A stretch of DNA of 64,000 bases from Chiloscyllium plagiosum (lineage: Eukaryota), in the NCBI RefSeq assembly GCF_004010195.1, contig NC_057749.1:8309451-8373450 (forward strand). Direction: 5' to 3'. The position numbers and the translations under genes were made by a program. The notes under the pieces were generated by a model. It was not told where the DNA came from. It saw only the letters and a list, made by a program, of their open reading frames with translations, and ran no database searches. Positions 1 through 64,000 of the stretch are shown here, piece by piece. How positions within the stretch are numbered: the first letter of the stretch is position 1; every line of letters starts with the position of its first letter.

Positions 1-483
1 CTGAGATCTGGCAGCACCCATGGAGAGAAAAGCGAGTTAACATTTCAAGGGAAGTAACTTTTCTTCAGAATGGGTCCCATGGCATGACTCTTTCCTCTTT
101 GAAGGTTGTGAGTTTTTGAAATTCCCTTCCTCAAAATGCAGTGAATGTAGCATCTTGAAATATATTTCAAGATTGAGGTAGGTGGATTCTTGATTACCAA
201 GTGGATGAAAGACTATTGGAAACAAGCAGGGGTATTGAGCTGAGCTTAAAATCAGATCATTCATGATCTTATTGATGTCAGGAAGGGGGGGTCAAATGGG
301 CTGAAGGGCCTACCCTTGTTCCTTGTTTGTATGTACTGTTTGAAAGGTATTGTCCAAATTCATTCCATCAATTCTCATCACGAAAGAAATAGATTATCCA
401 ATCATTAAATCATTGCTGCATTGGGAAGATGCTCAGATCAATTGTTTGGTAGTGTGTCATTCCAGCACAGTTTCATGAAATGG

Positions 484-700
484 AAACTGCTGGTGCTGTA
501 AATCAGAAACAAAAACAGAAGTTTGCTGGAAAAGCTCAGCACGTCTGGTGGCATCTGTGGAGAGACATCAGAGTCAACGCTTCGGATCCATTTCTGATCA
601 AGGGCCACTGAACCCGAAACATTGATTCTGATTTCTCTTCGCAGACGTTGCCAGACTTGCTGAGCTTTTCCAGCAATTTCTGTTTTTGCTCTGAAACAGA
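484..700. mobile_element. Fold-back pair of Penelope-type termini
   Basis: gctggaaaagctcagc...gcttcggatcc / ctgatcaagggccactgaacccgaaac...gctgagcttttccagc. Confidence 0.75.
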
Positions 701-1889
701 AATTGTGTTTGGGTCATTTATCACAGCTGCTTGAGGATATAACAAAAAGGGGAGATAAGGGAGGCGAGTAGATGTAGTCAACTGGATTAGCAAGAGGCAT
801 TCAATAGGATGGTTATGGCATGAGATAAGAACTCATAGTGTTGGGATGAAATACTAGCCAGGATGGAACACAGAACAATACAGCACAGGAACAGGCCCTG
901 AGGCCTACCACACCTGCCACAAACAGGATGCCATTCTAAACGAATACTTGGGTAACAAATGGGAAACTGAGAGTCAGGATAAATAGGTCATTTTAGAATT
1001 GGTAAAATGTAACTGGTACAAGGACCAGAGGAGCTGAATACCCTACTCCTACACCTAGTTCTTATGTTTCTGGGATTACCAGCATTTATTGCCCATTCCT
1101 AATAACCCTAATGAAGGTGATAGTGTGCATCTTCTTGAACTGCTACAAAATATTTGGAGTAGGAACACCCTCAGTGCTCTCAAATACACTGAAGGAATAG
1201 TGGTACATTTCCAAGTTAGGATATGAGTGGCTTGGATGGTATCTTGAAGGTGGTGGTGTTCCCATGTATCGGCTGCCATTGTTCTTGTAGATGGTGATGG
1301 TACAGGTTGGGGAAGTGCTGCTGAAGGTGTAAACCTCTTTAGAATATCGTGAGGTCTTGCAGTGCACCCTGTAGTGTTCAAGCCTCTCTTTTCTGTGCTG
1401 GTTAGTTTGTTGGACATGTTGACTGTCTCCAGTAGATGTCCCAGCAATGGAAGTGCTGAGTCACCAAATCTCAACAAAACCCATCTGTTCCCAATGCTTC
1501 CCACGCACTTGTGCAAGATTTTAAAGCAGCCAAACCTGGCAGAATTCCAAAGAAGCTCAGAGACCCAGAATTCCCTGAAAGCAGCAGTTTGCTAATTTAG
1601 CACTTTCAAAATTCCATTATATCCTCCCAGCTGCTGAGATTCCCTACCAGGGGCAATAAGTAGCAAAGCTGTTCCTTTCATCTGATATGAGAAAGGAAAG
1701 AAGGAAGGAGGGAAGGAAATAGAGAAAATTGCAAAACAATAGAGATATTTTAAAACTATTTCAAATGTAGCACCTGTGAGTTCAACAGTTAGGTACTCAC
1801 TATCTCTTGAAAGCACTGTAATATTACTGGGACACAATGATGAGCGGCAACAGACCATTTGCATGTATGGTGCCTCACAATGATCAATG

Positions 1890-2538
1890 ACCCTGTTTGC
1901 TATTCTTTCATGAGCTGTGTGTTAGTGTGACAGTTGTGGACACCTCAAGGTGCTGGAGCAGTCCCACCAATGCTGCCCATACAAGATCCTGTGAATCGCT
2001 GGGAAGACACACGCCAACACCCGTGTGCTCAACCAGGCCAACATCTCCAGAACTGAGGCACTGACCTCCCCTTGATTGGCTGTGATGGGCTGGGCATGTC
2101 GTCCCCATGACCGACATGAGGCTCCCCGAGGAGGTGCTCTACTCCCAGTTCCAAAACAGCAGGCCAGCCCCAGGTGGGACAGAGGAAGGGCCTCAGGGAT
2201 ACCCTCAAGGCATCACTGGGGAAGTGCAGCATTCCCACAGACACCTGGGAATCACTGGCTCCAGACCATCCCAAACTTGGGGGGAAGCATCCGCGAAGGC
2301 ATCGAGATTCTCAAGACTTGCCATCAGGAAAAAGCCGAAGCTGAAGGAAACAGTGTAAGGAGTGTGCTGCCACACTAACACCCCATCCACCCTTTTCCTG
2401 TGACCACCACCTGCCCCCAGTGTAACCGAGCCTGCGATAGCCCCATCAGTCTGTACAGCCACCTACTGACTCACCCTGAGAATGGGAGAGAGACAACCCC
2501 ATCTGCAAGGGACCACCGATGCTGATGATGATCATGAT
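1890..2538 (+). mobile_element. RTE-clade LINE 3' fragment
   Basis: Decayed ORF2 C-terminus resembling LRWAGHV.RM.D.RLP..VLYS..Q...R.PGGQRK, followed by a (gat)n tail. Confidence 0.75.
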
Positions 2539-3103
2539 GGTGTCAGTGTCGAAGTCAGCATTTTGTCCCTCCCTAATTACTTTGACAAGGTAAGGACGAT
2601 CTGCCTTCTTGAACCACTGTTGACTGTGTGAGGGGTAGATACACCCACACTACCTGTGGTGAGTGCAATCTAGGATTTTGACCCAATAACAATGAAGGAA
2701 TAGCAATATATTTCCAAGTCAGCACTGTCTGTAGCTTAGAAAGGCACTTACAGGTGGCAGTGTGTCCATGTGTCTGCTGCCCTTATCCCTCTTGATTGTA
2801 GAGGTCACAAGCTTTTTAAGATGATGTTGAAGGAGACTTGTTGAATTGCTACCCAAATGCAGGCCATTGTGCCCAGCTGCCATTATTGCTGAGAAACCCA
2901 GAGACTTCAACAAGAGGAGAAAGGTTTTTGAACATGTGTATGTAGGTTCTGAACACATGAATGCTTTGGACTCAAAGTCAGCGAAAAAGTTCAGGTATCC
3001 AGGAGGTCAGACATGGATAACAGCATCAAAACGAACTTAGAAAATTGCAAAGTTCATTGTCACTCCCTTTTTGCTAGATATAGAAACATATCAACCTTTG
3101 ATA

Positions 3104-3436
3104 CATAGAATTCCTACAGTGTGGAAACAGGCCATTTGGCCCAACAAGTCCACAACGGACTCTCTGAAGAGCATCTCACCGAGATACATTCCCCTATTAT
3201 TTTATGTTTCTCCTGATCAATGCACCTAACCTACACATCCTGGAACACTACAAGCAATTTAGCATGGTCAATTCATCTAACCTGCACATCATTGGACTGT
3301 GGGAGGAAACCGGAGCACCCGGAGAAAACTCACACAGACACAGGGAGAATGTGCAAACTCCATACAGGCTGGAATTGAACCCGGGTCCCTGGTACTATGA
3401 GGCAGCAGTGCTAACCATTGGACCACCATGCCACCA
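3104..3436 (-). mobile_element. HE1-type V-SINE
   Basis: Reverse-complement V-domain ggactgtgggaggaaaccggagcacccggag...tgcaaactcc, tRNA-like head, CR1-like tail. Confidence 0.85.
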
Positions 3437-3699
3437 TTCATGCCAGGCTCATCTGGAGGCGAATTTCACCCAGGAGCTTTCAGGGAGTGCAAGATGGTCG
3501 GTCAGCAAGGCAACTCATTCTCACTCCTGCACTTCCGCTGAGGCTATTTATCCACTAGCAGTGTTTGAAATTGTCCATGATCGATCGAATCCAATCTAAC
3601 ATTCTTTGTCTTCCTTCTTTTTGAATGGAAACTGGCTATGTAACACTACACCATTGAACATAAGTCAAAATGTGTCAAAATGTGTCAAAATTGATGCAA

Positions 3700-4533
3700 T
3701 AGGGATAGGTAAACACTTTGAGATAGAAACCTGAGCAAACGTATGGCAAATGCAGAATGATGTGGATAAATGTGAGGTTATCCACTTTGGTGGCAAAAAT
3801 AGGAAGACAAATTATTATTTAATTGGCTATATATTGAAAGAAGCAAATGTTCAACAAGACTTGGTGTCCTAAGTAAGTGTGCAGGTGCACCAGGCAGTAA
3901 AGAAGGCAAACTGTGTGTTGGCCTTCATAGTGAGAGGATTGAGAACAGGAACAAGGACATCTTGCTGCAATTATACAGGATAGTAGTGAGGCTACACTTG
4001 GAACATTTTGTGCCGTTCTGGTCTCCTTATCTGAGGATGGATGTTCTTGCTATAGAGGGAACGCAGCGAAGGTTTACCCAATTAACTCCTGGGATGGCAG
4101 GATTGAAGTCTGAGGAGACATTGAGTCAGTTAGGATTGTATTCACTGGAGTCTAGAAGAATGAGGGGACATTTTATATAAATTCTAACAGGACCAGACAG
4201 GTTAGATGCAGGAAGGATGTTCCTAATATGGGAGAGAGTCCAGAACTGGGGATTATAGTTTAAGGATAAGGACTGAGATGAGGAGAAATTTCTTCACCCA
4301 GAAGAGCTTCTGGAATTCATTACCACAGAATGTGGTTGGGGCCAAAACATTGTGTTTTCAAAAATGGAGGTAGATATAGCTCTTTTGGCTAAAGGGATCA
4401 AGGAATATTGAGGGGGAACTGTGGGATTAGGATATTGAGCTTGATAATCAGCCACGATTCTGATAAATGGTAGAGCAGGTTTGAGGGGTCGAACAGCCTA
4501 CTCCTGCTCCTATCTTCTATGTTTCTATGTTTC
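3700..4533 (+). mobile_element. CR1-clade LINE 3' fragment
   Basis: LQLYRIVVRLHLEHFVPFWSP...QRRFT...LGLYSLE..RMRG; tail (tttctatg)n. Confidence 0.85.
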
Positions 4534-5078
4534 TTCACCAACATACATAAAAAAACATGCAATTGTTGCTTTTATGGCACTGATAGCTGGCAGATAGTAG
4601 AGAACTCTTCAGTTCTGAAGAGCAGTCATACCAGATTCGAAACTTGAACTCTGCTTTCTCTCCACAGATGTTGCCAGACCTGCTGAGGTTTTTCAGCATT
4701 CTCTGGCTTAAATTCAGATTTCCAGCATCTCCAGTAATTTGCTTTTATTTAGAACGTGGAGAGGATTGCTTCTAAACTTTCAAAATCACTGCAACAAAAC
4801 ATTTAGTTCTTGATTCAAATTCATCTGTTAAAAGACTCAATTAAAGACTTTAACTTCACCTAGCTCAAACTATCCTACATTATGGACTACAAAAGTCCTG
4901 CTGCATTGAAGCATTAATAACACCATCTCGAATCATCTCAGTCTTTTGTCTAGCCTTTTCAATGGCTTTCTCAGTTTAACTGTTGTTAAAAACAAGATGA
5001 TAAAGTTCTGATCTCAAATGCAGATCTCCAGAGTGGGTTTGGCCCTCCGGTAACTGCATTCCTGTCTGCATGAATTTC

Positions 5079-5372
5079 ACAGAACTCTATAGTGTGTTGA
5101 GTCCACACCAACCCTCCAAACAGCACCTTACCCAGTCCCACCCTCCTTTACCTATCCCGCACATCCCAAGACACTACAGGGAAATTTCCCATGGCCAATC
5201 CACTTGTACAACTTTGGACTGTGGGAGGAAACCAGTGCACCCAGAGGAAACCCATGCAGACACAGGGAGAATGTGCAAACTCCATACAGATGGTTGTTCA
5301 AGGCTGGAACTGAACCTGGGTCCCTGGCACTATGAAGCTGTAGTACTAACCACTGAGCCACCGTGCTACCCC
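5079..5372 (-). mobile_element. HE1-type V-SINE
   Basis: Same V-domain and tRNA-derived head. Confidence 0.85.
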
Positions 5373-5899
5373 AAAGCCTGTGTTTCTAACGACCCTCATG
5401 TTTGGACTCATTCTTTGAGCTGGACAGCCTGTAGCTAACTGGGATCCAGGATTCACAATCTGTCTGCAGAAGCACTTTCTCAGTGAGTGCACTTTTCAAA
5501 GTTTTCGTGATTTAGTAGCTCTCTCATCAAGACCCAACCCCCACCCACTTTGAATATTCCAGAAGCTTGATTGGAATGACCTTAGTACACAGCTCATTTC
5601 ATCTGTCTCCAGTGTTTTAAAATGTGTTCACAGCTTATTAAATCCATTAGCTTCAGCTTGGTGAAAGTCATTAGCATATCTGAACTCTTCACCCTGTATT
5701 ATCTGCTGTCGCCTCCCAGATTTGTTTTGGTCTCATTCACTGCCAGGAGCTCACCCTGTCTTCAAGGCCAGTCCTGAGCAAGGGCATGGCTTAAAACATT
5801 GACTCAACTCTCTCCTTTGTGAGTGGACTGCTTCAGTACAGGTTCCCCACATTTCTCAGTTTGAGTCCGAGTTAGCAACAAGAGGTAATACAAGTGGCA

Positions 5900-6155
5900 C
5901 CTAGGTCCACCATCCTTTGACTCATCACCTCAGGACTTGCCAGCAAAGCTTGGGTCCCAATCCCGAGTCTTATAATTGCATTCAAATCTCTCCAGTGGCT
6001 TCCCCCATTCCCTTAGTTCTACGACCCTCCTGGAACTGTCTTTTCGGCCTCTGGCTCCCATGTAACTTTAGTCAATCCTTTCATCTTCAGATTTCTGGTC
6101 CATAAACTCTGGAATTCCCTCCCCACCACTTTCCCTAAAGCCTATCCGTTTGAAC
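5900..6155 (+). mobile_element. Old L2-like LINE 3' end, continuing at about 14791-14893 beyond the ERV and a SINE
   Basis: ttcaaatctctccagtggc and ctctggaattccctcc motifs; the downstream part has tggctcagtgtcaaatt...ttctacgttaagg. Confidence 0.55.
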
Positions 6156-6159
6156 AAAC

Positions 6160-6799
6160 TGTGAGAAACAAAGCTCACTCACTTCAATAATTTCAGTCCG
6201 AGACAAGATCTGAAGCAATCAGTATGTTTATTATACACTTGCAAGCGTGGTGCCTGGAATAGGGTACCCAGAGTTTAGGATTCACTACTCCAAACCCGGT
6301 GCCCATTACTATTGTTTATCTCTTGCCGTATCCGGCCTTGTGCATAACAAAGCACAAGTTTTACTCGGCCATTTCACCACATCCTGCTGTGGCCCATTGT
6401 TAGGTATATTCTTCTTCATGATTATCTTCTTCCTCCACATGTGTGATTTCCTCCCTTTCCCTAACCACATTAATCCTTATGACCTTTTAATTGGGGTTTG
6501 TTTTTGTGTTTTTGCAAAAGTGGGAAACAGATGTTTATAACTACTGCTTGCACAAGCATATCTGGCTTAACCTACGTCCTCACAGCACCTTATCTATTTG
6601 TCTACCATTGTTAGCAGGCACGTTTCATTCTTGCATTACATTTTAGCTAATACAAAAACAATTATATATTTCCTCCACATAGTTTTCATTCTTGTTGACT
6701 CAGTTCTTGGGTTGAAACAATTATACACTGGTGTGAGTACATTTACCTTGCAAAGTAATTATGATTGCAGAAGTAACACTACTTTACCTATATCCCACA
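6160..6799 (-). repeat. 3' LTR of the provirus (640 bp)
   Basis: Direct repeat of 13835-14496; manual count gives about 26 substitutions and 3 indels (one of 20 nt). Preceded by the PPT on the minus strand. Confidence 0.97.
6227..6232 (-). terminator. Probable LTR polyadenylation signal AATAAA
   Basis: tttatt on the plus strand about 70 nt from the U5 end, present in both LTRs. Confidence 0.6.
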
Positions 6800-6800
6800 A

Positions 6801-6817
6801 TTTCCCCCTTTTTCTTT
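6801..6817 (-). promoter_or_regulatory. Polypurine tract (PPT)
   Basis: Minus strand AAAGAAAAAGGGGGAAA ending 1 nt before the TG of the 3' LTR. Confidence 0.9.
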
Positions 6818-6849
6818 AATTACTATTTGTTATCTTCTGCATTTTTCTT

Positions 6850-8777
6850 TTAAGCATTGCCCCCAAAATTCGCAAGTATCATTCCGGAGATTTCATCCAT
6901 CTTAGTCTCACTCATCCCCTCATTATTTAATCGATAAAGTTCCTCTGCCTGATTCCCTTTTAGGGGCATCTGTTTCATTAAGGCTGCCTCAATCAGTCTT
7001 TGGGTGAGCCCTCGTATACAGGATATGATACAACAGCCAATGGCTACCAATACCCCGACTACTACTATCAGGGAAATAAGGATGGAAACCTTCCATTTTC
7101 CAAACCAGGATTCAAGCCATCCCGTGAGAGATGTGTCTAATCCTGAATTCTCAGCCAGTTCCTCTGCTAAGGTAATCAATCCCCTTAAGGCCCAAGTAAT
7201 TGAACCATCAGGTGCAGTTTTATTCGGAATAAAGGTACAACAGCTTCCTCCTAACATCACACACACACCCCATTTTTCCACTAAAATCATACCAAGGGCC
7301 ATTCTGTTTTCCCATGCCATCCTACTTGTCGCATCAAGCTGTTCTGATATTCCTTTAACCACATCTCTTGTATAATTTATAAATCGCTGTTGATTATAGA
7401 AAATGTAATTTATCCAATCTACATTTTTATTAATTGTTACCGACCAAAAGAGAGCTGGCTCAAAGCCTGCTGCAATCTGGTTATGAGCCTTGAATTCATC
7501 AGGTACCCCCCCTAGGGACTCCTATCGAATCGAGATAAATCCTGTCATCGAAAGAAGTGTCTAACAGTGATCTCTTACTCCTTCCCTTTTTCCCTACTAT
7601 CTTTTCCTTCTCAAATGCCAGGGTAAATGGAATTTCCAATTGCACAATTGCACATATCCCTCTCCAATCCGGAGGGAGGGTGGGTCTCAGTATTTTGCCT
7701 CCACAGTACCACCACAGATCCGCTTGGGGAACCTTTAGTGCTGAGTAGTTCCCTCCCTTGTCCGTTTCGATTACATTCTTAATCTCTGTACATAATTTCA
7801 GCTCCCCCAAATCTCTAGACCAATTTGTACCTCGTCTACGCACACACGACGTGTGATTTCCGACTGCAGCTGAAAACGTAGGGGGGCTTTTGAATCTTTC
7901 TTCTCCAAGGGAGGGAACATCAGAGATAAGAAGGTACAGTTCCTATCATTCCATGCAGTCTCATCCTGATACAGGGGATATCATACATTTCATGCCCTTC
8001 CTGTCTCGCTTCCACCCAAGCGGAAAGGGAACCACCTGGGCCACTGGCCTACCGGAGGCACTTGCATAGCAATTGCTCTTATTCAGACTTTTTACAGTAT
8101 ATTTTACCCATTCAACCCAGGCATTTGCATCCCCATATCCAGTTTCTATTTCAATGGTCTGTTTTAAGTCCTTTACCTCTATAACTTTTACTACTTTAAG
8201 GTCATTGGGAGGGGTGAAAGATTGTACCTTATTATCCAGTAGTTCTGCCCGTTTTCCCTGTTCTACACTAATTAAAATAAACAGCCTGAGAAATCATTCC
8301 TGTTTGCTTTCATTTCTACCCCAAATGTTTTATTTAATTGTATCTCATAGATGCCCCCCCCCCCCCCAGAATTGCTTCGTGCCATGTGGTTTTCTTTATC
8401 GTTAAGTATATTGGGTTACACTTTTTATCAGGACAATCGAGAACTGGTCAGAAGGGGGCCTGGTGTACTGTGACGAGACCATTATACCAAGTACCATCCC
8501 CAAGGCCATCCCCATAGGACTTAAGATGTATCTCAGAGCTGCGGTACTGTCTCTGACTATCCACATCCCCACAATTTACTAAGCTGCATGCATCAGCGTC
8601 TATTACTTGTGGATTATCAGACTCAGGAACCGTTAATAACACGTATGAAAATGATATTTGACAAAATCCCGATACTAAGAGGGCTAGCATCATTACTCTA
8701 AACATCCCTAGCATTCTAAAAAAAACGTGCTGAAGCACAAAAAGACTTAATATACAATCCTACAGAAATAATCCCAT
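6850..8777 (-). pseudogene. env: Retroviral env (SU-TM), frameshifted; TM reading frame open from about 7506 to 6850
   Basis: Hydrophobic leader; DACSLVNCGD; IETGYGDANAWVEW; DLWWYCGG; furin site RSKR; YLDSIGVPRG/VPDEFKA; ISD-like WENRMALGMIL; CX6CC (CVMLGGSCC); transmembrane helix. Start coordinate is approximate. Confidence 0.93.
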
Positions 8778-8806
8778 GTTCACGTCGCCACTGTATAATC
8801 AGTTAC

Positions 8807-11800
8807 TCAAAATCTCTTTAGTCTCTTTAGTCTGAGTTTCAGCGGGTCTTGCATTGATTCAGCTGTCCAGACTTCTTCCCAGTCCACTGGCCCTTTGATC
8901 CGTGTGTATTGAGTCCAGCCTTTCTCCGCCGTCCTTATTGCCATTTCGGTAGTCAAAAGAGCCTGATATGGCCCTTCCCAGTCCAGCTGCAATTTAGTCT
9001 CTGTCCATGATTATACTAAGACCCAATCTCCCGGCCGGATGGGATGAACGGTGAATTCAAGGGGCGGAGTCTGTGCCAATAAACCCTGTTTCCTGAGAAA
9101 AGACAAAGAGGAGGACAAGCCCAGTATATACTTCTTTAAGAACAAGTCTTTAGTTTCGGGAATTGGCAATTCTCCATTCGTTCCCAGATAAGGTAATCCA
9201 AATAAGATTTCATAGGGGATAGTCCCAAATCTTTCCTTGGGGCTGTTCGTACTCGCAAGAGAGCTATAGGTAAACATTTCCAAGGGAGTCTTGTTTCTAT
9301 TATCAATTTAGAGAGCTGGGGTTTGAGTGTTTGGTTCATTCTCTCAACCCTTCCTGGTGATGGCGGGTGCCATGGAGTATGGAACTCCCAGGAAATTCCC
9401 AACCCTTTCATTACCCCCTGTAACACTTTAAAGGTAAAATGAGTTCCTTGGTCAGAATCTATACAGTTCACTAGCCCATATCGGGGAATTATGTGCTCTA
9501 ATATTGTTTTAGACACCCCACTCGCAGTGGCAGTAGCTAGGGGGTTTGCTTCAACCCAACCAGACAGATGAACTACTATGACCAGCATATATTTTAGCTT
9601 TCCTACTCTGGGTAGTTCAGTATAATCTACTTGTATACTCTGGAAGGGTCTCAATCCCGGGTCTCTTCCTCCCGGGGTCTGTTTTCTCAAGACTTTCTTA
9701 TTTACCTTTCTGCATATTATACATCCCTCACATATTTATTTAGCAATTGTATATATTCCTTTACATCCATATTCCCTAAGAACTAAATCACACATTGCTT
9801 GTGCTCCCCAGTGACTGCCTTGATGTAGGACAGCCATAATTTCTCGCATCATCATTTTGTTTAACATTTCCCTTCCATTAGGTAACATCCATTTCTCCGT
9901 CTGCTGTTTTTGCAGCCCCTAAATCTCTCAATTCTTTTTCTTCGCTTTCAGTAAATATAGGAGCTTCCCGAGGACCTGGGACAGTAGGTATTAGGGAATG
10001 AATCACNNNNNNNNNNNNNNNNNNNNNNNNNNNNNNNNNNNNNNNNNNNNNNNNNNNNNNNNNNNNNNNNNNNNNNNNNNNNNNNNNNNNNNNNNNNNNN
10101 NNNNNNNNNNNNNNNNNNNNNNNNNNNNNNNNNNNNNNNNNNNNNNNNNNNNNNNNNNNNNNNNNNNNNNNNNNNNNNNNNNNNNNNNNNNNNNNNNNNN
10201 NNNNNNNNNNNNNNNNNNNNNNNNNNNNNNNNNNNNNNNNNNNNNNNNNNNNNNNNNNNNNNNNNNNNNNNNNNNNNNNNNNNNNNNNNNNNNNNNNNNN
10301 NNNNNNNNNNNNNNNNNNNNNNNNNNNNNNNNNNNNNNNNNNNNNNNNNNNNNNNNNNNNNNNNNNNNNNNNNNNNNNNNNNNNNNNNNNNNNNNNNNNN
10401 NNNNNNNNNNNNNNNNNNNNNNNNNNNNNNNNNNNNNNNNNNNNNNNNNNNNNNNNNNNNNNNNNNNNNNNNNNNNNNNNNNNNNNNNNNNNNNNNNNNN
10501 NNNNNNNNNNNNNNNNNNNNNNNNNNNNNNNNNNNNNNNNNNNNNNNNNNNNNNNNNNNNNNNNNNNNNNNNNNNNNNNNNNNNNNNNNNNNNNNNNNNN
10601 NNNNNNNNNNNNNNNNNNNNNNNNNNNNNNNNNNNNNNNNNNNNNNNNNNCCAATAGCTTCGAAAGATATGCTACTGGCTGTTTCATTCCTCCCCACCTC
10701 TGGGTTAATACTCCCAAAGCCGCTCCCTTATCCACGGTAGCAAAGAGATGGAAAGGTTTATCTAGTGAAGGTAAGGCTAACACGGGGGCATGGATCAGAT
10801 CTCTTTTGAGTTTCTCAACTAGTTCTTTTTCCTCATCGTCCCAACTTTGATTCCTCCTCTAATAGTTTGAGATATAATTTCTTAGTCTTTTAAGCATAAG
10901 AAACAATCCACAATCTGCAATATCCCGTTAGAGCCAAAAATTTACGTAACTCCCATTTAGTCCTGGGCAGCGGCATCCCCACTATTCCCTCTATCCGTTC
11001 CGGGCTTACCTTTCGCTTTCCCTCACTAACTAATGTCCCAAGTATTTCACTTCTCGCTCCACATGTTGTAATTTGTTTTTAGATACTCGCAGGCCCTGCT
11101 GACCCAGGAAATTCAATAATTTGTTAGTGGCTTCTACTACCCTTTCTCTTCTTTTTCCTGATACCAAGAGGTCGTCTACATACTGCAACAGGGTAGTCCC
11201 CTTGGGGCTGCTACATTTCTCCAATATTTGTTCTAGCATCTGTCCAAATAAATTCGGGGATTCCATAAACCCCTGGAGGAGCACGGTCCACCGGTATTGC
11301 TGCTTCCGTCCTGTCTTGGGATCTTCCCATTCAAAGGCAAACAAATTCCTACTTTCCTCCGCCAAGGGACAAGCACAAAAGGCATCCTTTAAATCTGTCA
11401 CACTAAACCATTTGTGGTCATGAGGGATCTTACTTAATAACGTATAGGGATTTGGCACCACTGGGTGCCTGATCTGTACTATTCGATTCAATGTTCTCAA
11501 ATCCTGCACCAATTGATAAGTTCCATCGGATTTCCGCACTGGTAGAATTGGGGTATTATAAGGAGACATACATGGCTCCAACAGTCCATCTCTAATCAGT
11601 CCCTCAATTACGTGCTGCAGTCCTCGTTTACCTTCTATGGAAATGGGATATTGTCGCTCACAAAATGTCCCCTTTCCTTTTTAAACTTATTTCTAGGGGA
11701 GGGATCTGTATTTTTCCACGATTCCCTTCCCTAGCCTATACAATAGAGTCTATCTCTCTCTCCACATCCTCTGTCAACATTGCCATTTGTACAACTAATT

Positions 11801-12139
11801 CTTTTTCCTGAATTTCAATCTCCAGTCCTAAGAGGATAATTAAATCTCTCCCTAGTAAGTTATTTCCTATGTCAGGGATATACAACAGTTCCCTGTGACT
11901 CTATCCTTAGGACCTTCTATCATCATAGGTTCAAATACTGGAACAGTAAATCCTTCCCCTTTTACCCCGGAAACAGTAATTGACCGTGTTGACATTCCTA
12001 CTTTCTTTGGTTTAAAATTCAGCGATGACGGTGCTGCCCCCATATCTACTAGGAAGACCACCTCTTCCCTACAGGGCCCAACCTTCAAGTTTATCAAGGG
12101 TTCCTGGTGGGTCCCCAGGGGCAGGAACCCCTGACACCC
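8807..12139 (-). pseudogene. pol: Retroviral pro-pol (protease, RT, RNase H in the gap, integrase), disrupted
   Basis: Protease FLVDMGA (DTG mutated). RT PYNTPILPVRK, DLKDAF, QGFMESP, YVDDLL. Integrase HHCC region plus IQVDYTELP, IDSDQGTHF, GRVERMN. Several stops and frameshifts. Confidence 0.95.
10007..10650. other. Assembly gap (644 N) within pol, over the expected RNase H region
   Basis: Run of N. Confidence 1.
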
Positions 12140-13519
12140 CTATTCTTCATCAAAATTCATAAGCGGAATTGCCCTTTCTTCCCTTTGTAGATCAGGACAC
12201 TCCCGCTTAAAATGCCCTATCTTTCCGTTATAATAGCATCCTGCCTGTGGAGAATTCCATCTCTGTCCCTGTCGCCCGAACCCTCTATCAAATGCTCCCC
12301 CTTGTCCTCTCCCTCTCCCTCTGCCTCTCTGTCCTACATGCTGCCACTCGCCGCTCCAATTGCTCACTATTGGTTCCATTCTTTTCTTAACAACTTCTTC
12401 AACCGTAGTTACCATTATTTTCGCCTTCTGTTTTTGTCTTTCATCCTCTCTCTTTACAAACACTTTCTGTGCCTCTCTTAACAATTCATCTAATGGTTTT
12501 TTGCTCCACCCTTCCAACTTCTGTATCTTTCTCTGTATGTCTGGCCATGCCTTTGTCACAAAATGTACTTTCAAAAGACCCTGTGCCATTGGATCCTCAG
12601 GGTTCATTCCAGAGTATTTCCGCATTGAGTCTCTTAATCTTTGCAAGAAAGTTGAGGGAGTCTCATCTTTCTCCTGTCTAACTTCAAGGGCTTTAGTCAA
12701 ATTCTGCGACTTCAGAACTGCCTGTCTTATTCCTTTTAGAATCAGGTCTTTCAATTCCCTCATTTCTTCTCTATGCTCCCATCTCCTTTTTAAATGTTCT
12801 GACCTCCCCACTGGTGAGGGGGGCACTCACAAACCCAATCTCTTTGTCCCCTGTTGGTACCTCCCGAAGGGGATAAGTCTTTACGTTCCTCCCCTTGTTT
12901 TGTTTTTGTTTTTTCCCCCTTAGGCTTTGGTTTAGATACTCCGGAGGCCTCCTCTACATCTACTTTATCTTCCCTTTCTTTTGTTGAGGATTGAGGGTCG
13001 GAACAACAACATCCCCGTCCACCGCCCCTTCGTCCTCCTCTTGTGGGTCATCCCTTCCCTGTCCCTGCCTGTCTGTCTCTCCTCCTCCCCCATTTTCACC
13101 TAATCTGATTTCATGGTACGGGGTGGGGGGCAAGCGCCAAGAGGATCCCAGGGACTGGGTGGGGCAGAGGGGGAATCCTTTGTCTTTACTACCATCATTC
13201 CCAAACTGCCCTTCCAACAGGATGCATAGTCCGCCTCTTCTTGACTAAAAGGTTGGTTTTTATTCACATACAAATCTAAATACTGACACATCCAATCCTC
13301 GTCCGAACCATACTTTGGCAGAAGACAGCCGGGCGAAGGATTGGTTCTTTGGTCCATACTAAACAACAATATTTAATCATTTTCTTTTTATCTTTTACCC
13401 TTGTACAAGTGTTACTTGTCCATTCCCGCAACATCCTCCCCAACGGACTTTCAGGAGGAATGTTACCAGGGACTTTTTCTTTCTTTACTCCGTGACAATT
13501 ACTCTGCCTACCCCCCCAT
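12140..13519 (-). pseudogene. gag: Retroviral gag (MA-CA-NC), frameshifted and with an internal CA deletion
   Basis: Removing one G from a G-run restores an MGGRQS myristoylation start. MA: IPPESPLGRMLREW...KKKMIKYCCLVW...WPKYGSDEDW. CA start PLREVP..IGFVSAPLTSGEVRTFKKE; MHR-like VRQEKDETPSTFLQRL; degenerate knuckle CYYNGKIGHFKREC; ends in TAG. Confidence 0.93.
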
Positions 13520-13815
13520 TTCTCGGGGTCCTCGCCAGTCCCTCAGCGATTAAATATCCCTTTTCCCGGCCACCAAGGCAATACTTAAAAGTCAGTTTTC
13601 TTACCTTGGTCTGTGCACAGAGTTGCCTGGCCCCTTGTTGCCATATGCTCTATCGACCTCCTTTCACTGTCTGATTCAGATGTCTCTCTTTTGGGATTTG
13701 TACCAGTCGCCCAAGGGAGCGGACTAAACCGGGACACGAGACTGCTCCTCAATTGGGAACGGGACGTGTCTTCCCAGTGTCCAGGGCCAGCTACTCCCCC
13801 CAGCGATAGAAGAAC

Positions 13816-13832
13816 ATCCCGGACAGCCCCCA
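13816..13832 (-). promoter_or_regulatory. Primer-binding site, tRNA-Pro
   Basis: Minus strand TGGGGGCTGTCCGGGAT, 2 nt after the 5' LTR. Matches the canonical Pro PBS TGGGGGCTCGTCCGGGAT with one C deleted. Confidence 0.9.
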
Positions 13833-13834
13833 GT

Positions 13835-14496
13835 TGTGAGAAACAAAGCTCACTCACTTCAATAATTTCAGTCCGAGACAAGATCTGAAGCAATCAGTAT
13901 GTTTATTATACACTTGCAAGCGTGGTGCCTGGAATGGGGCACACAGAGTTTAGCAAGTACATATCGTATATAGGATTCACTACTCCAAACCCGGTGCCCA
14001 TTACTATTGTTTATCTCTTGCCTTATCTGGCCTTGTGCATAACAAAGTACAAGTTTTACTCGGCCATTTCACCACATCCTGCTGTGGCCCATTGTTAGGT
14101 ATATCCTTCTTCGTGATAATCTATTTCCTCCTCATATGCGATTTCCTCCCTTTCCCCAACCATATTGATCCTTGTGACCTTTTAATTGGGGTTTGTTTTT
14201 GTGTTTTTGCAAAAGTGGGAAACAGATGTTTATAACTCCTGCTTGCACAAGCATATCTGGCTTAACCTACATCCTCACAGCACCTTATCTATTTGTCTAC
14301 CATTGTTAGCAGGCACGTTTCATTCTTGCATTCACATTTTAGCTAATACAAAAACGATTATATATTTCCCCCACATAGTTTTCATTCTTGTTGACTCAGC
14401 TCTTGGGTTGAAACAATTATACACTGGTGTGAGTGCATTTACCTTGTATAAGTAATTATGATTGCAGAAGTAACACAACTTTACCTATATCCCACA
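13835..14496 (-). repeat. 5' LTR of the provirus (662 bp)
   Basis: Plus strand reads tgtgagaaac...tatcccaca, a direct repeat of 6160-6799, adjacent to the PBS. Confidence 0.97.
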
Positions 14497-14502
14497 AAAC
14501 TT

Positions 14503-14783
14503 AGAAGCCCTGCAGTGTGGAAGCAGGCCATTCAGCCCATACAGTGCATATGAATCCTCCAAGGAGCATCCCACCCAGACTGTATTTCTTATGGCTAATC
14601 CACCTAGCCTAACTTAAGCATGGCCAAACCACCTAACCCACACATCTTTGGACTGCGGGAGGAAACCAGAGCAGACATGGGGCGAACGTGCAAACTCCAC
14701 ACATAGACACCTGAGGGTGGAATCATACCCATGTTCCTGGTGCTGTTGGGAGCAGTGCCAACCACTAAGCCACCATGTCGCTC
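14503..14783 (-). mobile_element. HE1-type V-SINE next to the 5' LTR
   Basis: V-domain. Apparent TSD caaactt at 14784-14790; the left copy is split by the ERV. Confidence 0.8.
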
Positions 14784-15360
14784 CAAACTTCTGACGACTT
14801 CCTTGCATGGCTCAGTGTCAAATTCTGACTGACAGAAGAGCTTTGAGAAGCATTTCTACGTTAAGGCCAGTGTGTAAATACTGTGTAGTGTTGCGATGCC
14901 CACAATCCAAGGATTCTGAATGTCACCAGCGTTTACAAAAACAGCTTGGAGTATAAAATCGGTTACTCAACTGAAGTCAAGCAATGACTTCTGTTTGTCA
15001 GCAACGTTTGAAGCAATGAAGGACTTGTGTTGATTAAATGTCAAAGCCAAGGTCCGAAGCATTAAATCAACATGAGGGGTCGACTTCCCTTGCTGGAGAT
15101 AACTGGGAGCAGTCGGAGGTTATCTCACTTAATAACAGTTTGGAAACATTTTATTCTTCAAATAAATAGCAAAAAATAAATAAAGCAGATGTGATGATTG
15201 CTGAGCGTGGCTGACATTTAAAAAAAATAACGCCCTGAGGCATTAAGATCCAATAGTTACTCATCGAGTCTGGGCACAGTAAGTACTACTCAGATATTAC
15301 ATTGCCACTTGTTGGACCAGTTCTTACCTCAATTGGCCAAGAGCTATCAGGTGGAAGTTT

Positions 15361-15703
15361 CATAGAATCCCTACAGTGTGGAAAGAGGCCATTTGGCCCA
15401 TCATGTTCACATCGACCCTCCAAACAGCATCCCATCCACATACAGCTGCCCACCTTATCCACATAGCCTCAGACTAACCATGGCTAGTCCACCTAGCCTA
15501 CACATTATGGATAATTTAGCATGGCTATTCCATTTATCGCACACATCTTCAAATTGTGGGAGCAAACGGAATCACATGGAGGAAAAGCACACAGACACAG
15601 GAAGACTAAGCAAACTCCACATAGATAGTCACCCGAGGCTGGAATCGAACCAAGGTCCTTGGCACTGTGAGGCAGCAGTGCTAACCATTGAAGAACTGTG
15701 CCA
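15361..15703 (-). mobile_element. HE1-type V-SINE
   Basis: V-domain, head and tail motifs. Confidence 0.8.
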
Positions 15704-17254
15704 TGGCAAACTGTTGTGGAAAATGTTATGGAAAGTAATAGAGGGTCAGGAATATTTCCAGGCCAGTAGTCCATCCATGTTTGTGTGACACTATGATCTT
15801 AAGGGAAGTAGTCTGGCATGCGGGACTGTGGAGGCTAAACCTGAAGACCCTGTAGCCCAAGTGGTCAGGATCTCCGGCAGGATAAGCAGATACATCTAAG
15901 TTAGGTAGGTGACCCATGAGGGAGCCTCAAAGTAGAGGTTTTTTTACATGACTGAGGTACAATGTGGGTTGGGGCCATTAGACATATTGGAGGGTTAGTT
16001 GGATAGGTTTTTGATTAGAAAGGGATTCAAGGGTTTTGGGGGTTGGAGCAAACTGGAAAGTGACATTGATGCTATAATCAAATTAGCCAAGATCTTATCA
16101 AATGGCACAGCAGGCTTGTCAGAAAGAATGGCCTCATCTTGCTCCTAAATTTTGTAACTTGTGTCGCATCTGTCAAAAACGTGAGCAGAGTTTTCAGAGC
16201 AGGTTGCTAAATGTGGATTGGCTGGAAACCTCTTCAGTGAGAAGGAAGCTCTCAACTTTCCCAGCATTGTGACTATTGATTAGCAACCAAGTGGGGAAAA
16301 TCCTCAATGGAGAGCTTTTTCATTGTAATAATCTTGAATTCAACACAGTATGGCCGAGGATATGTATTCCATTGAGTGCCCTCTTCATTTGTTTAAATTG
16401 CACTTCAAGTTTTTGCCTTCTTGCTATATGTGCATAATATTTCAAGAATACATGTAAGTCATTTTATTATTGTAATATGTCACACATGGGAGAGCAAAAG
16501 TGTTTTGAAATCGCAACTAATCCAAGAGGTCCAGAATGTTTCAGAACATCTTTAGCAGCTAGCAGAAGCAAAGACAAACATTGATGAGACCTAAATACCC
16601 TTTGGTACAAAAAATACTGCCACAACAAGTGAGAGCCTCGTCTGATGGGTAAACCATGAGAATGTAACAGGGTTTGCCCATTGTAGTATGAAGATGAAGA
16701 CTGTGATGGCCGCTAGAAGCGTTATTTGAGGTAAGGCATTCAGTGAGCAATAAATCGTGTAAATATCAGAAATGAAAGCTCATACAGAATCCATAATGAA
16801 GTTCAAAAATCAACAATCTCAGTGTACAGAGGGTTTTACAGTTCTGTGATAGTCAATCAATATTAATATTGATTCAAAAGTGATGCAATGTATAACTTTG
16901 CTCTCAATCACTGTACATTCCCTCTCACCTCTTACCTCTGAAATCTCTGTGCTTCTGTAATTCTGGCCTCTTGAACGTCACTGATTTTGAGTGCTCCAAT
17001 ATCAGCAGTCTTCTGTACTGTACGATTCTATGCTTGTGCCATTGGCTTGCCCAGCACTAAGTTCCAAATCTGAGTCTCTTGACCTCTCGCTCTTCCTTTA
17101 CGACACACGTTTCTTTGACCCACAAACATTTTGCTTCACCTGAGCTAATAGCCCTTCATGTAGTTCAGGGTCAAGTTTGTTTTATAACACTTTATGAAAT
17201 GCTTTACTGTATGAAAGATGTTATATAAATGCAAAACTGCTGTGCAATAGGCTA

Positions 17255-17530
17255 CCACGGTGGCTCAGTGATCATCACAGCACCAGGGACCCGGGTTCGA
17301 TTCCAGCCTCAGGCGACTGTTTATGTGGAGTTTGCACATTCTCCCCGTGTCTATGTGGATTTCCTCCGGGTGCTCCAGTTTCTTCCCACAGTCCAAAGAT
17401 GTGCAGGTTAGATCGATTGGCAATGGGGAATATGGGGTTATAGGGTAGGTTTGGGTGGGATTCTGTCTGGAGGGTCAGTGTGGACTCAATGGGCTGAATG
17501 GCCTGCTCCCCCACTGTAAGGATTGTATGA
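17255..17530 (+). mobile_element. HE1-type V-SINE
   Basis: A box ggtggctcagtg, B box ggttcgattcc, V-domain tgtggagtttgcacattctccccgtgtc. Confidence 0.85.
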
Positions 17531-17821
17531 AAACATTTTTCTGCTTATAACATTATTTTAGGTATTTCCTTCTTTTAATGAATCCTATTAATCTCCATTT
17601 GTTTTTTATTCATTTTGGAATGTGGGTGTCATAGGCTAGGGCAGCATTTATTGCCCATCCCTAATTGCTCAGAGGGCAGTTAAGAGTCAACCACTTTGCT
17701 GTGGGGCTGGAGTCCCATGTAGGCCAGACCAGGTAAGGATGGAAGGTTTCTTTCTGTAAAGGAAGTAAAAGGATACTAAAGAATCAGATGGGTTTTATGA
17801 CAATAGCTACATGGTTGGCAT

Positions 17822-19467
17822 TGTAGTGGTTGTAACAAGGTCAGCCAGATGGATCCTATAGAATATGAGTTCTTTGATTGGAGCTATTAACCCGGCCCAA
17901 TCAGGGAGCCCTGGCTGACAGATGTAAACAGGAATGTCAGAGATTCTGTTCATGCTGAGAGCTTACGCTGAGGAACAAAGAACAAAGAAAATTTACAGCC
18001 CAGGAAGAGGCCCTTCAGCCTTCCAAACCTATGCCAATCCAAATCCACTGTCAAAACCTATCGCCCAATTCCTAAGGATCTGTATCCCTCTGCTCACCAC
18101 CAACTCATGCATCTGTCCAGATGCACCTTAAATGAATCTACCATACCTGCCTCCACTACCTCTGCTGGCAACGCGATCCAGGCACCTACCCCGCCTCTGA
18201 GAAAAGTACTTACCGTGTGTACCCCCCTTAAGCTTTTCTCCTCTCACCTTAACACGTGACCTCTCATTATTGAATCCTTCGTCCTGGGAAAAAGCTTAAG
18301 TCTATCCATCCTATCTATACCCTTCATGATTTTGTAAACCTTAATCAGGTCCCCCTCAATCTCCTTTTTTTTAATGAAAACAATCCTAACCTACTCAACC
18401 TCACTTCATAGCTAACACCTTCCATATCAGACAACATCCTCATAAACCTTCTCTGCACTCTCTCCAGAGTGTCCACATCCTTTTAGTAATGTGGCAACCA
18501 GAACTGCACACAGTATTCTAAGAACCAAAGTCTTGTACAATTTTAACATGACCTGCCAAGCTCTTATACTCAATATCCAGTCTGAAGAAGGCAAGCATAC
18601 CATGTGCCTTCTTGACCACTCTATCCACTTGCGCAGTCACCTTCAGGATACAATGGACCTAAACTCCCAGATCTCTCAACTTTTCCTAAGGCTTTTCCAT
18701 TTACAGTATAGTTTTCTTAGAATTAGACCTTCCAAAATGCATCACCTTACATTTGCCTGGGTTGAACTCCATCTGTCACTTCTCTGTCCAACTCTCCAGT
18801 CTGCCTGTATTCTCCTGTATTCTTTGACAGTTCCCTATGCTTTCTGCTACTCCACCAATCTTCATGTCATCTGCAAATTTACAGATCAGACCAACAATGC
18901 CCTCTTCCAGATCATTTATGTATATCACAAACAACAGTGATCCCTGTGGAACACCACTGGTCACCTTTCTCCATTTCAATTACTACCATTCAAACTCCCT
19001 TCAATTACTACTCCCTGTGTCCTGTTGCTCAACCAGTTCTTTATCAATCTAGCTAGAACACCTTGATCACCATGTGACATCACTTTCTCCATTAGTTTAC
19101 CATGGTCAACTTTATCAAATGCCTTACTAAAGTCCATGTGTATGACATCTACAGCCCTCCTTCATCTATTAACTTGGTCACTTCCTCAAAGAACTCTATT
19201 AAGTTGGTAAGACACAATTTTCCCTGCGTAAAACCATGTTGTCTATCACTGATAAGCCCATTCTCTTCCAAATATAAATAGATCCTATCCCTCAGTATCT
19301 TCTCCAGCAACTTTCCCACAACTGACATCAGGCTCACTGCTCTGTAGTTGCCTGGAATATCCCTACTACCCTTCCTGAACAGGAAGCTGTATTAGTCTCA
19401 AGTACAATGCATGTGTAAATAAAGGATGACTTGATGATGGGATACCAGCTTCTATGGAGCTATTTCA
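17822..19467 (+). mobile_element. Solo LTR interrupted by a CR1 insertion
   Basis: Ends TGTAGT...ATTTCA with flanks ggcat/gacat. Contains CCAAT and AATAAA. A related copy lies at 56570-56724 (minus). Confidence 0.6.
17976..19380 (-). mobile_element. CR1 LINE, 5'-truncated ORF2 RT region
   Basis: SLMSVVGKLLEKIL, QHGF..GK.CLTNLIEFFE, VTSGVPQGS, KFADD. Tail gaacaaagaacaaag; aggaa at both junctions. Confidence 0.9.
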
Positions 19468-20292
19468 GACATCAAACTAAATTTTTATTGAAATCAAGTT
19501 TGTCATTTGCTCTGTGTAGGAACTTGAACCCAAACCCTCGTGACATTAAGCCTACAGTTGGAAACTCTCTTCAAGTGAAAATGTCCATCCCTTAACCATG
19601 GATGAAACACTGAGAATAATAGTCCAAGAATGTTAATTGGTGAAGAACCTCATCAATAGGCTCAGTTCATAAGTGAACAGTTTAGATTTTTGCACATGGA
19701 AGAAGGGATGCATTGAGAACAGATAAAATAGCTTTCACTGGTACAACGTCTCTTCAAAGCGAGTGACAAGTGTTTCTCATGACACAAAGAAACATACCTG
19801 CTCAAGATGTAGATGAAGCCTTAGTTTAGCATCTTACCCAAGGAGACAGCAGCTCTGACAATGCAGAACTTCCTCAGCACGTCATGTTTGATTGGACCGC
19901 CTTCCTGAAATTGTAGTGGGGCTTGAACCTGCAGCCCTTTTAACTTGGAAATGAATGTTTCCTATCAAGGCAGGCTGACACATATACACAAGCTGACTGT
20001 TCTGCTGATGAATGTAAAATGATCTCAATTATTCGTTTGCTGGGTCAAGGTTTCGAAGCTCCCCCAACTGGTTGCTGGATAACAAAATTGTGACATCAAG
20101 ACCAAAGGGTTTGTCAATTCAATTCTGAGTCTTTGCTGTGTTGATGTATCTCAGCTGTCTTGCAAAAAGATTGTGACATTTAAGTTCAGGGAGAGACTAA
20201 GGTATAAAAAGCTGGAGGCTGGATGTTTTGACAGGTGTTGGGACTCTACTATCGAGCCCATTTGACAGCCTGGAACCTGCCCATGTTAGAAG

Positions 20293-20566
20293 CATAGAAT
20301 TTCTCTAGTGAGGGAAAAGGCCATTCAGCCCATCAAGTCCACACCAATCCTCCAAAGAGCATCCCACCCAGACCCACCCTATTCCTGCAACCCTGCACTT
20401 CCTATGGCTAACCCACCTACCTTTGGACTGTGGGAGGAAACCGGAGCACTCAGAGGAAACATGTACAGACATGGAGAGAATGTGCAAGCTCCACACAGAC
20501 AGTCACCTAAGGGTGGAATCAAACCCAGGTCACTGGCAGTAGTACTAACAACTGATCCACTGTGTT
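20293..20566 (-). mobile_element. HE1-type V-SINE
   Basis: V-domain motifs. Confidence 0.8.
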
Positions 20567-21459
20567 GTCAAGTGCCTATGGAATGCATCCCAGTGCAAGC
20601 CAACAACTTTGGGAGAAATAAACAAAAAACAGGGGATCGAAGAGTTACAGACTGCAAATCATTCAATCAGCATAACTTTTGAAGGGTTAAATGGATAGAG
20701 GTTTCAATAGAAAAACAAGTACTATCTTCCCTTTGTATGAGGTTACCATCAGTTCAATAGATATTCTGCCTACCAAACAACTGAGCAATGCAGCATTTGA
20801 ATTTCTGTAGTGATGCCATGCCTGGTATATAAGCTGTATGTCCTGAGGACTTGCAGATTATATCAAACAGCATATCCCTATGGCTGCTTAGATTGGAAGA
20901 GTACAGATCATACTCAACAGTTTGTGCTTCCAAAACTCGGAATATTTAACATTACATGCGACTGCACAACTGTTCAGGAACAGCACTTACCGAACAATAC
21001 CAATTATACTGAAGATTACACAGATTACTCATTTAAGATCTTCAGTCAGATTCTTAATCTGACCAATTTACATTGGCTAGAAGCTAAACCTGTCCTCTTC
21101 AGGGAAAAGGAACATGTCCAGGGACTGGGTCACCTTTGAATTTAACAACCTTGATGAGGACTGTATTTTCCTGGTGCATTTTCCATGGCAATGTCTGAAC
21201 CAGTCAGAGCATAGAAACATACAAAAAATGCATGAGCAGAAGTAGGCCATTCAGCCCATCGAGCCTGCTCTGCCATTCTATGTGACTATGTGAAATTTGG
21301 CATTCTTGAGGCTGTCCTGATAAGGGCAAAATAAAAAAAATTGAAATCCATCTCTTTCATCAACAACACTCAAAGTGGAGATTATTGTCAGCTATGTTGC
21401 AGCATAACCAGAATGGTGTTTGATCAAATTTATTTATTTTGTTGTAGACAGATTAACAG

Positions 21460-21808
21460 GGGAGGCAACAACCTGGTGGTATTATCACTGAACTGTTAAT
21501 CCAGAGATCTTGGTCACATTCTGGGGACCTGGGTTTGAATCACACCACACCAGAATTTGAATTCAATAATAATCTGGAATTAAGAGTCTAATGATGACCA
21601 TGTATCCATTGCCAATTGTCAGAAAAACCCATCTGGTTCACTGATTTCTTTTGGGGAAAGCAACTGCTATCCTTACCCGGTCTGACCTATGTGTGACTCC
21701 AGTCCCACAGTGATGTGGTTGACTCTTAACTGCTCTCTGGACAATTAACGATGGGCAATAAGTGCTGACCCAGCCAACGACACTTTCATCCCATAAATGA
21801 ATTAAACA
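21460..21808 (+). mobile_element. Deu-domain SINE
   Basis: tRNA-like head (gggtttgaatc), aaacccatctggttcact...ccttacccggtctgacct...ggttgactcttaactg, tail aatgaat. Confidence 0.75.
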
Positions 21809-21814
21809 AAATCC

Positions 21815-22505
21815 ATTTAGAGGAAGTGACAAAGGTGATTGATGAGGGCAGGGCAGTGGATGTTGTCTACATGGACTTTAGCAAGGCCTTTGATAAGGTC
21901 CCTCATGGCAGGCCGATAGGGAAGGTGAAGTCATATGGAATATGCAGTGATCTGGTAAGAGGTGGGTGATTCACAGAAGATAGTGAGTGGAGGTGAAAGG
22001 GTATTTTCCCTGACTGGAGATCTGTGACCATGAGATGCAGGTTTAAGGTAAAAAAGTGTAAGTTTAAAGGAGGGGCAAGTTTTTTTATACAGAGGGTGGT
22101 AAGTGCCTGGAATGCACTGCCAAGTCAGGTGGTGGAGGCAGATACAACACAACATTAAAGAGACATCTTGACTGATATAGGAATAGAGGATCGTGAGTTC
22201 ATGGAATGCCCTGCCAGTAGCAGTGGTGGACTCTCCCTCATTATGGGCATTATAGCGGGCATTGGATAGGCATATGGAGGATAGTGGGCTAGTGTAGGTT
22301 AGGTGGGCTTGGATCGGCGCAACATCGAGGGCCGAAGGGCCTGTACTGCGCTGTATTCTTCTATGTTCTATGTTCTATGTTCTATGTTCTATGATACGGA
22401 CCGTGGAGATGCAAAAGGTTTATTGTTTAGAAAGGCATCATGTGTCAGCATAGGCTTGGTGGGTGGAAGGGTCTGTAGCTGTAATGTACTGTTCTTTGTT
22501 CTTTC
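21815..22505 (+). mobile_element. CR1 fragments, with a nested second CR1 3' end at 22189-22393 ending in (ttctatg)n
   Basis: EEVTKVIDEGRAVDVVYMDFSKAFDKVPH motif and CR1 3' UTRs. Confidence 0.8.
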
Positions 22506-23734
22506 TTAATTCCATTAACAAAAGCATACAAATGCATTTCACATGTGTACAGCAATACCAGCAACAATTATATCTAATGCTCAGTCATTTGTACCTTCCT
22601 CAATGGAAAGAGTGAGACTTGATGTGGGAGTAGATTGTCAGTATTGGTGAATCAGCCATCTGAGTAAATAAACTTTTATTGTGGATTGCAAGCCTATTTT
22701 GACTTGTCAGTGAACTGATTTGATTCACTTGTTAAATGGTTGAAAGGTATATAGCAAGTCTGTTGGCATTAGTCAAATATTGACCACAAGGCCCATTCCC
22801 ATTTTTATATTGTTCTTTTATTCAGAAACCTACACAAGTATTCGATAAACCTGAAGGCCAAGACTAAAGAATATTGATTTTAAGATCGGTACTCTAATGC
22901 CGTGTAATGTTTTGCTGCTTGGCTGTTTAAAGACTCTCAACAGTTACAAAGCCTGGTCAGTAAGGCTCACCCAGCATTGTTCATTAGTGCACTCCCTGGG
23001 GTAACACTGAGGAATTTAAGATAGCGCCGTCCCAGGCTTGACCTATTTTTCTAATCAACCTGCTCAGAGATGTTATTATACACCTCTGGAGCCGGTGGGA
23101 CTTGAACCCGGATCTCTCCGGTTTGATCCCCACACTCTAACCTGCTGATAAGCTGACCTCCTCCATGCTGAGAATTAGCTTCTGTTCCCTGGGGTTAACA
23201 GAACAAAATAAGAAAACAAACCAATCGGCCAGATTGCTGATCCGTCCTTGAGTACAAGCGTGTGAGTATCAGATGAAATCAGAACGGTGACAATATTAAT
23301 TTTGTGCATCCGATTAGCATATTGCAATTCTGTTTCTAGCCTCATCCATTGAGAATGAGAATGCCACTGGAGAATTCTCCTCTCTACACTGGCACTCTGC
23401 TGTGGAGCTGTTCAGGAAATTGCAACACATGTGTAGTGTTAACTCAAAGATGCCATGAGGAATGACACTGGTGGATAAACCCGTAAGGAAAAGCAGCAGA
23501 AAGGATGGAGTAATTGTTCGATAAAGCATCCATACTGTTGACTTGCGCAATATCAAAACACGGTCTGTCCCAGTCTGTACAAAGTTGCAGAAACATCCAT
23601 CAACTAAGAAACTCACAGGGACCATATCCCAAGCCATTGCCTTTGGAAAAGGATGAACAAAGACCTATACAGCTGCACACATACAATATCAGATCCTTCA
23701 ATCTTCAGGTGACCCTTCTACTTATGGTTAGATT

Positions 23735-24070
23735 CAGAATCCCTACAGTCTCGGGGCAGGATTCAGCTCGTACCACCCCTCTAAAGTGCATCTCATGCAG
23801 ATACCCCTACAACATCCCTATAACCCTGCATTCCCACAGCCAATCTAGCTAGCCTGCACATCCCCTGTACACTATGGGCAATTTAGCACAGTCGATCCGT
23901 TTAACTTGCCCATCTTTGGACTGTGGGAGGAAGCCACTGCACTCAGAGGAAACCCATACAGACACGGGGAGAATATGCAAACTCCACACAGACTGTTGCC
24001 CAAGGATGGAATCGTACCCAGGTCCCTGGTGCTGTGAGGCAGCAGTGCTAACACTGAGCCACTGTGCTGC
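23735..24070 (-). mobile_element. HE1-type V-SINE
   Basis: V-domain motifs. Confidence 0.85.
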
Positions 24071-25032
24071 TCATTACCAACAAGGGCTGACTGGGCCAAA
24101 CAGCCAGTTTCACTGTTGAGAATCCAATGCGATTCAACACATTCATTCTACGCTTAAACTTTGCACTCCCCAAAGGACATATTGACCCTGATGCATGCAC
24201 AATGAACTGAATATGTTTTTAGCGGGGTTATCGATGTAACATGACCAGCGAGTTGACAATCCCTTGGTGCCACAGCTATAAAGAATGACCCTCATGGCAA
24301 GTCGTTGCATTTGGAAACACGGTGTTACAATAAGAGCACATTTGGCACCCGCACTTAAGAAGTTATGATATACAGAGAAATTTCTGAGCTGTGCTCCAGC
24401 AGGTCACCACAATTTAACCTGCAACTTTTCAAATCTGACACTTAATCCATGCACATAAATCATGTAGGAGTTCTATTATTTCTTAATTATCTCTTTGTAT
24501 TCAGACACATGCTCTTCCTGCTGCTCTGACTGACTCATCTGAGATTCACAGGGTCAGGCCTCTCTTTAGGCAACTGGTTTACATATATTAGAGGCCACAG
24601 AATGGTGATAGCTCAGTCAATCTTCTTTAACAGTCATACTTCCAATTGTTTGCCTCAGATGAATGGAAAAATTCCTTTGACCGCGTGCAAAGCCTATCAA
24701 AATCGTGAGTCAAGGAGAAAGGGGTTCATCGGAAAATGCTGTGGAGATTATCCAACGTACCCCAGGACGATTCATTTCAATTGCAGCTACGTAGCAAGAT
24801 CTATAGGTTTTTGTTTTATTAGTAACCTCCTCCAAGATTATATGTTGCCCTCGTCACTTTGAATTTGTTCCCTGTTTCCAAACAATTAGTTATTTCAATC
24901 TTGGCTTCATCTGTTTGGCCTAGTCTGGTTGGTTTTCCTAAAAGAGCCGGACCTCAGTGAAAGGCCTCCCTCTAAGAATGGCAGGTCCTGGAAATCAAAT
25001 CAGCATCCTGGCTGCTAACATTGCAGGGACTC

Positions 25033-25426
25033 CGGCATGGTGGCTCAGTGGTGAGCACTGCTGCCTCACAGGACCTGGGTTCGATTCCAGCATCGTGCGA
25101 CTGTCTGTGTGGAGTTTGCAGGTTCTCCCTGTGTCAGTGTGGGTTTCCTCTGGGTGCTCTGGTTTCCTCCTACTGTCTAAAGATGTGCAGGTTTGATGGA
25201 TTGGCCAGGCTAAATTGTTCGTAGTGTCCAGGGATGTGCAGGATAGGTGGATTGGCCAAATTGCCCGTAGTGTCCAGGGATGCGTAAGTTAGGTGGCCCA
25301 TGCATGGGAAATACAGTGCAGGGAGAGCGTAGGGGTATGAATCTGAGAGGGATGCTCTTCAGAGAGCCAGTATGGACATGTTGGGCCAATTGGCCTGCTT
25401 CCACACTGTAGGGATTATATGATTCT
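25033..25426 (+). mobile_element. HE1-type V-SINE with an internal duplication of about 47 nt
   Basis: A/B boxes and V-domain; aaattg..cgtagtgtccagggatg occurs twice. Confidence 0.85.
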
Positions 25427-25574
25427 AAACACTTCCTTTCACATTGAGATTAGTTTATTCCGAGTTTTTCACGACTGTGTCATTTGCAGGAAATGTGCCA
25501 CACTGCTCTGTCACCTGTGAATCTGTGAAAATGTCGAAACTGTATCAGTCTTTCAATGATTTGAGATTTAAGAC

Positions 25575-25912
25575 CATAAGGTATAGGATTAGACGTAGGC
25601 TATTCAGCCCATCAAGTTTGGTCCATTATTAGATCATAGCTGATCTCGTAATTCTCAATTCCACCTTCCTGTCTTTTCCCTATCACCTCTGATTCTCTCC
25701 TTGATTAATCCTGGCTGTTTCAGGCTTGAATATAATTAATGACCCAACCTCAACAGCCCTCTGCGGTAAATAATTCCCCAGATTCGCTGCATTCTAAAAG
25801 AAGAAATTCCTCCTCATCTCTGTCTTTAATGGGCAACACCTTATTCTGAGATTACGCCCTCTCATCTAAGACATTTCCACAAGGGGAAACAATCATTCTG
25901 CATCAATACTGT
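25575..25912 (-). mobile_element. CR1 3' fragment
   Basis: Reverse CR1 3' UTR (aagaaattcctcctcatctc, ccttattctgag). Confidence 0.7.
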
Positions 25913-26567
25913 CAAGTATGCTTTCCTTTATTGGTCAGAGCATTCAGTATAGGAGTTGGGAGGTCATGTTGCTGCTGTACAGGACAATAGTTAGGCCACT
26001 TTTGGAATATTGCGTACAATACTGGTCTCCCTCCTTTAGGAAGGATGATGTGAAACTTGAAAGGGTTCAGAAAAGGTTTACACGGATTTTGCAAGGGTTG
26101 GAGGGTTTGAACCATAGAGAGAGGCTGAATAGGCTGGGGCTGTTTTCCCTGGAGTGTCAGAGGCTGAAGGGTAACCTTACAGAGAATAAAAAATTATGAG
26201 GGACATGAAGAGGGTAAATAGACAAGGTCTTTTCCCCAGGGTGGGGAGTCCAAAACTAGAGGACATGAGTTAAGGTGAGAGGGGAAAAATGTAAAAGGGA
26301 CCTAAGGTGCAGCTTTTTCACAAAGAGGGTAGTGCATGTATGGAATGAGCTGCAAGAAGAAGTGGTGAAGGCTTGTACAACTGCAACATTTAAAAGGCAT
26401 CTGGACAGGTATATGAATAGGAAGGGTTTGGAGGGATATGGGCCGAGTGCTGGCAGGTGGGACTAGATTGGGTTGGGATATCTGGTCGGCATGGACAGGT
26501 TGGACCGCAGAGTCTGTTTCTGTGCTTTACATCTCTATGACGCTATGAGTCTATGACTGTATGACTG
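25913..26567 (+). mobile_element. CR1/HER1-like LINE 3' fragment
   Basis: LYRTIVRPLLEYCVQYWSP...LERVQKRFTRIL; tail (ctatgact)n. Confidence 0.9.
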
Positions 26568-27410
26568 TACGTTTCCTAAGAATGTTGTATGTTTCAATAT
26601 GGTGGCGTCTCATTCTTCAAAATTCCAATGTTTTCCAGTGTAGAACCGACCCACTCAATCTCTGCTCATTTCTTTGTTGGCTGCACTTTCTGGCTTGTCT
26701 TTCTTATTTAACATCTCAAAGCCCACTCTCTTTACTGCATTTTAGCTGCAGTACATATTGTTGACATACATTGCAGCAACTCACCAAGACATTTCTTCTT
26801 TTGCCACAGGGTGTGGACATCGCTGGCTAAGACAGAATTTATTACCCATCCTAAATCCCCAATCCTTGAGGTGGTGGGGGTGAACCCCTTTGCTCTACGA
26901 AGTGTAGATGCATATGGAATGCCATTAGGTAAGGTATTTCTGCTCATAAAAGGAACAAATGGGCATAGATTCAAAGTGATCAGGAAAAGAAGCAAGGATG
27001 GAGTGAGGAAGATCTTTTTTCTCACAGCGAGCACTTAGGGTCTGGATTGCACTGCCTGGAAATGTGGTAGAGGTGGGTTCAACTGAGGCATTGAAGAGGG
27101 TACTGGGTGATTATTTGGATAGAAACAGTGCGAATGAGAAAAGGTAGGAGGTTGGAACTGGGTGATGATGCTCATTTGATGAGCTAGTACAGGCACAATG
27201 GGACAAATAGCCTCCTTCTGTATTCTGGCACTCTGTACTTCCATAAATCCTGGTCAGAACAGAAAACCCTGTACCTTCACCATGCTATTCATCAAAACTC
27301 ATTGACTAACCTTATAGCAGAAGCATTATCACCACAAGTGCCAAAGCAGTTCAAGCAGATGGATCACTGTATCCTTGTTTCAATTGAGATTTAGACAATA
27401 CTTAGGGGTT

Positions 27411-27538
27411 AAAACTAACGAGGTAAAAACAATGACTGCAGATGCTGGAAACCAGATTCTGGATCAGTGGTGCTGGAAGAGCACAGCAATTCAGGCAGCA
27501 TCCGACGAGCAGCAAAATCAACGTTTCGGGCAAAAGCC
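27411..27538 (-). mobile_element. Penelope-derived 3' terminus with a 12-bp TSD
   Basis: tacttaggggtt at 27399-27410 and 27539-27550. Similar to the end of the GIY-YIG-bearing element at 39530-39620; truncated inside the hammerhead-like stem II. Confidence 0.75.
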
Positions 27539-28021
27539 TACTTAGGGGTTGCTTTGTCACTGACCTCCACATCTTGTGATCAAGTGATAATTCCACCATT
27601 TCAACCACAAGTAACTAGATCGGGGAATCACTAGATAATTGACACTGAATTACTACAATGCTGCTGAGGTGGATATAGTTAAGTGCATTAAGATCACCAA
27701 CAATCTGTACTGGTCTTCCCATGTTGACGCAATGGTTAAGAAAGCACAATAACGCCTTTATCAGGCACAGACACCATTATCCTTCTCACCGCCCTTCTCA
27801 GTCCAGGGCACTCTGGTCACCACCATATGCCAAGCAGTGACCAGAGTGCAAAGAACAAACAATAGGGCAGCACAGGAATTGGCATTTTGTCCTCACTATC
27901 AGCAGATCTCCCAATCCTTGTATCATCCACAACTTACTACATTCTCCTCCAGATCATTGATATACATTACAAACAACAGAGGTCTCAGCATTGATCCCTG
28001 CAGAACGTTACAGCTCACAGT

Positions 28022-28719
28022 ATCGGTATCAATGGTCAAGAAAGCACACCAACTCCTCTACTTCCTCAGAAGGCTAAGGAGATTTGGCATGTTCACAGAT
28101 ACCCTTACCAATTTTTGTAGATGCATCATAGAAAGCATCCTTTCTGGATACATTACGGTGTGGAATGGCAACTGCTCATCCCAAGACCACAATAAATTAC
28201 AGAGAGTTGTGAACGCAGTCCAGTCCATCAGGAAAAGCAGCCTTCCATTCATTGACTCCTTCTATCCCGCTGCCTTGGAAAAACAGCCAACATAATCAAA
28301 GACCCTCCTACCCCGCTTATACTCTCTTCTATCACATGGAAGGTACAAAAGTTTGAAAACAGGTACCAACAGATTCAAGAACAGCTTCTTCCCCACTGTT
28401 ATCAGACTTATGAATGGACAACTCACATATTAGAGTTGATACAGTTTCTCTGCACCTTCTCTGTAGCTGTAACACTATATGCTGCATTCTGTTCTTGATG
28501 AAGAGCTTATGCTCAAAACGTCGATTCTCCTGCTCTTCAGATGCTGCCTTACCAGCTGTACTTTTCCAACACCACACTCTTCGACTCTGATCTTCAGCAT
28601 CTGCAGTCCTCACTTTTTCCTCCATTCTGTTCTATTACCCTGATGTACTTATGATTTATCTGGCTAGCACGCAACACAATGCTTTTCATTGTATCTTGGT
28701 ATAATAAATCAAATCAAAT
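28022..28719 (+). mobile_element. Rex1/Babar LINE 3' fragment inserted in a CR1; contains a Penelope tail at about 28490-28625
   Basis: KKAHQLLYFLRRLRRFGM..TLTNFCRCIIESILSG..VWNGNCS.QD..KLQRVV; tail (aaatc)n. Confidence 0.85.
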
Positions 28720-31396
28720 CTCCAAACAGAAAAACACCCTCTCACCACTCCTCTCTGACTAAGCCAGTTCTGAATTCAACTGTATCCAACTTACCTGCTC
28801 ACTGTGGATTCCCTATGATCCCTTTTGTATCAACCTGCCATGTGTAACCTTGTCGAATGTCCATATAGACATCATCTACCATTATCAATCATCATCTTTG
28901 TCACTTCCTGAAAAAGCTCAATCAAGTTGGTGAAATATGACCTTCCCCACACAAAACAATGCTGCCTATCACTAATAAGTCCATATTTTCCCAAATGCAA
29001 ATAAATTCTATCCCAATCTTGTCCAATAACTTCCCTACTACTGTTGTAAGGTTCACCGGCCTGTAATTTCCCAGATTAAACCTGTCACCCTAATTAAACA
29101 AAGGAGCAATGTTGGCTATTCTCCAACCCCCTGGAATCTCTCCTGTGACTAAATAGGATACAAACATTTTGTATAAGGTGCCAGCAATTACCTCACCTGC
29201 TTCCCTCAGCATTCTGGGATAGATCAAATCAGGTACTGAAGACTCGTCTACCAGGAATACCCAGCAATAAATTTCCAAAATACCCAGTACCACCCTCTTT
29301 GTTATGTTAGCATGTTCCAGGATATCAAAATACTCCTCCCCGAGAGTCACTGTCCACCATGTCCTTCTCCTGTGTGAATATCAACGCAAAATATTTGCCA
29401 AGGACTCCACCCACAGCCTTTGGCTCCAACACATAAATATTGTGATAATTACCCTTCTTCCAATTTAATACTTTCACCTGAAGACTACACTTATACTTAT
29501 CCAAAAATAGCTTAAAATTTACAGAATTATGGTCAAGTATTTAAATGTAATATCTTCCTATTCCTAGCCTCACTGGCCCGTGACACAGGAAGTAATCATG
29601 AGATTGCAACCTTCAAGGTCCTGCTTTTCAACTTCTTGCCAAACTCTCTTTTCAGTGCCTCATCTCTCTATCTGCTGATATCATTGATACCAACATGGAT
29701 CATGACTACCCTCACCCTTCAGAATATCCTGTACCTCAGTGACATCTTTGACCTTGCCACCAAGGAGGCAACATACCATCCTAGAGTCTTGTTTGTGGTC
29801 ACAGAAAGGTCAATATGTGCCCCTAACTCTCAACTGTCCTCCCAATATTGCCCACTTCGAGCCTCCCGGCTGTACAACAGTCGTGCCACTGGTCTAGCTG
29901 TTGCTGTTGCTTTCCCCTGAGAGGCCATTCCCTCCGAACAGTATCTGAAACAGTAATACCTGTGTGATAGAGGAATGGCCACAGGGGATTCCTGCACTGC
30001 CTGCCCTGTTTACTCACCTCTTCTCTGTCTGTGATGCCCTTACTGGCGGTGTGACCAATACGCTAAATTGCTATCTGCAACATTCTCAGTCTCATGGACG
30101 CTCCATAGTGAATCCTTCCACTGCTCCCGGCGCTCCATGTGGTAAATCAGAAGCTGCAGCTGAGCACACTTCCTGCATTTGGACTCACCATGGAGACTGG
30201 AAATGGCTCTGATTTCCCACAGATTTCCCACAGATTACAGGAAGAGTATTCCACGGAGACAAGCTCTCCTGCCGTTGTGAACTTTATCGACTAAATCAAC
30301 CTTAGCAGTGACAGATAATAATCCAGAAATCAATTAAACACCCTTACCCACTACTTACCAAACTCAGGACTCTCATTCCCACTCCTCAGGGATTTACCCC
30401 CCTATTCACCCCCAGGTTCACTCTGACTGACCCCGCTCCTCAGGGATTTACCCTCCTGTTCACTCCCAGGTTCACTCTGACTGACCCCGCTCCTCAGGGA
30501 TTTATCCCCCTGTTCCCCCCTCCGTTCAGTCTGACTGACCCCACTCCTCAGGTATTTATCCCCCTGTTCTCCCCTCGGCTCAGTCTGACTGACCCCACTC
30601 CTCAGGGATTTATCCCCCTGTTCCCCCCTCGGTTCAGTCTGACTGACCCCACTCCTCAGGGATTTATCCCTCTGTTCTCCCCTCGGTTCAGTCTGACTGA
30701 CCCCACTCCTCAGGGATTTATCCCTCTGTTCTCCCCTCGGCTCAGTCTGACTGACCCCACTCCTCAGGTATTTATCCCCCTGTTCTCCCCTCGGCTCAGT
30801 CTGACTGACCCCGCTCCTCAGGGATTTATCCCCCTGTTCCCCCCTCGGTTCAGTCTGACTGACCCCCTCCTCAGGGATTTATTCCCCCTGTTCACCCCTG
30901 GGTTCAGTCTGACCCCACTCCTCAGGGACTTATCTCTCTGTCCATCCCTCAGTTCACTCTGACCAACCCCACTCCTCAGGGAATTATCCCTCTGTCCATC
31001 CCCAGATTCACTCTGACCCCACTCCTCAGGTATTTATCCCCCTGTTCCCCCCTCGGCTCAGTCTGACTGACCCCGCTCCTCAGGGATTTATCCCCCTGTT
31101 CCCCCCTCGGTTCAGTCTGACTGACCCCGCTCCACAGGGGTTTATCCCCCTGTTCCCTCCTTCGGTTCAGTCTGACTGACCCCGCTCCTCAGGGATTTAT
31201 CCCCCTGTTCTCCCCTTCGGTTCAGTCTGACTGACCCCGCTCCTCAGGGATTTATCCCCCTGATCTCCCCTCGGATCAGTCTGACTGACCCCGCTCCTCA
31301 GGGATTTATGCTGCTGCTGCACACCCCTAGGTTGGCCCTGTTGCTGTTGCTCTCTCTGTTCGACTGACGTCCGTCCAGGCCCCGCTAAATTTCAAG
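28720..31396 (-). mobile_element. Internally deleted CR1 LINE with ORF2 pieces, ORF1 remnant and 5' UTR
   Basis: ORF2: PDLIYPRMLREA..IAG.L...GEIPGGWRIANIAPLF. ORF1: WEIR...CRKCAQLQLL...MER.EQ..DSL. The minisatellite lies upstream of ORF1; the 5' boundary is approximate. Confidence 0.75.
30379..31309. repeat. 54-bp minisatellite, about 17.3 units
   Basis: Unit cc(a/g)ctcctcagggatttatccccctgttcccccctcggttcagtctgactgacc, with starts at 30379, 30433, 30487, 30541 and so on. Confidence 0.97.
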
Positions 31397-33265
31397 AGGT
31401 GTGACCACCAAGTGCAAGTACTTCCTTTTTTATTGTTGAGTGTAGAATCTTCTTCAACAGACCACACTGCACTTACTGAGCAATCAGGGGAACTCAGCTT
31501 GTCATCTCTTTGGCCATCACTAAGTTGCTGAAGCAAGCAGTTACCTGCAGACTCTCTTGCAGTGACGCCTGGTACAGTGGACACATCATCTCCAGTGGCG
31601 GTGATTCAACTGCAGTCACTATATAAATGCAGATTCTTTCTCCCCAGAGTTTGAACACATACTGACAACAACTGCAACGAAAGGACACATACAGTGCCAA
31701 ATAGCAGGTTAAAGCCAGCCCCGTATTTAATGCAACACAAAACTCTTGTGTACATAATCAGAGAAGCAACAAAACAACAGCAGTTCTGACTTTAGACTGA
31801 GGCTCAAACGCCGCCTTATTGCAACCTCACTCAGCATTCAAATGACGTACAGCACAGGATAACGCAAAGAGCAGAGCAAGAAAATAAATATAAATGTCTC
31901 GATAAGTGATAAAGTGGGTGAGAGGAAGTGGTAGCCTCCTCCCAGAGCGAGGCTACCAAGTGAACACATTGCTCTGATTTAATCCCCACAAGGAAGGGTC
32001 AGGTAGGTTTACAGAGCTGCAATGTTGTTGTATAGAATGGACCAACATTTACGCATTAACTTGCAGGTCACTGCCCTTCACTTGTTCTGGATTCACAGGT
32101 TCAAAAACACTTAGGCAAAGTGCGAAAACTCGACACAATGCGTGCTGGTAACTCATGGCCGGCTGAGCAAGGCTGACCAAGAAAAATTACATCGAGTTCA
32201 AATGACTGATTTATGAAATGAAAGGATTGTGGATTGTTGACTTGAAAGCCTGCAGCAGCCGAGAGAGACTATCACAGAATCACTGAAGGGTTACAGTGCA
32301 GAAGGAGGCCATTTGGTCCATTACGTCTGCACTGGACCTTCAAATGTCAGAGGAAGTGGTAGATGCAGGTACAGTTACAATCTTTAAAAGATATTTGGAT
32401 AAGTTCCTGAGTAGGAAAGGTTGGAGGGATATGGACCAAGCGCAGGTAGTGGGACTAGTTTAGTTTGGAATGATGGTCAGCATGGACTGGTTGGACTGAA
32501 GGGTCTGTTTCCGTGCTGTGTGATTCAATGAGACTATTTGGCAAATCATGCCTGTGCTGTCCCCATGAAAGTCCTTTAGATGTCATCCTTCCCCACTCAG
32601 CTCTTTTCCCCCAAGTTTCTAAAAAACGTTTTGTCAAGTGCTTATCCAACTCCCTCTTCAAAATTGCTAAGGAATCTGCTTCTAGATTCAGTCATAAAAA
32701 ATAATCCCCTCATCTCTGATTGTCCTATTAGTTATCCTTAATCTGGCTATGGATCCTTGTGCTAGTCGGACTATGCTCTCCCTATTTACTCTATTAAAAA
32801 ACCCTTCAAGTGCCAGTGTTGGACTAGGGTGGACCAGGTGAAAAGTGAACCTGTTGAAGGGGTTGTGCTCTGAAAGCTTGTGATTTCAAATAAATCTGTT
32901 GGACTATAACCTGGTGTCGTTTGACTTTTGACCTTCAAAGGTTGGAATGCTCTCTATTACATCTTGCAAATGCAAGGCGAAACAATATGTTTTTCACATA
33001 GCGAGTAGTTAAAATGCACTGGCTGGAAGTGTAGTGGATGCAGGTTCAACCGAGGCTTTCAAGAGGGAATGGGAAGGTGGTTTAAATTGAAATAATTGCA
33101 GGGTTACAGGGAAAAGGCAAGAGAGAGCCACAACTGACCTTGATCTGTGGCTCTACGATTTCCTCTGAACCTGTTAATCTCTTAGAAGCACAATCTCAGC
33201 TTCCCTATTCTCTCCATATAACTGCATCCCTAAAGATCTCCCCTGCTTATTGCTTGATGCAGTGC

Positions 33266-33834
33266 TGTTACAACACGGGGTAAACCCTGCTGCTTAATTT
33301 AAAACAGCAGCACAGAAACAATTTATCCCATGCAATAATCTGTGAAAATTGGAGAAGCCAAGAACTATTTAAAGTGAAAATCAACAACTTATCTCAAAAC
33401 CAAGCAGCTTTCAATTTTCTCTGTATTCCTGTTTCTTTTCTCCTTCTTGGGGATTCTGCTTCAACAGGTTAATGATAGATAAAGGTATCTTCAAGAGAGC
33501 TATTTTTCTAGGCAATGCGCAGATGTCTTGGCTTGGCAGTTCTCCTCTTGACTGTTCAATTTTCCCCAGTCTTAAACCCCCAAAGCATCAGAATGTGTCA
33601 TTGGCTTTTAAGATCATCAATATATTCAATTCAAACTTGATTGGAATTTGGTATTTTCGGGTATAATTTAAACTGATTGGTCAAATTCAAATTTGCTTTT
33701 TGACTCATAGCAACTCAGCCCGTGTTATCTGTTCTGAACCAAATGTTACATTATTTCTTACTTAGAACATTTGGTGCTGTCACTGCTAGCTTTTAGCTCT
33801 CTTAAAGGTATGGTACACCCACATCTTCATAACA
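33266..33834. mobile_element. Probable solo LTR
   Basis: Inverted termini TGTTA...TAACA, 569 bp, interrupting a decayed CR1-like segment. TSD is not clean (gtgc/gagt). Confidence 0.45.
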
Positions 33835-34732
33835 GAGTCTAGGCACAATATACCAGCTGCAGTCTTACTAGTGATTTATAAATATTTAGGATAGTTTCCT
33901 AGCTTTTATATTCCATACTTCCATTTATACACTCATTTGACAGAATATTCCAAGCTCTTGACGTCTACGAACCAGAAAAGGACAAGGACATCAGATACAT
34001 GGGAACATCACCACCTGCAAGTGTCCCTTCAAATCGCACTCCATCTGACTTGGAAATGTATCACCATTCCTTCAGTGTCACTGGGTCAAAATAGAACATA
34101 AAACATAGAACATAGAACCATACAACACAGGAACTGGCCCCTCAGCCAACCGTGGTGTGCCAAACGTGGTGCCAACTAAACTAATCCTTTCTGCCTGCTT
34201 TTGGTCCATATCCCTCTATTCTTTGCATATTCATGTGCTTATCTAAAAGCCCGTCTCCTATCTGCCTCCACTACCACCCCTGACAACATGTCCCAGACTC
34301 CTACTGCTCTCTGTGTATAAGATTTGCCCCTCACATCTCCTTTGAACTTTCCCTCTCTGACCTTAAAAATATGACCCTGTAACTCCCTTCCGAACAGCAT
34401 TATGCATCTACCTACTGCACATGGACTGCCGAGGTTCAAGGAGACTGTTCACCAACACCTTCTTGAGGGCAACTAGGGGCAGGCAATAAAAATAATGCAC
34501 ATCCAGCAGCATCCACATCCCCATGAATGAATAGATTAAAAACTACCCTCCAGGGGCTGCAGAGGTTCAAGAAGACAGATGGCCATCACCTTCCATGGAG
34601 CAATTAGGGATTAGCAATAAATATTGGCCCAGCCAGTGGTGCACACATCTCGTTAGTCACTTTAAAAATCCAACAATATTGTCATCTTTAAAAGCCCTAT
34701 CAACATGTCCCACCATCTCTAAAGATTTATGT

Positions 34733-34953
34733 ACAGGGCTCCCCAATTTATAAATGTCCGACATACAAACACTCATTCTTATGGACATGATTTCATACTG
34801 GAGTGTAATTTGAAAGACCCACCATATGACCATTTATCATACTTGAGAATAGCTGCTCTACATTGTCCTTCATTGTGTTCCTACTTGATTACAAATTGAC
34901 TTACAAATGGACTTTAGAATAGAGCCCGTTCACAACCCAAAGGCTACGTCTAT
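34733..34953. mobile_element. Possible Tigger/Tc1-mariner-type MITE remnant
   Basis: Left end tacagggctcccc..; right end gacttacaaatgg...cccgttcacaaccc..ggctacgtcta resembles decayed Tigger termini. Confidence 0.35.
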
Positions 34954-35333
34954 GTGTAACTCTCTGTCTTTTTTTTCCTGTGCCATTTTAAATGCTTAAT
35001 ATGAAGTGCAGAATATATCATTTATCCCCATTCTTCATTACAAAACATAAAACTTCATCCTTCTCTGCATTAAACTGCATCTGTCATGTGTGTGACTATC
35101 TGACCCCTCCCACTGTTTACCACATTGCCGAATCTAGTACATCTGTGTACTCTGAAGTTATCCCTTAGAACGAGAGGTCATCCTTTTAGAATACAGGGTA
35201 GCAGGTTTAAAATAGAAATGAGGAGAAATTACTTCTCTCCAAAGGTCATGAATCTGTGGAACGCATTATCCCAGAGTATGGTGGATGCTGAGATGTGAAG
35301 TAATTTTAAGGAGGCGATAGACAGATTCTTAAT

Positions 35334-35636
35334 TTTAGATTAGATTACTTACAGTGTGGAAACAGGCCCTTCAGCCCAACAAGTCCACACCAACCCTCCG
35401 AAGAGCAGCTGACCCAGACCCATTCTCCTACAGTTACCCCTTCACCTAACACTACAGGCAATTTAGCACAGCCAATTCACCTAACCTGCACATTTTTGGA
35501 CTGTGGGAGGAAGCTGGAGCACCCAGAGGAAACCCACGCAGATATGAGGAGAATGTGCAAGCTCCACACAGACAGTTGCCTGAGGCGGGAATTGAACCCG
35601 GGTCTCTGGCATTGTGAGGCAGCAGTGCTAACCACT
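35334..35636 (-). mobile_element. HE1-type V-SINE nested in a CR1 3' end (about 35170-35720, plus)
   Basis: V-domain; tail ttagattagatt. Confidence 0.85.
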
Positions 35637-35750
35637 TTAAAGGGTGATGGAGCGGGAGAAGGAAAGTGTAGAGTTGAGGCTGAGATGAGATCAGCCATGA
35701 TCTTGTTGAATGTCATGATATGCAACTGCCGGTGTTGAAGTGGGGTAGAC

Positions 35751-36009
35751 AAAGTCAGAAGTCACATGACACCAGGTTATCGTCCAACAGGTTTATTTGA
35801 AATCACAAGCTTTTGGAGCGCTGCTCCTTCATCAGGTGAAGTGAAGAGATGACACACCATTTGTATGATAATTTGATGTCTCTGATTATAAATTCTGTGC
35901 CTGTGTGTCTTCACTTCACTTTACCTGACAAAGGGGCAGCGCTCCAAAAGCTTGTGATTTCAAATAAATCTGTTGGACTATAACCAGGTGTCATGTGACT
36001 TCTGACTTT
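35751..36009. mobile_element. Fold-back pair of Penelope-type termini with hammerhead-like cores
   Basis: Arms about 35751-35855 and 35903-36009 are reverse complements. Minus strand tcacCTGATGAaggagcagcgctccaaaagcttgtga. Confidence 0.7.
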
Positions 36010-36074
36010 CTTGAATAACAGAGCAGGATAGAAGGGTTCAATTGCCTGTTCCTAGCTCTTATGTTCTTATATAT

Positions 36075-37415
36075 CCAGGTCAGCAGATGGAATATAACAT
36101 GGGAAAATGTGAAGTAATACACTTTGGTAGGAAGAATAGAGGAGTTGAATATTGTTTAAATGGAGAAGGACTACAGAAAGTTGTAGCACTGAGAATCTGG
36201 GAGTGCATAAAAGTTAGCATCCAGGTTCAGCAGGTAACAGTGAAGTCAAGTAGAATGTTGTCCTTTATTTCAAAGGGAGTGGAATGTAAAAGTAAGAAGG
36301 TCTTGTTAATTACGCAAGGCACTAGTCAGAAACAAAAGCAGAAGTGGCTGGAAAATCTCAGCAGGTCTGGCAGCATCTGTGAAGAGAAATCAAAGTTAAT
36401 GTTTCGAGTCCAGTGACCCTTCTTCAGAACTAGCCAGAACACAGCTGGAATACTGTGAACAGTTTATCTTTATCAAAGCAAAGGTGTGATGACATTGAAG
36501 GCTGTCCAGAGAAGGTTCATCAGGCTGTTACCAGGTATGAGGGGACTGTCTTGTAGGGGGAGAAGTTGAGTCTATACTTATTGGAGTTTCAAAGAATGAC
36601 AGGTGATGTTATTGAAACATACAAGATTCTTACAGAACTTAACAAGTTAGATCCAGAGCTGTTGTTTCTCCTTGTGGGAGAGTCTAGGACCAGAGGGCAT
36701 CATCTCAGAATAAGGGGTTGCACACATAAGACAGAGATAAGGAGGAAGTTTTCCTCTTAAGAGATCTTGGAGTGCAGGTTCATAGCTCCTTGAAAGTGGA
36801 GTCGCAGGTAGATAGGATAGCGAAGAAGGCGTTTGGTATGCTTTCTTATATCAGTCAGAGTATTGAGTACAGGAGTTGGGAGGTCATGTTGCGGCTGTAA
36901 AGGACATTGGTTAGGCCACTGTTGGAATATTGCGTGCAATTTTGGTCTCCTTCCTTTTGGAAAGATGTTGTGAAACCTGAAAGGGTTCAGAAAAGATTTA
37001 CAAGGATCTTGCCACGGTTGGAGGGTTTGAGCTATAGGGAGAGGCTGAACAGGCTGGATCTGTTTTCCCTGGAGCATCGGAGGCTGAGGGGTGACCTTAT
37101 AGAGATTGGGTTGTGATATCTGGTCGGCATGGACGGGTTGGACCGAAGGGTCTGTTTCCGTGCTGTATATCTCTATGACTGAATGACTGTCAGAAGATAA
37201 CGAAATTCTTTACTGCAAAAGGCCATCAAGGTGGTTTTATTAAGTGCATTTGAAGCTCTGAGATAGGCAGGTTTTTAATCAGGAAGGGAATAAAGACTTA
37301 TAGGGAAAAGGAAGTGGAATCAAGAATTGGCAGATCAGACACAATCTTTTACAATGGCACAACAGACTGGATGGCCTGAATGGCCTACATCTGCTCCTTC
37401 ATCTTATGGTCTTAT
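36075..37415 (+). mobile_element. CR1 3' region interrupted by a Penelope tail (36332-36428) and by a second CR1 (about 36760-37185)
   Basis: QMEYNMGKCEVIHFGRKN; VRPLLEYCVQFWSP; 11-bp near-TSD actagtcagaa/actagccagaa. Confidence 0.8.
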
Positions 37416-38054
37416 AATATACGTCAAAAAAGAGGTTCTCGAAGAAGGGACTGGAACTTGTCAAATGCTAGCTCATGTCCACTGCCATTGATTGACAAAG
37501 TGTAATTGTGCAGCTTCAGAGAGGTTAAATAGCACTTTTATAGTCGTCCACACAACACGTGATTATGGAATGGAATTCAAATGAGCATTGACAACGAGAC
37601 AGTTTGAACTTTTGATGGTGAATGAAAGGAAATAAATAAATTAATATTTGTCAAAAAGTAAATGGGTGGAAGCTCATGCGGTCTGAGGGATGGGGTGAGA
37701 TTGGTGGTAGAGTCAGGTGACAAATGAAGTAGGGCCCGTTTTGACACCAAAATCATCTCACTCTATCTCTTACGCTTTTCACAAGCAGCATAGTGAGATT
37801 CTCACTGAACAGTAGCCAGATAACAATTGAGGATCATTATTGCCTTATTAGCAGCCCAGATCCTCTGATTCATATTCAGTGAGATACAGCTCACCACTTA
37901 CTTGAGAGAGATGCAGTTATTCAAGGAGATGAGAGTGGGTGGGCACAGCTTATACTGGCGAGATAAAGGTTGGGAGTGTCCCCAAGTGAGGGAGTCAGCA
38001 GCGCAGAGGCCACGCAGAGTTAGTAGCATTGGTGTTTGGGCTGATAAGATCAAG

Positions 38055-38587
38055 TAGCTGAATGGTTAGCACAGCTGCCTTACAGCAACAGTGAACTGGG
38101 TTCGATTCCACCTTTAGGTAACTGTCCGTGGGGAATTTGCATATTCTCCTCATGTCTGTGTGGCTCCCCTCCAGGTGCACCCACAGTCTAAAGAAGTGCA
38201 GGGTAGGTGGATTGGCCATGCTAAATTGTCCATAGTGTCCAGGGATGTGAATGTCCATCCATTCACTATCGCCGGGTTGGCAGTGTATTCCATCCATTCA
38301 CCATCGCTGGGTTGGCAGTGTATTCCATCCATTTACCATCACTGGGTTGGCAGTGTATTCCATCCGTTCACCATAACTGGGTTGGCAGTGTATTCCATCC
38401 ATTCACCATCGCTGGGTTGGCAGTGTATTCCATCCGTTTACCATCACTGGGTTGGCAGTGTATTCCATCCGTTGGAAATTGCTGTGTTATAGCGTAGAGG
38501 GGTGGGTCTGCATCGTATGCTCTTTGAAGGTGCAGTGTAGACCCGATGGACTGAATGGCCTGTTTCTACTCAGTAGGGATTCTATGA
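38055..38587 (+). mobile_element. HE1-type V-SINE containing a 35-bp tandem array
   Basis: A/B boxes and V-domain before the array, SINE tail after it. Confidence 0.8.
38254..38473. repeat. 35-bp minisatellite, array 1 (about 6.3 units)
   Basis: Unit tccatccattcaccatcgctgggttggcagtgtat, with starts at 38254, 38289, 38324 and so on. Confidence 0.95.
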
Positions 38588-38688
38588 AGTGAGGGGAGAT
38601 TGTGCAGGCAATAGTGAGCATGGCAGAGCAAGCCCACAAGATAGCAGATGCAGGGGAGCATCACTGCCTGCCAGTTATCCTCAAAGAC

Positions 38689-38889
38689 ATTCACCATCTC
38701 TGGGTTGGCAGTGTATTCCATCCATTCACCATCGCTGGTATGGCAGTGTATTCCATCCGTTTACCATCACTGGGTTGGCAGTGTATTCCATCCGTTCACC
38801 ATAACTGGGTTGGCAGTGTATTCCATCCATTCACCATCGCTGGGTTGGCAGTGCATTCCATCCATTCACCATCACTGGGTTGACAGTGT
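38689..38889. repeat. 35-bp minisatellite, array 2 (about 5.8 units)
   Basis: Same unit as array 1. Confidence 0.95.
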
Positions 38890-39621
38890 GCCGGAGGGGT
38901 GGAGAGATAAATTAGAGGGAGTGGGCCTGGATGGAAGGTAGCTGAGAGTGCGGTAAGTAGACAGAGGTGGGCAAAATGGTGATAGGTTGGAGAAGAGGAT
39001 GGAGTGGATAGGTGTTGATGATGTGTGTTTGGAGGGTCCCAAGGCGGAAGATGAGGTGTTCTTCCTCCAGTCGTCAGATGGTGAGGGTGTGGCGATGGAG
39101 GAGGCCCAGGACCCACATGTCCTTGGCAGAGTGGGAAGGGGAGTTGAAGTGTTCGGCCATGGGGTGGTAGTTGCAGAGCGCTTCAGAGAACACCTCCGGG
39201 ACACTCGCACCAACCAACCTCACTATCGCTGAAGTGTTCAGCCACGGGGTGGTGAGATTGGTTGGTGCGGATGTCCACACGGGATCAATGTGGATTTCAC
39301 CAGTTTCCTCATTTCCCCTCCCCCCACCATATCCCAGTTCCAACCTTCCAACTCGGCACTGCCCTCATGACCTGTCCTACCTATCTTCCTTCCCACCTAT
39401 CCACTCTACTCTCTTCTCCAACCTATCAACATTATGCCCACCTCCATCTACCTTTGGCATTCTCAGCTACCTTCCCCCCAGCCCCACTCCCTCTCATTTA
39501 TCTCTCCACCCCCTCGGCTCACAAGCGCATTCCTGATGAAGGGCTCTTGCCCGAAACATCAATTCTCCTGTTCCTCAGATCCTGCCTGACCTGCGTGCTT
39601 TTCCAGCATCACACTCTTGAC
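38890..39621. mobile_element. Penelope-like element 3' end (GIY-YIG C-terminus and 3' UTR) with multiple inversions
   Basis: AERFREHLRDTRTNQPH (plus), HPMAEHFNSPSHSAKDMWVLGLL (minus), GINVDFTSF then 3' UTR (plus) with CTGATGAagggctcttgcccGAAAc. Confidence 0.85.
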
Positions 39622-39704
39622 CCTTTAGTTCAACCAATCCACCCTGATCATAATCCCAAATTAAACTAGTCCCACATGTCTGTACTTGGCCCATATCTCT
39701 CACC

Positions 39705-40180
39705 AATGTTTATGGATGCACCATAGAATGCATTCTATCCAGATGCATCACAGCTTGGTATGACAACTGCTCTGCCCAGGATTGTAAGAAGCTACAAAGA
39801 GTTGTGAACACAGCCTGGTCCATCACACAAACCAGCCTTCCATCCATTGACCCCGGAAAGTTGGCAACATCATCAAAGATCCCTCCCACCCCGGTTATAA
39901 TCTCTTCCACCCTCTTCTGTCAGGCAGAAGATACAAAAGCTTAAACACACGGACCAACAGATTCAAGAACAGCTTCTTCCCCGCTGTTATTAGACTGCTG
40001 AATGTGCCTCTCAAATTTCAAATCGAATGCTCTTGCTTTTTGTGCAGCCATAACTTTGTTTTCCCACTCTGTTCAGTCACCCTTTGATCTTTGTATGGTA
40101 TGATCTGTCCGTACTGCATGCAAGACAGAACTTTTCACTGTACCCCGGTACTTGTGACAATAATAAGTCAAATCAAATCA
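39705..40180 (+). mobile_element. Rex1/Babar LINE 3' fragment
   Basis: CTIECILSRCITAWYDNCSAQDCKKLQRVV; tail (aaatc)n. Confidence 0.8.
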
Positions 40181-40785
40181 ACATTTCTTATTTATGTACT
40201 CATTCAAATGTCTTTTAAATGTTGTGACTGCATCAGCATTCATCACTTCCTCTGGAAGTTCATTCCACACATGAACCACGGAATCAATCAATAAAAACGA
40301 GCTATGTACAGAAGCAGAGATAAGTTGAGTGTGAGGTATCACACAGAAGATGTATCACTAATGACGATGTAGCAGAGAAGGGGTTTGACCTTCTTCCTAC
40401 TCTGTTGCGCATTTTTCAGGAGGACACTGACCCAGGTGGTAAACTTGGGCCAGGGTGGCATGGATCTGATCTCATGGCCTCCACTGCTGGCCCATGGAGG
40501 GAGAGAAAGTCCTGACTGTGGACAACCCATTCAGCACAACCTCCAGGTCTTTTGCAAGAATGCCAGTGAATTCCTGCATATCCAGTGAGTGGCGAGTTAC
40601 AGGTACGTGGTGAGATGGGATTTAAATCAGATGTAAAAGACTTCATGGGGCATGACAGGTAATTGACAAGGAGAGATTGGTAAGAAAACGCAAGAAAACT
40701 CAGTAAGCTTTGTGGTAAAAACCTATAAAGTAAGTTTGATGTGACTCAGATATAGCCAAAAACAGTATCATAGATTCTCTATAGT

Positions 40786-41413
40786 TCAAAGTTTGTGCGA
40801 AGATTTGTAGCTCGGGTGCTCGTTGTTGTGGTTCTGTTCGCCGAGCTGGAAGTTTTTGTTGCAAACGTTTCGTCCCCTGGCTAGGCGACATCATCAGTGC
40901 TTGGGAGCCTCCTGCGAAGCGCTTCTTTGATGTTTCCTCCGGTGTTTATAGTGGTCTGTCCCTGCCGCTTCCGGTTGTTAGTTTCAGCTGTCCGCTGTAG
41001 TGGTTGGTATATTGGGTCCAGGTCGGTGTGTTTGAACATCAACTAGCCACGAAGCGACACGACCAGCTATCCTTAGTAGCTACACACGCAGACAACAAGC
41101 AACATGAATTCGACTGGGACAACACTACTATCATAGGGCAAGCCAGACAGAGAACAGCCAGGGAATTCCTAGAGGCATGGCATTCATCCACAAACTCCAT
41201 CAACAAACACATCGACCCAGACCCAATATACCAACCACTACAGTGGACAGCTGAAACTAACAACCGGAAGCGGCAGGGACAGACCACTATAAACACCGGA
41301 GGAAACATCAAAGAAGCGCTTCGCAGGAGGCTCCCAAGCACTGATGATGTCGCCTAGCCAGGGGACGAAAAGTTTGCAACAAAAACTTCCAGCTCGGCGA
41401 ACAGAACCACAGC
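40786..41413 (+). mobile_element. Young 5'-truncated Penelope element with an inverted pseudo-LTR
   Basis: EHQLATKRHDQLSLVATHAD..HEFDWDNTTIIG..REFLEAWHS (GIY-YIG C-terminus). Inverted arms 40824-41034 and 41204-41414. TSD attctctatagt at 40774-40785 and 41414-41425. Confidence 0.92.
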
Positions 41414-41705
41414 ATTCTCTATAGTGTGGATGCAGGCCAGTCAGCCCTTCAAGTCCACAATGATCTCATTGAAAACCCACCCCTCTACCTGTAACCCTCC
41501 ATTTCCCATGGCTAATCCACCTAGCCAGCAAATCCCTGGATAATTTAGCATGGCCAATCCACCCAGCCTGCACATCGTTACACTGGGGGAGGAAACCCAT
41601 GCAAACATGGAGACTCCACACGTGTGCAAACTCCACACAGGCAGTCGCCCGAGGGTGGAACTGTACCTGAGGCAGCAGTGCTAACCACTTATCTACTGTG
41701 CCTCC
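41414..41705 (-). mobile_element. HE1-type V-SINE whose tail was the Penelope target
   Basis: The SINE tail tcatagattctctatagtgtgg is restored by removing 40786-41425. Confidence 0.8.
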
Positions 41706-42394
41706 TTAATAAGATTCCCCAGTAAGATTCAGCTCAAGAAAAAGGCATGAAGGAAGCATAAGCTTTGGAAGCAAGAGACAGGTTTTGTTCATGAGCTAGG
41801 ATATCTATAGAGGGCTGAACAGCCTCCACTGGTACCTTATTTCATTACAGCTTCAGTCTTCCTGCATATCACACAACAACAAACGCTGTCTGAAATAGGT
41901 TGAAAGTTATTTAGCTGCTTGCTAAATAATAAATACTGTTTTATCACTACTCAAAACAGCTTGGTTCTGAATCACCGACAGCTTGTTGCTCTCAAATGGA
42001 AGTGTTCGTATCGAGTAGTGGGTGGCTTGATACCATCTAGCAGTGGGTGGAGCAGTCACTAGATGACAAAATGAGAGAGAGATCATTTCGCTTAACCGAG
42101 TTTGCCAAGCCAGTAAAAAAAAACTTTCCCCCTCTCTCACAGAATCTGATCGTTTCCTAAACGATTCTGAGGGCTTTTTTTTAATACGTCCACTCTGTCA
42201 TGGTACTCAATTTTTGTTTTTAGTTGAAGGACTCTTTGATAAGTAGATCAGTAATGGTGCACCCCTCATCTCAATTATAAAACTATGTATTAGTCGTAAT
42301 AGGAAAGTGTAAGTATGTTCAGAGTGTATTCATAGTGCTTTTATAAGAGCAGGTATTATTTACTGAGACCGGTGGGTTGGCTCTTCCTGTACTG

Positions 42395-42612
42395 GAGGAG
42401 AAAGTGAGGACTGCAGATGCTAAAGATCAGAGTCGAAAGTGGCGTGTTGGAAAAGCACAGCAGGCCAGGGCAGCATCCAAGGAGCAGGAGAATCGCGTTT
42501 CGGGCATAAGCCTTTCATCCTAACGACGGGTTTATGCCCGAAACGTCGATTCTCCTGCACCTCAGATGCTGCCTGTCCTGCTGTGCTTTTCCAGTGCCCC
42601 ACTCTCGACTAT
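42395..42612. mobile_element. Fold-back pair of Penelope-type termini
   Basis: ggaaaagcacagcagg...cgtttcgggcataagcc / gggtttatgcccgaaacgtcg...cctgctgtgcttttcc. Confidence 0.75.
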
Positions 42613-43024
42613 CTCTGTATTCTACTCAATCTTCCACTACGCCTTCCCTCCTTGGTGAGACAACCAGCTAACTCTATCCTGTCCATTTGATGGCCCCATT
42701 TTAAACTGAGCTCCAGGCTCCCATTTCCCATTTATTTTGCAAAAGCCCACCCCACCGCCTGGACAAGTCTCTGTGGACTCCCAGGCAGACCCATGAGCCT
42801 AGTTTGTAACTCGCCATTTTTTTTCTTTGTTCATTCACAGGACTAGGCCAACATTTATTAGCCATAGTGGATTAAGCCTTTCTGTGCTGCATCACTTTTA
42901 TGCAGGAAGATGTGATTAGAAAGGGCATCTGGTTATCTTTGGGTTGGCATGGACAAGATGGGCTGAATGGAACCCTTTAGCATTGTATCATTTCTAGGGT
43001 TCTAAGAGTCTAACCACATATAAG

Positions 43025-43215
43025 TCAGAAATTGCTGGAAAAGCTTAGCAGGCCTGTGGAGAGAAATCAAAAGTTAATGTTTCAGGTTGAATCCCTTCAC
43101 CCGAAACATTAACTCTGATTTGTCTCCGCAGATGTTGCCAAACCTGCTGAGCTTTTCCAACAATTTCAATTTTTTTGTTTCTGATTGACAGCATCTGCAG
43201 TTCTTTAGGTTTTTT
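43025..43215. mobile_element. Fold-back pair of Penelope-type termini, inserted in a Deu-SINE
   Basis: gaaattgctggaaaagcttagc...gttaatgtttcagg / cccgaaacattaac...gctgagcttttcc. Confidence 0.7.
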
Positions 43216-44112
43216 TTAATTTCACATCTAAGTCAGACCAGGTAAGGTCAGCGGTTTCCTTCCCTAAAGTCTATCAGTGAACCAGATGAGTTTTTACAAC
43301 AATCGCCAACACTTTCACAGTCATCATTTGACTCCCAACTCCTTGGAAATTTTACTGAATTCAAATTCCACCATCTGCCATGGCAGGGTTTGAATGCAGG
43401 TCACCAGAGTAATACGCAGGGGAAGGGTTTATGCCCAAAACATCAATTTGCCTGCTTCTCCGATGCTGCCTGACCTGCTGTGCTTTTCCTGCACCACACT
43501 CTGGTCTCTGGATTAATAGTCCAGCAATAATACCAGGAGCCATCGCCTTTGGTTATTAATAGTTATTTGGTAGAACAGACCTTGAGTATTGTTGAGAACA
43601 AACGACACTTTGTTGAAACTTTACATCATGCACTCATCAGAACAATGCCCAAGAATACCAGGGAAGACAAGGCCAACATGTCAACTGTATGAGAAGAGTG
43701 TGTGGTTTGGTCAGCAAGTAAACTGATTGGATTTGTTTTCATATTTTTTTTTTGTTGACAGGCTGTAGGCATCAATGGCATTTATTGGCCTTCCCTAATT
43801 TCTACGTTGATGAACTGAATCTTCAAGTCAATCCCACACATAATATATTTGTGTTGATATCCTGAAGGAAAAGATGTGCCTTCAGAACTTTTTGTCTTCT
43901 GTTCATCAAGACGGATAAAGTCATAGAGTCATGCAGCACAGAAACAGACCCTTTGGTCCAACTCGTCCATGCCAATCAGGCATCCCAATCTCGCCTAGTC
44001 CCATTTGCCAGCATTTGGCCCATATCCCTCTAAACCCTTTCTATTATTGTACCCATGGCAAAAATGTATTAATACTAAATTTGAAATGGACCAACAATTT
44101 ATACTACTGGGG

Positions 44113-44428
44113 AGGGACGGTGACCTCACTGGTTAGCATGCTGCCTCATAGCACCAGGGAAAAGGGTTCAATTCCAGCCTTGGTTGACTGTGTGGAGTTT
44201 GCACATTCTCCCCGTGTCTGCGTGGGTTTGCTCCGGTTTCCACCCACAATCCAAAGACATGCAGGTTGGGTGAATTGGCCATGATAAATTGTCCATAGTG
44301 TTCAGGGATGTATAAGTTAGGCGCATTAGTCAGGAGTAAACGTAGGGCAGGGGGAATGGGTCAGGGTGGGTTACTCTTCAGAGGGTAGGTGTGGACATGT
44401 TGGGCTGAAAGGCTGAGGGATTCTATGA
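44113..44428 (+). mobile_element. HE1-type V-SINE
   Basis: B box ggttcaattcc and V-domain. Confidence 0.85.
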
Positions 44429-45852
44429 TATAGGAGAATGGATGGAATGTTGATTCCAATTAGTCAAAGATTTGCCATAGAAAGTTTCTCTCAGGTGGTT
44501 GTGGGTATCTGACACTCACTGCCTGAAAGGATAATAGAGATAGGAACCCTCAAATCTTTAGAGAAATATTAAGGTGAGCATCAGAATCACAAGAGCATAC
44601 AAGACGACAGGCTAAGTGCTGCAAAATGGGATTAGAAGGGATAGATGTTTGATGACCAGCACATTAGTGATGGGTCAAAGGGCCACTTTCCATGCTGTAA
44701 AAACGTTTTGAAGAATAATTTTGTTAAAAATTGATCCCGGTGCAATCTGCCAGAGCTTGGGCAGATACAATAGAAACACGAAGGAAAGCAAAGTTACCAC
44801 GGTAACTCTCTTTTTGGCTGGAGTGCCTAGGCTGAGGTCATGACTCTCAGTGAAATCTTCTGCTAAACACCAACCGTATTGAATGCAAAGTCACAATATC
44901 AAGATGGGATAAAAGGAGAAAATGAAGCCAGATATTTCTGTCATTGGCAAGTCATTTCACAGAGAGAAGCACGAGACACCTGGGAATAAACCTACCCCAT
45001 CATTGATAGCCACATTGCATTATAGGGAGCGGATACATAATGAGAATGACAGATACCATGGAAACCTTAAACAAAACAAAAGCACATGACCAGCTGCTGC
45101 ATTCTTTGCAGCCTGGATATCACCATGGCAACAGTAGGGATGTGTTGACATTCTCTGTAATTCTCCCCACTATCTCCTTGACATCGGAATCTGACTGTGG
45201 AGAGTCTTGGTCAAGGATTCTAATTGAGAAGTTCCTGCACTATTTTCCTATTAGGAACGGTGGCTCAGTGGCAGTTTTCAATCCTAGCCGTCGTAGCACA
45301 AGAGAACATTCAAACATTCAAAGTGCTTTTTCATACACCATAACACACCAAAACAGGCCATTCAACCCGTCCAGTCTGTTCTGGTGTCCATGCTTCACCC
45401 AAACCTCCTTCCTTTTCTTCCTCAGCTAAATCTAAAATCATAACCTTCTCTACTCCCTTCTCCCTCAGACACTTTGGTTCTTTATAGAGCTCTACCAGGG
45501 TCCGTTTAAACGTTGAATATTTCTGTTTTCGGTAGTGAGAAGGGTTTGAATCCTTTCCCTTTTGTTTGTTACTATTTAGCCTTCCCAGGTACCAAGCTCA
45601 AAGGAATGAGCATCACAGAATCATACAGCACAGGAGGAGGCCATTCACCCATCATGCTTATGATAACTCATTGAACGAATCAGCTCAACTATCCTGCTTT
45701 TCCCTACATCTCTTTTCTTTATGTCCTTTTGAATGATATATCCAATTTCCATTGAAAGTCACTCTTCATGTGCTTCCTCCAGCCTTTCAGACAACATATT
45801 CCAGCTTGCAACTCAATGACCTTTTCTCTGTATCGATTTGCCCAGTTTATTG

Positions 45853-46250
45853 AGGAACAAATGACTGCAGATGCTGGAATCTGTGCTGGAAAGAAAAATT
45901 GCTGGAGATCACAGCGAGTCAGGCAGCATCCATGGCGAGAGAGCAAGCTAATGTTTCGAGTCAAGATGTCCTCTTCATCAGAGTCAACATGAAGTGTGGA
46001 GGGAGGCAGCATTTATGCAATAGTTGGAGGGCTGGGGAGAAAGGGTGCTGATACAGCAGATCAAGTGATCGGAATATGAAAATGGAGAGCAATGGCCTGT
46101 GTTAACCGCCAAACTGAAAAGGACAGACAGTCCCACTGAAGTGGGGGAAGGGGAGAGAGGACAAGGTGACAGAGAATGTAACAAATAAAGCTAAAAGAAA
46201 AGGAGAGAATGCAGGTGGGTTCACAACCTGAAGGCGTTGAACTCAACTGG
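45853..46250 (-). mobile_element. Penelope-like element 3' end (ORF end, 3' UTR, terminus)
   Basis: Minus strand ..VEFNAFRL-stop, pyrimidine-rich UTR, then CTGATGAagaggacatcttgactcGAAAcatt. Confidence 0.65.
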
Positions 46251-46849
46251 TATTGCTCCAGCTTGTTTCCTGATTTATGTCCTCTGTCCTGCAACACTTT
46301 GAGGACAGTTCCAGGAAATGGTTCAGCAAAGGTCTGAGAATCAACGAGCCATTTTGCAATTGGGTGTAATATGTGTTAATTTATGCTGCTTATGTTAATT
46401 TATGTATGTTCATTTATTTTAGATATGTTAATTCACATTAACAAAATATAGTGGTTGGGCAATGTTCTCATCTTTCTCAGGCTTGTAGTTTGAGTGCACC
46501 CACGGCAATTCCCTTTAACCAAATCAATTCGACCATTACTACTTTCTGGGAGCAATAATGTCAAATTACAGCAGATTTGCCTCTGTCCAACGTTGTGGCT
46601 GCTTGCTGAGTCAAAGATGCTTCAGGGTCCAAGCATGAAGGCACATCAGTTAAGCTTCATTTACTACTCAAGGCCAGAACACAAAATAATTCATCCATTC
46701 GTCAAACCCACTAAATATCTGAGATTGTAGAGTTCCTGCAGATGTTTTCTGTTCTTTTTTGCATGGATCTGAAAGAGTTAGTATTTGAGTTTTCAAAATA
46801 AGCACCATCTTTGGTGATGGTATCAAAAGAACAGTGGGGATAAACGGTC

Positions 46850-47320
46850 GAATCATAGAGATGTACAGCACAGAAACAGACCTTTCGGTCCAGTTCGGAA
46901 GAAGGGTCACTCAACCTGAACTGTTAACTCTGATTTCTCTCCACAGATGCTAATAGACCTACTGAACTTTTCCAACAAATTCTGTTTTTGCTTCAGTTCA
47001 ACATGCTGACGAGACATCCTAATTAGTCCCGTTTGCCAGCATATGGCCCATATCCGTCTAAACCCTTCCTATTCATATATCTAACCAGTTGCCTTTTAAA
47101 TGTCACAATTGTACCAGCCTCCACCACTTCCTCTGGCAGTTCATTCCACACACGCATTACCCTCTGTGTGAAAAAGTTGCCCCTTTGGTCCCTTTTAAAT
47201 GTTTCCCCTCTCACCCTAAACCTATGCCCCTCTGGTTTTTGACTCACATAACCTGGGAAAAAGACTTTGACTATTCACCCTATTCCACGCCTCTCATGAT
47301 TTTTAAAATCTCTATAAGAT
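46850..47320 (-). mobile_element. CR1/HER1 3' end with a Penelope tail inserted at about 46893-46993
   Basis: GHRFRVRGETFKRDQRGNFFTQRVMRVWNELP. Confidence 0.8.
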
Positions 47321-47987
47321 CATACCCTATCTAGTGGAAGACAAACTTAAAGCTTTGTCCTCCTAATGGTTATTGTTGTAGTAATGCGGAGCCTGTCCAT
47401 GTAACCTGTAAATGGTTACATAGAAATACAGAAAATAGGAGCATGAGTTGAGCATACACCTCACCAAGCACTCTGCACCATTCAATATGATAATGACTGA
47501 CTGATAATCTCACCATCTTGCTTCTGACCTCTTGTTGATATTAATGGCTTCTGAAAATTTCTTTCTTTCTTGAATGTATTCAGCAACTCCGGCTCCACAG
47601 CCTTTTTGTGGTGAACAATATCACAGGTTCACCACCCTCTGTGTGAAAATATCGCTCCTCATCTCAGTCTGAAATGTCCTACTGCACATCCTGAGACTGT
47701 GACCCTTGTTTTGGACCCTTCAGTCAGCAGTAACTTCATCTCTGCATCCAGTCTGGCCGGTCATGTCTGAATTTTATACGTTTTAAGGCCATTCTTCTAA
47801 ACACCTTTGAATACAGATTCGAAAGACCCAGTCTTTCCTCGTACTAATTTGCATAGTCATACAGATGCAATAAATTGTATTTTGCTTACTCTAGAGGACT
47901 CTTCTCATTTGATCAGAAGTTGCCTACCCTCGTACACAATGGACTTCCATAAATAGAATTCTCACTTCTAAGTTGAAAAGTGCACAT

Positions 47988-48280
47988 TGAATCCCTACAG
48001 TGTGGAAGCAGGCCATTCAGCCTATCAAGTCCGCAACTACCCTCTGAATAGCAGTCTACCCCACCCCTGTAACCTTACATTCCCCACAGCCAATCCACAT
48101 CTCTGGACACTATAGCATGGCTAATCCAACTAACCTGCACATCTTTGGATTTCAGAGGAAATCTGCACCAACACAGGAAGAACATGCAAACTCCACACAG
48201 AGACTCGCTCGAAGATGGAATTCAACCCTGGTTTCTGGCACTGATAGGCAGCAGTGCTAACCACTAAGCCAATGTGCCAC
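47988..48280 (-). mobile_element. HE1-type V-SINE
   Basis: V-domain motifs. Confidence 0.8.
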
Positions 48281-50213
48281 TAACTTCAGAGCAGAAAGGA
48301 GTTCAACAACAAAAACAGTTTGTCAAGCCACAGCTGGCAGATGATTTCACAGGGTTCCGTACGTTCATGGTAAAACCTAAACAAAAAGCAGAATTTGCTG
48401 AGGTTAATGATGTTAGAATGAGTTTTTCGTTTCATTGTCAATGAGATGGCAAACTGTGACTATACTGGTTTGGCAGAAATGTTTTCCACTGCTCACTAAA
48501 CTGCAGATTCCAAGAGCCAACAAACTTTGAGATGAGTCAGAATAAAGGCAGCAACTGAACCGCTGTATCCCCCGTCCTGGAGGTTGATTTAGCTCTGTTG
48601 GCTGGATGGCTGGTTTGTGAAGCAGTTCTTCTACGCAACTTCCCCCGCTCAGAATGACAAGAGCAAAATATGCAGGGGAGGACCACCACTTAGAAGGTCT
48701 GCTCGATTTGACTGAGCGGTAGACATTTGCTGAGTCAATATTTATGAACAGTGGGCAGTGGACCAGAGAGATCTGGTGTGTTCAGGGTTAGCCAACTTCA
48801 GATCCAATCGAAGAGAATTAGGGGTGGAATCTTTTCGGGGTCTGAATAATGTGGGCAGTTTTGAGAAATGTGGCAGAATTGCAGTGAGGCCTCTTCTGAT
48901 GTTGGGACCGACACGTTAGCATGCTAATTTCTAGATGTATTGTCAAGATTCTCACTAGACGGCAGTGAGGTGTCTATAAAGGGGGATTTTTGATCAGTTT
49001 GGAAGGTGCTGACGAAGAGGCGTCCATGTTTTAGATGGTACCCATTGCTGCCACCATATGTCCGCAGTGGAGGAAATGAATGACTAAGGCAATGAAGAGC
49101 ATGGATTTGATTTACTAGGATGTGTGAGCGATCACCCAAAAGTGGAAGGAGCAACTTTTCATTGAGGAAGATAGAAAAATAGTTGTAGCAGAGCAGTGGA
49201 ACATGCGAAAGAGATATGCTGATCATGCTTTTGGCATGGCGCGATTCTGATCTCCCCCATTACTGAAATGTAAACCACAAATGTAAGAGTGAGAAAGGGG
49301 GAAAGTAGAGATTAGTAAACACCCAGACTGACATGGCGCTATGTGAGATCAGTAATGAGCACATTAACACATTTGTCTGCAATTCCTCTGTGCACCCATT
49401 GTAATAACGATTCCACTCCATTAAAGGAAGCGTCTTTATTGAGAATATGACAGGAACTTCATATGAGTGAGTTAATGCAAAAGAAGAAATTTCAACCCAC
49501 TGTGTAATAACATTCGTTACTAATATCACACAGTCAGACTTCACCATAACTGCATCAAAACAAAAACGCCAGCTACAATGAACTGCTATTACACAGTGGG
49601 CTGGATCTTATTACATTTGCCTCACAAACCACACTATCACTTTCCCAGGCAAAAACAGCGTATGTAATTTTCTTTTCCTCACGAGAGGATTGGCATGATG
49701 TTTGCAGAATATATTGCTGCTGGGAAGGTTAGATGGTTCTGCCAAGCCACCAGACTCAAACTTGGTCCAAACTTTCAAATAACAGCGAAATCCTGAGAGT
49801 GCTCGAAATCTGAAACAAAATGCAGAGGATGCTGGAGGAACTCGCAGGTCCGGGAACATCCGTCAAGAGAAAAACCAAGTCAATGTTTTGAGTTTATTGT
49901 GACGTTTCTTCAGAAGAGTGCATACTGTGCCACCTCAGTTGGTTCATTAAAGGGCACTCCTGCTCCTCCGGGGAACCTAATCCTTTCTGCTTAACGATAC
50001 CATCCGATCTGGCTGGTTAGGATTCAGTAGCAGGTGCTGCTGAGCCTACTACAGTGCAAGGCGATGACTGGGTTTTGAAAGCCAGGGGTAAAGGATGTGG
50101 TGGTGGGGAAGGGGATGAAGAACAATTGGGACATCTTCCTCCAATTAATGTACCTTCCGTTCCTCGCTTCACATCAAATCAGGTGCAAACTCTGCCTCCT
50201 TACTCTTGCTCGA

Positions 50214-50586
50214 TTATTATGGAAGTAGGGGCAGATTAGTAAGTTTATTACAGAAGTGGGTGTAGAGTAATGGGTTTAATATGGATGTGGGGGCAGAAGA
50301 ATGGTTTTGTTGTGGATGCGAGGGCAGCTTAGTGGGTTTATCATGGAAGCAAAGGCAGATTAATAGCTTTATTGTGGAAGTGTGGACAGATCAGTGAGTT
50401 TATTATGGAAGTGGGGGGCGAATTAGTGGTTTCATTATGGAAGCAGGAGCAGATGAATGGGTTTATTATGGAGACGAGGGCAGATTAGTGGTTTATTGTG
50501 GAAGCGAGGGCAGATTATTGGGTTTATTATGGAACTGGGACAGATTAATGGTTTTATTATGGAGGTGGGGGGAAATTAGTGGTTTT
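50214..50586. repeat. Diverged 31-bp minisatellite, about 12 units
   Basis: Consensus ttattatggaagtgggggcagattagtgggt. Confidence 0.9.
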
Positions 50587-50599
50587 AAGTGTACGACAA

Positions 50600-51127
50600 T
50601 TGGGCAGTTGCCGGTTTTGGGCTCCATATTTCAGGAAGGATGTACTGGACTCAGAGTGTTTCAGAGGAGATTCACAAAAATGGTCACAGGAATGCAAAGC
50701 TTAACATATGAGAAATATTTGATGACTCTGGGTCTGTACTCAATGGAGTTTAGAAGGATATGCGGAGATCTAATTGAAACATACAGAATACTGTTTAGCT
50801 TGGACAGTTGGGAAGATGTTTTTATTGGTAGGAGAGACTAGGACCCGAGGGCATAGCCTTAGAGTAACGGGAAGATCTTTTATAATGGAGATAAAGAAAC
50901 ACTTCTTCAGCCAGAGAGTGGTGAATCTATGGAATTCATTTTCACAGAAGGCTGTGGAGGCCAGGTCATTGAGTATATTTATGAATGAGATAGATAGATT
51001 CTTGAGTATTAAGGGTATCAAGGGTTATGGAGAGAAAGCGGTTGAGAAAGTTATCAACCATGATTGAATGGCGGAGTAGACTCAATGGGCTGAATGGCCT
51101 AATTTCTGCTCCTATATCTTATGTTCT
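50600..51127 (+). mobile_element. CR1 3' fragment
   Basis: FQRRFTKMV.GM..LTYE...LGLYSMEFRRI.GDLIETY; TRGHSL..; FFSQRVVNLWNS. Confidence 0.85.
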
Positions 51128-51208
51128 CAGTTAGTCTGAGGGTGGGTCAGTGTTTGAGTGCCTTACCCACAGCCCATACTATGGACACCATGGCACGGAG
51201 GGTGGGAA

Positions 51209-51472
51209 TCATGGAAACCCTACAGTGTGGAAGGATTCAGCTCATTGAGCCCACACCAACCGTCCAAAGAGCATCCATCCAGACTCATCCTATAACCCTG
51301 CATTTCCCATGGCTAATCCGCCTAACCTCCACATATTTGGACTGAAAGAGAAATCCCACACAGACACAGGGAGAATGTGCAAATTCTGCACAAACAGTCA
51401 CCCGAAGCTGGAATCGAACCCAGGTCTCTGGGGTTGTGAGGCAGCAGTGGTAGCCACCAAACCACCATGTGC
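51209..51472 (-). mobile_element. HE1-type V-SINE
   Basis: V-domain motifs. Confidence 0.8.
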
Positions 51473-52311
51473 TCTATGGAGGGAATCACAGAGATCAGCC
51501 GAAGGCATAGTGACCTCTTGTGGAGCACAATGGGACGACACTTCAAAAATACCTCAGTGGCTGAAAAGTACTTTGGAACATTCTAAGGTTGAGAAAGGTG
51601 CTACTTAAATGCAAGTCTGCTCGGATATGGAAGCGGTCGCGCTGACATTGTGTTGAGGTATTTTGTTACTAGGGAACATGACAATGATTAAGCAAATTGG
51701 ATTTATAAGCATTCGTTTAAAAATCAAAATCTAACAATGAATTAATTGGGTGATTGGCGCATTGCAAGCCAACTTGGAAAAGAAATGAAAAATGGAGTGA
51801 CAGACGGAGGCTCGATTGGGGCAGCCTGCTGTCCATAAAATCAGTTTAAACTTTGAATCTTGGATTACAAAGCATAAAAACCAATTAGGAACATGTCTGT
51901 GGTGGCAACCACACAATTACTCTCTCCTGTAACAAGGATTTCACGTACAGTTCAGTCACATTCGCGAAAGCATCATTACACTTGCAGTACAAACATTGGA
52001 ATTTCACTCACAGTCTGAGAAAGGGGCGCATGGCCCTGATTGCAGCCTCCACATGTTCACTACTCTTTTGTTGATTTCAAAGGTGCTGGATAAGATAGGT
52101 GAAGGGGAAAACATCTCAAGTCGCTGAGTGAAGGTCAGAAGGGTGGGCCAAAGTAAATAATTCCTTCAAAGAGCTAGAACTGGCAAGATGGGTTGAATGG
52201 CCCCCTTCAGTGCTGGATGATTCCATAATTCTCATGCTGACATGTGATTCTTTAAGATTCACTTAAACAGCTCTACACCAAATAGATGGTGCACACAGCT
52301 TTTTTGACAGA

Positions 52312-52572
52312 GAATCATAGTGTGGAAGCAGGCCATTCAGCCTATCAAGTCCACACCAAACTTTGGAAGAGCAGCCCACCCAGGCCCAACCCCATATTTT
52401 CTCATGGCCAATCCACCTGACCTGCACATCTTTGGACAGTGGGAGGAAACCGGAACATCCGGACGAAACCCACACAGACATGGGGAGAATGTGCAAATTC
52501 CACAAAGATAGTCACCTAACACTGATATCAAACCCAGGTCCCTGGTGCTGTGAGGCAGCAGTGCTAACCACA
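52312..52572 (-). mobile_element. HE1-type V-SINE
   Basis: V-domain motifs. Confidence 0.8.
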
Positions 52573-52987
52573 ATAGTCAACCCAACAGGAGCAATGCAGA
52601 AAGCTATCAAGATTAAAAAGGTTGAAAGGAAAGATCAACTAGAAAGCAATGATTTGATGATTTAAATGAGATTTCAGAAATCTTTATCATAAAAATGAAT
52701 TGAATGATCAAAAGGAATCTAACATTCTTTGAACCACTTTGAAGGATTTAGCATGATCGTCTCAGAAGCTGCCATTTCATTATACGAAGTGCCAATATTT
52801 CCATCTAAGTAATGGACAATCGGATCCTACAATCGTCACTGATTTTTGAACTCAATCTAACTGTTGGCCGTCAAGTCGTCCATTAAGTTTGAAACTAACT
52901 GTGACGTCTGTCCTAGGTATTTGACAAGGGAATCATGGCAAAATTACAAGATTAGCTATGAACGGCTCTGCAGCTATAGTAGATTTT

Positions 52988-53117
52988 AGGAGAAGATGAG
53001 GACTGCAGACGCTGGAGACCAGAGTCAAGAGTGTGGTGCTAGAAAAGCACAGCCGGTCAGGCAGCATCCAAGGAGCAGGAGAATCAATGTTTCGGGCAAG
53101 ATCCCTTCATCAGGAGT
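52988..53117 (-). mobile_element. Penelope-derived terminus with a hammerhead-like core
   Basis: Minus strand CTGATGAagggatcttgcccGAAAcattga. Confidence 0.7.
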
Positions 53118-53649
53118 CCAACCCTCTGCCCCAGTAGAGTCCATCCTACTTCTGACTCCCCAAGCAAAAGGGCAGGACCTCGATGTACTTTTTCAAGATT
53201 GGAAATGTTTTCACTGAAATTTAACCAAAATTGAAGAGATTCAATTTGAACTGAGGTTATTTAGCAGCCAAATCCTAGTGTGGAATGGAAGGCACCAGGC
53301 TTTTACTCCTATCCCAGCCTATCCAATCTTTCCTCATAAAGCAACCTGCTGATTCCAGGTATCAATCTAGCAAACCTCCTCAGAACTAGCTCCAATGCAT
53401 TTACAACCTTGCATGACCCCAGAAAGTACTTTACAGCCAATTAGGATTTTGTTTGAAGCTTATGTCAGGGAGTCAATTTGCATGCAGTAAACATCTAGAC
53501 CATGTTCTTCTTATATGTCTCTAATTCCAGCACTTCAATAACTTTTCGATTTCGATCTTCAACTTTACAAAAGCCCGTAAAATTTCCCACCATTTTATTC
53601 ATCACAAAACTCAGATGCACAGCTTTAAAAGTATTGTGCAACAGATTGC

Positions 53650-53894
53650 AACTATATCACCATCACGCCCGCACCTTCATCGACCTATTGCATTCCCAGC
53701 TACCTTCGCCCCCCCCCCCCTCCCTTTTATCTCTCAGCCCCCTTGGAACCCCCACCCCACCCCATTCCTGAAGAAGGGCTTATGCTCAAAATGCCGCATC
53801 TCCTGCTCCTCAGATGCTGCCTTAGCGACTGTGCTTTTCCAGCGCCACGCATTTTGACTCTCACCTCCAGCACCTGCAGTCATTACTTTCTCCC
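53650..53894 (+). mobile_element. Penelope 3' UTR and terminus, same family as 39300-39621
   Basis: cccagctaccttc...tttatctctc...attcCTGAAGAagggcttatgctc. Confidence 0.7.
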
Positions 53895-55029
53895 ATTACA
53901 CTGCCCTTGTTCCCATTCTCAACTCTCTCCTATTAGATTTTAACAAGAAAAATTGAAGCTGTTAAAAAATGCCTTAGATATATTTGCTATATAAACTGTA
54001 CTTTGCATAGAGAAATTGTAACTTATGTTCTCATTTGAAGAGAATGGAATTCAGCGCTCCATCCTTAAGTCTCTAACTGAAGCTCAGTCATATATACCTG
54101 ACGAGATCAATGTGCTCAAATACTATAATTTTATCACAGCAACTGTTTCAATATTCTGTCACATTATCAGCAGTCTTCGTCTTATCTGTATGCATGACAT
54201 GATCTAGGCCTTCAAGGCAGCTGACCTCTGACCCAGTAACAAATCTACATACCTTATCAGTAGTTGTGTCATGCAGGAAGAGTGACAGTCCTTAATGAGA
54301 AACACGGTGGCAGAATTTAGTAGAATTTCCAATTTTGTTCCAGGGCAATTGATGGAGAATAATCTTGCTTCTCTTTACACTATGCAAATTGAATGCTCCC
54401 TGAGACTAGGTTGTCGAAATAGTAATGACTAGAAAATTCAGATACTACAGCTGACATTTAAAAGCATCATCTCATGTCACATGGAGCTCTGATTTGCATC
54501 CCAGTTTGATAATATGGCTCCAGCAGTGACTGGGACTAGTTAATAGTGAGACCTACCAAATAAGCAAGGCTTCATGTTGAATGCTGTCAGGGTGTTTAGA
54601 GAATTGTAGTGAGTATTGTCTTATAGCTAGCATGCTGTATACCTTTAATAGACACGTTCATGATATCATCATGTATCATAGCATAATGGTGTAAATATCT
54701 CAAGCACAGTCTTAACTGGGGCCACTTGAAGCATGGCATGCTGATGAAAGTGTGAGGCTGTACTTAACTAAGTAGCTTAGCAATTGCCTAGACACTGAAG
54801 TGCCTGTGAATGCAATATATGCCTGAAGCTGTAATAAATGCCAGTTGAATCTTTCACCACCACGTTATCCACATCCATTCTTACGTTATGGGGGCTATAA
54901 TGAGCTTCACCAGGTTTGGTATAGATACCCTACTGGAGGCATAAGATTACATCATTTGGGACTTACAATATTGAAAATCTCCTCCAACCTTACAATGTTC
55001 TAAGAATTTTGCTTCCTTCCAATGTTGAT

Positions 55030-55377
55030 ATAGATGTCCTACAGTACAGAAAGAGGCCATTTGGCCTATTAAGTCTGCACTAACCCTCTGAAGAGCATCT
55101 CATCCAGACCCACCCGTCTCCCATTACCATAACCCCATCTTTCCCATGGCCAACTCACCTAGCCTGCACACTACAAAGCATTTTCCCATGGCTAATCCAA
55201 CTAACCTGCACATCTTTGGACTGTGGGAGGAAACCGGAGCACCCAGAGGAAACCCACGCAGACACGGTGAGAATGTGCAAACTCCACACATTCAGTGATC
55301 CGAGGCTGGAATCAGACTAGGATTCCTGTTGCTGTTCCTGCGACAGCAGTGCTAACCACTTCCCACCGTGCCACCCA
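55030..55377 (-). mobile_element. HE1-type V-SINE
   Basis: V-domain motifs. Confidence 0.85.
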
Positions 55378-56569
55378 TATTACATAGCCCTCACTCCCTT
55401 TATCCATAATACTGGGGACCCAGACCACAGAATATTCTCCTTAAAATCTCCACTTCTCATCCTTCTCTGAGATGCTCAAAAAAAGTATATCTTTAACCAA
55501 ATGTTGTTGGTTTGTCTTAATACCTTCTGTGAAGGGTCAATATCCAATGTTTTCTCTCTAAAATTCTGGTAACGTACCATGGGAGTTTTTAAAAATTGAG
55601 TCATGGGTGTCACTGGAGAAATCAACATTCATCCACCATCTTTAATTGCCCAGGGGGCTATTAAGACTCAGCCAACAAAAAGGGTTTTTAATGTCAATTG
55701 CTGGCTTTAGGTTAGCTTTTTATTCCGGATCTTTCTTAAATTTGATTCTCCATTTACCATGTCACCAGAATATTAGCCTGGAGGTTGTGGATTACTAGGC
55801 CAGTGAAATTATCTCTATGCCATCACTCAGGCTCGTTAAGTTTTCACAGCACAGATAAAGGACCCTTTAACTGATAGTGTCAGCTTTGGTCATCAGACAT
55901 TTATCTGTTCCAATCCTATTTTCCAACACTTCGCCCTATCCTTTTAGCTATGGTGTTTCAAAAGTGTTTCTTTAAATACTTCTTAAATGAATTGAGGTTT
56001 CCTGCCTGTACCATTCATTCAGGCAGCGATTTCTAGGTGCCCATCATCTTCTGGGTGACAGTTTGTTCCTCAAATCCTCTCTAAACCTTTTGCTCCTTAC
56101 CTTAAACCTATCGTTATTGGCCCATCAACTCAAGGGAAAGGTTTCTCCCTATCTATGCCCCTCATGATTTTATGTACCTCAATCAAGTCACCCTTCCCTG
56201 CCTTAAGCAAATTCTGCTCGAAGGAAAACAATCCAGTCTATCTAATCTCTCTTCATAGCTGAATCACTCCAAGCCGGCTTTTTAAACCCTCACACTACCG
56301 CCTAACAGCAGTAGTGTTTATTCATTCCCCAGCACCCATGTTTGCAGGCATAGGATACAGTGAAAAACAATGAGTGTATAAATCTTTATTCATATTCCAC
56401 CACCAGAAAGAAAGAAACGTCAAGTAGCCAATGACAAGCAGTGCCCTTCCCAGAGGGCAATGCTGCGTGATCAAAAAAGTGAAGGAGAGGGCAGGGATTA
56501 AATCAAAATAGAATTGGAATGGAAAATAAACCATTATGCCCACCTGTCCCTGAACAGCTTGAGGGAGTT

Positions 56570-56724
56570 GGTAGGCACTGTGGGCTCCTTCTCCAGGGAC
56601 ACCTGGGCTCAAATGTAGCTCCCCTGTTTATATTGGTCAGCCAGGACCTCCCAACTGGCACAGGTTAACAACACAAATCAAGGTCCTCATAGTCAACAAG
56701 ATCCACTTGGTTCCAATCACTACA
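56570..56724 (-). mobile_element. Partial solo LTR related to 17822-19467
   Basis: Minus strand starts tgtagtgattgg and contains cctggctgaccaatataaacagg, compared with ccctggctgacagatgtaaacagg. Confidence 0.5.
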
Positions 56725-57859
56725 ATATCCCACTGGGGAAGTAGCCCAGATTGTTGTAACTTGAGAGTTAGTGGAGGACTTGAACCCGGTGCCTTCAGAC
56801 ATGATGGACTCAAGCACAGAGCTACAGTTGACACTTAAAATCTTCTCTGGTTCCTCTCTCATGTAGACAGCCAAAAGCTTTCACACTCCACTGCAAGCAG
56901 TTAACAGAGAATCAGAGATGCCGCCTAAGTAGGAGGCTGCGGCAGTGACAAAGGGTAGTTGGTTTTAATGTAACTCTGTAATTTCCAATTAAAGCAACAA
57001 GTCCCACTCTGCATTATTGTAAATCAGAATGTCACACACCACGGAAGAGCAAAAAAAAATACCTTTTATTCCAAACGTTAATGAGATGCATACTTGTTAT
57101 ATTACATAAAAGAACTGTATATTTAATTTTGTAATCTTATAGTTCATTGCCACAGGCCTAGCAACTGGCTCAGGTTTCTGTAGAACATCACTGATGAAAT
57201 TAATGTCACGACTTTTCATGATCATGATAATTAAGAATACTACTTACACATTTCAAATTAATGATTTTTTTCAAGAAGTGCTTGCTAAGAAACAGAGTTT
57301 CTAACTTAACGCTGATTAAAATTTGCAAACATATTTTCTCTCCAGGAAGTTGCAATATTTCTATTCATGTTTCCATGCGTGACTGCGATATAAAGAGTTA
57401 GTTATTTCAGTAGCACGATGGAGTCTTTGACAATTTGTTGATGATATTTAGCTACATATTCCAAAGCGTCTTTGAGACATTATTTTTTTTCCTTGAAAAA
57501 CTTAAAGAGAGTTCTCCTTCCTGTAGCCCTGTGGTTCTTGGATTGTCAGTAAAAACAAGAAAACTGGGTGTATTTGACACTTAAAGAAATGCCAATGCAG
57601 AGAAAACAGGAAGAACTGCGGATGCTGTAAATCAGAAACAAAAACAGAAATTGCTGGGAAAGCTCAGCAGGTCTGGCAGCATCTGTGGAGAGAAATCAGA
57701 GTTAACATTTTGGGTTCAATAACTCTCCCTCAGAATCAACAGAAAGGTTTCTCAGCGGCATTCCAATAGGATATGGGAGCCATTTCTACATTACTGTACA
57801 GAACAATGTTATGACATAAGCCCCATTAGTTACAAGATATGTCAAAGAGATGAAGACTA

Positions 57860-58060
57860 ATATATATGTTTGTATGTGTGATTGCAATTATGTACATATG
57901 TGAACAGGTGGATAATTTTGGGTGTATTATGTATGTATTATTTTATGTTTTTGTGTTAATTTGTCTATGTTGTAATGCATGCTGTTATGTATACATGCAT
58001 TGTTTGTGTTTTATTGTGCATGTGTGCTGTTTTATATGCTATTATGTGAGTTTATGTTAT
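57860..58060. repeat. T/G-rich low-complexity tract
   Basis: Degenerate tgtat/ttat runs. Confidence 0.8.
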
Positions 58061-58084
58061 TGGACAGAGGTTCTGTCTGTGCTT

Positions 58085-58600
58085 GATGTTCAACAACACA
58101 CAAGTCAGGGGTGTGATGGAATACTCCTCACCTGCAGTTGGGTTCTGCTCCAACAACACTCAAGAAGATTGACACCATCCAGGACAAAGCAGCCTGTTTA
58201 ATTGGCAGCAACATCCTCGAATTTCCACCACCGACACTCAGTGGCAGTAATGTCTACCATCAACAAGATGCACTGCAGTATCTCACCGAGGCTCCTCCAA
58301 TCAGTCCTTCCAAAGCCAACTGCTACCACCTGGAAGGACAAGGGTGTGTAGGATATGTAGGAACACAATCATCTGTAAGTTCCCCTCCAAGCAACTCACC
58401 ATCCTGCTTGGGAAATATATCACCATTCCTTAAGTGTGGCGAGGTCAAAATCCTGGAACACCCTCCCTAAGTGACAGTGGGTCTATCTGTCAATGGACTT
58501 CAGTGCTTCAAGAAGGGGACTCATTATCACTTTTTCACGTGCAAGTAAAGATAGATAATAAATGCTGGTTGAGCTAGTGACACCCACTGGAATAAAAACA
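58085..58600 (+). mobile_element. LINE 3' fragment sharing a tail with the Deu-SINEs (L2/CR1 group)
   Basis: MEYS...W.SAPTTLKKIDTIQDKAACLIG. Related pieces at about 1075-1340 (minus), 2555-2860 (minus) and 33960-34530 (plus). Confidence 0.65.
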
Positions 58601-59659
58601 CAAAAGTATTAGGTTGTGTAAGATGGCATATAAATGTAATTCTTTCTGCCTGTGAATATACATTTAAATAGAGTTAGATGCTTAGGGGATACACTTTACA
58701 GTTTGAGTTAACTTTGCCACTGTAATGCATCAGGTACCTAAAAATCATCTGACCAGCATTATAGAGGCTGGATTAACCCTTTAAACCCCCTTGTTTAAAT
58801 CAGAGCGAATGGAGAACTGAGCAAAAGTGGCAAGGCCTCACCCACTGTTGTTACAGAATGCAATTATGCTCCAGCAAATAAAGCAAGACATTGCAACCTT
58901 TGAACAATTAGTGACGCAGAAGATCATTTTACACATGACAGCGAAAGAAAAATAATCCTAGAAATTTGTCAGAACTGTCATGTTGCTTCTAATTTACAAT
59001 CGTGACAAATGCTACATTTTGCAATTTAAAATAAACTAACCTTCACCGTTGAATTACTTGAGTTGGATATAAAAGTACAGAATGTCTGTTCTGTATGAGA
59101 AACATAACCAGTTACAAAACATTGCAGTATGTTCAGGGAGTTCAGAGAATTCAGAATTCTTCTGTTATCTTTTTTAACCCTTACCTTGCTGCTTTACAGC
59201 TATTACAAAAGATTTTTTTCTCTTATGTGTTGGCCAATGGCCAAAAGAATACTGCAACTGACTCACAAATTCTCAATAAAAACCAATAAAACAGCGGATA
59301 CTGGAAAACAGGAATCAAATAAACCAGTTGGACGATAACCCAGTGTTGTGTACCTTCTGACTTTGTCCACCCAGTCCAACACTGGCGCCTCCACAGCATC
59401 TGCGGAGAGGAATCAGAGTTATAGTTTCAGGCCTGGTTCTGTAGAATGGTCACTGGCCCCAAAACGTTAACTCTCATTTCCCTCCACAGATGTTGCCAGA
59501 CCTGTTCAATCTTTGCAGCAATTTCTGTTTGTGTCCCAAATTCTCTGTCCATGCTCCATTTGAACATGGCTTCATCGTTTGATGGAATTATGTACAGGAA
59601 TGACAGATTTAAGAGAAACAGTAGGCCTTTCAGCCCTTTAAGCCTATTTTGCCATTAGT

Positions 59660-59995
59660 GGGAGATGATGGCTACATGGTATTATCACCAAATTATTCAT
59701 TCACAGATCCAGATAATGAACTGGGGAGCATGGTTCAAATCCTAACACAGCAGATGGCTGAATTTGAATTTGATAAAAATCTGAAATGAATGATATTAAT
59801 TTCTATCAACTTAATTGTTGGGGAAATACCCATCTGGTTTATTGATGTCCCTTAGGGAAGGAAACTGCTGTCCCTACCTGGGCTGGGCTACATGAGATTC
59901 CAGGCCACAGCCTCTTACCTAACGTCTGGGCATTGAGGGATAAGCAGCAAATGTTGGCCTGACCACTGACTCCTACAGCTCTTGAGTGATTCTTT
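59660..59995 (+). mobile_element. Deu-domain SINE
   Basis: ggttcaaatcc, acccatctggtt...agggaaggaaactgctgtcc. Confidence 0.7.
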
Positions 59996-60444
59996 TTTAA
60001 ATATAAGGTCATGGCTGATCTGATTGTGATCTCAACTCCACTTTCATATCTGCCAAATTTCCTACCCCTCCCCCAACCCACCCCAACAATAACCCTCAAC
60101 TCCATCACCCAGCAAAAATAACCTAACTCTTAGAGTTACTCTTGGATCTGTCTCCAGCAGAATATTCCAGAAACCTGGCCGATGGTTAGCCCTCAGACAA
60201 CATCATTGCCTTCTTAGGACCATGCTGCTGTTTGGGGGATCTTGTTGCGCGTAAATCTGGCTGCCATATTTCTGCATGTTACATCAGTGACTACATCAAA
60301 AAGTACTCAATTGGCTGTGATGGGGTTTGGAGCATTCTGAGATCATAAGCAGATGCTATAGAAATCCACATGTTCCCTTTTTCTCTAGAAAATGGCCAGT
60401 CAGAAATTTCTCATGTGAAGCTGGAAATCATATTCAAGGAAAGT

Positions 60445-60950
60445 AGAATCATAGGCATAGAGACGTATAGCATGGAAACAGACCCTTCAGTTCAAATCGT
60501 CCATGCCAGCCAGATATGCAACCTAATCCTGTCCCATTTCCATACGCGCACCACCCTCTGCGTAAAAATGTTATCCCTTAGGTCACTTTTAAATCTTTCC
60601 CTTCTCACCTCAAACCTATGCCCTAAATCTGTTTACCCTATCCATACCCCTCATGATTTTATGAACCTGTATAAGGTCACCCCTCAGCCTCCGATGCTCC
60701 AGGGAAACCAACCCCAGCCTATTCAGCCTTTCTCTATAGCTCAAATCCTCCAACCCTGGCAAGATCCTTGTAAATCTTTTCTGAACCCTTTCAAGTTTGA
60801 CAACATCCTTCCAATAGGAGGGAGACCAGAATTGCACACAATATTCCAAAAATCGCTTATCCAATGTCCTGTACAGTCGCAACATGACCTCCCAACTCCT
60901 ATGCTCAATGCTCTGACCAATAAAGGAAAGGAAGCCAAACGCCTTCTTCA
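60445..60950 (-). mobile_element. CR1/HER1 3' fragment
   Basis: LYRTL..FLEYCVQFWSP..LERVQKRFTRILPGL. Confidence 0.85.
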
Positions 60951-60952
60951 GT

Positions 60953-61175
60953 AGTCGAGACTGTGTTGCTGGTAAAGCACATCAGGTCAGGCAGCATCTG
61001 AAGAGCAGGAGAATCGATGTGTTGGGCATAAGCCCTTCATCATGATTCCTGATTAAGGGTTTATGCGCGAGACACCGATTCTCCTGCTCCTCGGATGCTG
61101 CCTGACCTGCTGTGCTTTTTCAGCACCACACTCTCAACTCTGACCTCTAGCATCTGCAGTCCTCAGTTTCTCCTA
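60953..61175. mobile_element. Fold-back pair of Penelope-type termini
   Basis: gggcataagcccttcatca / ctgattaagggtttatgcgc at the centre, with inverted arms on both sides. Confidence 0.75.
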
Positions 61176-61921
61176 ATCTTCTTGTTTAAGGGTTCAAGTC
61201 CCACCTTGTTTGGAATGTGCCATAAAATGGCTGACCAAATTAAGTTTCTTTCATTATTAATTTCCTGTTACACTACAGAAAGCAGCGGTCAATCCTACAT
61301 AAGGCAGACCCATTTAGCAATGGGCTAATTGATCATTTAATTTATTTAACATACAGTCATTGAGGGATAAGTATTGGTCAATTTACTTAAAAACCCATCT
61401 GGTTCATTAATGCCCTTTAGGGAAGGAAACCGGTCATCCTTACCTGGTCTTGCCTACATGTGACTCTAGACCCACAATAATGTTGAGTTACACTCATCTG
61501 CCTTCTGGAATGGCCTTGGAAACCTCTCAGTTCAAGAGCACAAAGAGATGGTCAATACTTACTGGATCCTGCCTGTGACATCCACATCCCATGAAAGGTG
61601 AACTACAAGGTTTAACATTGTGCCCAAGAACCTGCACATCCTGAAACAGTGAAACACTGCCAGTGTTAGCCTGAATTATGAGCTCATGCGTGTGTGTCAG
61701 TGAACCTACAACCTGTCAGCCAGACCAGGAAAGGATGGCAGTTTCCTTCCCGCAAGAGCATTAGTGAACAAGATTTCATGGGCTCCATTAGTTTAGATTA
61801 ATGTCAGAATTTGTTTTAAATTAAATTCAAATTCCGTCATGGCAGGATTTGAACCCACGTGCCCAGAATGTTATCTGGCTCTCTGGCTTAAATAGCCCAG
61901 CAATAGTATCACAAGGTCATT

Positions 61922-62203
61922 AGGTAAAAACGAGGACTGCAGACGCTGGAAACCCAAGTCTGGATTAGAGTGTTGCTGGAAAAGCACAGCAGGTCAGGCA
62001 GCATCCAAGGAGCAGGAAAATCGTTGCCTCCCTTTGGCTGTGGAGGCTGTGATCTACCTACCAGATCATTGGAAAGCAAAAGTGAGAAGTGCAGATTCCA
62101 GAGATTAGAGTCAAGAGTGTGGTACTGGAAGAGCACAGCAGGTCAGGCAGCATCCAAGGAGCAGGATAATCAACGTTTTGGGCAAAAGCCCTTCATCAGG
62201 AGA
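61922..62203 (-). mobile_element. Two Penelope-derived termini; the second (62068-62203) has a 10-bp TSD ctaccagatc
   Basis: Minus strand CTGATGAagggcttttgcccaaaacgttg; TSD at 62058-62067 and 62204-62213. Confidence 0.7.
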
Positions 62204-62724
62204 GCTACCAGATCTCTACCCAGTGTAGAATGCACATAGGTTAAAGTTCAGTATTCAGACCCTCTGACATGTTCTTCCAGCCCAGCTAGCCCACCAACAG
62301 CAATGGTTCTGTACTTCACACCATGTGAGCTATCAATAGACGGAGCAAGGAAACCGAGAGGGAGAGCAAAACCACATTTTGGCAGGTAATCTAGTCTGAA
62401 AACTGATCACCCAGTTCAAAATAACACTGGTATGGAAGCTTAGAACGACATGCACAGCACTGGGAGTGACCTGAGAAGATAGGAGCAAGCAGCTAAGGGA
62501 AATATATTGTCAAAGCTTTTTAATCCTGTGCTAGTCAGGGCAAATACAAGAATGCCAAATCTCAAATGATCACAACAATATATGCCGCAGGAGAAAAGGG
62601 TGTGACTGGTCCACTTGGAATGACTAAGATGTTGGCATGGAGGAAAAATCAGATCATTAAACTTGGATGTATTCCCTGATATTAAACATATGCCACCTCT
62701 TGCAAGCACAAATGAGTTAAACCT

Positions 62725-63316
62725 TTATTGATCAATGCATTGAGTACAGGAGTTGAGAAGTCACTGTACAGGACATTGGTTAGGCCACTTTTGGAATATT
62801 GCATGCAGTCATGGTCTCCTTGCAATTGAAAGACTATTGTGAAACTTGAAAGGGTTCAGAAAAGATTTACAAGGATGTTGCCAAGGTTGGAGGGTTTGAG
62901 CTACAGAGAGAAGTTGAATAGGGTGGGACTGTTTCAGCTGGAGCACCGGAGGCTGAGGGGTGACTTTATCATGGTTTATAAAATCATGAGGGGCATGGAT
63001 AGGGTAAATAGCCAAGGTCTTTATCTGTGGTGGGGGAGTCCAGAACTAGAGGGCATACCTTTGGGGTGAGAGATGTAAAAGGGACCTAAGGGGCAACTTT
63101 TTCATGCACAAGGTGGTGTGTGAATGGAATGAGCTGCCAGAGAAAGTGATGGAGGCTGGTACAATTGCAACATTTAGAAGGCATCTGGATGGGTATATGA
63201 ATGGGAAAGTTTTAGAGGGATATGGGTCAAATGCTGGAAAATGGAACTAGATTAATTAATGGACAAGTTGGACCAAAGGACTTGATTCCATGCTGTACAG
63301 CTCTATGACTCTGACT
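62725..63316 (+). mobile_element. CR1/HER1 3' fragment
   Basis: KLERVQKRFTRMLPRLEGLSYREKL..LEHRRLRGD; tail ctatgactctgact. Confidence 0.88.
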
Positions 63317-64000
63317 CCATCTTAAATTGTTGCGAGTTTAGCTATTGGTGCACTCAGTGCACTTCCTGATATCCCTTTGAGTTCACTGTTACTTTCTCAA
63401 TGGGCAGTACCTCAGCCAATCAGAGCCAAGTTGTCAACCAATCAGTATCTCTTTCCTCTGTAAAATAATTTGGCATTCTTGTACTTATCCTGATGAGAAT
63501 GAGACAAAAAGCTTCAACAACGTATCTCTCTTTTCAACAATATTCAAACGGAATGCCACCTATTTAAGAAAAATGAATCGGGTGAGGAGAATTTGTTTGT
63601 TTAATAAACTACACAGTGTGACTCCTGAACATCCCATCATCACCCACTGTGTTTTATCTGTTTTAGATATATAATCAGAATGTAATCTGTCATAAACCTC
63701 TCTGAAATACAAGAACAATCAGTTCCTGTTGGGAAAATAACATTTAGTTTGAAATACAAGCACAGCTCCTGTGGCAGATTAAAGCAGTCGTTCCTCCATT
63801 ATTTTCTTTGGGCCAACAATTTTGCTCACAAGGTAGAGGAGATCATTGCATTTTATGGCTAGAATGATAAAGTAACCAACATTGCCTGTAGTTCAATTAG
63901 CCCTCTGGTCTCTGAATCACAACATTGAAATTTTTAGTCTCATCTCAGACTTCAAAACAAACAGCCATGAAAGCTGAGGGACCAGTTCATCCATATGCAA

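Follow-up and report, generated by a model that had tools for sequence, protein, structure and literature searches.

The question raised by this locus, a 64-kb stretch of the Chiloscyllium plagiosum genome (64,000 nucleotides of NC_057749.1, hereafter the window), is what the hammerhead-like cores scattered along it are, and what carried them there. A sequence-only reading had proposed about 20 such cores on Penelope-derived repeats, at a density of roughly one per 3 kb. A covariance model trained on 14 motif copies, and lacking family E, bears this out: at E<=1e-3 it places 18 minimal hammerheads in the window, two of which, 36391-36434(-) and 40857-40904(-), are training rows; about 8 further sites are weak, partial, or of the family absent from the model. 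The density is one per 3.5 kb in the window and one per 5.1 kb in 200 kb of round-number stretches elsewhere in the genome, so that the suggestion of dense seeding stands. All seven copies singled out as best examples were recovered at their positions and strands, as were 12 of the 14 described as decayed (19 of 21 named sites in all), while two found no support: at 43620, GAAAC and TCATCAG follow each other in an order that fits the motif on neither strand, and 63490 lacks helix II and has no model match. Four sites had been overlooked, at 41334-41381(+), 59432-59475(+), 5767-5807(+) and 27513-27545(-).

The motifs follow the order helix I, CUGANGA, one unpaired base, helix II, GAAA, a 4-nt palindrome and H, with a helix I of 3-6 bp, a helix II of 4-7 bp closed by G10.1-C11.1, and A-C-G-U or A-G-C-U, followed by H17, in place of helix III. 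Judged by sequence, this is the layout of a minimal type I hammerhead, and it places the motifs in the min-HHR class of Cervera and de la Pena 2014 (PMC4209133), that is, a known kind, here in a shark. The window and 200 kb of random genome together give 56 model matches, of which 56 have the extra unpaired base after A9 and 55 have H17. We distinguish at least five families, between which helices I and II covary, bearing out the earlier claim of at least four families that differ in stem II around a kept core.

The reading that we favor, with a probability of roughly 85%, is that the window copies were left by Penelope-like elements (PLEs) of several lineages and are now dead retrocopies. Each copy would represent the 3' terminal stretch of a PLE RNA, from a fixed 3' end back towards the 5' end, and would include the minimal type I hammerhead adjoining the PLE coding region. 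For family A, the flanking coding sequence identifies the carrier as the 3' end of a PLE, as had been supposed: the motif follows about 230 nt after the end of an RT + GIY-YIG open frame. Long copies are 5'-truncated at varied points, with RT-EN coding sequence upstream of the motif, and include an RT fragment; at 53-55% identity, its relatives carry RVT_1 + GIY-YIG. For P0003, 680 relatives were found at E<=0.001, with shark and ray proteins ranking first and several relatives having RVT_1 + GIY-YIG, and GIY-YIG residues 457-545 of P0060 map to L020:1388-1624, with the motif at L020:1856. A single stretch inspected for a motif in the 5' repeat of a full-length copy consisted almost entirely of N and showed none. 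The same coding-then-motif order recurs in random loci L027, L029, L030 and L042, and the window itself holds a remnant, a GIY-YIG endonuclease coding stretch at 39014-39163(-) (tblastn with P0059 and P0060, E 7.5e-6). It lies within a minus-strand copy (38886-39163) in inverted pairing with a long family A copy at 39277-39617(+), which spans -252 to +85, has the short 3' end, and carries a motif (39526-39567) with an intact core and G16.2 changed to A.

The remaining family A copies in the window are shorter. Two mini-copies are flanked by target-site duplications, namely 28488-28616(+) (11 nt, CATTCTGTTCT; motif 28488-28529, C3 to T and G12 to A, long 3' end) and 62075-62204(-) (10 nt, GATCTGGTAG; motif 62165-62204, G12 to A). 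A third mini-copy, at 52987-53120(-), also has the long 3' end and an intact core with G16.2 to A (motif 53079-53120, E 5.1e-9), and the copy at 53655-53891(+) extends 112 nt upstream of its motif (53761-53802, G12 to A). Others begin further downstream: 27434-27545(-) has its 5' end inside helix II and lacks the CUGANGA box (motif 27513-27545, model E 0.85), 43422-43510(+) begins at A9 of the core, and 61932-62021(-) starts at about +29, hence without the ribozyme core. Two head-to-head pairs complete the set, one with arms at 42396-42519(-) (long 3' end; motif without its first two bases and U16.1) and 42513-42610(+) (short 3' end; motif 42513-42554, core decayed to CTAACGA, GAAACGTC kept), and one at 60948-61175 with arms 60948-61045(-) and 61039-61175(+), whose motifs, 61009-61050(-) and 61042-61083(+), are both decayed. 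We note that the latter pair also yields a sub-threshold mir-1791-like hairpin match.

For families B to F, what points to a putative Penelope-like origin is only the shared motif, plus, for B and D, a shared downstream block, and here the derivation put forward earlier is correspondingly less secure than for family A. The best family B motif, 36391-36434(-), reads AGUU CUGAAGA A GGGUC-ACUG-GACUC GAAA CAUU AACU (E 2.3e-14), with an intact core and G16.2 CpG-decayed to A. More damaged family B motifs lie at 32-74(-) (C15.2 to T, weak helix II, E 5.7e-5, the element running off the window start), 46889-46932(+) (CGGAAGA, GAAC), 57697-57740(-) (CTGAGGG, AAAA) and 59432-59475(+) (CTGTAGA, with an inverted stub just upstream), as well as in two head-to-head pairs: 587-630(+) (G8 to C, E 1.5e-9) is the right arm of a pair whose left arm, at about 470-562 on the minus strand, begins inside helix II, and at 43069-43117, on both strands, the junction falls inside helix II and both CUGANGA boxes are missing. 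Two motifs are B-like, 4608-4653(+), which keeps the core, has lost helix II and U16.1, and is abutted by a short inverted stub (4598-4619(-)), and the weak 49880-49915(-) (G12 to A, poor helix II, E 0.88). Family C forms an inverted pair, 40824-41034(-) and 41204-41414(+), 97% complementary; the motif of the first arm (40857-40904, E 2.6e-10) combines a complete core, the ACGU palindrome and U17, as no other in the window does, that of the second (41334-41381) has C15.2 changed to A, and both have a helix II of 7 positions with one G.G mismatch. Family D is represented by 45943-45988(-) (core intact, G16.2 to A, helix II damaged, E 8.7e-8) and family F by 5767-5807(+) (helix I AGUC/GACU, G8 to C, G12 to A, E 1e-6). 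Family E comprises a copy at 32840-32920(+), whose decayed core (CTGTTGA) the model missed, and an inverted pair, 92% complementary, of 35751-35857(-) (motif 35800-35842, CUGAUGA kept, G12 to A, palindrome AGCU, helix I UCAC/GUGA) and 35903-36009(+), where the core is decayed. This pair yields a sub-threshold MIR841-like hairpin match.

It is in these short families, above all B, that a different history is conceivable: they may be separate, non-autonomous SINE-like or retrozyme-like elements, and not by-products of autonomous PLE transcripts, with master genes of their own that the PLE enzyme mobilizes in trans. In all listed family B copies 0-4 nt precede CUGANGA and the sequence beyond is unrelated, and no long B copy was seen in the approximately 330 kb sampled, although long B copies may simply be rare in a sample of that size. 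Families A and B share GATGCTGCC[A/T]GACCTGCTG, a downstream block which may serve the enzyme as a recognition region, and a 2026 preprint (10.64898/2026.07.22.740005) makes the case for an origin of animal retrozymes in PLE terminal repeats. However, head-to-tail tandem motif arrays, the retrozyme hallmark, are absent from the window, and family A yields the same mini-copies yet is tied to coding copies. We consider separate elements possible, but on balance unlikely.

The boundaries that the copies share can be read from 65 family A copies that were not selected by their ends. Their 3' ends fall into two fixed classes, near +90 and near +125 nt with C3 of the motif as reference (23 at +80 to +97, none at +98 to +110, 42 at +111 to +131), matching an optional PLE "tail" of 30-40 nt and the pair of reverse transcription start sites described in PMC11167929. 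At the 5' side, about half stop within a few bases of the first helix I base: 31 lie between -8 and +3 (2 of them long copies of other subfamilies with a broken alignment), and only 3, including 61932-62021, at +25 to +32, around the cleavage site at +28, these boundaries being taken from BLAST alignment ends and accurate to a few bases. All of the 11 copies chosen for their upstream part continue past the cleavage site and reach the usual 3' ends, and among these and the 65 copies there is no sign of cleaved RNA as a template. Reverse transcription would start at internal sites, as demonstrated in vitro for Anolis PAc, and would run to the 5' end of a transcript beginning just upstream of helix I, with inverted pairs arising by priming on both DNA strands.

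The sharp boundary at helix I could instead mark a preferred point of template switching, or of cDNA-cDNA annealing, at self-complementary parts of the motif during insertion, and not an RNA 5' end. Of the 32 copies with a start at -10 to +3, 19 are by eye arms of inverted pairs and 3 show clear target-site duplications, and several junctions lie inside helix II; the inverted pairs and these junctions are as this explanation would have it. We nevertheless regard it as doubtful, as solo copies with target-site duplications share the same start (28492 and 62201 in the window; L044, L001 and L002), and the majority of junctions are 5' of the entire motif, where its palindromic parts have already been copied.

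Whatever their route of insertion, all window copies are relics, and CpG decay does most of the damage. The motif is not maintained after insertion, the essential CpGs C11.1-G12 and C15.2-G16.2 mutating first: at the four CpG positions 11-18 of the 56 model matches carry a change, and at other core positions 1-4, so that the CpG decay remarked on earlier is evident. The core is intact in 7/18 window matches vs 22/38 at random loci, core and palindrome together are complete in 1/18 (40857-40904), and a strict "fully intact" descriptor has no match in the window, which therefore holds relics.

The evidence that these relics descend from genuine structured motifs comes from controls of unequal power. 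A loose pattern, with 9 window matches vs 4.6 ± 2.1 expected (5/100 shuffles reach 9), is on its own weak evidence against chance. A relaxed structural descriptor gave 11 matches in the window vs 1 in the reversed window, and 28 vs 3 (reversed) in 200 kb of random genome; 3 of the 11 were judged by manual reading not to be family motifs. In the alignment of the 56 matches, which is fitted to the model and has related sequences as rows, 82.7% of the pair cells form pairs vs 70.0% in shuffles (0/500 reach 82.7%) and only 11-51% with slid partners, while 63 cells are changed on both sides vs 22.4 expected, and 8 of 8 modelled pairs covary, which provides the covariation of stems I and II that the sequence-only reading had looked to as a check. 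The contrary view, in which the motifs resemble hammerheads by chance or form a conserved hairpin that binds a protein or RT and has no catalytic meaning, could draw on the roughly 2-fold enrichment of the loose pattern, the lack of an Rfam match and the low in vitro activity reported for such motifs (PMC4209133), but is very improbable given near-zero reversed-sequence and shuffle controls and the retention, across families with different helices, of unpaired C3-A9 and G12-A14, bases that a mere hairpin would not need.

Since the helices covary between families that otherwise share little, the catalytic core and both helices have been kept by selection in the source elements, which makes predicted self-cleavage after H17 the likeliest function. 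Cleavage would probably occur only when two motifs pair via the palindrome, a dimer of the type proposed for min-HHRs (PMC4209133). The lowest-energy fold of 36391-36434(-) consists of helix I and helix II, and lowest-energy dimer folds did not give the hammerhead dimer. Rfam returned no hammerhead match even at E<=10, as expected for a motif without helix III.

Canonical type I hammerheads include the Rfam hammerhead families and the Schistosoma and newt satellite ribozymes. The motifs share with them the catalytic core and the helix I / helix II topology, but lack the helix III hairpin and loop-loop contacts and have an additional base after A9. The likeness to the min-HHRs of metazoan PLEs, as described in PMC4209133, covers every trait listed there: the core boxes, the extra base between A9 and 10.1, G10.1-C11.1, the absent helix III, the palindromic 15.2-16.2, the short helix I, covariation-rich families, the predominance of solo copies or opposite-strand pairs, and the association with PLE ends. 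The differences are the shark-like host, which is not named in that paper's main text, the spacing of inverted pairs (motifs often 5-30 nt apart here vs 100-700 bp), and the scale: one 28-mer of family A, the commonest family, occurs 137,809 times at <=2 mismatches in the 3.56-Gb genome, vs about 4,000 coelacanth and 9,000 Xenopus motifs, there called "remarkable". Exact whole-genome counts of this 28-mer are 1,305, falling to 745 with ATTC in front, 270 with CTCATTC in front and 628 with GATTCTC behind.

In PAc, a Poseidon element of Anolis carolinensis (PMC11167929), the hammerhead likewise adjoins the coding region, the open frame of PAc itself starting in the motif, and two internal start sites of reverse transcription explain an optional tail of 30-40 nt; both DNA strands are cut and extended, insertion does not need cleavage, and no RNA ends were observed at the cleavage site. 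That work is in vitro and RNA-seq on one lizard element, whereas ours is read from the ends of genomic copies. What this analysis adds is that the ends of copies are clustered at the motif's 5' edge and not at the cleavage site, which, taken with the in vitro result for PAc, makes any role of the ribozyme in transposition a putative one. Animal non-LTR retrozymes (PMC7229834; 10.64898/2026.07.22.740005), for which the preprint describes one chondrichthyan genome as positive, also carry type I hammerheads in short non-coding PLE-tied repeats, and are distinguished by head-to-tail tandem arrays giving circular RNA. Finally, the HDV-like ribozymes of the R2 and L1Tc non-LTR elements, as presented in PMC4209133, resemble the present motifs in that a retroelement RNA bears a self-cleaving motif at its 5' edge, but belong to another ribozyme class, and their cleaved end is the element's 5' end, whereas here the copy ends avoid the cleavage site.

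The repeated motif in this window has the layout of a minimal hammerhead, with helix I, CUGANGA, an unpaired base, helix II, GAAA, a 4-nt palindrome and H17, and without helix III. The examples quoted in the sequence-only reading are present as written, for instance at 36391–36434 (agtt CTGAAGA a gggtc-actg-gactc GAAA catt aact) and at 40857–40904 (gca CTGATGA t gtcgcct-agcc-aggggac GAAA cgtt tgc), both on the minus strand, and 19 of the 21 sites that it named stand, those at 43620 and 63490 being the two that do not. The loose pattern CTGAWGA-N5-30-GAAA gives 9 matches in the window compared to 4.6 ± 2.1 by chance, with 9 reached in 5 of 100 shuffles, and since this is only about twice the chance level, the claim is carried by structure and repeat context. 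A strict descriptor (a minimum of 3 bp in helix I and of 4 bp in helix II, intact core, Watson–Crick 15.2–16.2, U16.1 and H17) found 0 sites in the window, in 100 shuffles and in the reversed window, and 3 sites in twenty 10-kb stretches sampled from the genome at round-number coordinates, whose reversed sequences gave 0. With a relaxed descriptor, the window gave 11 matches (three of which we judged by reading to be non-family motifs) against 1 reversed, and the random stretches gave 28 against 3.

We then used a covariance model (R1), built from 14 good aligned copies of four families with helices I and II modeled. With filters off, R1 gave 47 matches in the window at E ≤ 10 and 18 at E ≤ 1e-3, including two training rows; at E ≤ 0.01, the window and the 200 kb of random stretches together gave 56 matches, 18 in the former and 38 in the latter (12 of these 38 being training rows). 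The density of one motif per 3 kb proposed earlier is thus approached in the window, at 1 per 3.5 kb, and is lower, at 1 per 5.1 kb, in the 200-kb sample. Family E (GGAGC...GCUCC, palindrome AGCU) lies outside R1, scoring weakly at 35800–35842 (E 0.25), and its copies at 35751–35857, 35903–36009 and ~32840–32920 were recognized by eye.

Helices I and II covary. In the 56-match alignment, whose rows are related copies fitted to R1, 82.7% of pair cells are standard pairs, compared to 70.0 ± 1.2% in shuffled alignments (0 of 500 reaching the observed value) and 11–51% when partners are slid. Both sides of a pair have changed in 63 cells where 22.4 are expected, compensatory changes occur at all eight modeled pairs, and the covariation score is 0.431 compared to 0.219 shuffled (0 of 500). 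As the sequence-only reading had stated, stem II differs between families (GGGC/GCCC, GGGUC/GACCC, GUCGCCU/AGGGGAC, GAGUC/GACUC or GGAGC/GCUCC), and helix I differs as well, being AUUC/GAAU in A2, AGUU/AACU in B, GCA/UGC in C, UCAC/GUGA in E and AGUC/GACU in F. The core bases outside CpG positions are each conserved in 52–55 of 55–56 R1 matches (1–4 changes each among the 56), although R1 itself rewards such bases, and H17 is present in 55 of 56. All 56 have the unpaired base that follows A9 and precedes 10.1 (A 49, T 5, C 1, G 1), and the best parse with the relaxed descriptor likewise requires an extra base after A9 in most family matches. Helix II is closed by G10.1–C11.1 (pair 17–43: GC 35, GU 9 through C to T decay, AU 2, other 4, gap 2). 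In place of helix III, 15.1–16.1 form a 4-nt palindrome, ACGU in families A–D and AGCU in E. The lowest-energy monomer folds of intact A2 and B copies contain exactly helix I and helix II. Lowest-energy cofolding of two copies did not recover the hammerhead dimer, a result that is uninformative, since a helix of only 4 bp lacks the stability that such prediction requires. Putative cleavage after H17 as a dimer is taken here from the literature on PLE hammerheads (PMC4209133).

The sequence-only reading called the carriers Penelope-derived, and for family A this is established by reverse transcriptase and then GIY-YIG coding sequence upstream of the motif; families B and D are putatively linked through a downstream block in common, and C, E and F through the motif itself. 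An anchor just 3′ of the motif, AGATGCTGCCTGACCTGCTG, occurs 15 times in the window at ≤3 mismatches compared to 0 in shuffles, and at 5 mismatches it marks 21 elements and one likely chance match. Eight family A copies with perfect motifs (L001–L008) share sequence to ~125 nt downstream, and some also upstream, where the 350 nt preceding one family A copy are a repeat in their own right (8,462 first-look candidates). At twelve loci, copies are 5′-truncated at varied points and reach more than 1.8 kb upstream, and many long copies, some with open frames, are present in the genome. The frames of long copies (P0001 and P0003) read as decayed reverse transcriptase. At E ≤ 0.001, 680 relatives of P0003 are found, headed by a bamboo shark record at 76% identity; others come from whale shark, zebra shark, rays, skates and corals. 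Relatives at 53–55% identity include several that bear both RVT_1 and GIY-YIG. The GIY-YIG part of one of these, P0060 (residues 457–545), maps by tblastn to L020:1388–1624, upstream of a motif that starts at L020:1856, and the same order is found in L010, L011, L013–L016, L018, L019, L021 and L022, as well as in the random loci L027, L029, L030 (twice) and L042. A GIY-YIG endonuclease remnant also lies in the window at 39014–39163 on the minus strand, again by tblastn. Pfam returned one weak GIY-YIG match among 150 scored of 14,403 candidates genome-wide, and weak RVT_1 (E 7.5e-4) without GIY-YIG in the ORFs of long copies; the PLE link of family A comes from tblastn with named relatives. The motif in L021 was considered as the 5′-end motif of a full-length copy and rejected, as it is part of a separate insertion. 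We note that L023 has 444 N inside its copy, and that L064 (G000:C5:90091500-90092400), upstream of a long open PLE-like frame, is almost wholly N.

Further features share the window, which belongs to a 3.56-Gb assembly. An endogenous retrovirus-like stretch on the minus strand at 6850–12923 encloses a run of 644 N (10007–10650) and gives frame matches to Gag p30 core (12140–12826), reverse transcriptase (11030–11680) and integrase core (9136–9735), a weak envelope-like match (6850–7521), and a sub-threshold match to a gag/pol readthrough site (12077–12142, E 2.2). A second abundant repeat of ~340 nt, with ~12 copies (e.g., 15362–15703, 35340–35650 and 55030–55352), is unrelated to the hammerhead carriers; it spans repeat families D3, D4, D6, D8–D10, D12, D15, D16 and D19, and includes CTCTGAAGAGCA, a possible mimic of the core box. 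Tandem arrays at 30270–31316, 38190–38959 and 50213–50569 (periods 54, 35 and 31 nt) do not contain the motif, and the 35-nt array adjoins a minus-strand PLE-like copy at 38886–39163. An open frame on the plus strand at 27753–28295 matches ALKBH8_N in Pfam (E 1.4e-7, residues 93–128).

Decay of the motif is led by CpG, as had been proposed. Among the 56 matches, C11.1 is changed in 11 and G12 in 16, and the departures from the palindrome are nearly all CpG transitions (C15.2 to T in 14, G16.2 to A in 18); two other changes each at C15.2 and G16.2 are the exceptions to the rule that changes at the CpG positions are transitions. Of the 18 window matches, seven retain the full core, one (40857–40904) the core and palindrome, and none also the four outer helix II pairs and at least 3 helix I pairs; among the 38 from random stretches, the corresponding numbers are 22, 10 and 9, and the window copies are therefore older than average. 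Genome-wide, a 28-mer from the family A motif has 69,035 + 68,774 matches at ≤2 mismatches, compared to 0 + 0 when read backwards, and a 42-mer from the downstream block has 27,427 occurrences. Extrapolation from the 200 kb gives roughly 700,000 recognizable motifs, of which on the order of 100,000–300,000 would be complete, with a wide error. If this holds, the collection would be among the richest natural ones of a single self-cleaving RNA motif, in one vertebrate genome, and its copies offer a ready-made mutational series for tolerance of change.

The ends of family A copies were read from 65 copies selected independently of their ends (from the window, from random loci and from 20 loci anchored on the 42-mer, which spans +43 to +84), with positions counted from C3 of the motif and the cleavage site at +28. 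The 3′ ends are bimodal: 23 copies end between +80 and +97 and 42 between +111 and +131, the interval from +98 to +110 being empty; the anchored set of 20 divides by eye into 9 short and 11 long. The 5′ starts concentrate at helix I, with 20 copies starting at −4 to −1, seven at −8 to −5, four at 0 to +3 and three at −14 to −9. Farther upstream, one copy starts at −50 to −15 and nine at −51 or beyond, and inside the motif or past it nine start at +4 to +12, two at +13 to +24, three at +25 to +32 and seven at +33 to +45. There is thus no excess of 5′ ends at the cleavage site (3 of 65 at +25 to +32), and at 11 loci chosen by their upstream part no copy has its 3′ end there, all 11 passing through to the usual 3′ ends. 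A boundary immediately 5′ of the motif is also consistent with exact genome-wide counts: the 28-mer has 1,305 matches, falling to 745 with ATTC and to 270 with CTCATTC placed before it, compared to 628 with GATTCTC after it. In family B, every copy starts within 4 nt of CUGANGA.

A start at −10 to +3 is found in 32 copies. Visual inspection identified 19 of these as arms of head-to-head inverted pairs, and two are long copies of other subfamilies in which the alignment breaks. Clear target-site duplications of 9–11 nt flank three of the 32 (longest common substring of at least 8, compared to 2 of 200 mismatched controls), and their scarcity reflects the predominance of pair arms among the boundary copies. 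The window contains eight inverted pairs. Elsewhere, perfect 28- to 35-nt motifs stand on opposite strands 5–13 nt apart at G000:C1:153732041-153732101, C5:10448777-10448855 and C5:104061990-104062072; judged from the match coordinates, each is a young dimer in head-to-head arrangement in which both hammerheads are intact. We also note that hairpins of inverted PLE-like pairs give sub-threshold Rfam matches to microRNA precursors, namely MIR841 at 35782–35979 (81 bits against a cutoff of 200) and mir-1791 at 60977–61116 (39 bits against 75), and that such pairs yield false microRNA-like matches in annotation.

As part of our main explanation, cDNA synthesis probably began at internal sites and proceeded to the RNA 5′ end, ~4 nt before C3, on templates that were probably uncleaved, and priming on both DNA strands, as in the Poseidon element of Anolis carolinensis (PAc), probably produced the inverted pairs. 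A bolder reading of these ends is that the minimal hammerhead of shark PLEs is the first structure of their transcript, that mini-copies and pairs are strong-stop-like cDNAs, that the templates are uncleaved, and that the ribozyme does not serve to trim them, a combined reading to which we give a probability of about 0.35. Strong-stop-like products running from internal RT start sites to the RNA 5′ end would then account for the mini-copies of 95–130 nt and the head-to-head pairs, which number in the hundreds of thousands. The initiator-like sequence TCATTCC, which is conserved across subfamilies that differ further upstream, may be the transcript start, with its A at −4, where the 4-bp helix I begins. 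In this reading, copy ends that avoid the cleavage site (3 of 65 starts, 0 of 11 ends) would mean that the genome holds a large record of uncleaved templates in vivo. The conserved ribozyme would serve another role, for example stripping RNAs of their cap and leader once they encounter another copy. Single-cell polyA reads and two contig sets cover both strands, 99% of the reads continue into unlike sequence, and no position emerged at which molecules start or stop, in a library type that is blind to RNA 5′ ends.

Judged on sequence, the window motifs are minimal hammerheads of PLEs and putative ribozymes, real, ordinary in kind and large in number. Their rediscovery is not news, because hammerheads of this class, located in PLE ends and lacking helix III, were already published in 2014. 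Lunse, Weinberg and Breaker reportedly described PLE hammerheads cleaving as dimers in 2017, and our literature search for PLE hammerheads of sharks returned nothing specific. The four traits beyond the published descriptor that Cervera and de la Peña set out for metazoan PLEs in PMC4209133 (covarying families, a base between A9 and 10.1, G10.1–C11.1, and palindromic 15.2–16.2) are all present in the shark motifs. In contrast, the canonical Rfam hammerheads, which have helix III, gave no match in the window, whether at gathering score or with the cutoff relaxed to E ≤ 10. Non-LTR retrozymes differ in being head-to-tail hammerhead repeats, of which the window has none among the 47 R1 matches or the repeat families; tandem retrozymes are reported in one chondrichthyan in the preprint 10.64898/2026.07.22.740005. 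In full metazoan PLEs, the motif is described in both flanking repeats; in family A, among loci of which none extends to a 5′ end, it is found on the 3′ side. The order of RT and then GIY-YIG is matched in family A, as is the optional 30–40 nt tail, by two alternative 3′ ends (23 short, 42 long, none between), and so are 5′ truncation at variable points and the many inverted 5′ partners. The insertion anatomy is the one since explained for PAc, for which PMC11167929 describes two adjacent internal RT start sites and priming on both DNA strands, here read from genomic copies. This sole biochemical study finds PLE hammerhead cleavage to be dispensable, and the modest new angle offered by the shark copy ends is that they agree with this from inside the animal and point to the start of the transcript.

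Follow-up and report, generated by a model that had tools for sequence, protein, structure and literature searches.

The locus described here, in the genome of the shark Chiloscyllium plagiosum, raises the question of how a retrovirus resembling those of amniotes came to be part of the genome of a cartilaginous fish. The initial annotation had described it as a near full-length, env-bearing provirus of the HERV-I/HERVIP10 type.

Architecture of the provirus

The window, that is, the whole stretch of 64,000 nucleotides analysed, contains a provirus of 8,337 bp on the minus strand (6160–14496), with the layout LTR-PBS-gag-TAG-pro-pol-env-PPT-LTR. The LTR-to-LTR architecture and the coordinates given by the initial annotation were borne out by direct reading, the Pfam search and tblastn. 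The two LTRs delimited by alignment, 662 bp at the 5′ end (13835–14496, with AATAAA at 13902–13907) and 640 bp at the 3′ end (6160–6799, with AATAAA at 6227–6232), both have the form TG...CA, and, aligned with its 5′ partner, the 3′ LTR shows a 20-bp gap. They differ by 26 mismatches over 640 aligned bases (p = 4.06%, K2P 4.2%, four gap events), in agreement with the earlier estimate of about 4%. Direct reading also confirmed the proposed 4-bp target-site duplication, GTTT, which is identical in its upstream (14497–14500) and downstream (6156–6159) copies, both on the minus strand. On either side, the flank of the provirus holds a repeat that is abundant in the host genome.

The PBS, TGGGGGCTGTCCGGGAT, was read at 13816–13832, starting two bases past the 5′ LTR. 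It is equal, minus one base, to an 18-mer that a pattern search placed directly behind U5 in 8 of the 12 retroviral genomes of IMG/VR, and the sister copies carry this 18-mer with one mismatch. From what is familiar of MLV, we take the 18-mer to be of the tRNA-Pro type. The PPT, AAAGAAAAAGGGGGAAA, was read directly at 6801–6817. The PBS adjoining the 5′ LTR and the PPT adjoining the 3′ LTR mark the element as a provirus, and between them the Gag, protease, reverse transcriptase (RT), RNase H, integrase and Env domains follow in order on one strand (Pfam and tblastn map). The RNase H domain is only partly visible because of 644 withheld bases that read N (10007–10650), a stretch which occupies the place of the remainder of the connection and RNase H part of pol; residues 483–792 of a related pol product (P0003) are unmatched in the window at this point. 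This anatomy suggests that tRNA-Pro, bound at the PBS, and the PPT would have served to prime reverse transcription, and that the integrase would have inserted the resulting DNA, leaving the 4-bp duplication.

Coding regions and class of the element

The Pfam search, run on 13 unrepaired pieces, 7 of which gave no match, returned Gag_p30 (1.6e-23), RVT_1 (1.6e-27), RT_RNaseH_2 (2.9e-11) and rve (1.3e-10) above the cut-off. The gag gene (12140–13542; Gag_p30 match and frame map) is spread over four frame segments, in which MA pieces at 13276–13542 and 13100–13372 are followed by a p12-like stretch, and the C-terminal half of CA together with NC (12140–12826) closes at a TAG. About 79 residues of the N-terminal half of the capsid are absent, and the Gag_p30 match covers profile positions 93–201 of 201 only. 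The MA and Env motifs quoted by the initial annotation were all found in the element, the MA motifs being common to four relatives that include an armadillo Gag. The protease (11867–12139), recognised by its active-site motif LVDMGA, follows right after the gag TAG; the two genes lie in one frame and are split by this single TAG, which is the read-through layout of gammaretroviruses. Gag would thus be made up to the TAG, and Pro-Pol by read-through in the same frame. The region of the RT and the start of the RNase H-like connection (10651–11680; Pfam, tblastn and PDB match) contains an open piece with YVDD (11030–11680) and six stops within the match at 10652–11662, the integrase (8891–9903; rve and tblastn) occupies two frames with one stop per match, and several frame changes and stops interrupt pro-pol. 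The architecture had been called complete, which is correct for the layout but not for the genes, every one of which is broken by frame changes, stops or the capsid gap. Judged from its sequence, the window copy is unable to make any protein now.

The element is class I and gamma-like, with an MMLV-like RT (MMLV RT is the best solved relative, 1.1e-53), Gag_p30, gag and pro-pol in one frame with a single stop, and a CX6CC Env. An affinity to epsilonretroviruses, the class I elements that are usual in fishes, would suit the host, and the RT tree described below has no labelled epsilonretrovirus reference. However, the RT is 45–50% identical to MLV-type genomes (a label confirmed by PDB for one reference genome, L004) vs 39% to the two other retroviral genomes in IMG/VR, which are about 10.2–10.3 kb long. 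No accessory ORF was seen between pol, env and the LTR of the 8.3-kb provirus and, along with the MMLV RT match, the gamma-type Env and the in-frame gag-TAG-pro junction, these features make an epsilonretroviral nature highly improbable.

Copy number, age and origin of the locus

The genome-wide count of copies suggested by the initial annotation revealed an abundant family. An LTR 31-mer gave 1,807 genome matches at up to 3 mismatches (0 for the reversed control), spread across chromosome-size contigs, and the 5′ LTR gave 41 matches in its own genome, the full-length ones being 86–93% identical. The RT piece yielded 5,090 first-look candidates, and the 150 matches listed of 151 all had E <1e-87 at 66–100% identity. 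There were 4,102 first-look candidates for Env, 70 of which were scored, and a stop-free near-full-length Env was found in none of the six own-genome matches that span nearly the whole query. Among six informative family copies, including the window copy, four have an exact 4-bp duplication and two a 5-bp match. The family may have multiplied largely by germline reinfection, which is probable because its copies keep env. The host of the family is an orectolobiform-type shark, and as a locus the provirus is unremarkable, being one among many relics of this kind in the genome.

The LTR pairs of ten measured copies differ by 0 to 5.2%, and the window copy is among the older ones. In a slowly evolving shark genome, a divergence of 4% probably corresponds to tens of millions of years. 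The proposal of relatively recent activity is weakened by the rank of this copy among the ten and by the slow pace of the shark genome.

An assembly artefact, or contamination with bird or reptile DNA, might be considered in view of the nearest named RT relatives among the matches listed, which are bird ERVs (60–72% identical). This explanation is effectively refuted by the spread of about 1,800 LTR matches over chromosome-size contigs, by the host-genome repeat in each flank, by the close Env relatives annotated in five shark species and by eight runs of the same organism from two studies, in which 64–88% of the words from the stretch across the junction of flank and LTR are present.

The envelope

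The env gene (6850–8759; homology search, motifs and trees) is read in three frames with several frame changes and stops, the SU pieces lying at 8448–8759, 7961–8293 and 7499–7942 and the TM piece at 6850–7521. Its N-terminus is of the EnvP(b)1 type, the cleavage site is RSKR, CX6CC is present, and the SU CXXC motif of the window copy reads CYAS. The match to TLV_coat stayed under the Pfam cut-off (16.9 vs 22.5 bits), and the Env homology search was decisive. Its best named matches among those listed come from Chiloscyllium, Heterodontus, Mustelus and Scyliorhinus, in accordance with the shark host assumed earlier. The window TM piece is 89–90% identical to the intact Env of Chiloscyllium punctatum (P0121), which shares 48% identity over 618 residues with a gibbon Env (P0138) that is EnvP(b)1 (PDB 6W5Y match at 3.3e-99). 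The N-terminus of the window SU also matches 6W5Y (3.6e-6). When the AlphaFold model of P0121 (mean pLDDT 70.7), a relative and not the broken window copy, was compared with the PDB, the three chains of 6W5Y were alone in reaching E ≤ 0.001 (E 3.7e-7 to 2.2e-6, TM-score on target 0.57–0.61). The receptor-binding domain, just 15–29% identical even among sharks, is thus predicted to be of the EnvP(b)1 fold, as modelled for P0121 and as indicated by the match of the window SU piece. ERVPb1 has been tied to the HERVIP10/HERVIP Env (PMC8123466, PMC4724089, both as excerpted), and on sequence grounds the envelope is of the EnvP(b)1/HERVIP type. The attribution of the Env motifs to this lineage in the initial annotation is upheld by the 6W5Y match, the identity between P0121 and P0138 and the Env trees. 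The protein would have been a covalently linked gamma-type glycoprotein, with the CXXC in SU, the CX6CC in TM, a furin-type RSKR site and a receptor-binding domain of the EnvP(b)1 type.

Phylogeny of the envelope and the reverse transcriptase

The taxa were the matches listed by three protein searches (best 120 of 616, best 120 of 188 and 11 for gag). The careful Env tree comprised 42 rows and 574 columns and was rooted at the midpoint because it had no outgroup; the careful RT tree comprised 62 rows and 217 columns and included nine MLV-type genomes. An EnvP(b)1 clade of sharks, birds, primates and a marsupial received 100/99 support in the careful tree and 99* in the other Env tree. Within this clade, sharks (100/99) group with birds (98/96) and the two together with primates (98/89), and the teleost and frog Envs form separate groups outside it. 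Forcing the amniote Envs together was 20.2 lnL worse (AU p = 0.0124, for a group picked after seeing the tree). In the RT tree, sharks, rays, snakes and birds formed one clade (100/99) with a stem of 0.87, separate from the nine MLV-type genomes, and the split between elasmobranchs with snakes and birds was weak (81/49 and 63/34). The RT is 72% identical to a swallow ERV, 71% to a rattlesnake ERV and 69–71% to ray ERVs. Both trees set the element beside amniote ERVs and not beside those of teleosts and frogs, in line with the tetrapod-like placement proposed at the outset. The genus Gammaretrovirus in the narrow sense, the MLV/FeLV-type crown group, was rejected as an assignment on the separate RT clade and its stem.

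Such a distribution could also result from an ancient vertical history, in which early jawed vertebrates were infected, the virus co-diverged or persisted with its hosts, and the patchiness reflects loss and poor sampling. The diversity of the family in its own genome (RT 66–93% identical) fits this history, as does its occurrence in sharks of three orders and, judged by RT, also in rays, which indicates a long residence in elasmobranchs; moreover, the Env tree is unrooted. However, the sister group of the sharks is the birds, within a clade that also includes mammals, amniote monophyly is rejected, full-length Envs are 57–62% identical between shark and bird, no less than the 52–58% shared with several other shark Envs, and teleost and frog Envs stand apart. 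A vertical history is therefore already disfavoured and appears improbable. The host distribution is at odds with the host phylogeny, so that the virus most likely passed between elasmobranchs and amniotes at least once, with no direction implied.

In three swallow pol-env gene models that fall in the RT clade of the element, the Env shares only about 22% identity with Envs of the EnvP(b)1 type. The exchange of env genes thus occurs among viruses with this kind of pol, and the histories of pol and env may differ. The element could be a mosaic in which only the env is EnvP(b)1/HERVIP-like, captured by recombination onto an unrelated gag-pol of shark or bird type, and the whole element would then be no relative of HERVIP; incongruence of pol and env is widespread in anamniote ERVs (Chen et al., bioRxiv 10.1101/2021.11.23.469661, as excerpted). 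Yet birds are among the nearest non-shark relatives in both RT and Env, and the Pol of HERVIPADP resembles that of the avian gamma-like ChiRv1, which would fit a bird-related pol (Vargiu 2016, PMC4724089, in its excerpted part). The Pro-type PBS and the A-rich composition fit HERVIP too, the coding strand having an A content of 32.3% and HERVIP one of >31% (Vargiu 2016). A mosaic origin is thus rather unlikely, though a more serious rival than vertical descent. The assignment to a HERV-I/IP lineage holds for the Env part, but the label merges HERVI and HERVIP, which belong to different supergroups (Vargiu 2016), and env is the one part through which the comparisons tie the element to the human HERVIP group, a HERV-I/IP-like gag and pol being conjectural.

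Relation to known retroviruses

Considering both trees and the anatomy, it is probable that the window holds a dead, germline-fixed copy from an abundant gamma-like shark ERV family, of a lineage common to birds, snakes, rays, a marsupial and primates, with at least one elasmobranch-amniote transfer in its past. The primate EnvP(b)1, which derives from a HERVIP10-like virus, is of the same envelope lineage. EnvP(b)1 (ERVPb1 / ERVPABLB-1), of the HERV-P(b)/HERVIP10 group of simian primates, resembles the intact shark relative Env in whole-length homology (48%), the N-terminal DAC...CGD motif, the receptor-binding-domain fold (best PDB match) and membership of the same Env clade (100/99). HERV-P(b)/HERVIP10 likewise has a Pro-type PBS, and its genome is A-rich as well (PMC4724089, as excerpted). 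However, EnvP(b)1 is a conserved co-opted primate gene, whereas the shark element is a decayed provirus; the receptor-binding domains are only about 24% identical, and the shark Envs are nearer to bird than to primate Envs.

The MLV-type viruses (MLV and eight other gamma-size IMG/VR genomes) share with the shark element the genome plan, the 4-bp duplication, the tRNA-Pro PBS 18-mer, the in-frame gag-TAG-pro junction, YVDD in the RT, Gag_p30 and a gamma-type Env. They differ in the RT, at 45–50% identity and in a separate 100/99 clade, in the whole Pol, at 37–39% for close relatives of the element, and in the EnvP(b)1-type receptor-binding domain of the shark Env. The avian "HERV-I-like" or ChiRv1-type ERVs (Jern 2005, PMC1224870; Vargiu 2016, PMC4724089, both as excerpted) were likened to the element via generic bird records. 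Bird ERVs provide its nearest named RT relatives among the matches listed, and their Envs are sister to those of sharks, but some members, unlike the shark element, have another env.

Excerpts of Chen et al. (bioRxiv 10.1101/2021.11.23.469661) describe, for six cartilaginous fishes with Chiloscyllium among them, ERVs that carry a gamma-type Env, >500 copies in three of the six, and 46 orthologous ERV groups within Chiloscyllium, with gamma-related pol and a typical gammaretroviral structure; most anamniote Envs were divergent from amniote Envs. These elements (e.g., ERV-GA.a-Cpu), compared by description, are of the same kind and host genus range as the present one. Numerous ERV transfers between water and land have also been reported (Xu et al. 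2018, PMC6001957, as excerpted). The refuting condition set by the initial annotation, an already catalogued family with nothing unusual, thus applies in part, since shark ERVs with gamma-type Envs and water-land transfers in general were on record. The excerpted text of Chen et al. mentions neither HERV nor EnvP(b)1, and what is new, to a modest degree, is the envelope link between sharks, birds and primates, which hints at old jumps of viruses between sea and land.

A broader reading, in which viruses of the EnvP(b)1/HERVIP type extended beyond primates, moved between amniotes and galeomorph sharks, expanded after the jump and stayed active until very recently, is possible but tentative. If it is true, the nesting of the shark viruses in amniote diversity beside those of birds would imply a sea-land jump, after which the LTRs of the lineage would have multiplied to far more than a thousand in a genome of the bamboo-shark type. 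LTR pairs ranging from 5.2% to no difference and intact env models in a sister species would then speak for very recent activity. Human EnvP(b)1 would gain a traceable pan-vertebrate ancestry, contradicting the absence of EnvP(b)1-related sequences outside primates that is stated in the excerpted part of PMC7683403.

Envelope lineage

The provirus at window positions 6160-14496 (minus strand) belongs to an abundant shark class I ERV family that has probably been catalogued already; it is an ordinary, dead copy, and the interest resides in its lineage, not in the locus. This lineage ties the human co-opted fusogenic EnvP(b)1, of HERVIP10-like origin, to ERVs that abound in sharks and birds. The best-ranked named Env matches were those of sharks, with TM identities of 89% in Chiloscyllium punctatum, 74% in Heterodontus francisci, 71-78% in Mustelus asterias and 73% in Scyliorhinus torazame. 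The N-terminal SU piece of the window copy matched only one PDB sequence, the EnvP(b)1 receptor-binding domain (6W5Y, 3.6e-6), and a gibbon Env retrieved by the TM search, P0138, is EnvP(b)1 (6W5Y match, 3.3e-99). The intact C. punctatum Env P0121 is 89-90% identical to the window TM and 48% identical to P0138 over 618 aligned residues. The Env motifs that the initial annotation had assigned to HERV-I/IP lie within this alignment and do belong to the EnvP(b)1/HERVIP lineage. The AlphaFold model of P0121 (mean pLDDT 70.7), which represents a relative and not the window copy, used an alignment of 43 sequences, and the only PDB matches of the predicted fold at E<=0.001 were the three 6W5Y chains. 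The identity of P0121 to other Envs depended on the domain. For the receptor-binding domain it was 15-29% in sharks, 19-28% in birds, 23-27% in mammals and 12-19% in frog and teleost Envs; the corresponding values were 52-76%, 61-64%, 48-53% and 33-36% for the SU C-domain, and 69-84%, 72-78%, 63-65% and 62-68% for TM. A search of 1.84 billion representative sequences gave 2,123 matches at E<=0.001 (335 at <=1e-30) and added little, the entire EnvP(b)1-type clade being reduced there to one representative.

The phylogenetic position of Env was determined in a quick tree of 85 rows, hand-picked from 120 listed matches after fused models of more than 800 residues had been dropped, and in a careful tree of 42 of these rows; both were in agreement on the overall picture. 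With the root set at the midpoint, marsupial, primate EnvP(b)1, bird and shark Envs formed one clade (100/99), and the frog and teleost Envs fell outside it. Within this clade the shark Envs were a single group (100/99), in which the Env of the provirus joined two C. punctatum Envs (100/99); sharks and birds were sisters (98/96), and primates joined the two (98/89). Of the HERV-I/IP placement proposed before any database search, the grouping of Env with EnvP(b)1 upholds the EnvP(b)1/HERVIP part. Constraining ten amniote Envs together made the tree 20.2 lnL worse (AU p=0.0124), for a group that was picked post hoc. The Env topology departs from host phylogeny. Within the present data, the envelope's tie to the EnvP(b)1/HERVIP lineage is real, as is the sister relation of sharks and birds, and both are new to a modest degree.

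ERVPb1 has been described as originating from a HERVIP10B3-like virus (PMC8123466) and as clustering with HERVIP Env (PMC4724089). In the ORF-conservation section of McCarthy et al. (PMC7683403), EnvP(b)1-related sequences are said to be absent from non-primate databases. At the protein level this statement is contradicted by the Env matches and trees presented here: with TM identities of 42-89%, the TM search recovered Envs from shark, bird, marsupial, frog and teleost hosts, one toad protein even bearing the NCBI name 'PABLB member 1 Env-like', and the shark and bird Envs qualify the primates-only claim made in that section. Chen et al. (bioRxiv 10.1101/2021.11.23.469661) reported 25,498 ERVs with gamma-type Env from fishes and amphibians, including six cartilaginous fishes, three of them with more than 500 copies, and 46 orthologous ERV groups within Chiloscyllium; HERV and EnvP(b)1 are unmentioned in their text. 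Xu et al. (2018; PMC6001957) found cartilaginous-fish retroviruses dispersed over the phylogeny of retroviruses, along with numerous transfers between water and land, and Han (2015; PMC4422223) deals only with elephant-shark ERVs, in general terms. PMC9604959 was set aside, as it concerns EnvV, which is another lineage. No paper tying shark ERVs to EnvP(b)1 or HERVIP was found among open full texts. Marine-terrestrial retrovirus transfer has so far mostly been described in general terms (PMC6001957), and the link between EnvP(b)1, sharks and birds, with a full-length Env identity of 48-62%, offers a concrete and testable case of it.

Relationships of pol and gag

Among the relatives compared, the open RT piece was most similar to the pol relative P0003 (80%), followed by a swallow ERV (72%), a rattlesnake ERV (71%) and three ray ERVs (69-71%); identity was 45-50% to nine MLV-type, gamma-size genomes from IMG/VR and 39% to two other genomes of that collection (10.2-10.3 kb). 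A careful RT tree of 62 rows comprised 36 of the 120 listed matches, 11 IMG/VR genomes and 14 copies from the shark's own genome, selected to span 68-93% identity. Sharks, rays, snakes and birds formed one clade on a long stem (100/99), with the MLV-type genomes and a caecilian ERV as the sister group (95/90). Resolution within the clade was weak (elasmobranchs with snakes 81/49, birds 63/34).

The gag protein search returned only 11 matches, including two proteins at 67% and 58%, a godwit protein at 45% and an armadillo Gag at 62% over 60% of the query. The MA motifs IPPESPLGRML, KKKMIKYCC and PKYGSDEDW, putative features of HERV-I/IP, are common to the provirus gag and four of these matches. 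The armadillo model, P0246 (538 aa), stands for 43 member sequences; it is 58-62% identical in MA and CA and carries the shared MA motifs, which gives the gag lineage a mammalian (xenarthran) open-frame member.

An EnvP(b)1-type env was not found in the bird members of the pol clade represented by three swallow pol-env models (P0049, P0050 and P0076), which belong to the same RT clade; identity of their env to that type is as low as about 22%. Such a difference suggests either an exchange of env within the pol lineage or chimeric gene models, and it argues against a simple whole-virus kinship. A candidate kinship of pol and gag with HERV-I/IP has indirect support: HERVIPADP Pol has been reported to resemble that of the avian ChiRv1 (Vargiu 2016; PMC4724089), avian HERV-I-like elements have been confirmed (Jern 2005; PMC1224870), and the coding strand of the provirus contains 32.3% A, compared with the more than 31% A given for HERVIP (PMC4724089).

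Structure and decay of the provirus

The layout LTR-PBS-gag-pro-pol-env-PPT-LTR with a 4-bp target-site duplication, read from the sequence in the initial annotation, was confirmed. Direct repeats of about 660 bp constitute the LTRs (5' LTR 13835-14496, 3' LTR 6160-6799). Along the minus strand, TGTGGG opens the element and CTCACA closes it, with GTTT adjoining each end (14497-14500 and 6156-6159). An alignment of the two LTRs over 640 bases shows 26 mismatches, and the p distance of 4.06% (K2P 4.2%) matches the divergence of about 4% estimated earlier; four gap events come on top of this, the 3' LTR lacking a 20-bp stretch at one of them. The PPT, AAAGAAAAAGGGGGAAA, lies ahead of the 3' LTR, and the PBS, TGGGGGCTGTCCGGGAT, begins two bases past the 5' LTR, both on the minus strand. 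With one extra base allowed, the PBS pattern occurs just after U5 in 8 of 12 IMG/VR retroviral genomes, among them L004, whose RT is essentially identical to the MMLV RT in PDB (3.9e-146). Four sister copies also have the MLV-type 18-mer, altered by a single mismatch, an extra base or small deletions. We take the PBS to be of the tRNA-Pro type, on the basis of established MLV knowledge.

Genes were mapped from minus-strand stop-to-stop ORFs, Pfam searches of 13 pieces and tblastn with intact relatives. The order is gag, pro, pol, env, and no extra ORF was found between pol, env and the LTR. Matches above the Pfam cut-off were Gag_p30 (1.6e-23), RVT_1 (1.6e-27), RT_RNaseH_2 (2.9e-11) and rve (1.3e-10); the TLV_coat match to env was under it, and 7 of the 13 pieces, including three SU pieces, the protease piece, the integrase C-piece and the second MA piece, gave no match. 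The gag C-terminus (...MNFDEE) is followed by TAG, and the protease continues in the same frame, an arrangement that, as read from the sequence, is the gammaretroviral read-through layout. The window copy is dead. Its gag is split over four frame segments and about 79 residues of the N-half of the capsid are absent: residues 258-336 of the Gag relative P0241 had no counterpart by tblastn, and the Gag_p30 match spans only profile positions 93-201. At least three frame changes, together with stops, interrupt pro-pol, and env lies in three frames with stops. The protease motif is LVDMGA, unlike that of relatives, and the SU motif is CYAS, against CYAC in the intact relative. Positions 10007-10650, in the RNase H part of pol, are N in the sequence examined.

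Abundance and age of the family

The LTR U5-end 31-mer had 1,807 genome matches at <=3 mismatches, and its reversed control had none. With the RT piece as query, 5,090 first-look candidates came up in the same genome; the 150 matches listed (of 151) all had E <1e-87 and 66-100% identity, the 100% match being the provirus itself. Env gave 4,102 first-look candidates, of which 70 were scored, and none of the six that cover nearly the whole Env was stop-free.

Eight other two-LTR copies showed LTR divergences of 1.7, 2.1, 3.0, 3.3, 3.7, 3.7, 5.1 and 5.2%, and a ninth, in a tandem-like arrangement, had no differences over 354 comparable bases, the remainder being N. Set against these nine, the window copy (4.1%) therefore ranks with the older ones. 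Under T=K/2u and an assumed rate of 0.5-2e-9 substitutions/site/year, its age would be roughly 10-40 million years. Sharks are described as slowly evolving (PMC8455134), and ages in years are rough because the whale-shark genome paper gives no per-site neutral rate.

In six family copies with both flanks readable (loci L027-L044), an exact 4-bp duplication was seen in four and a 5-bp match in two, to which the 4-bp register does not fit. One LTR of the family has a PPT ahead of it and a PBS behind it, suggesting that proviruses are joined in tandem as provirus-LTR-provirus. Eight sequencing runs from two studies of one organism contained 64-88% of the words of the flank-LTR stretch, and seven runs from three studies of a second organism contained 38-43%; word matches of this kind do not bear on the presence of the provirus in the second organism. 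No RNA run was among those listed.

Flanks and remaining window

The left flank is unique in the genome for about 790 bp, which separates the provirus from an abundant repeat of about 200 bp at 5171-5372 (5,274 first-look candidates, 81-88% identical). On the right, a repeat of about 285 bp at 14501-14790 (8,294 first-look candidates, 73-77% identical) starts exactly past the target-site duplication, and the provirus therefore sits at its very edge. No second copy of the family was found in the window by tblastn with gag, pol and env relatives, and the domain search of long frames recognised no host gene in the 64 kb. Among 18 other long frames of the window, the sole credible domain match was Pfam ALKBH8_N (1.4e-7), in a 180-aa open frame at 27753-28295 (plus strand); one other frame had only two matches, neither with a significant stretch. 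Strong GC skew, resembling that of the provirus, was observed at 18000-20000 (-0.30), 28000-32000 (-0.29/-0.30), 36000-38000 (+0.26) and 50000-52000 (+0.24), and these segments may be other strand-biased insertions.
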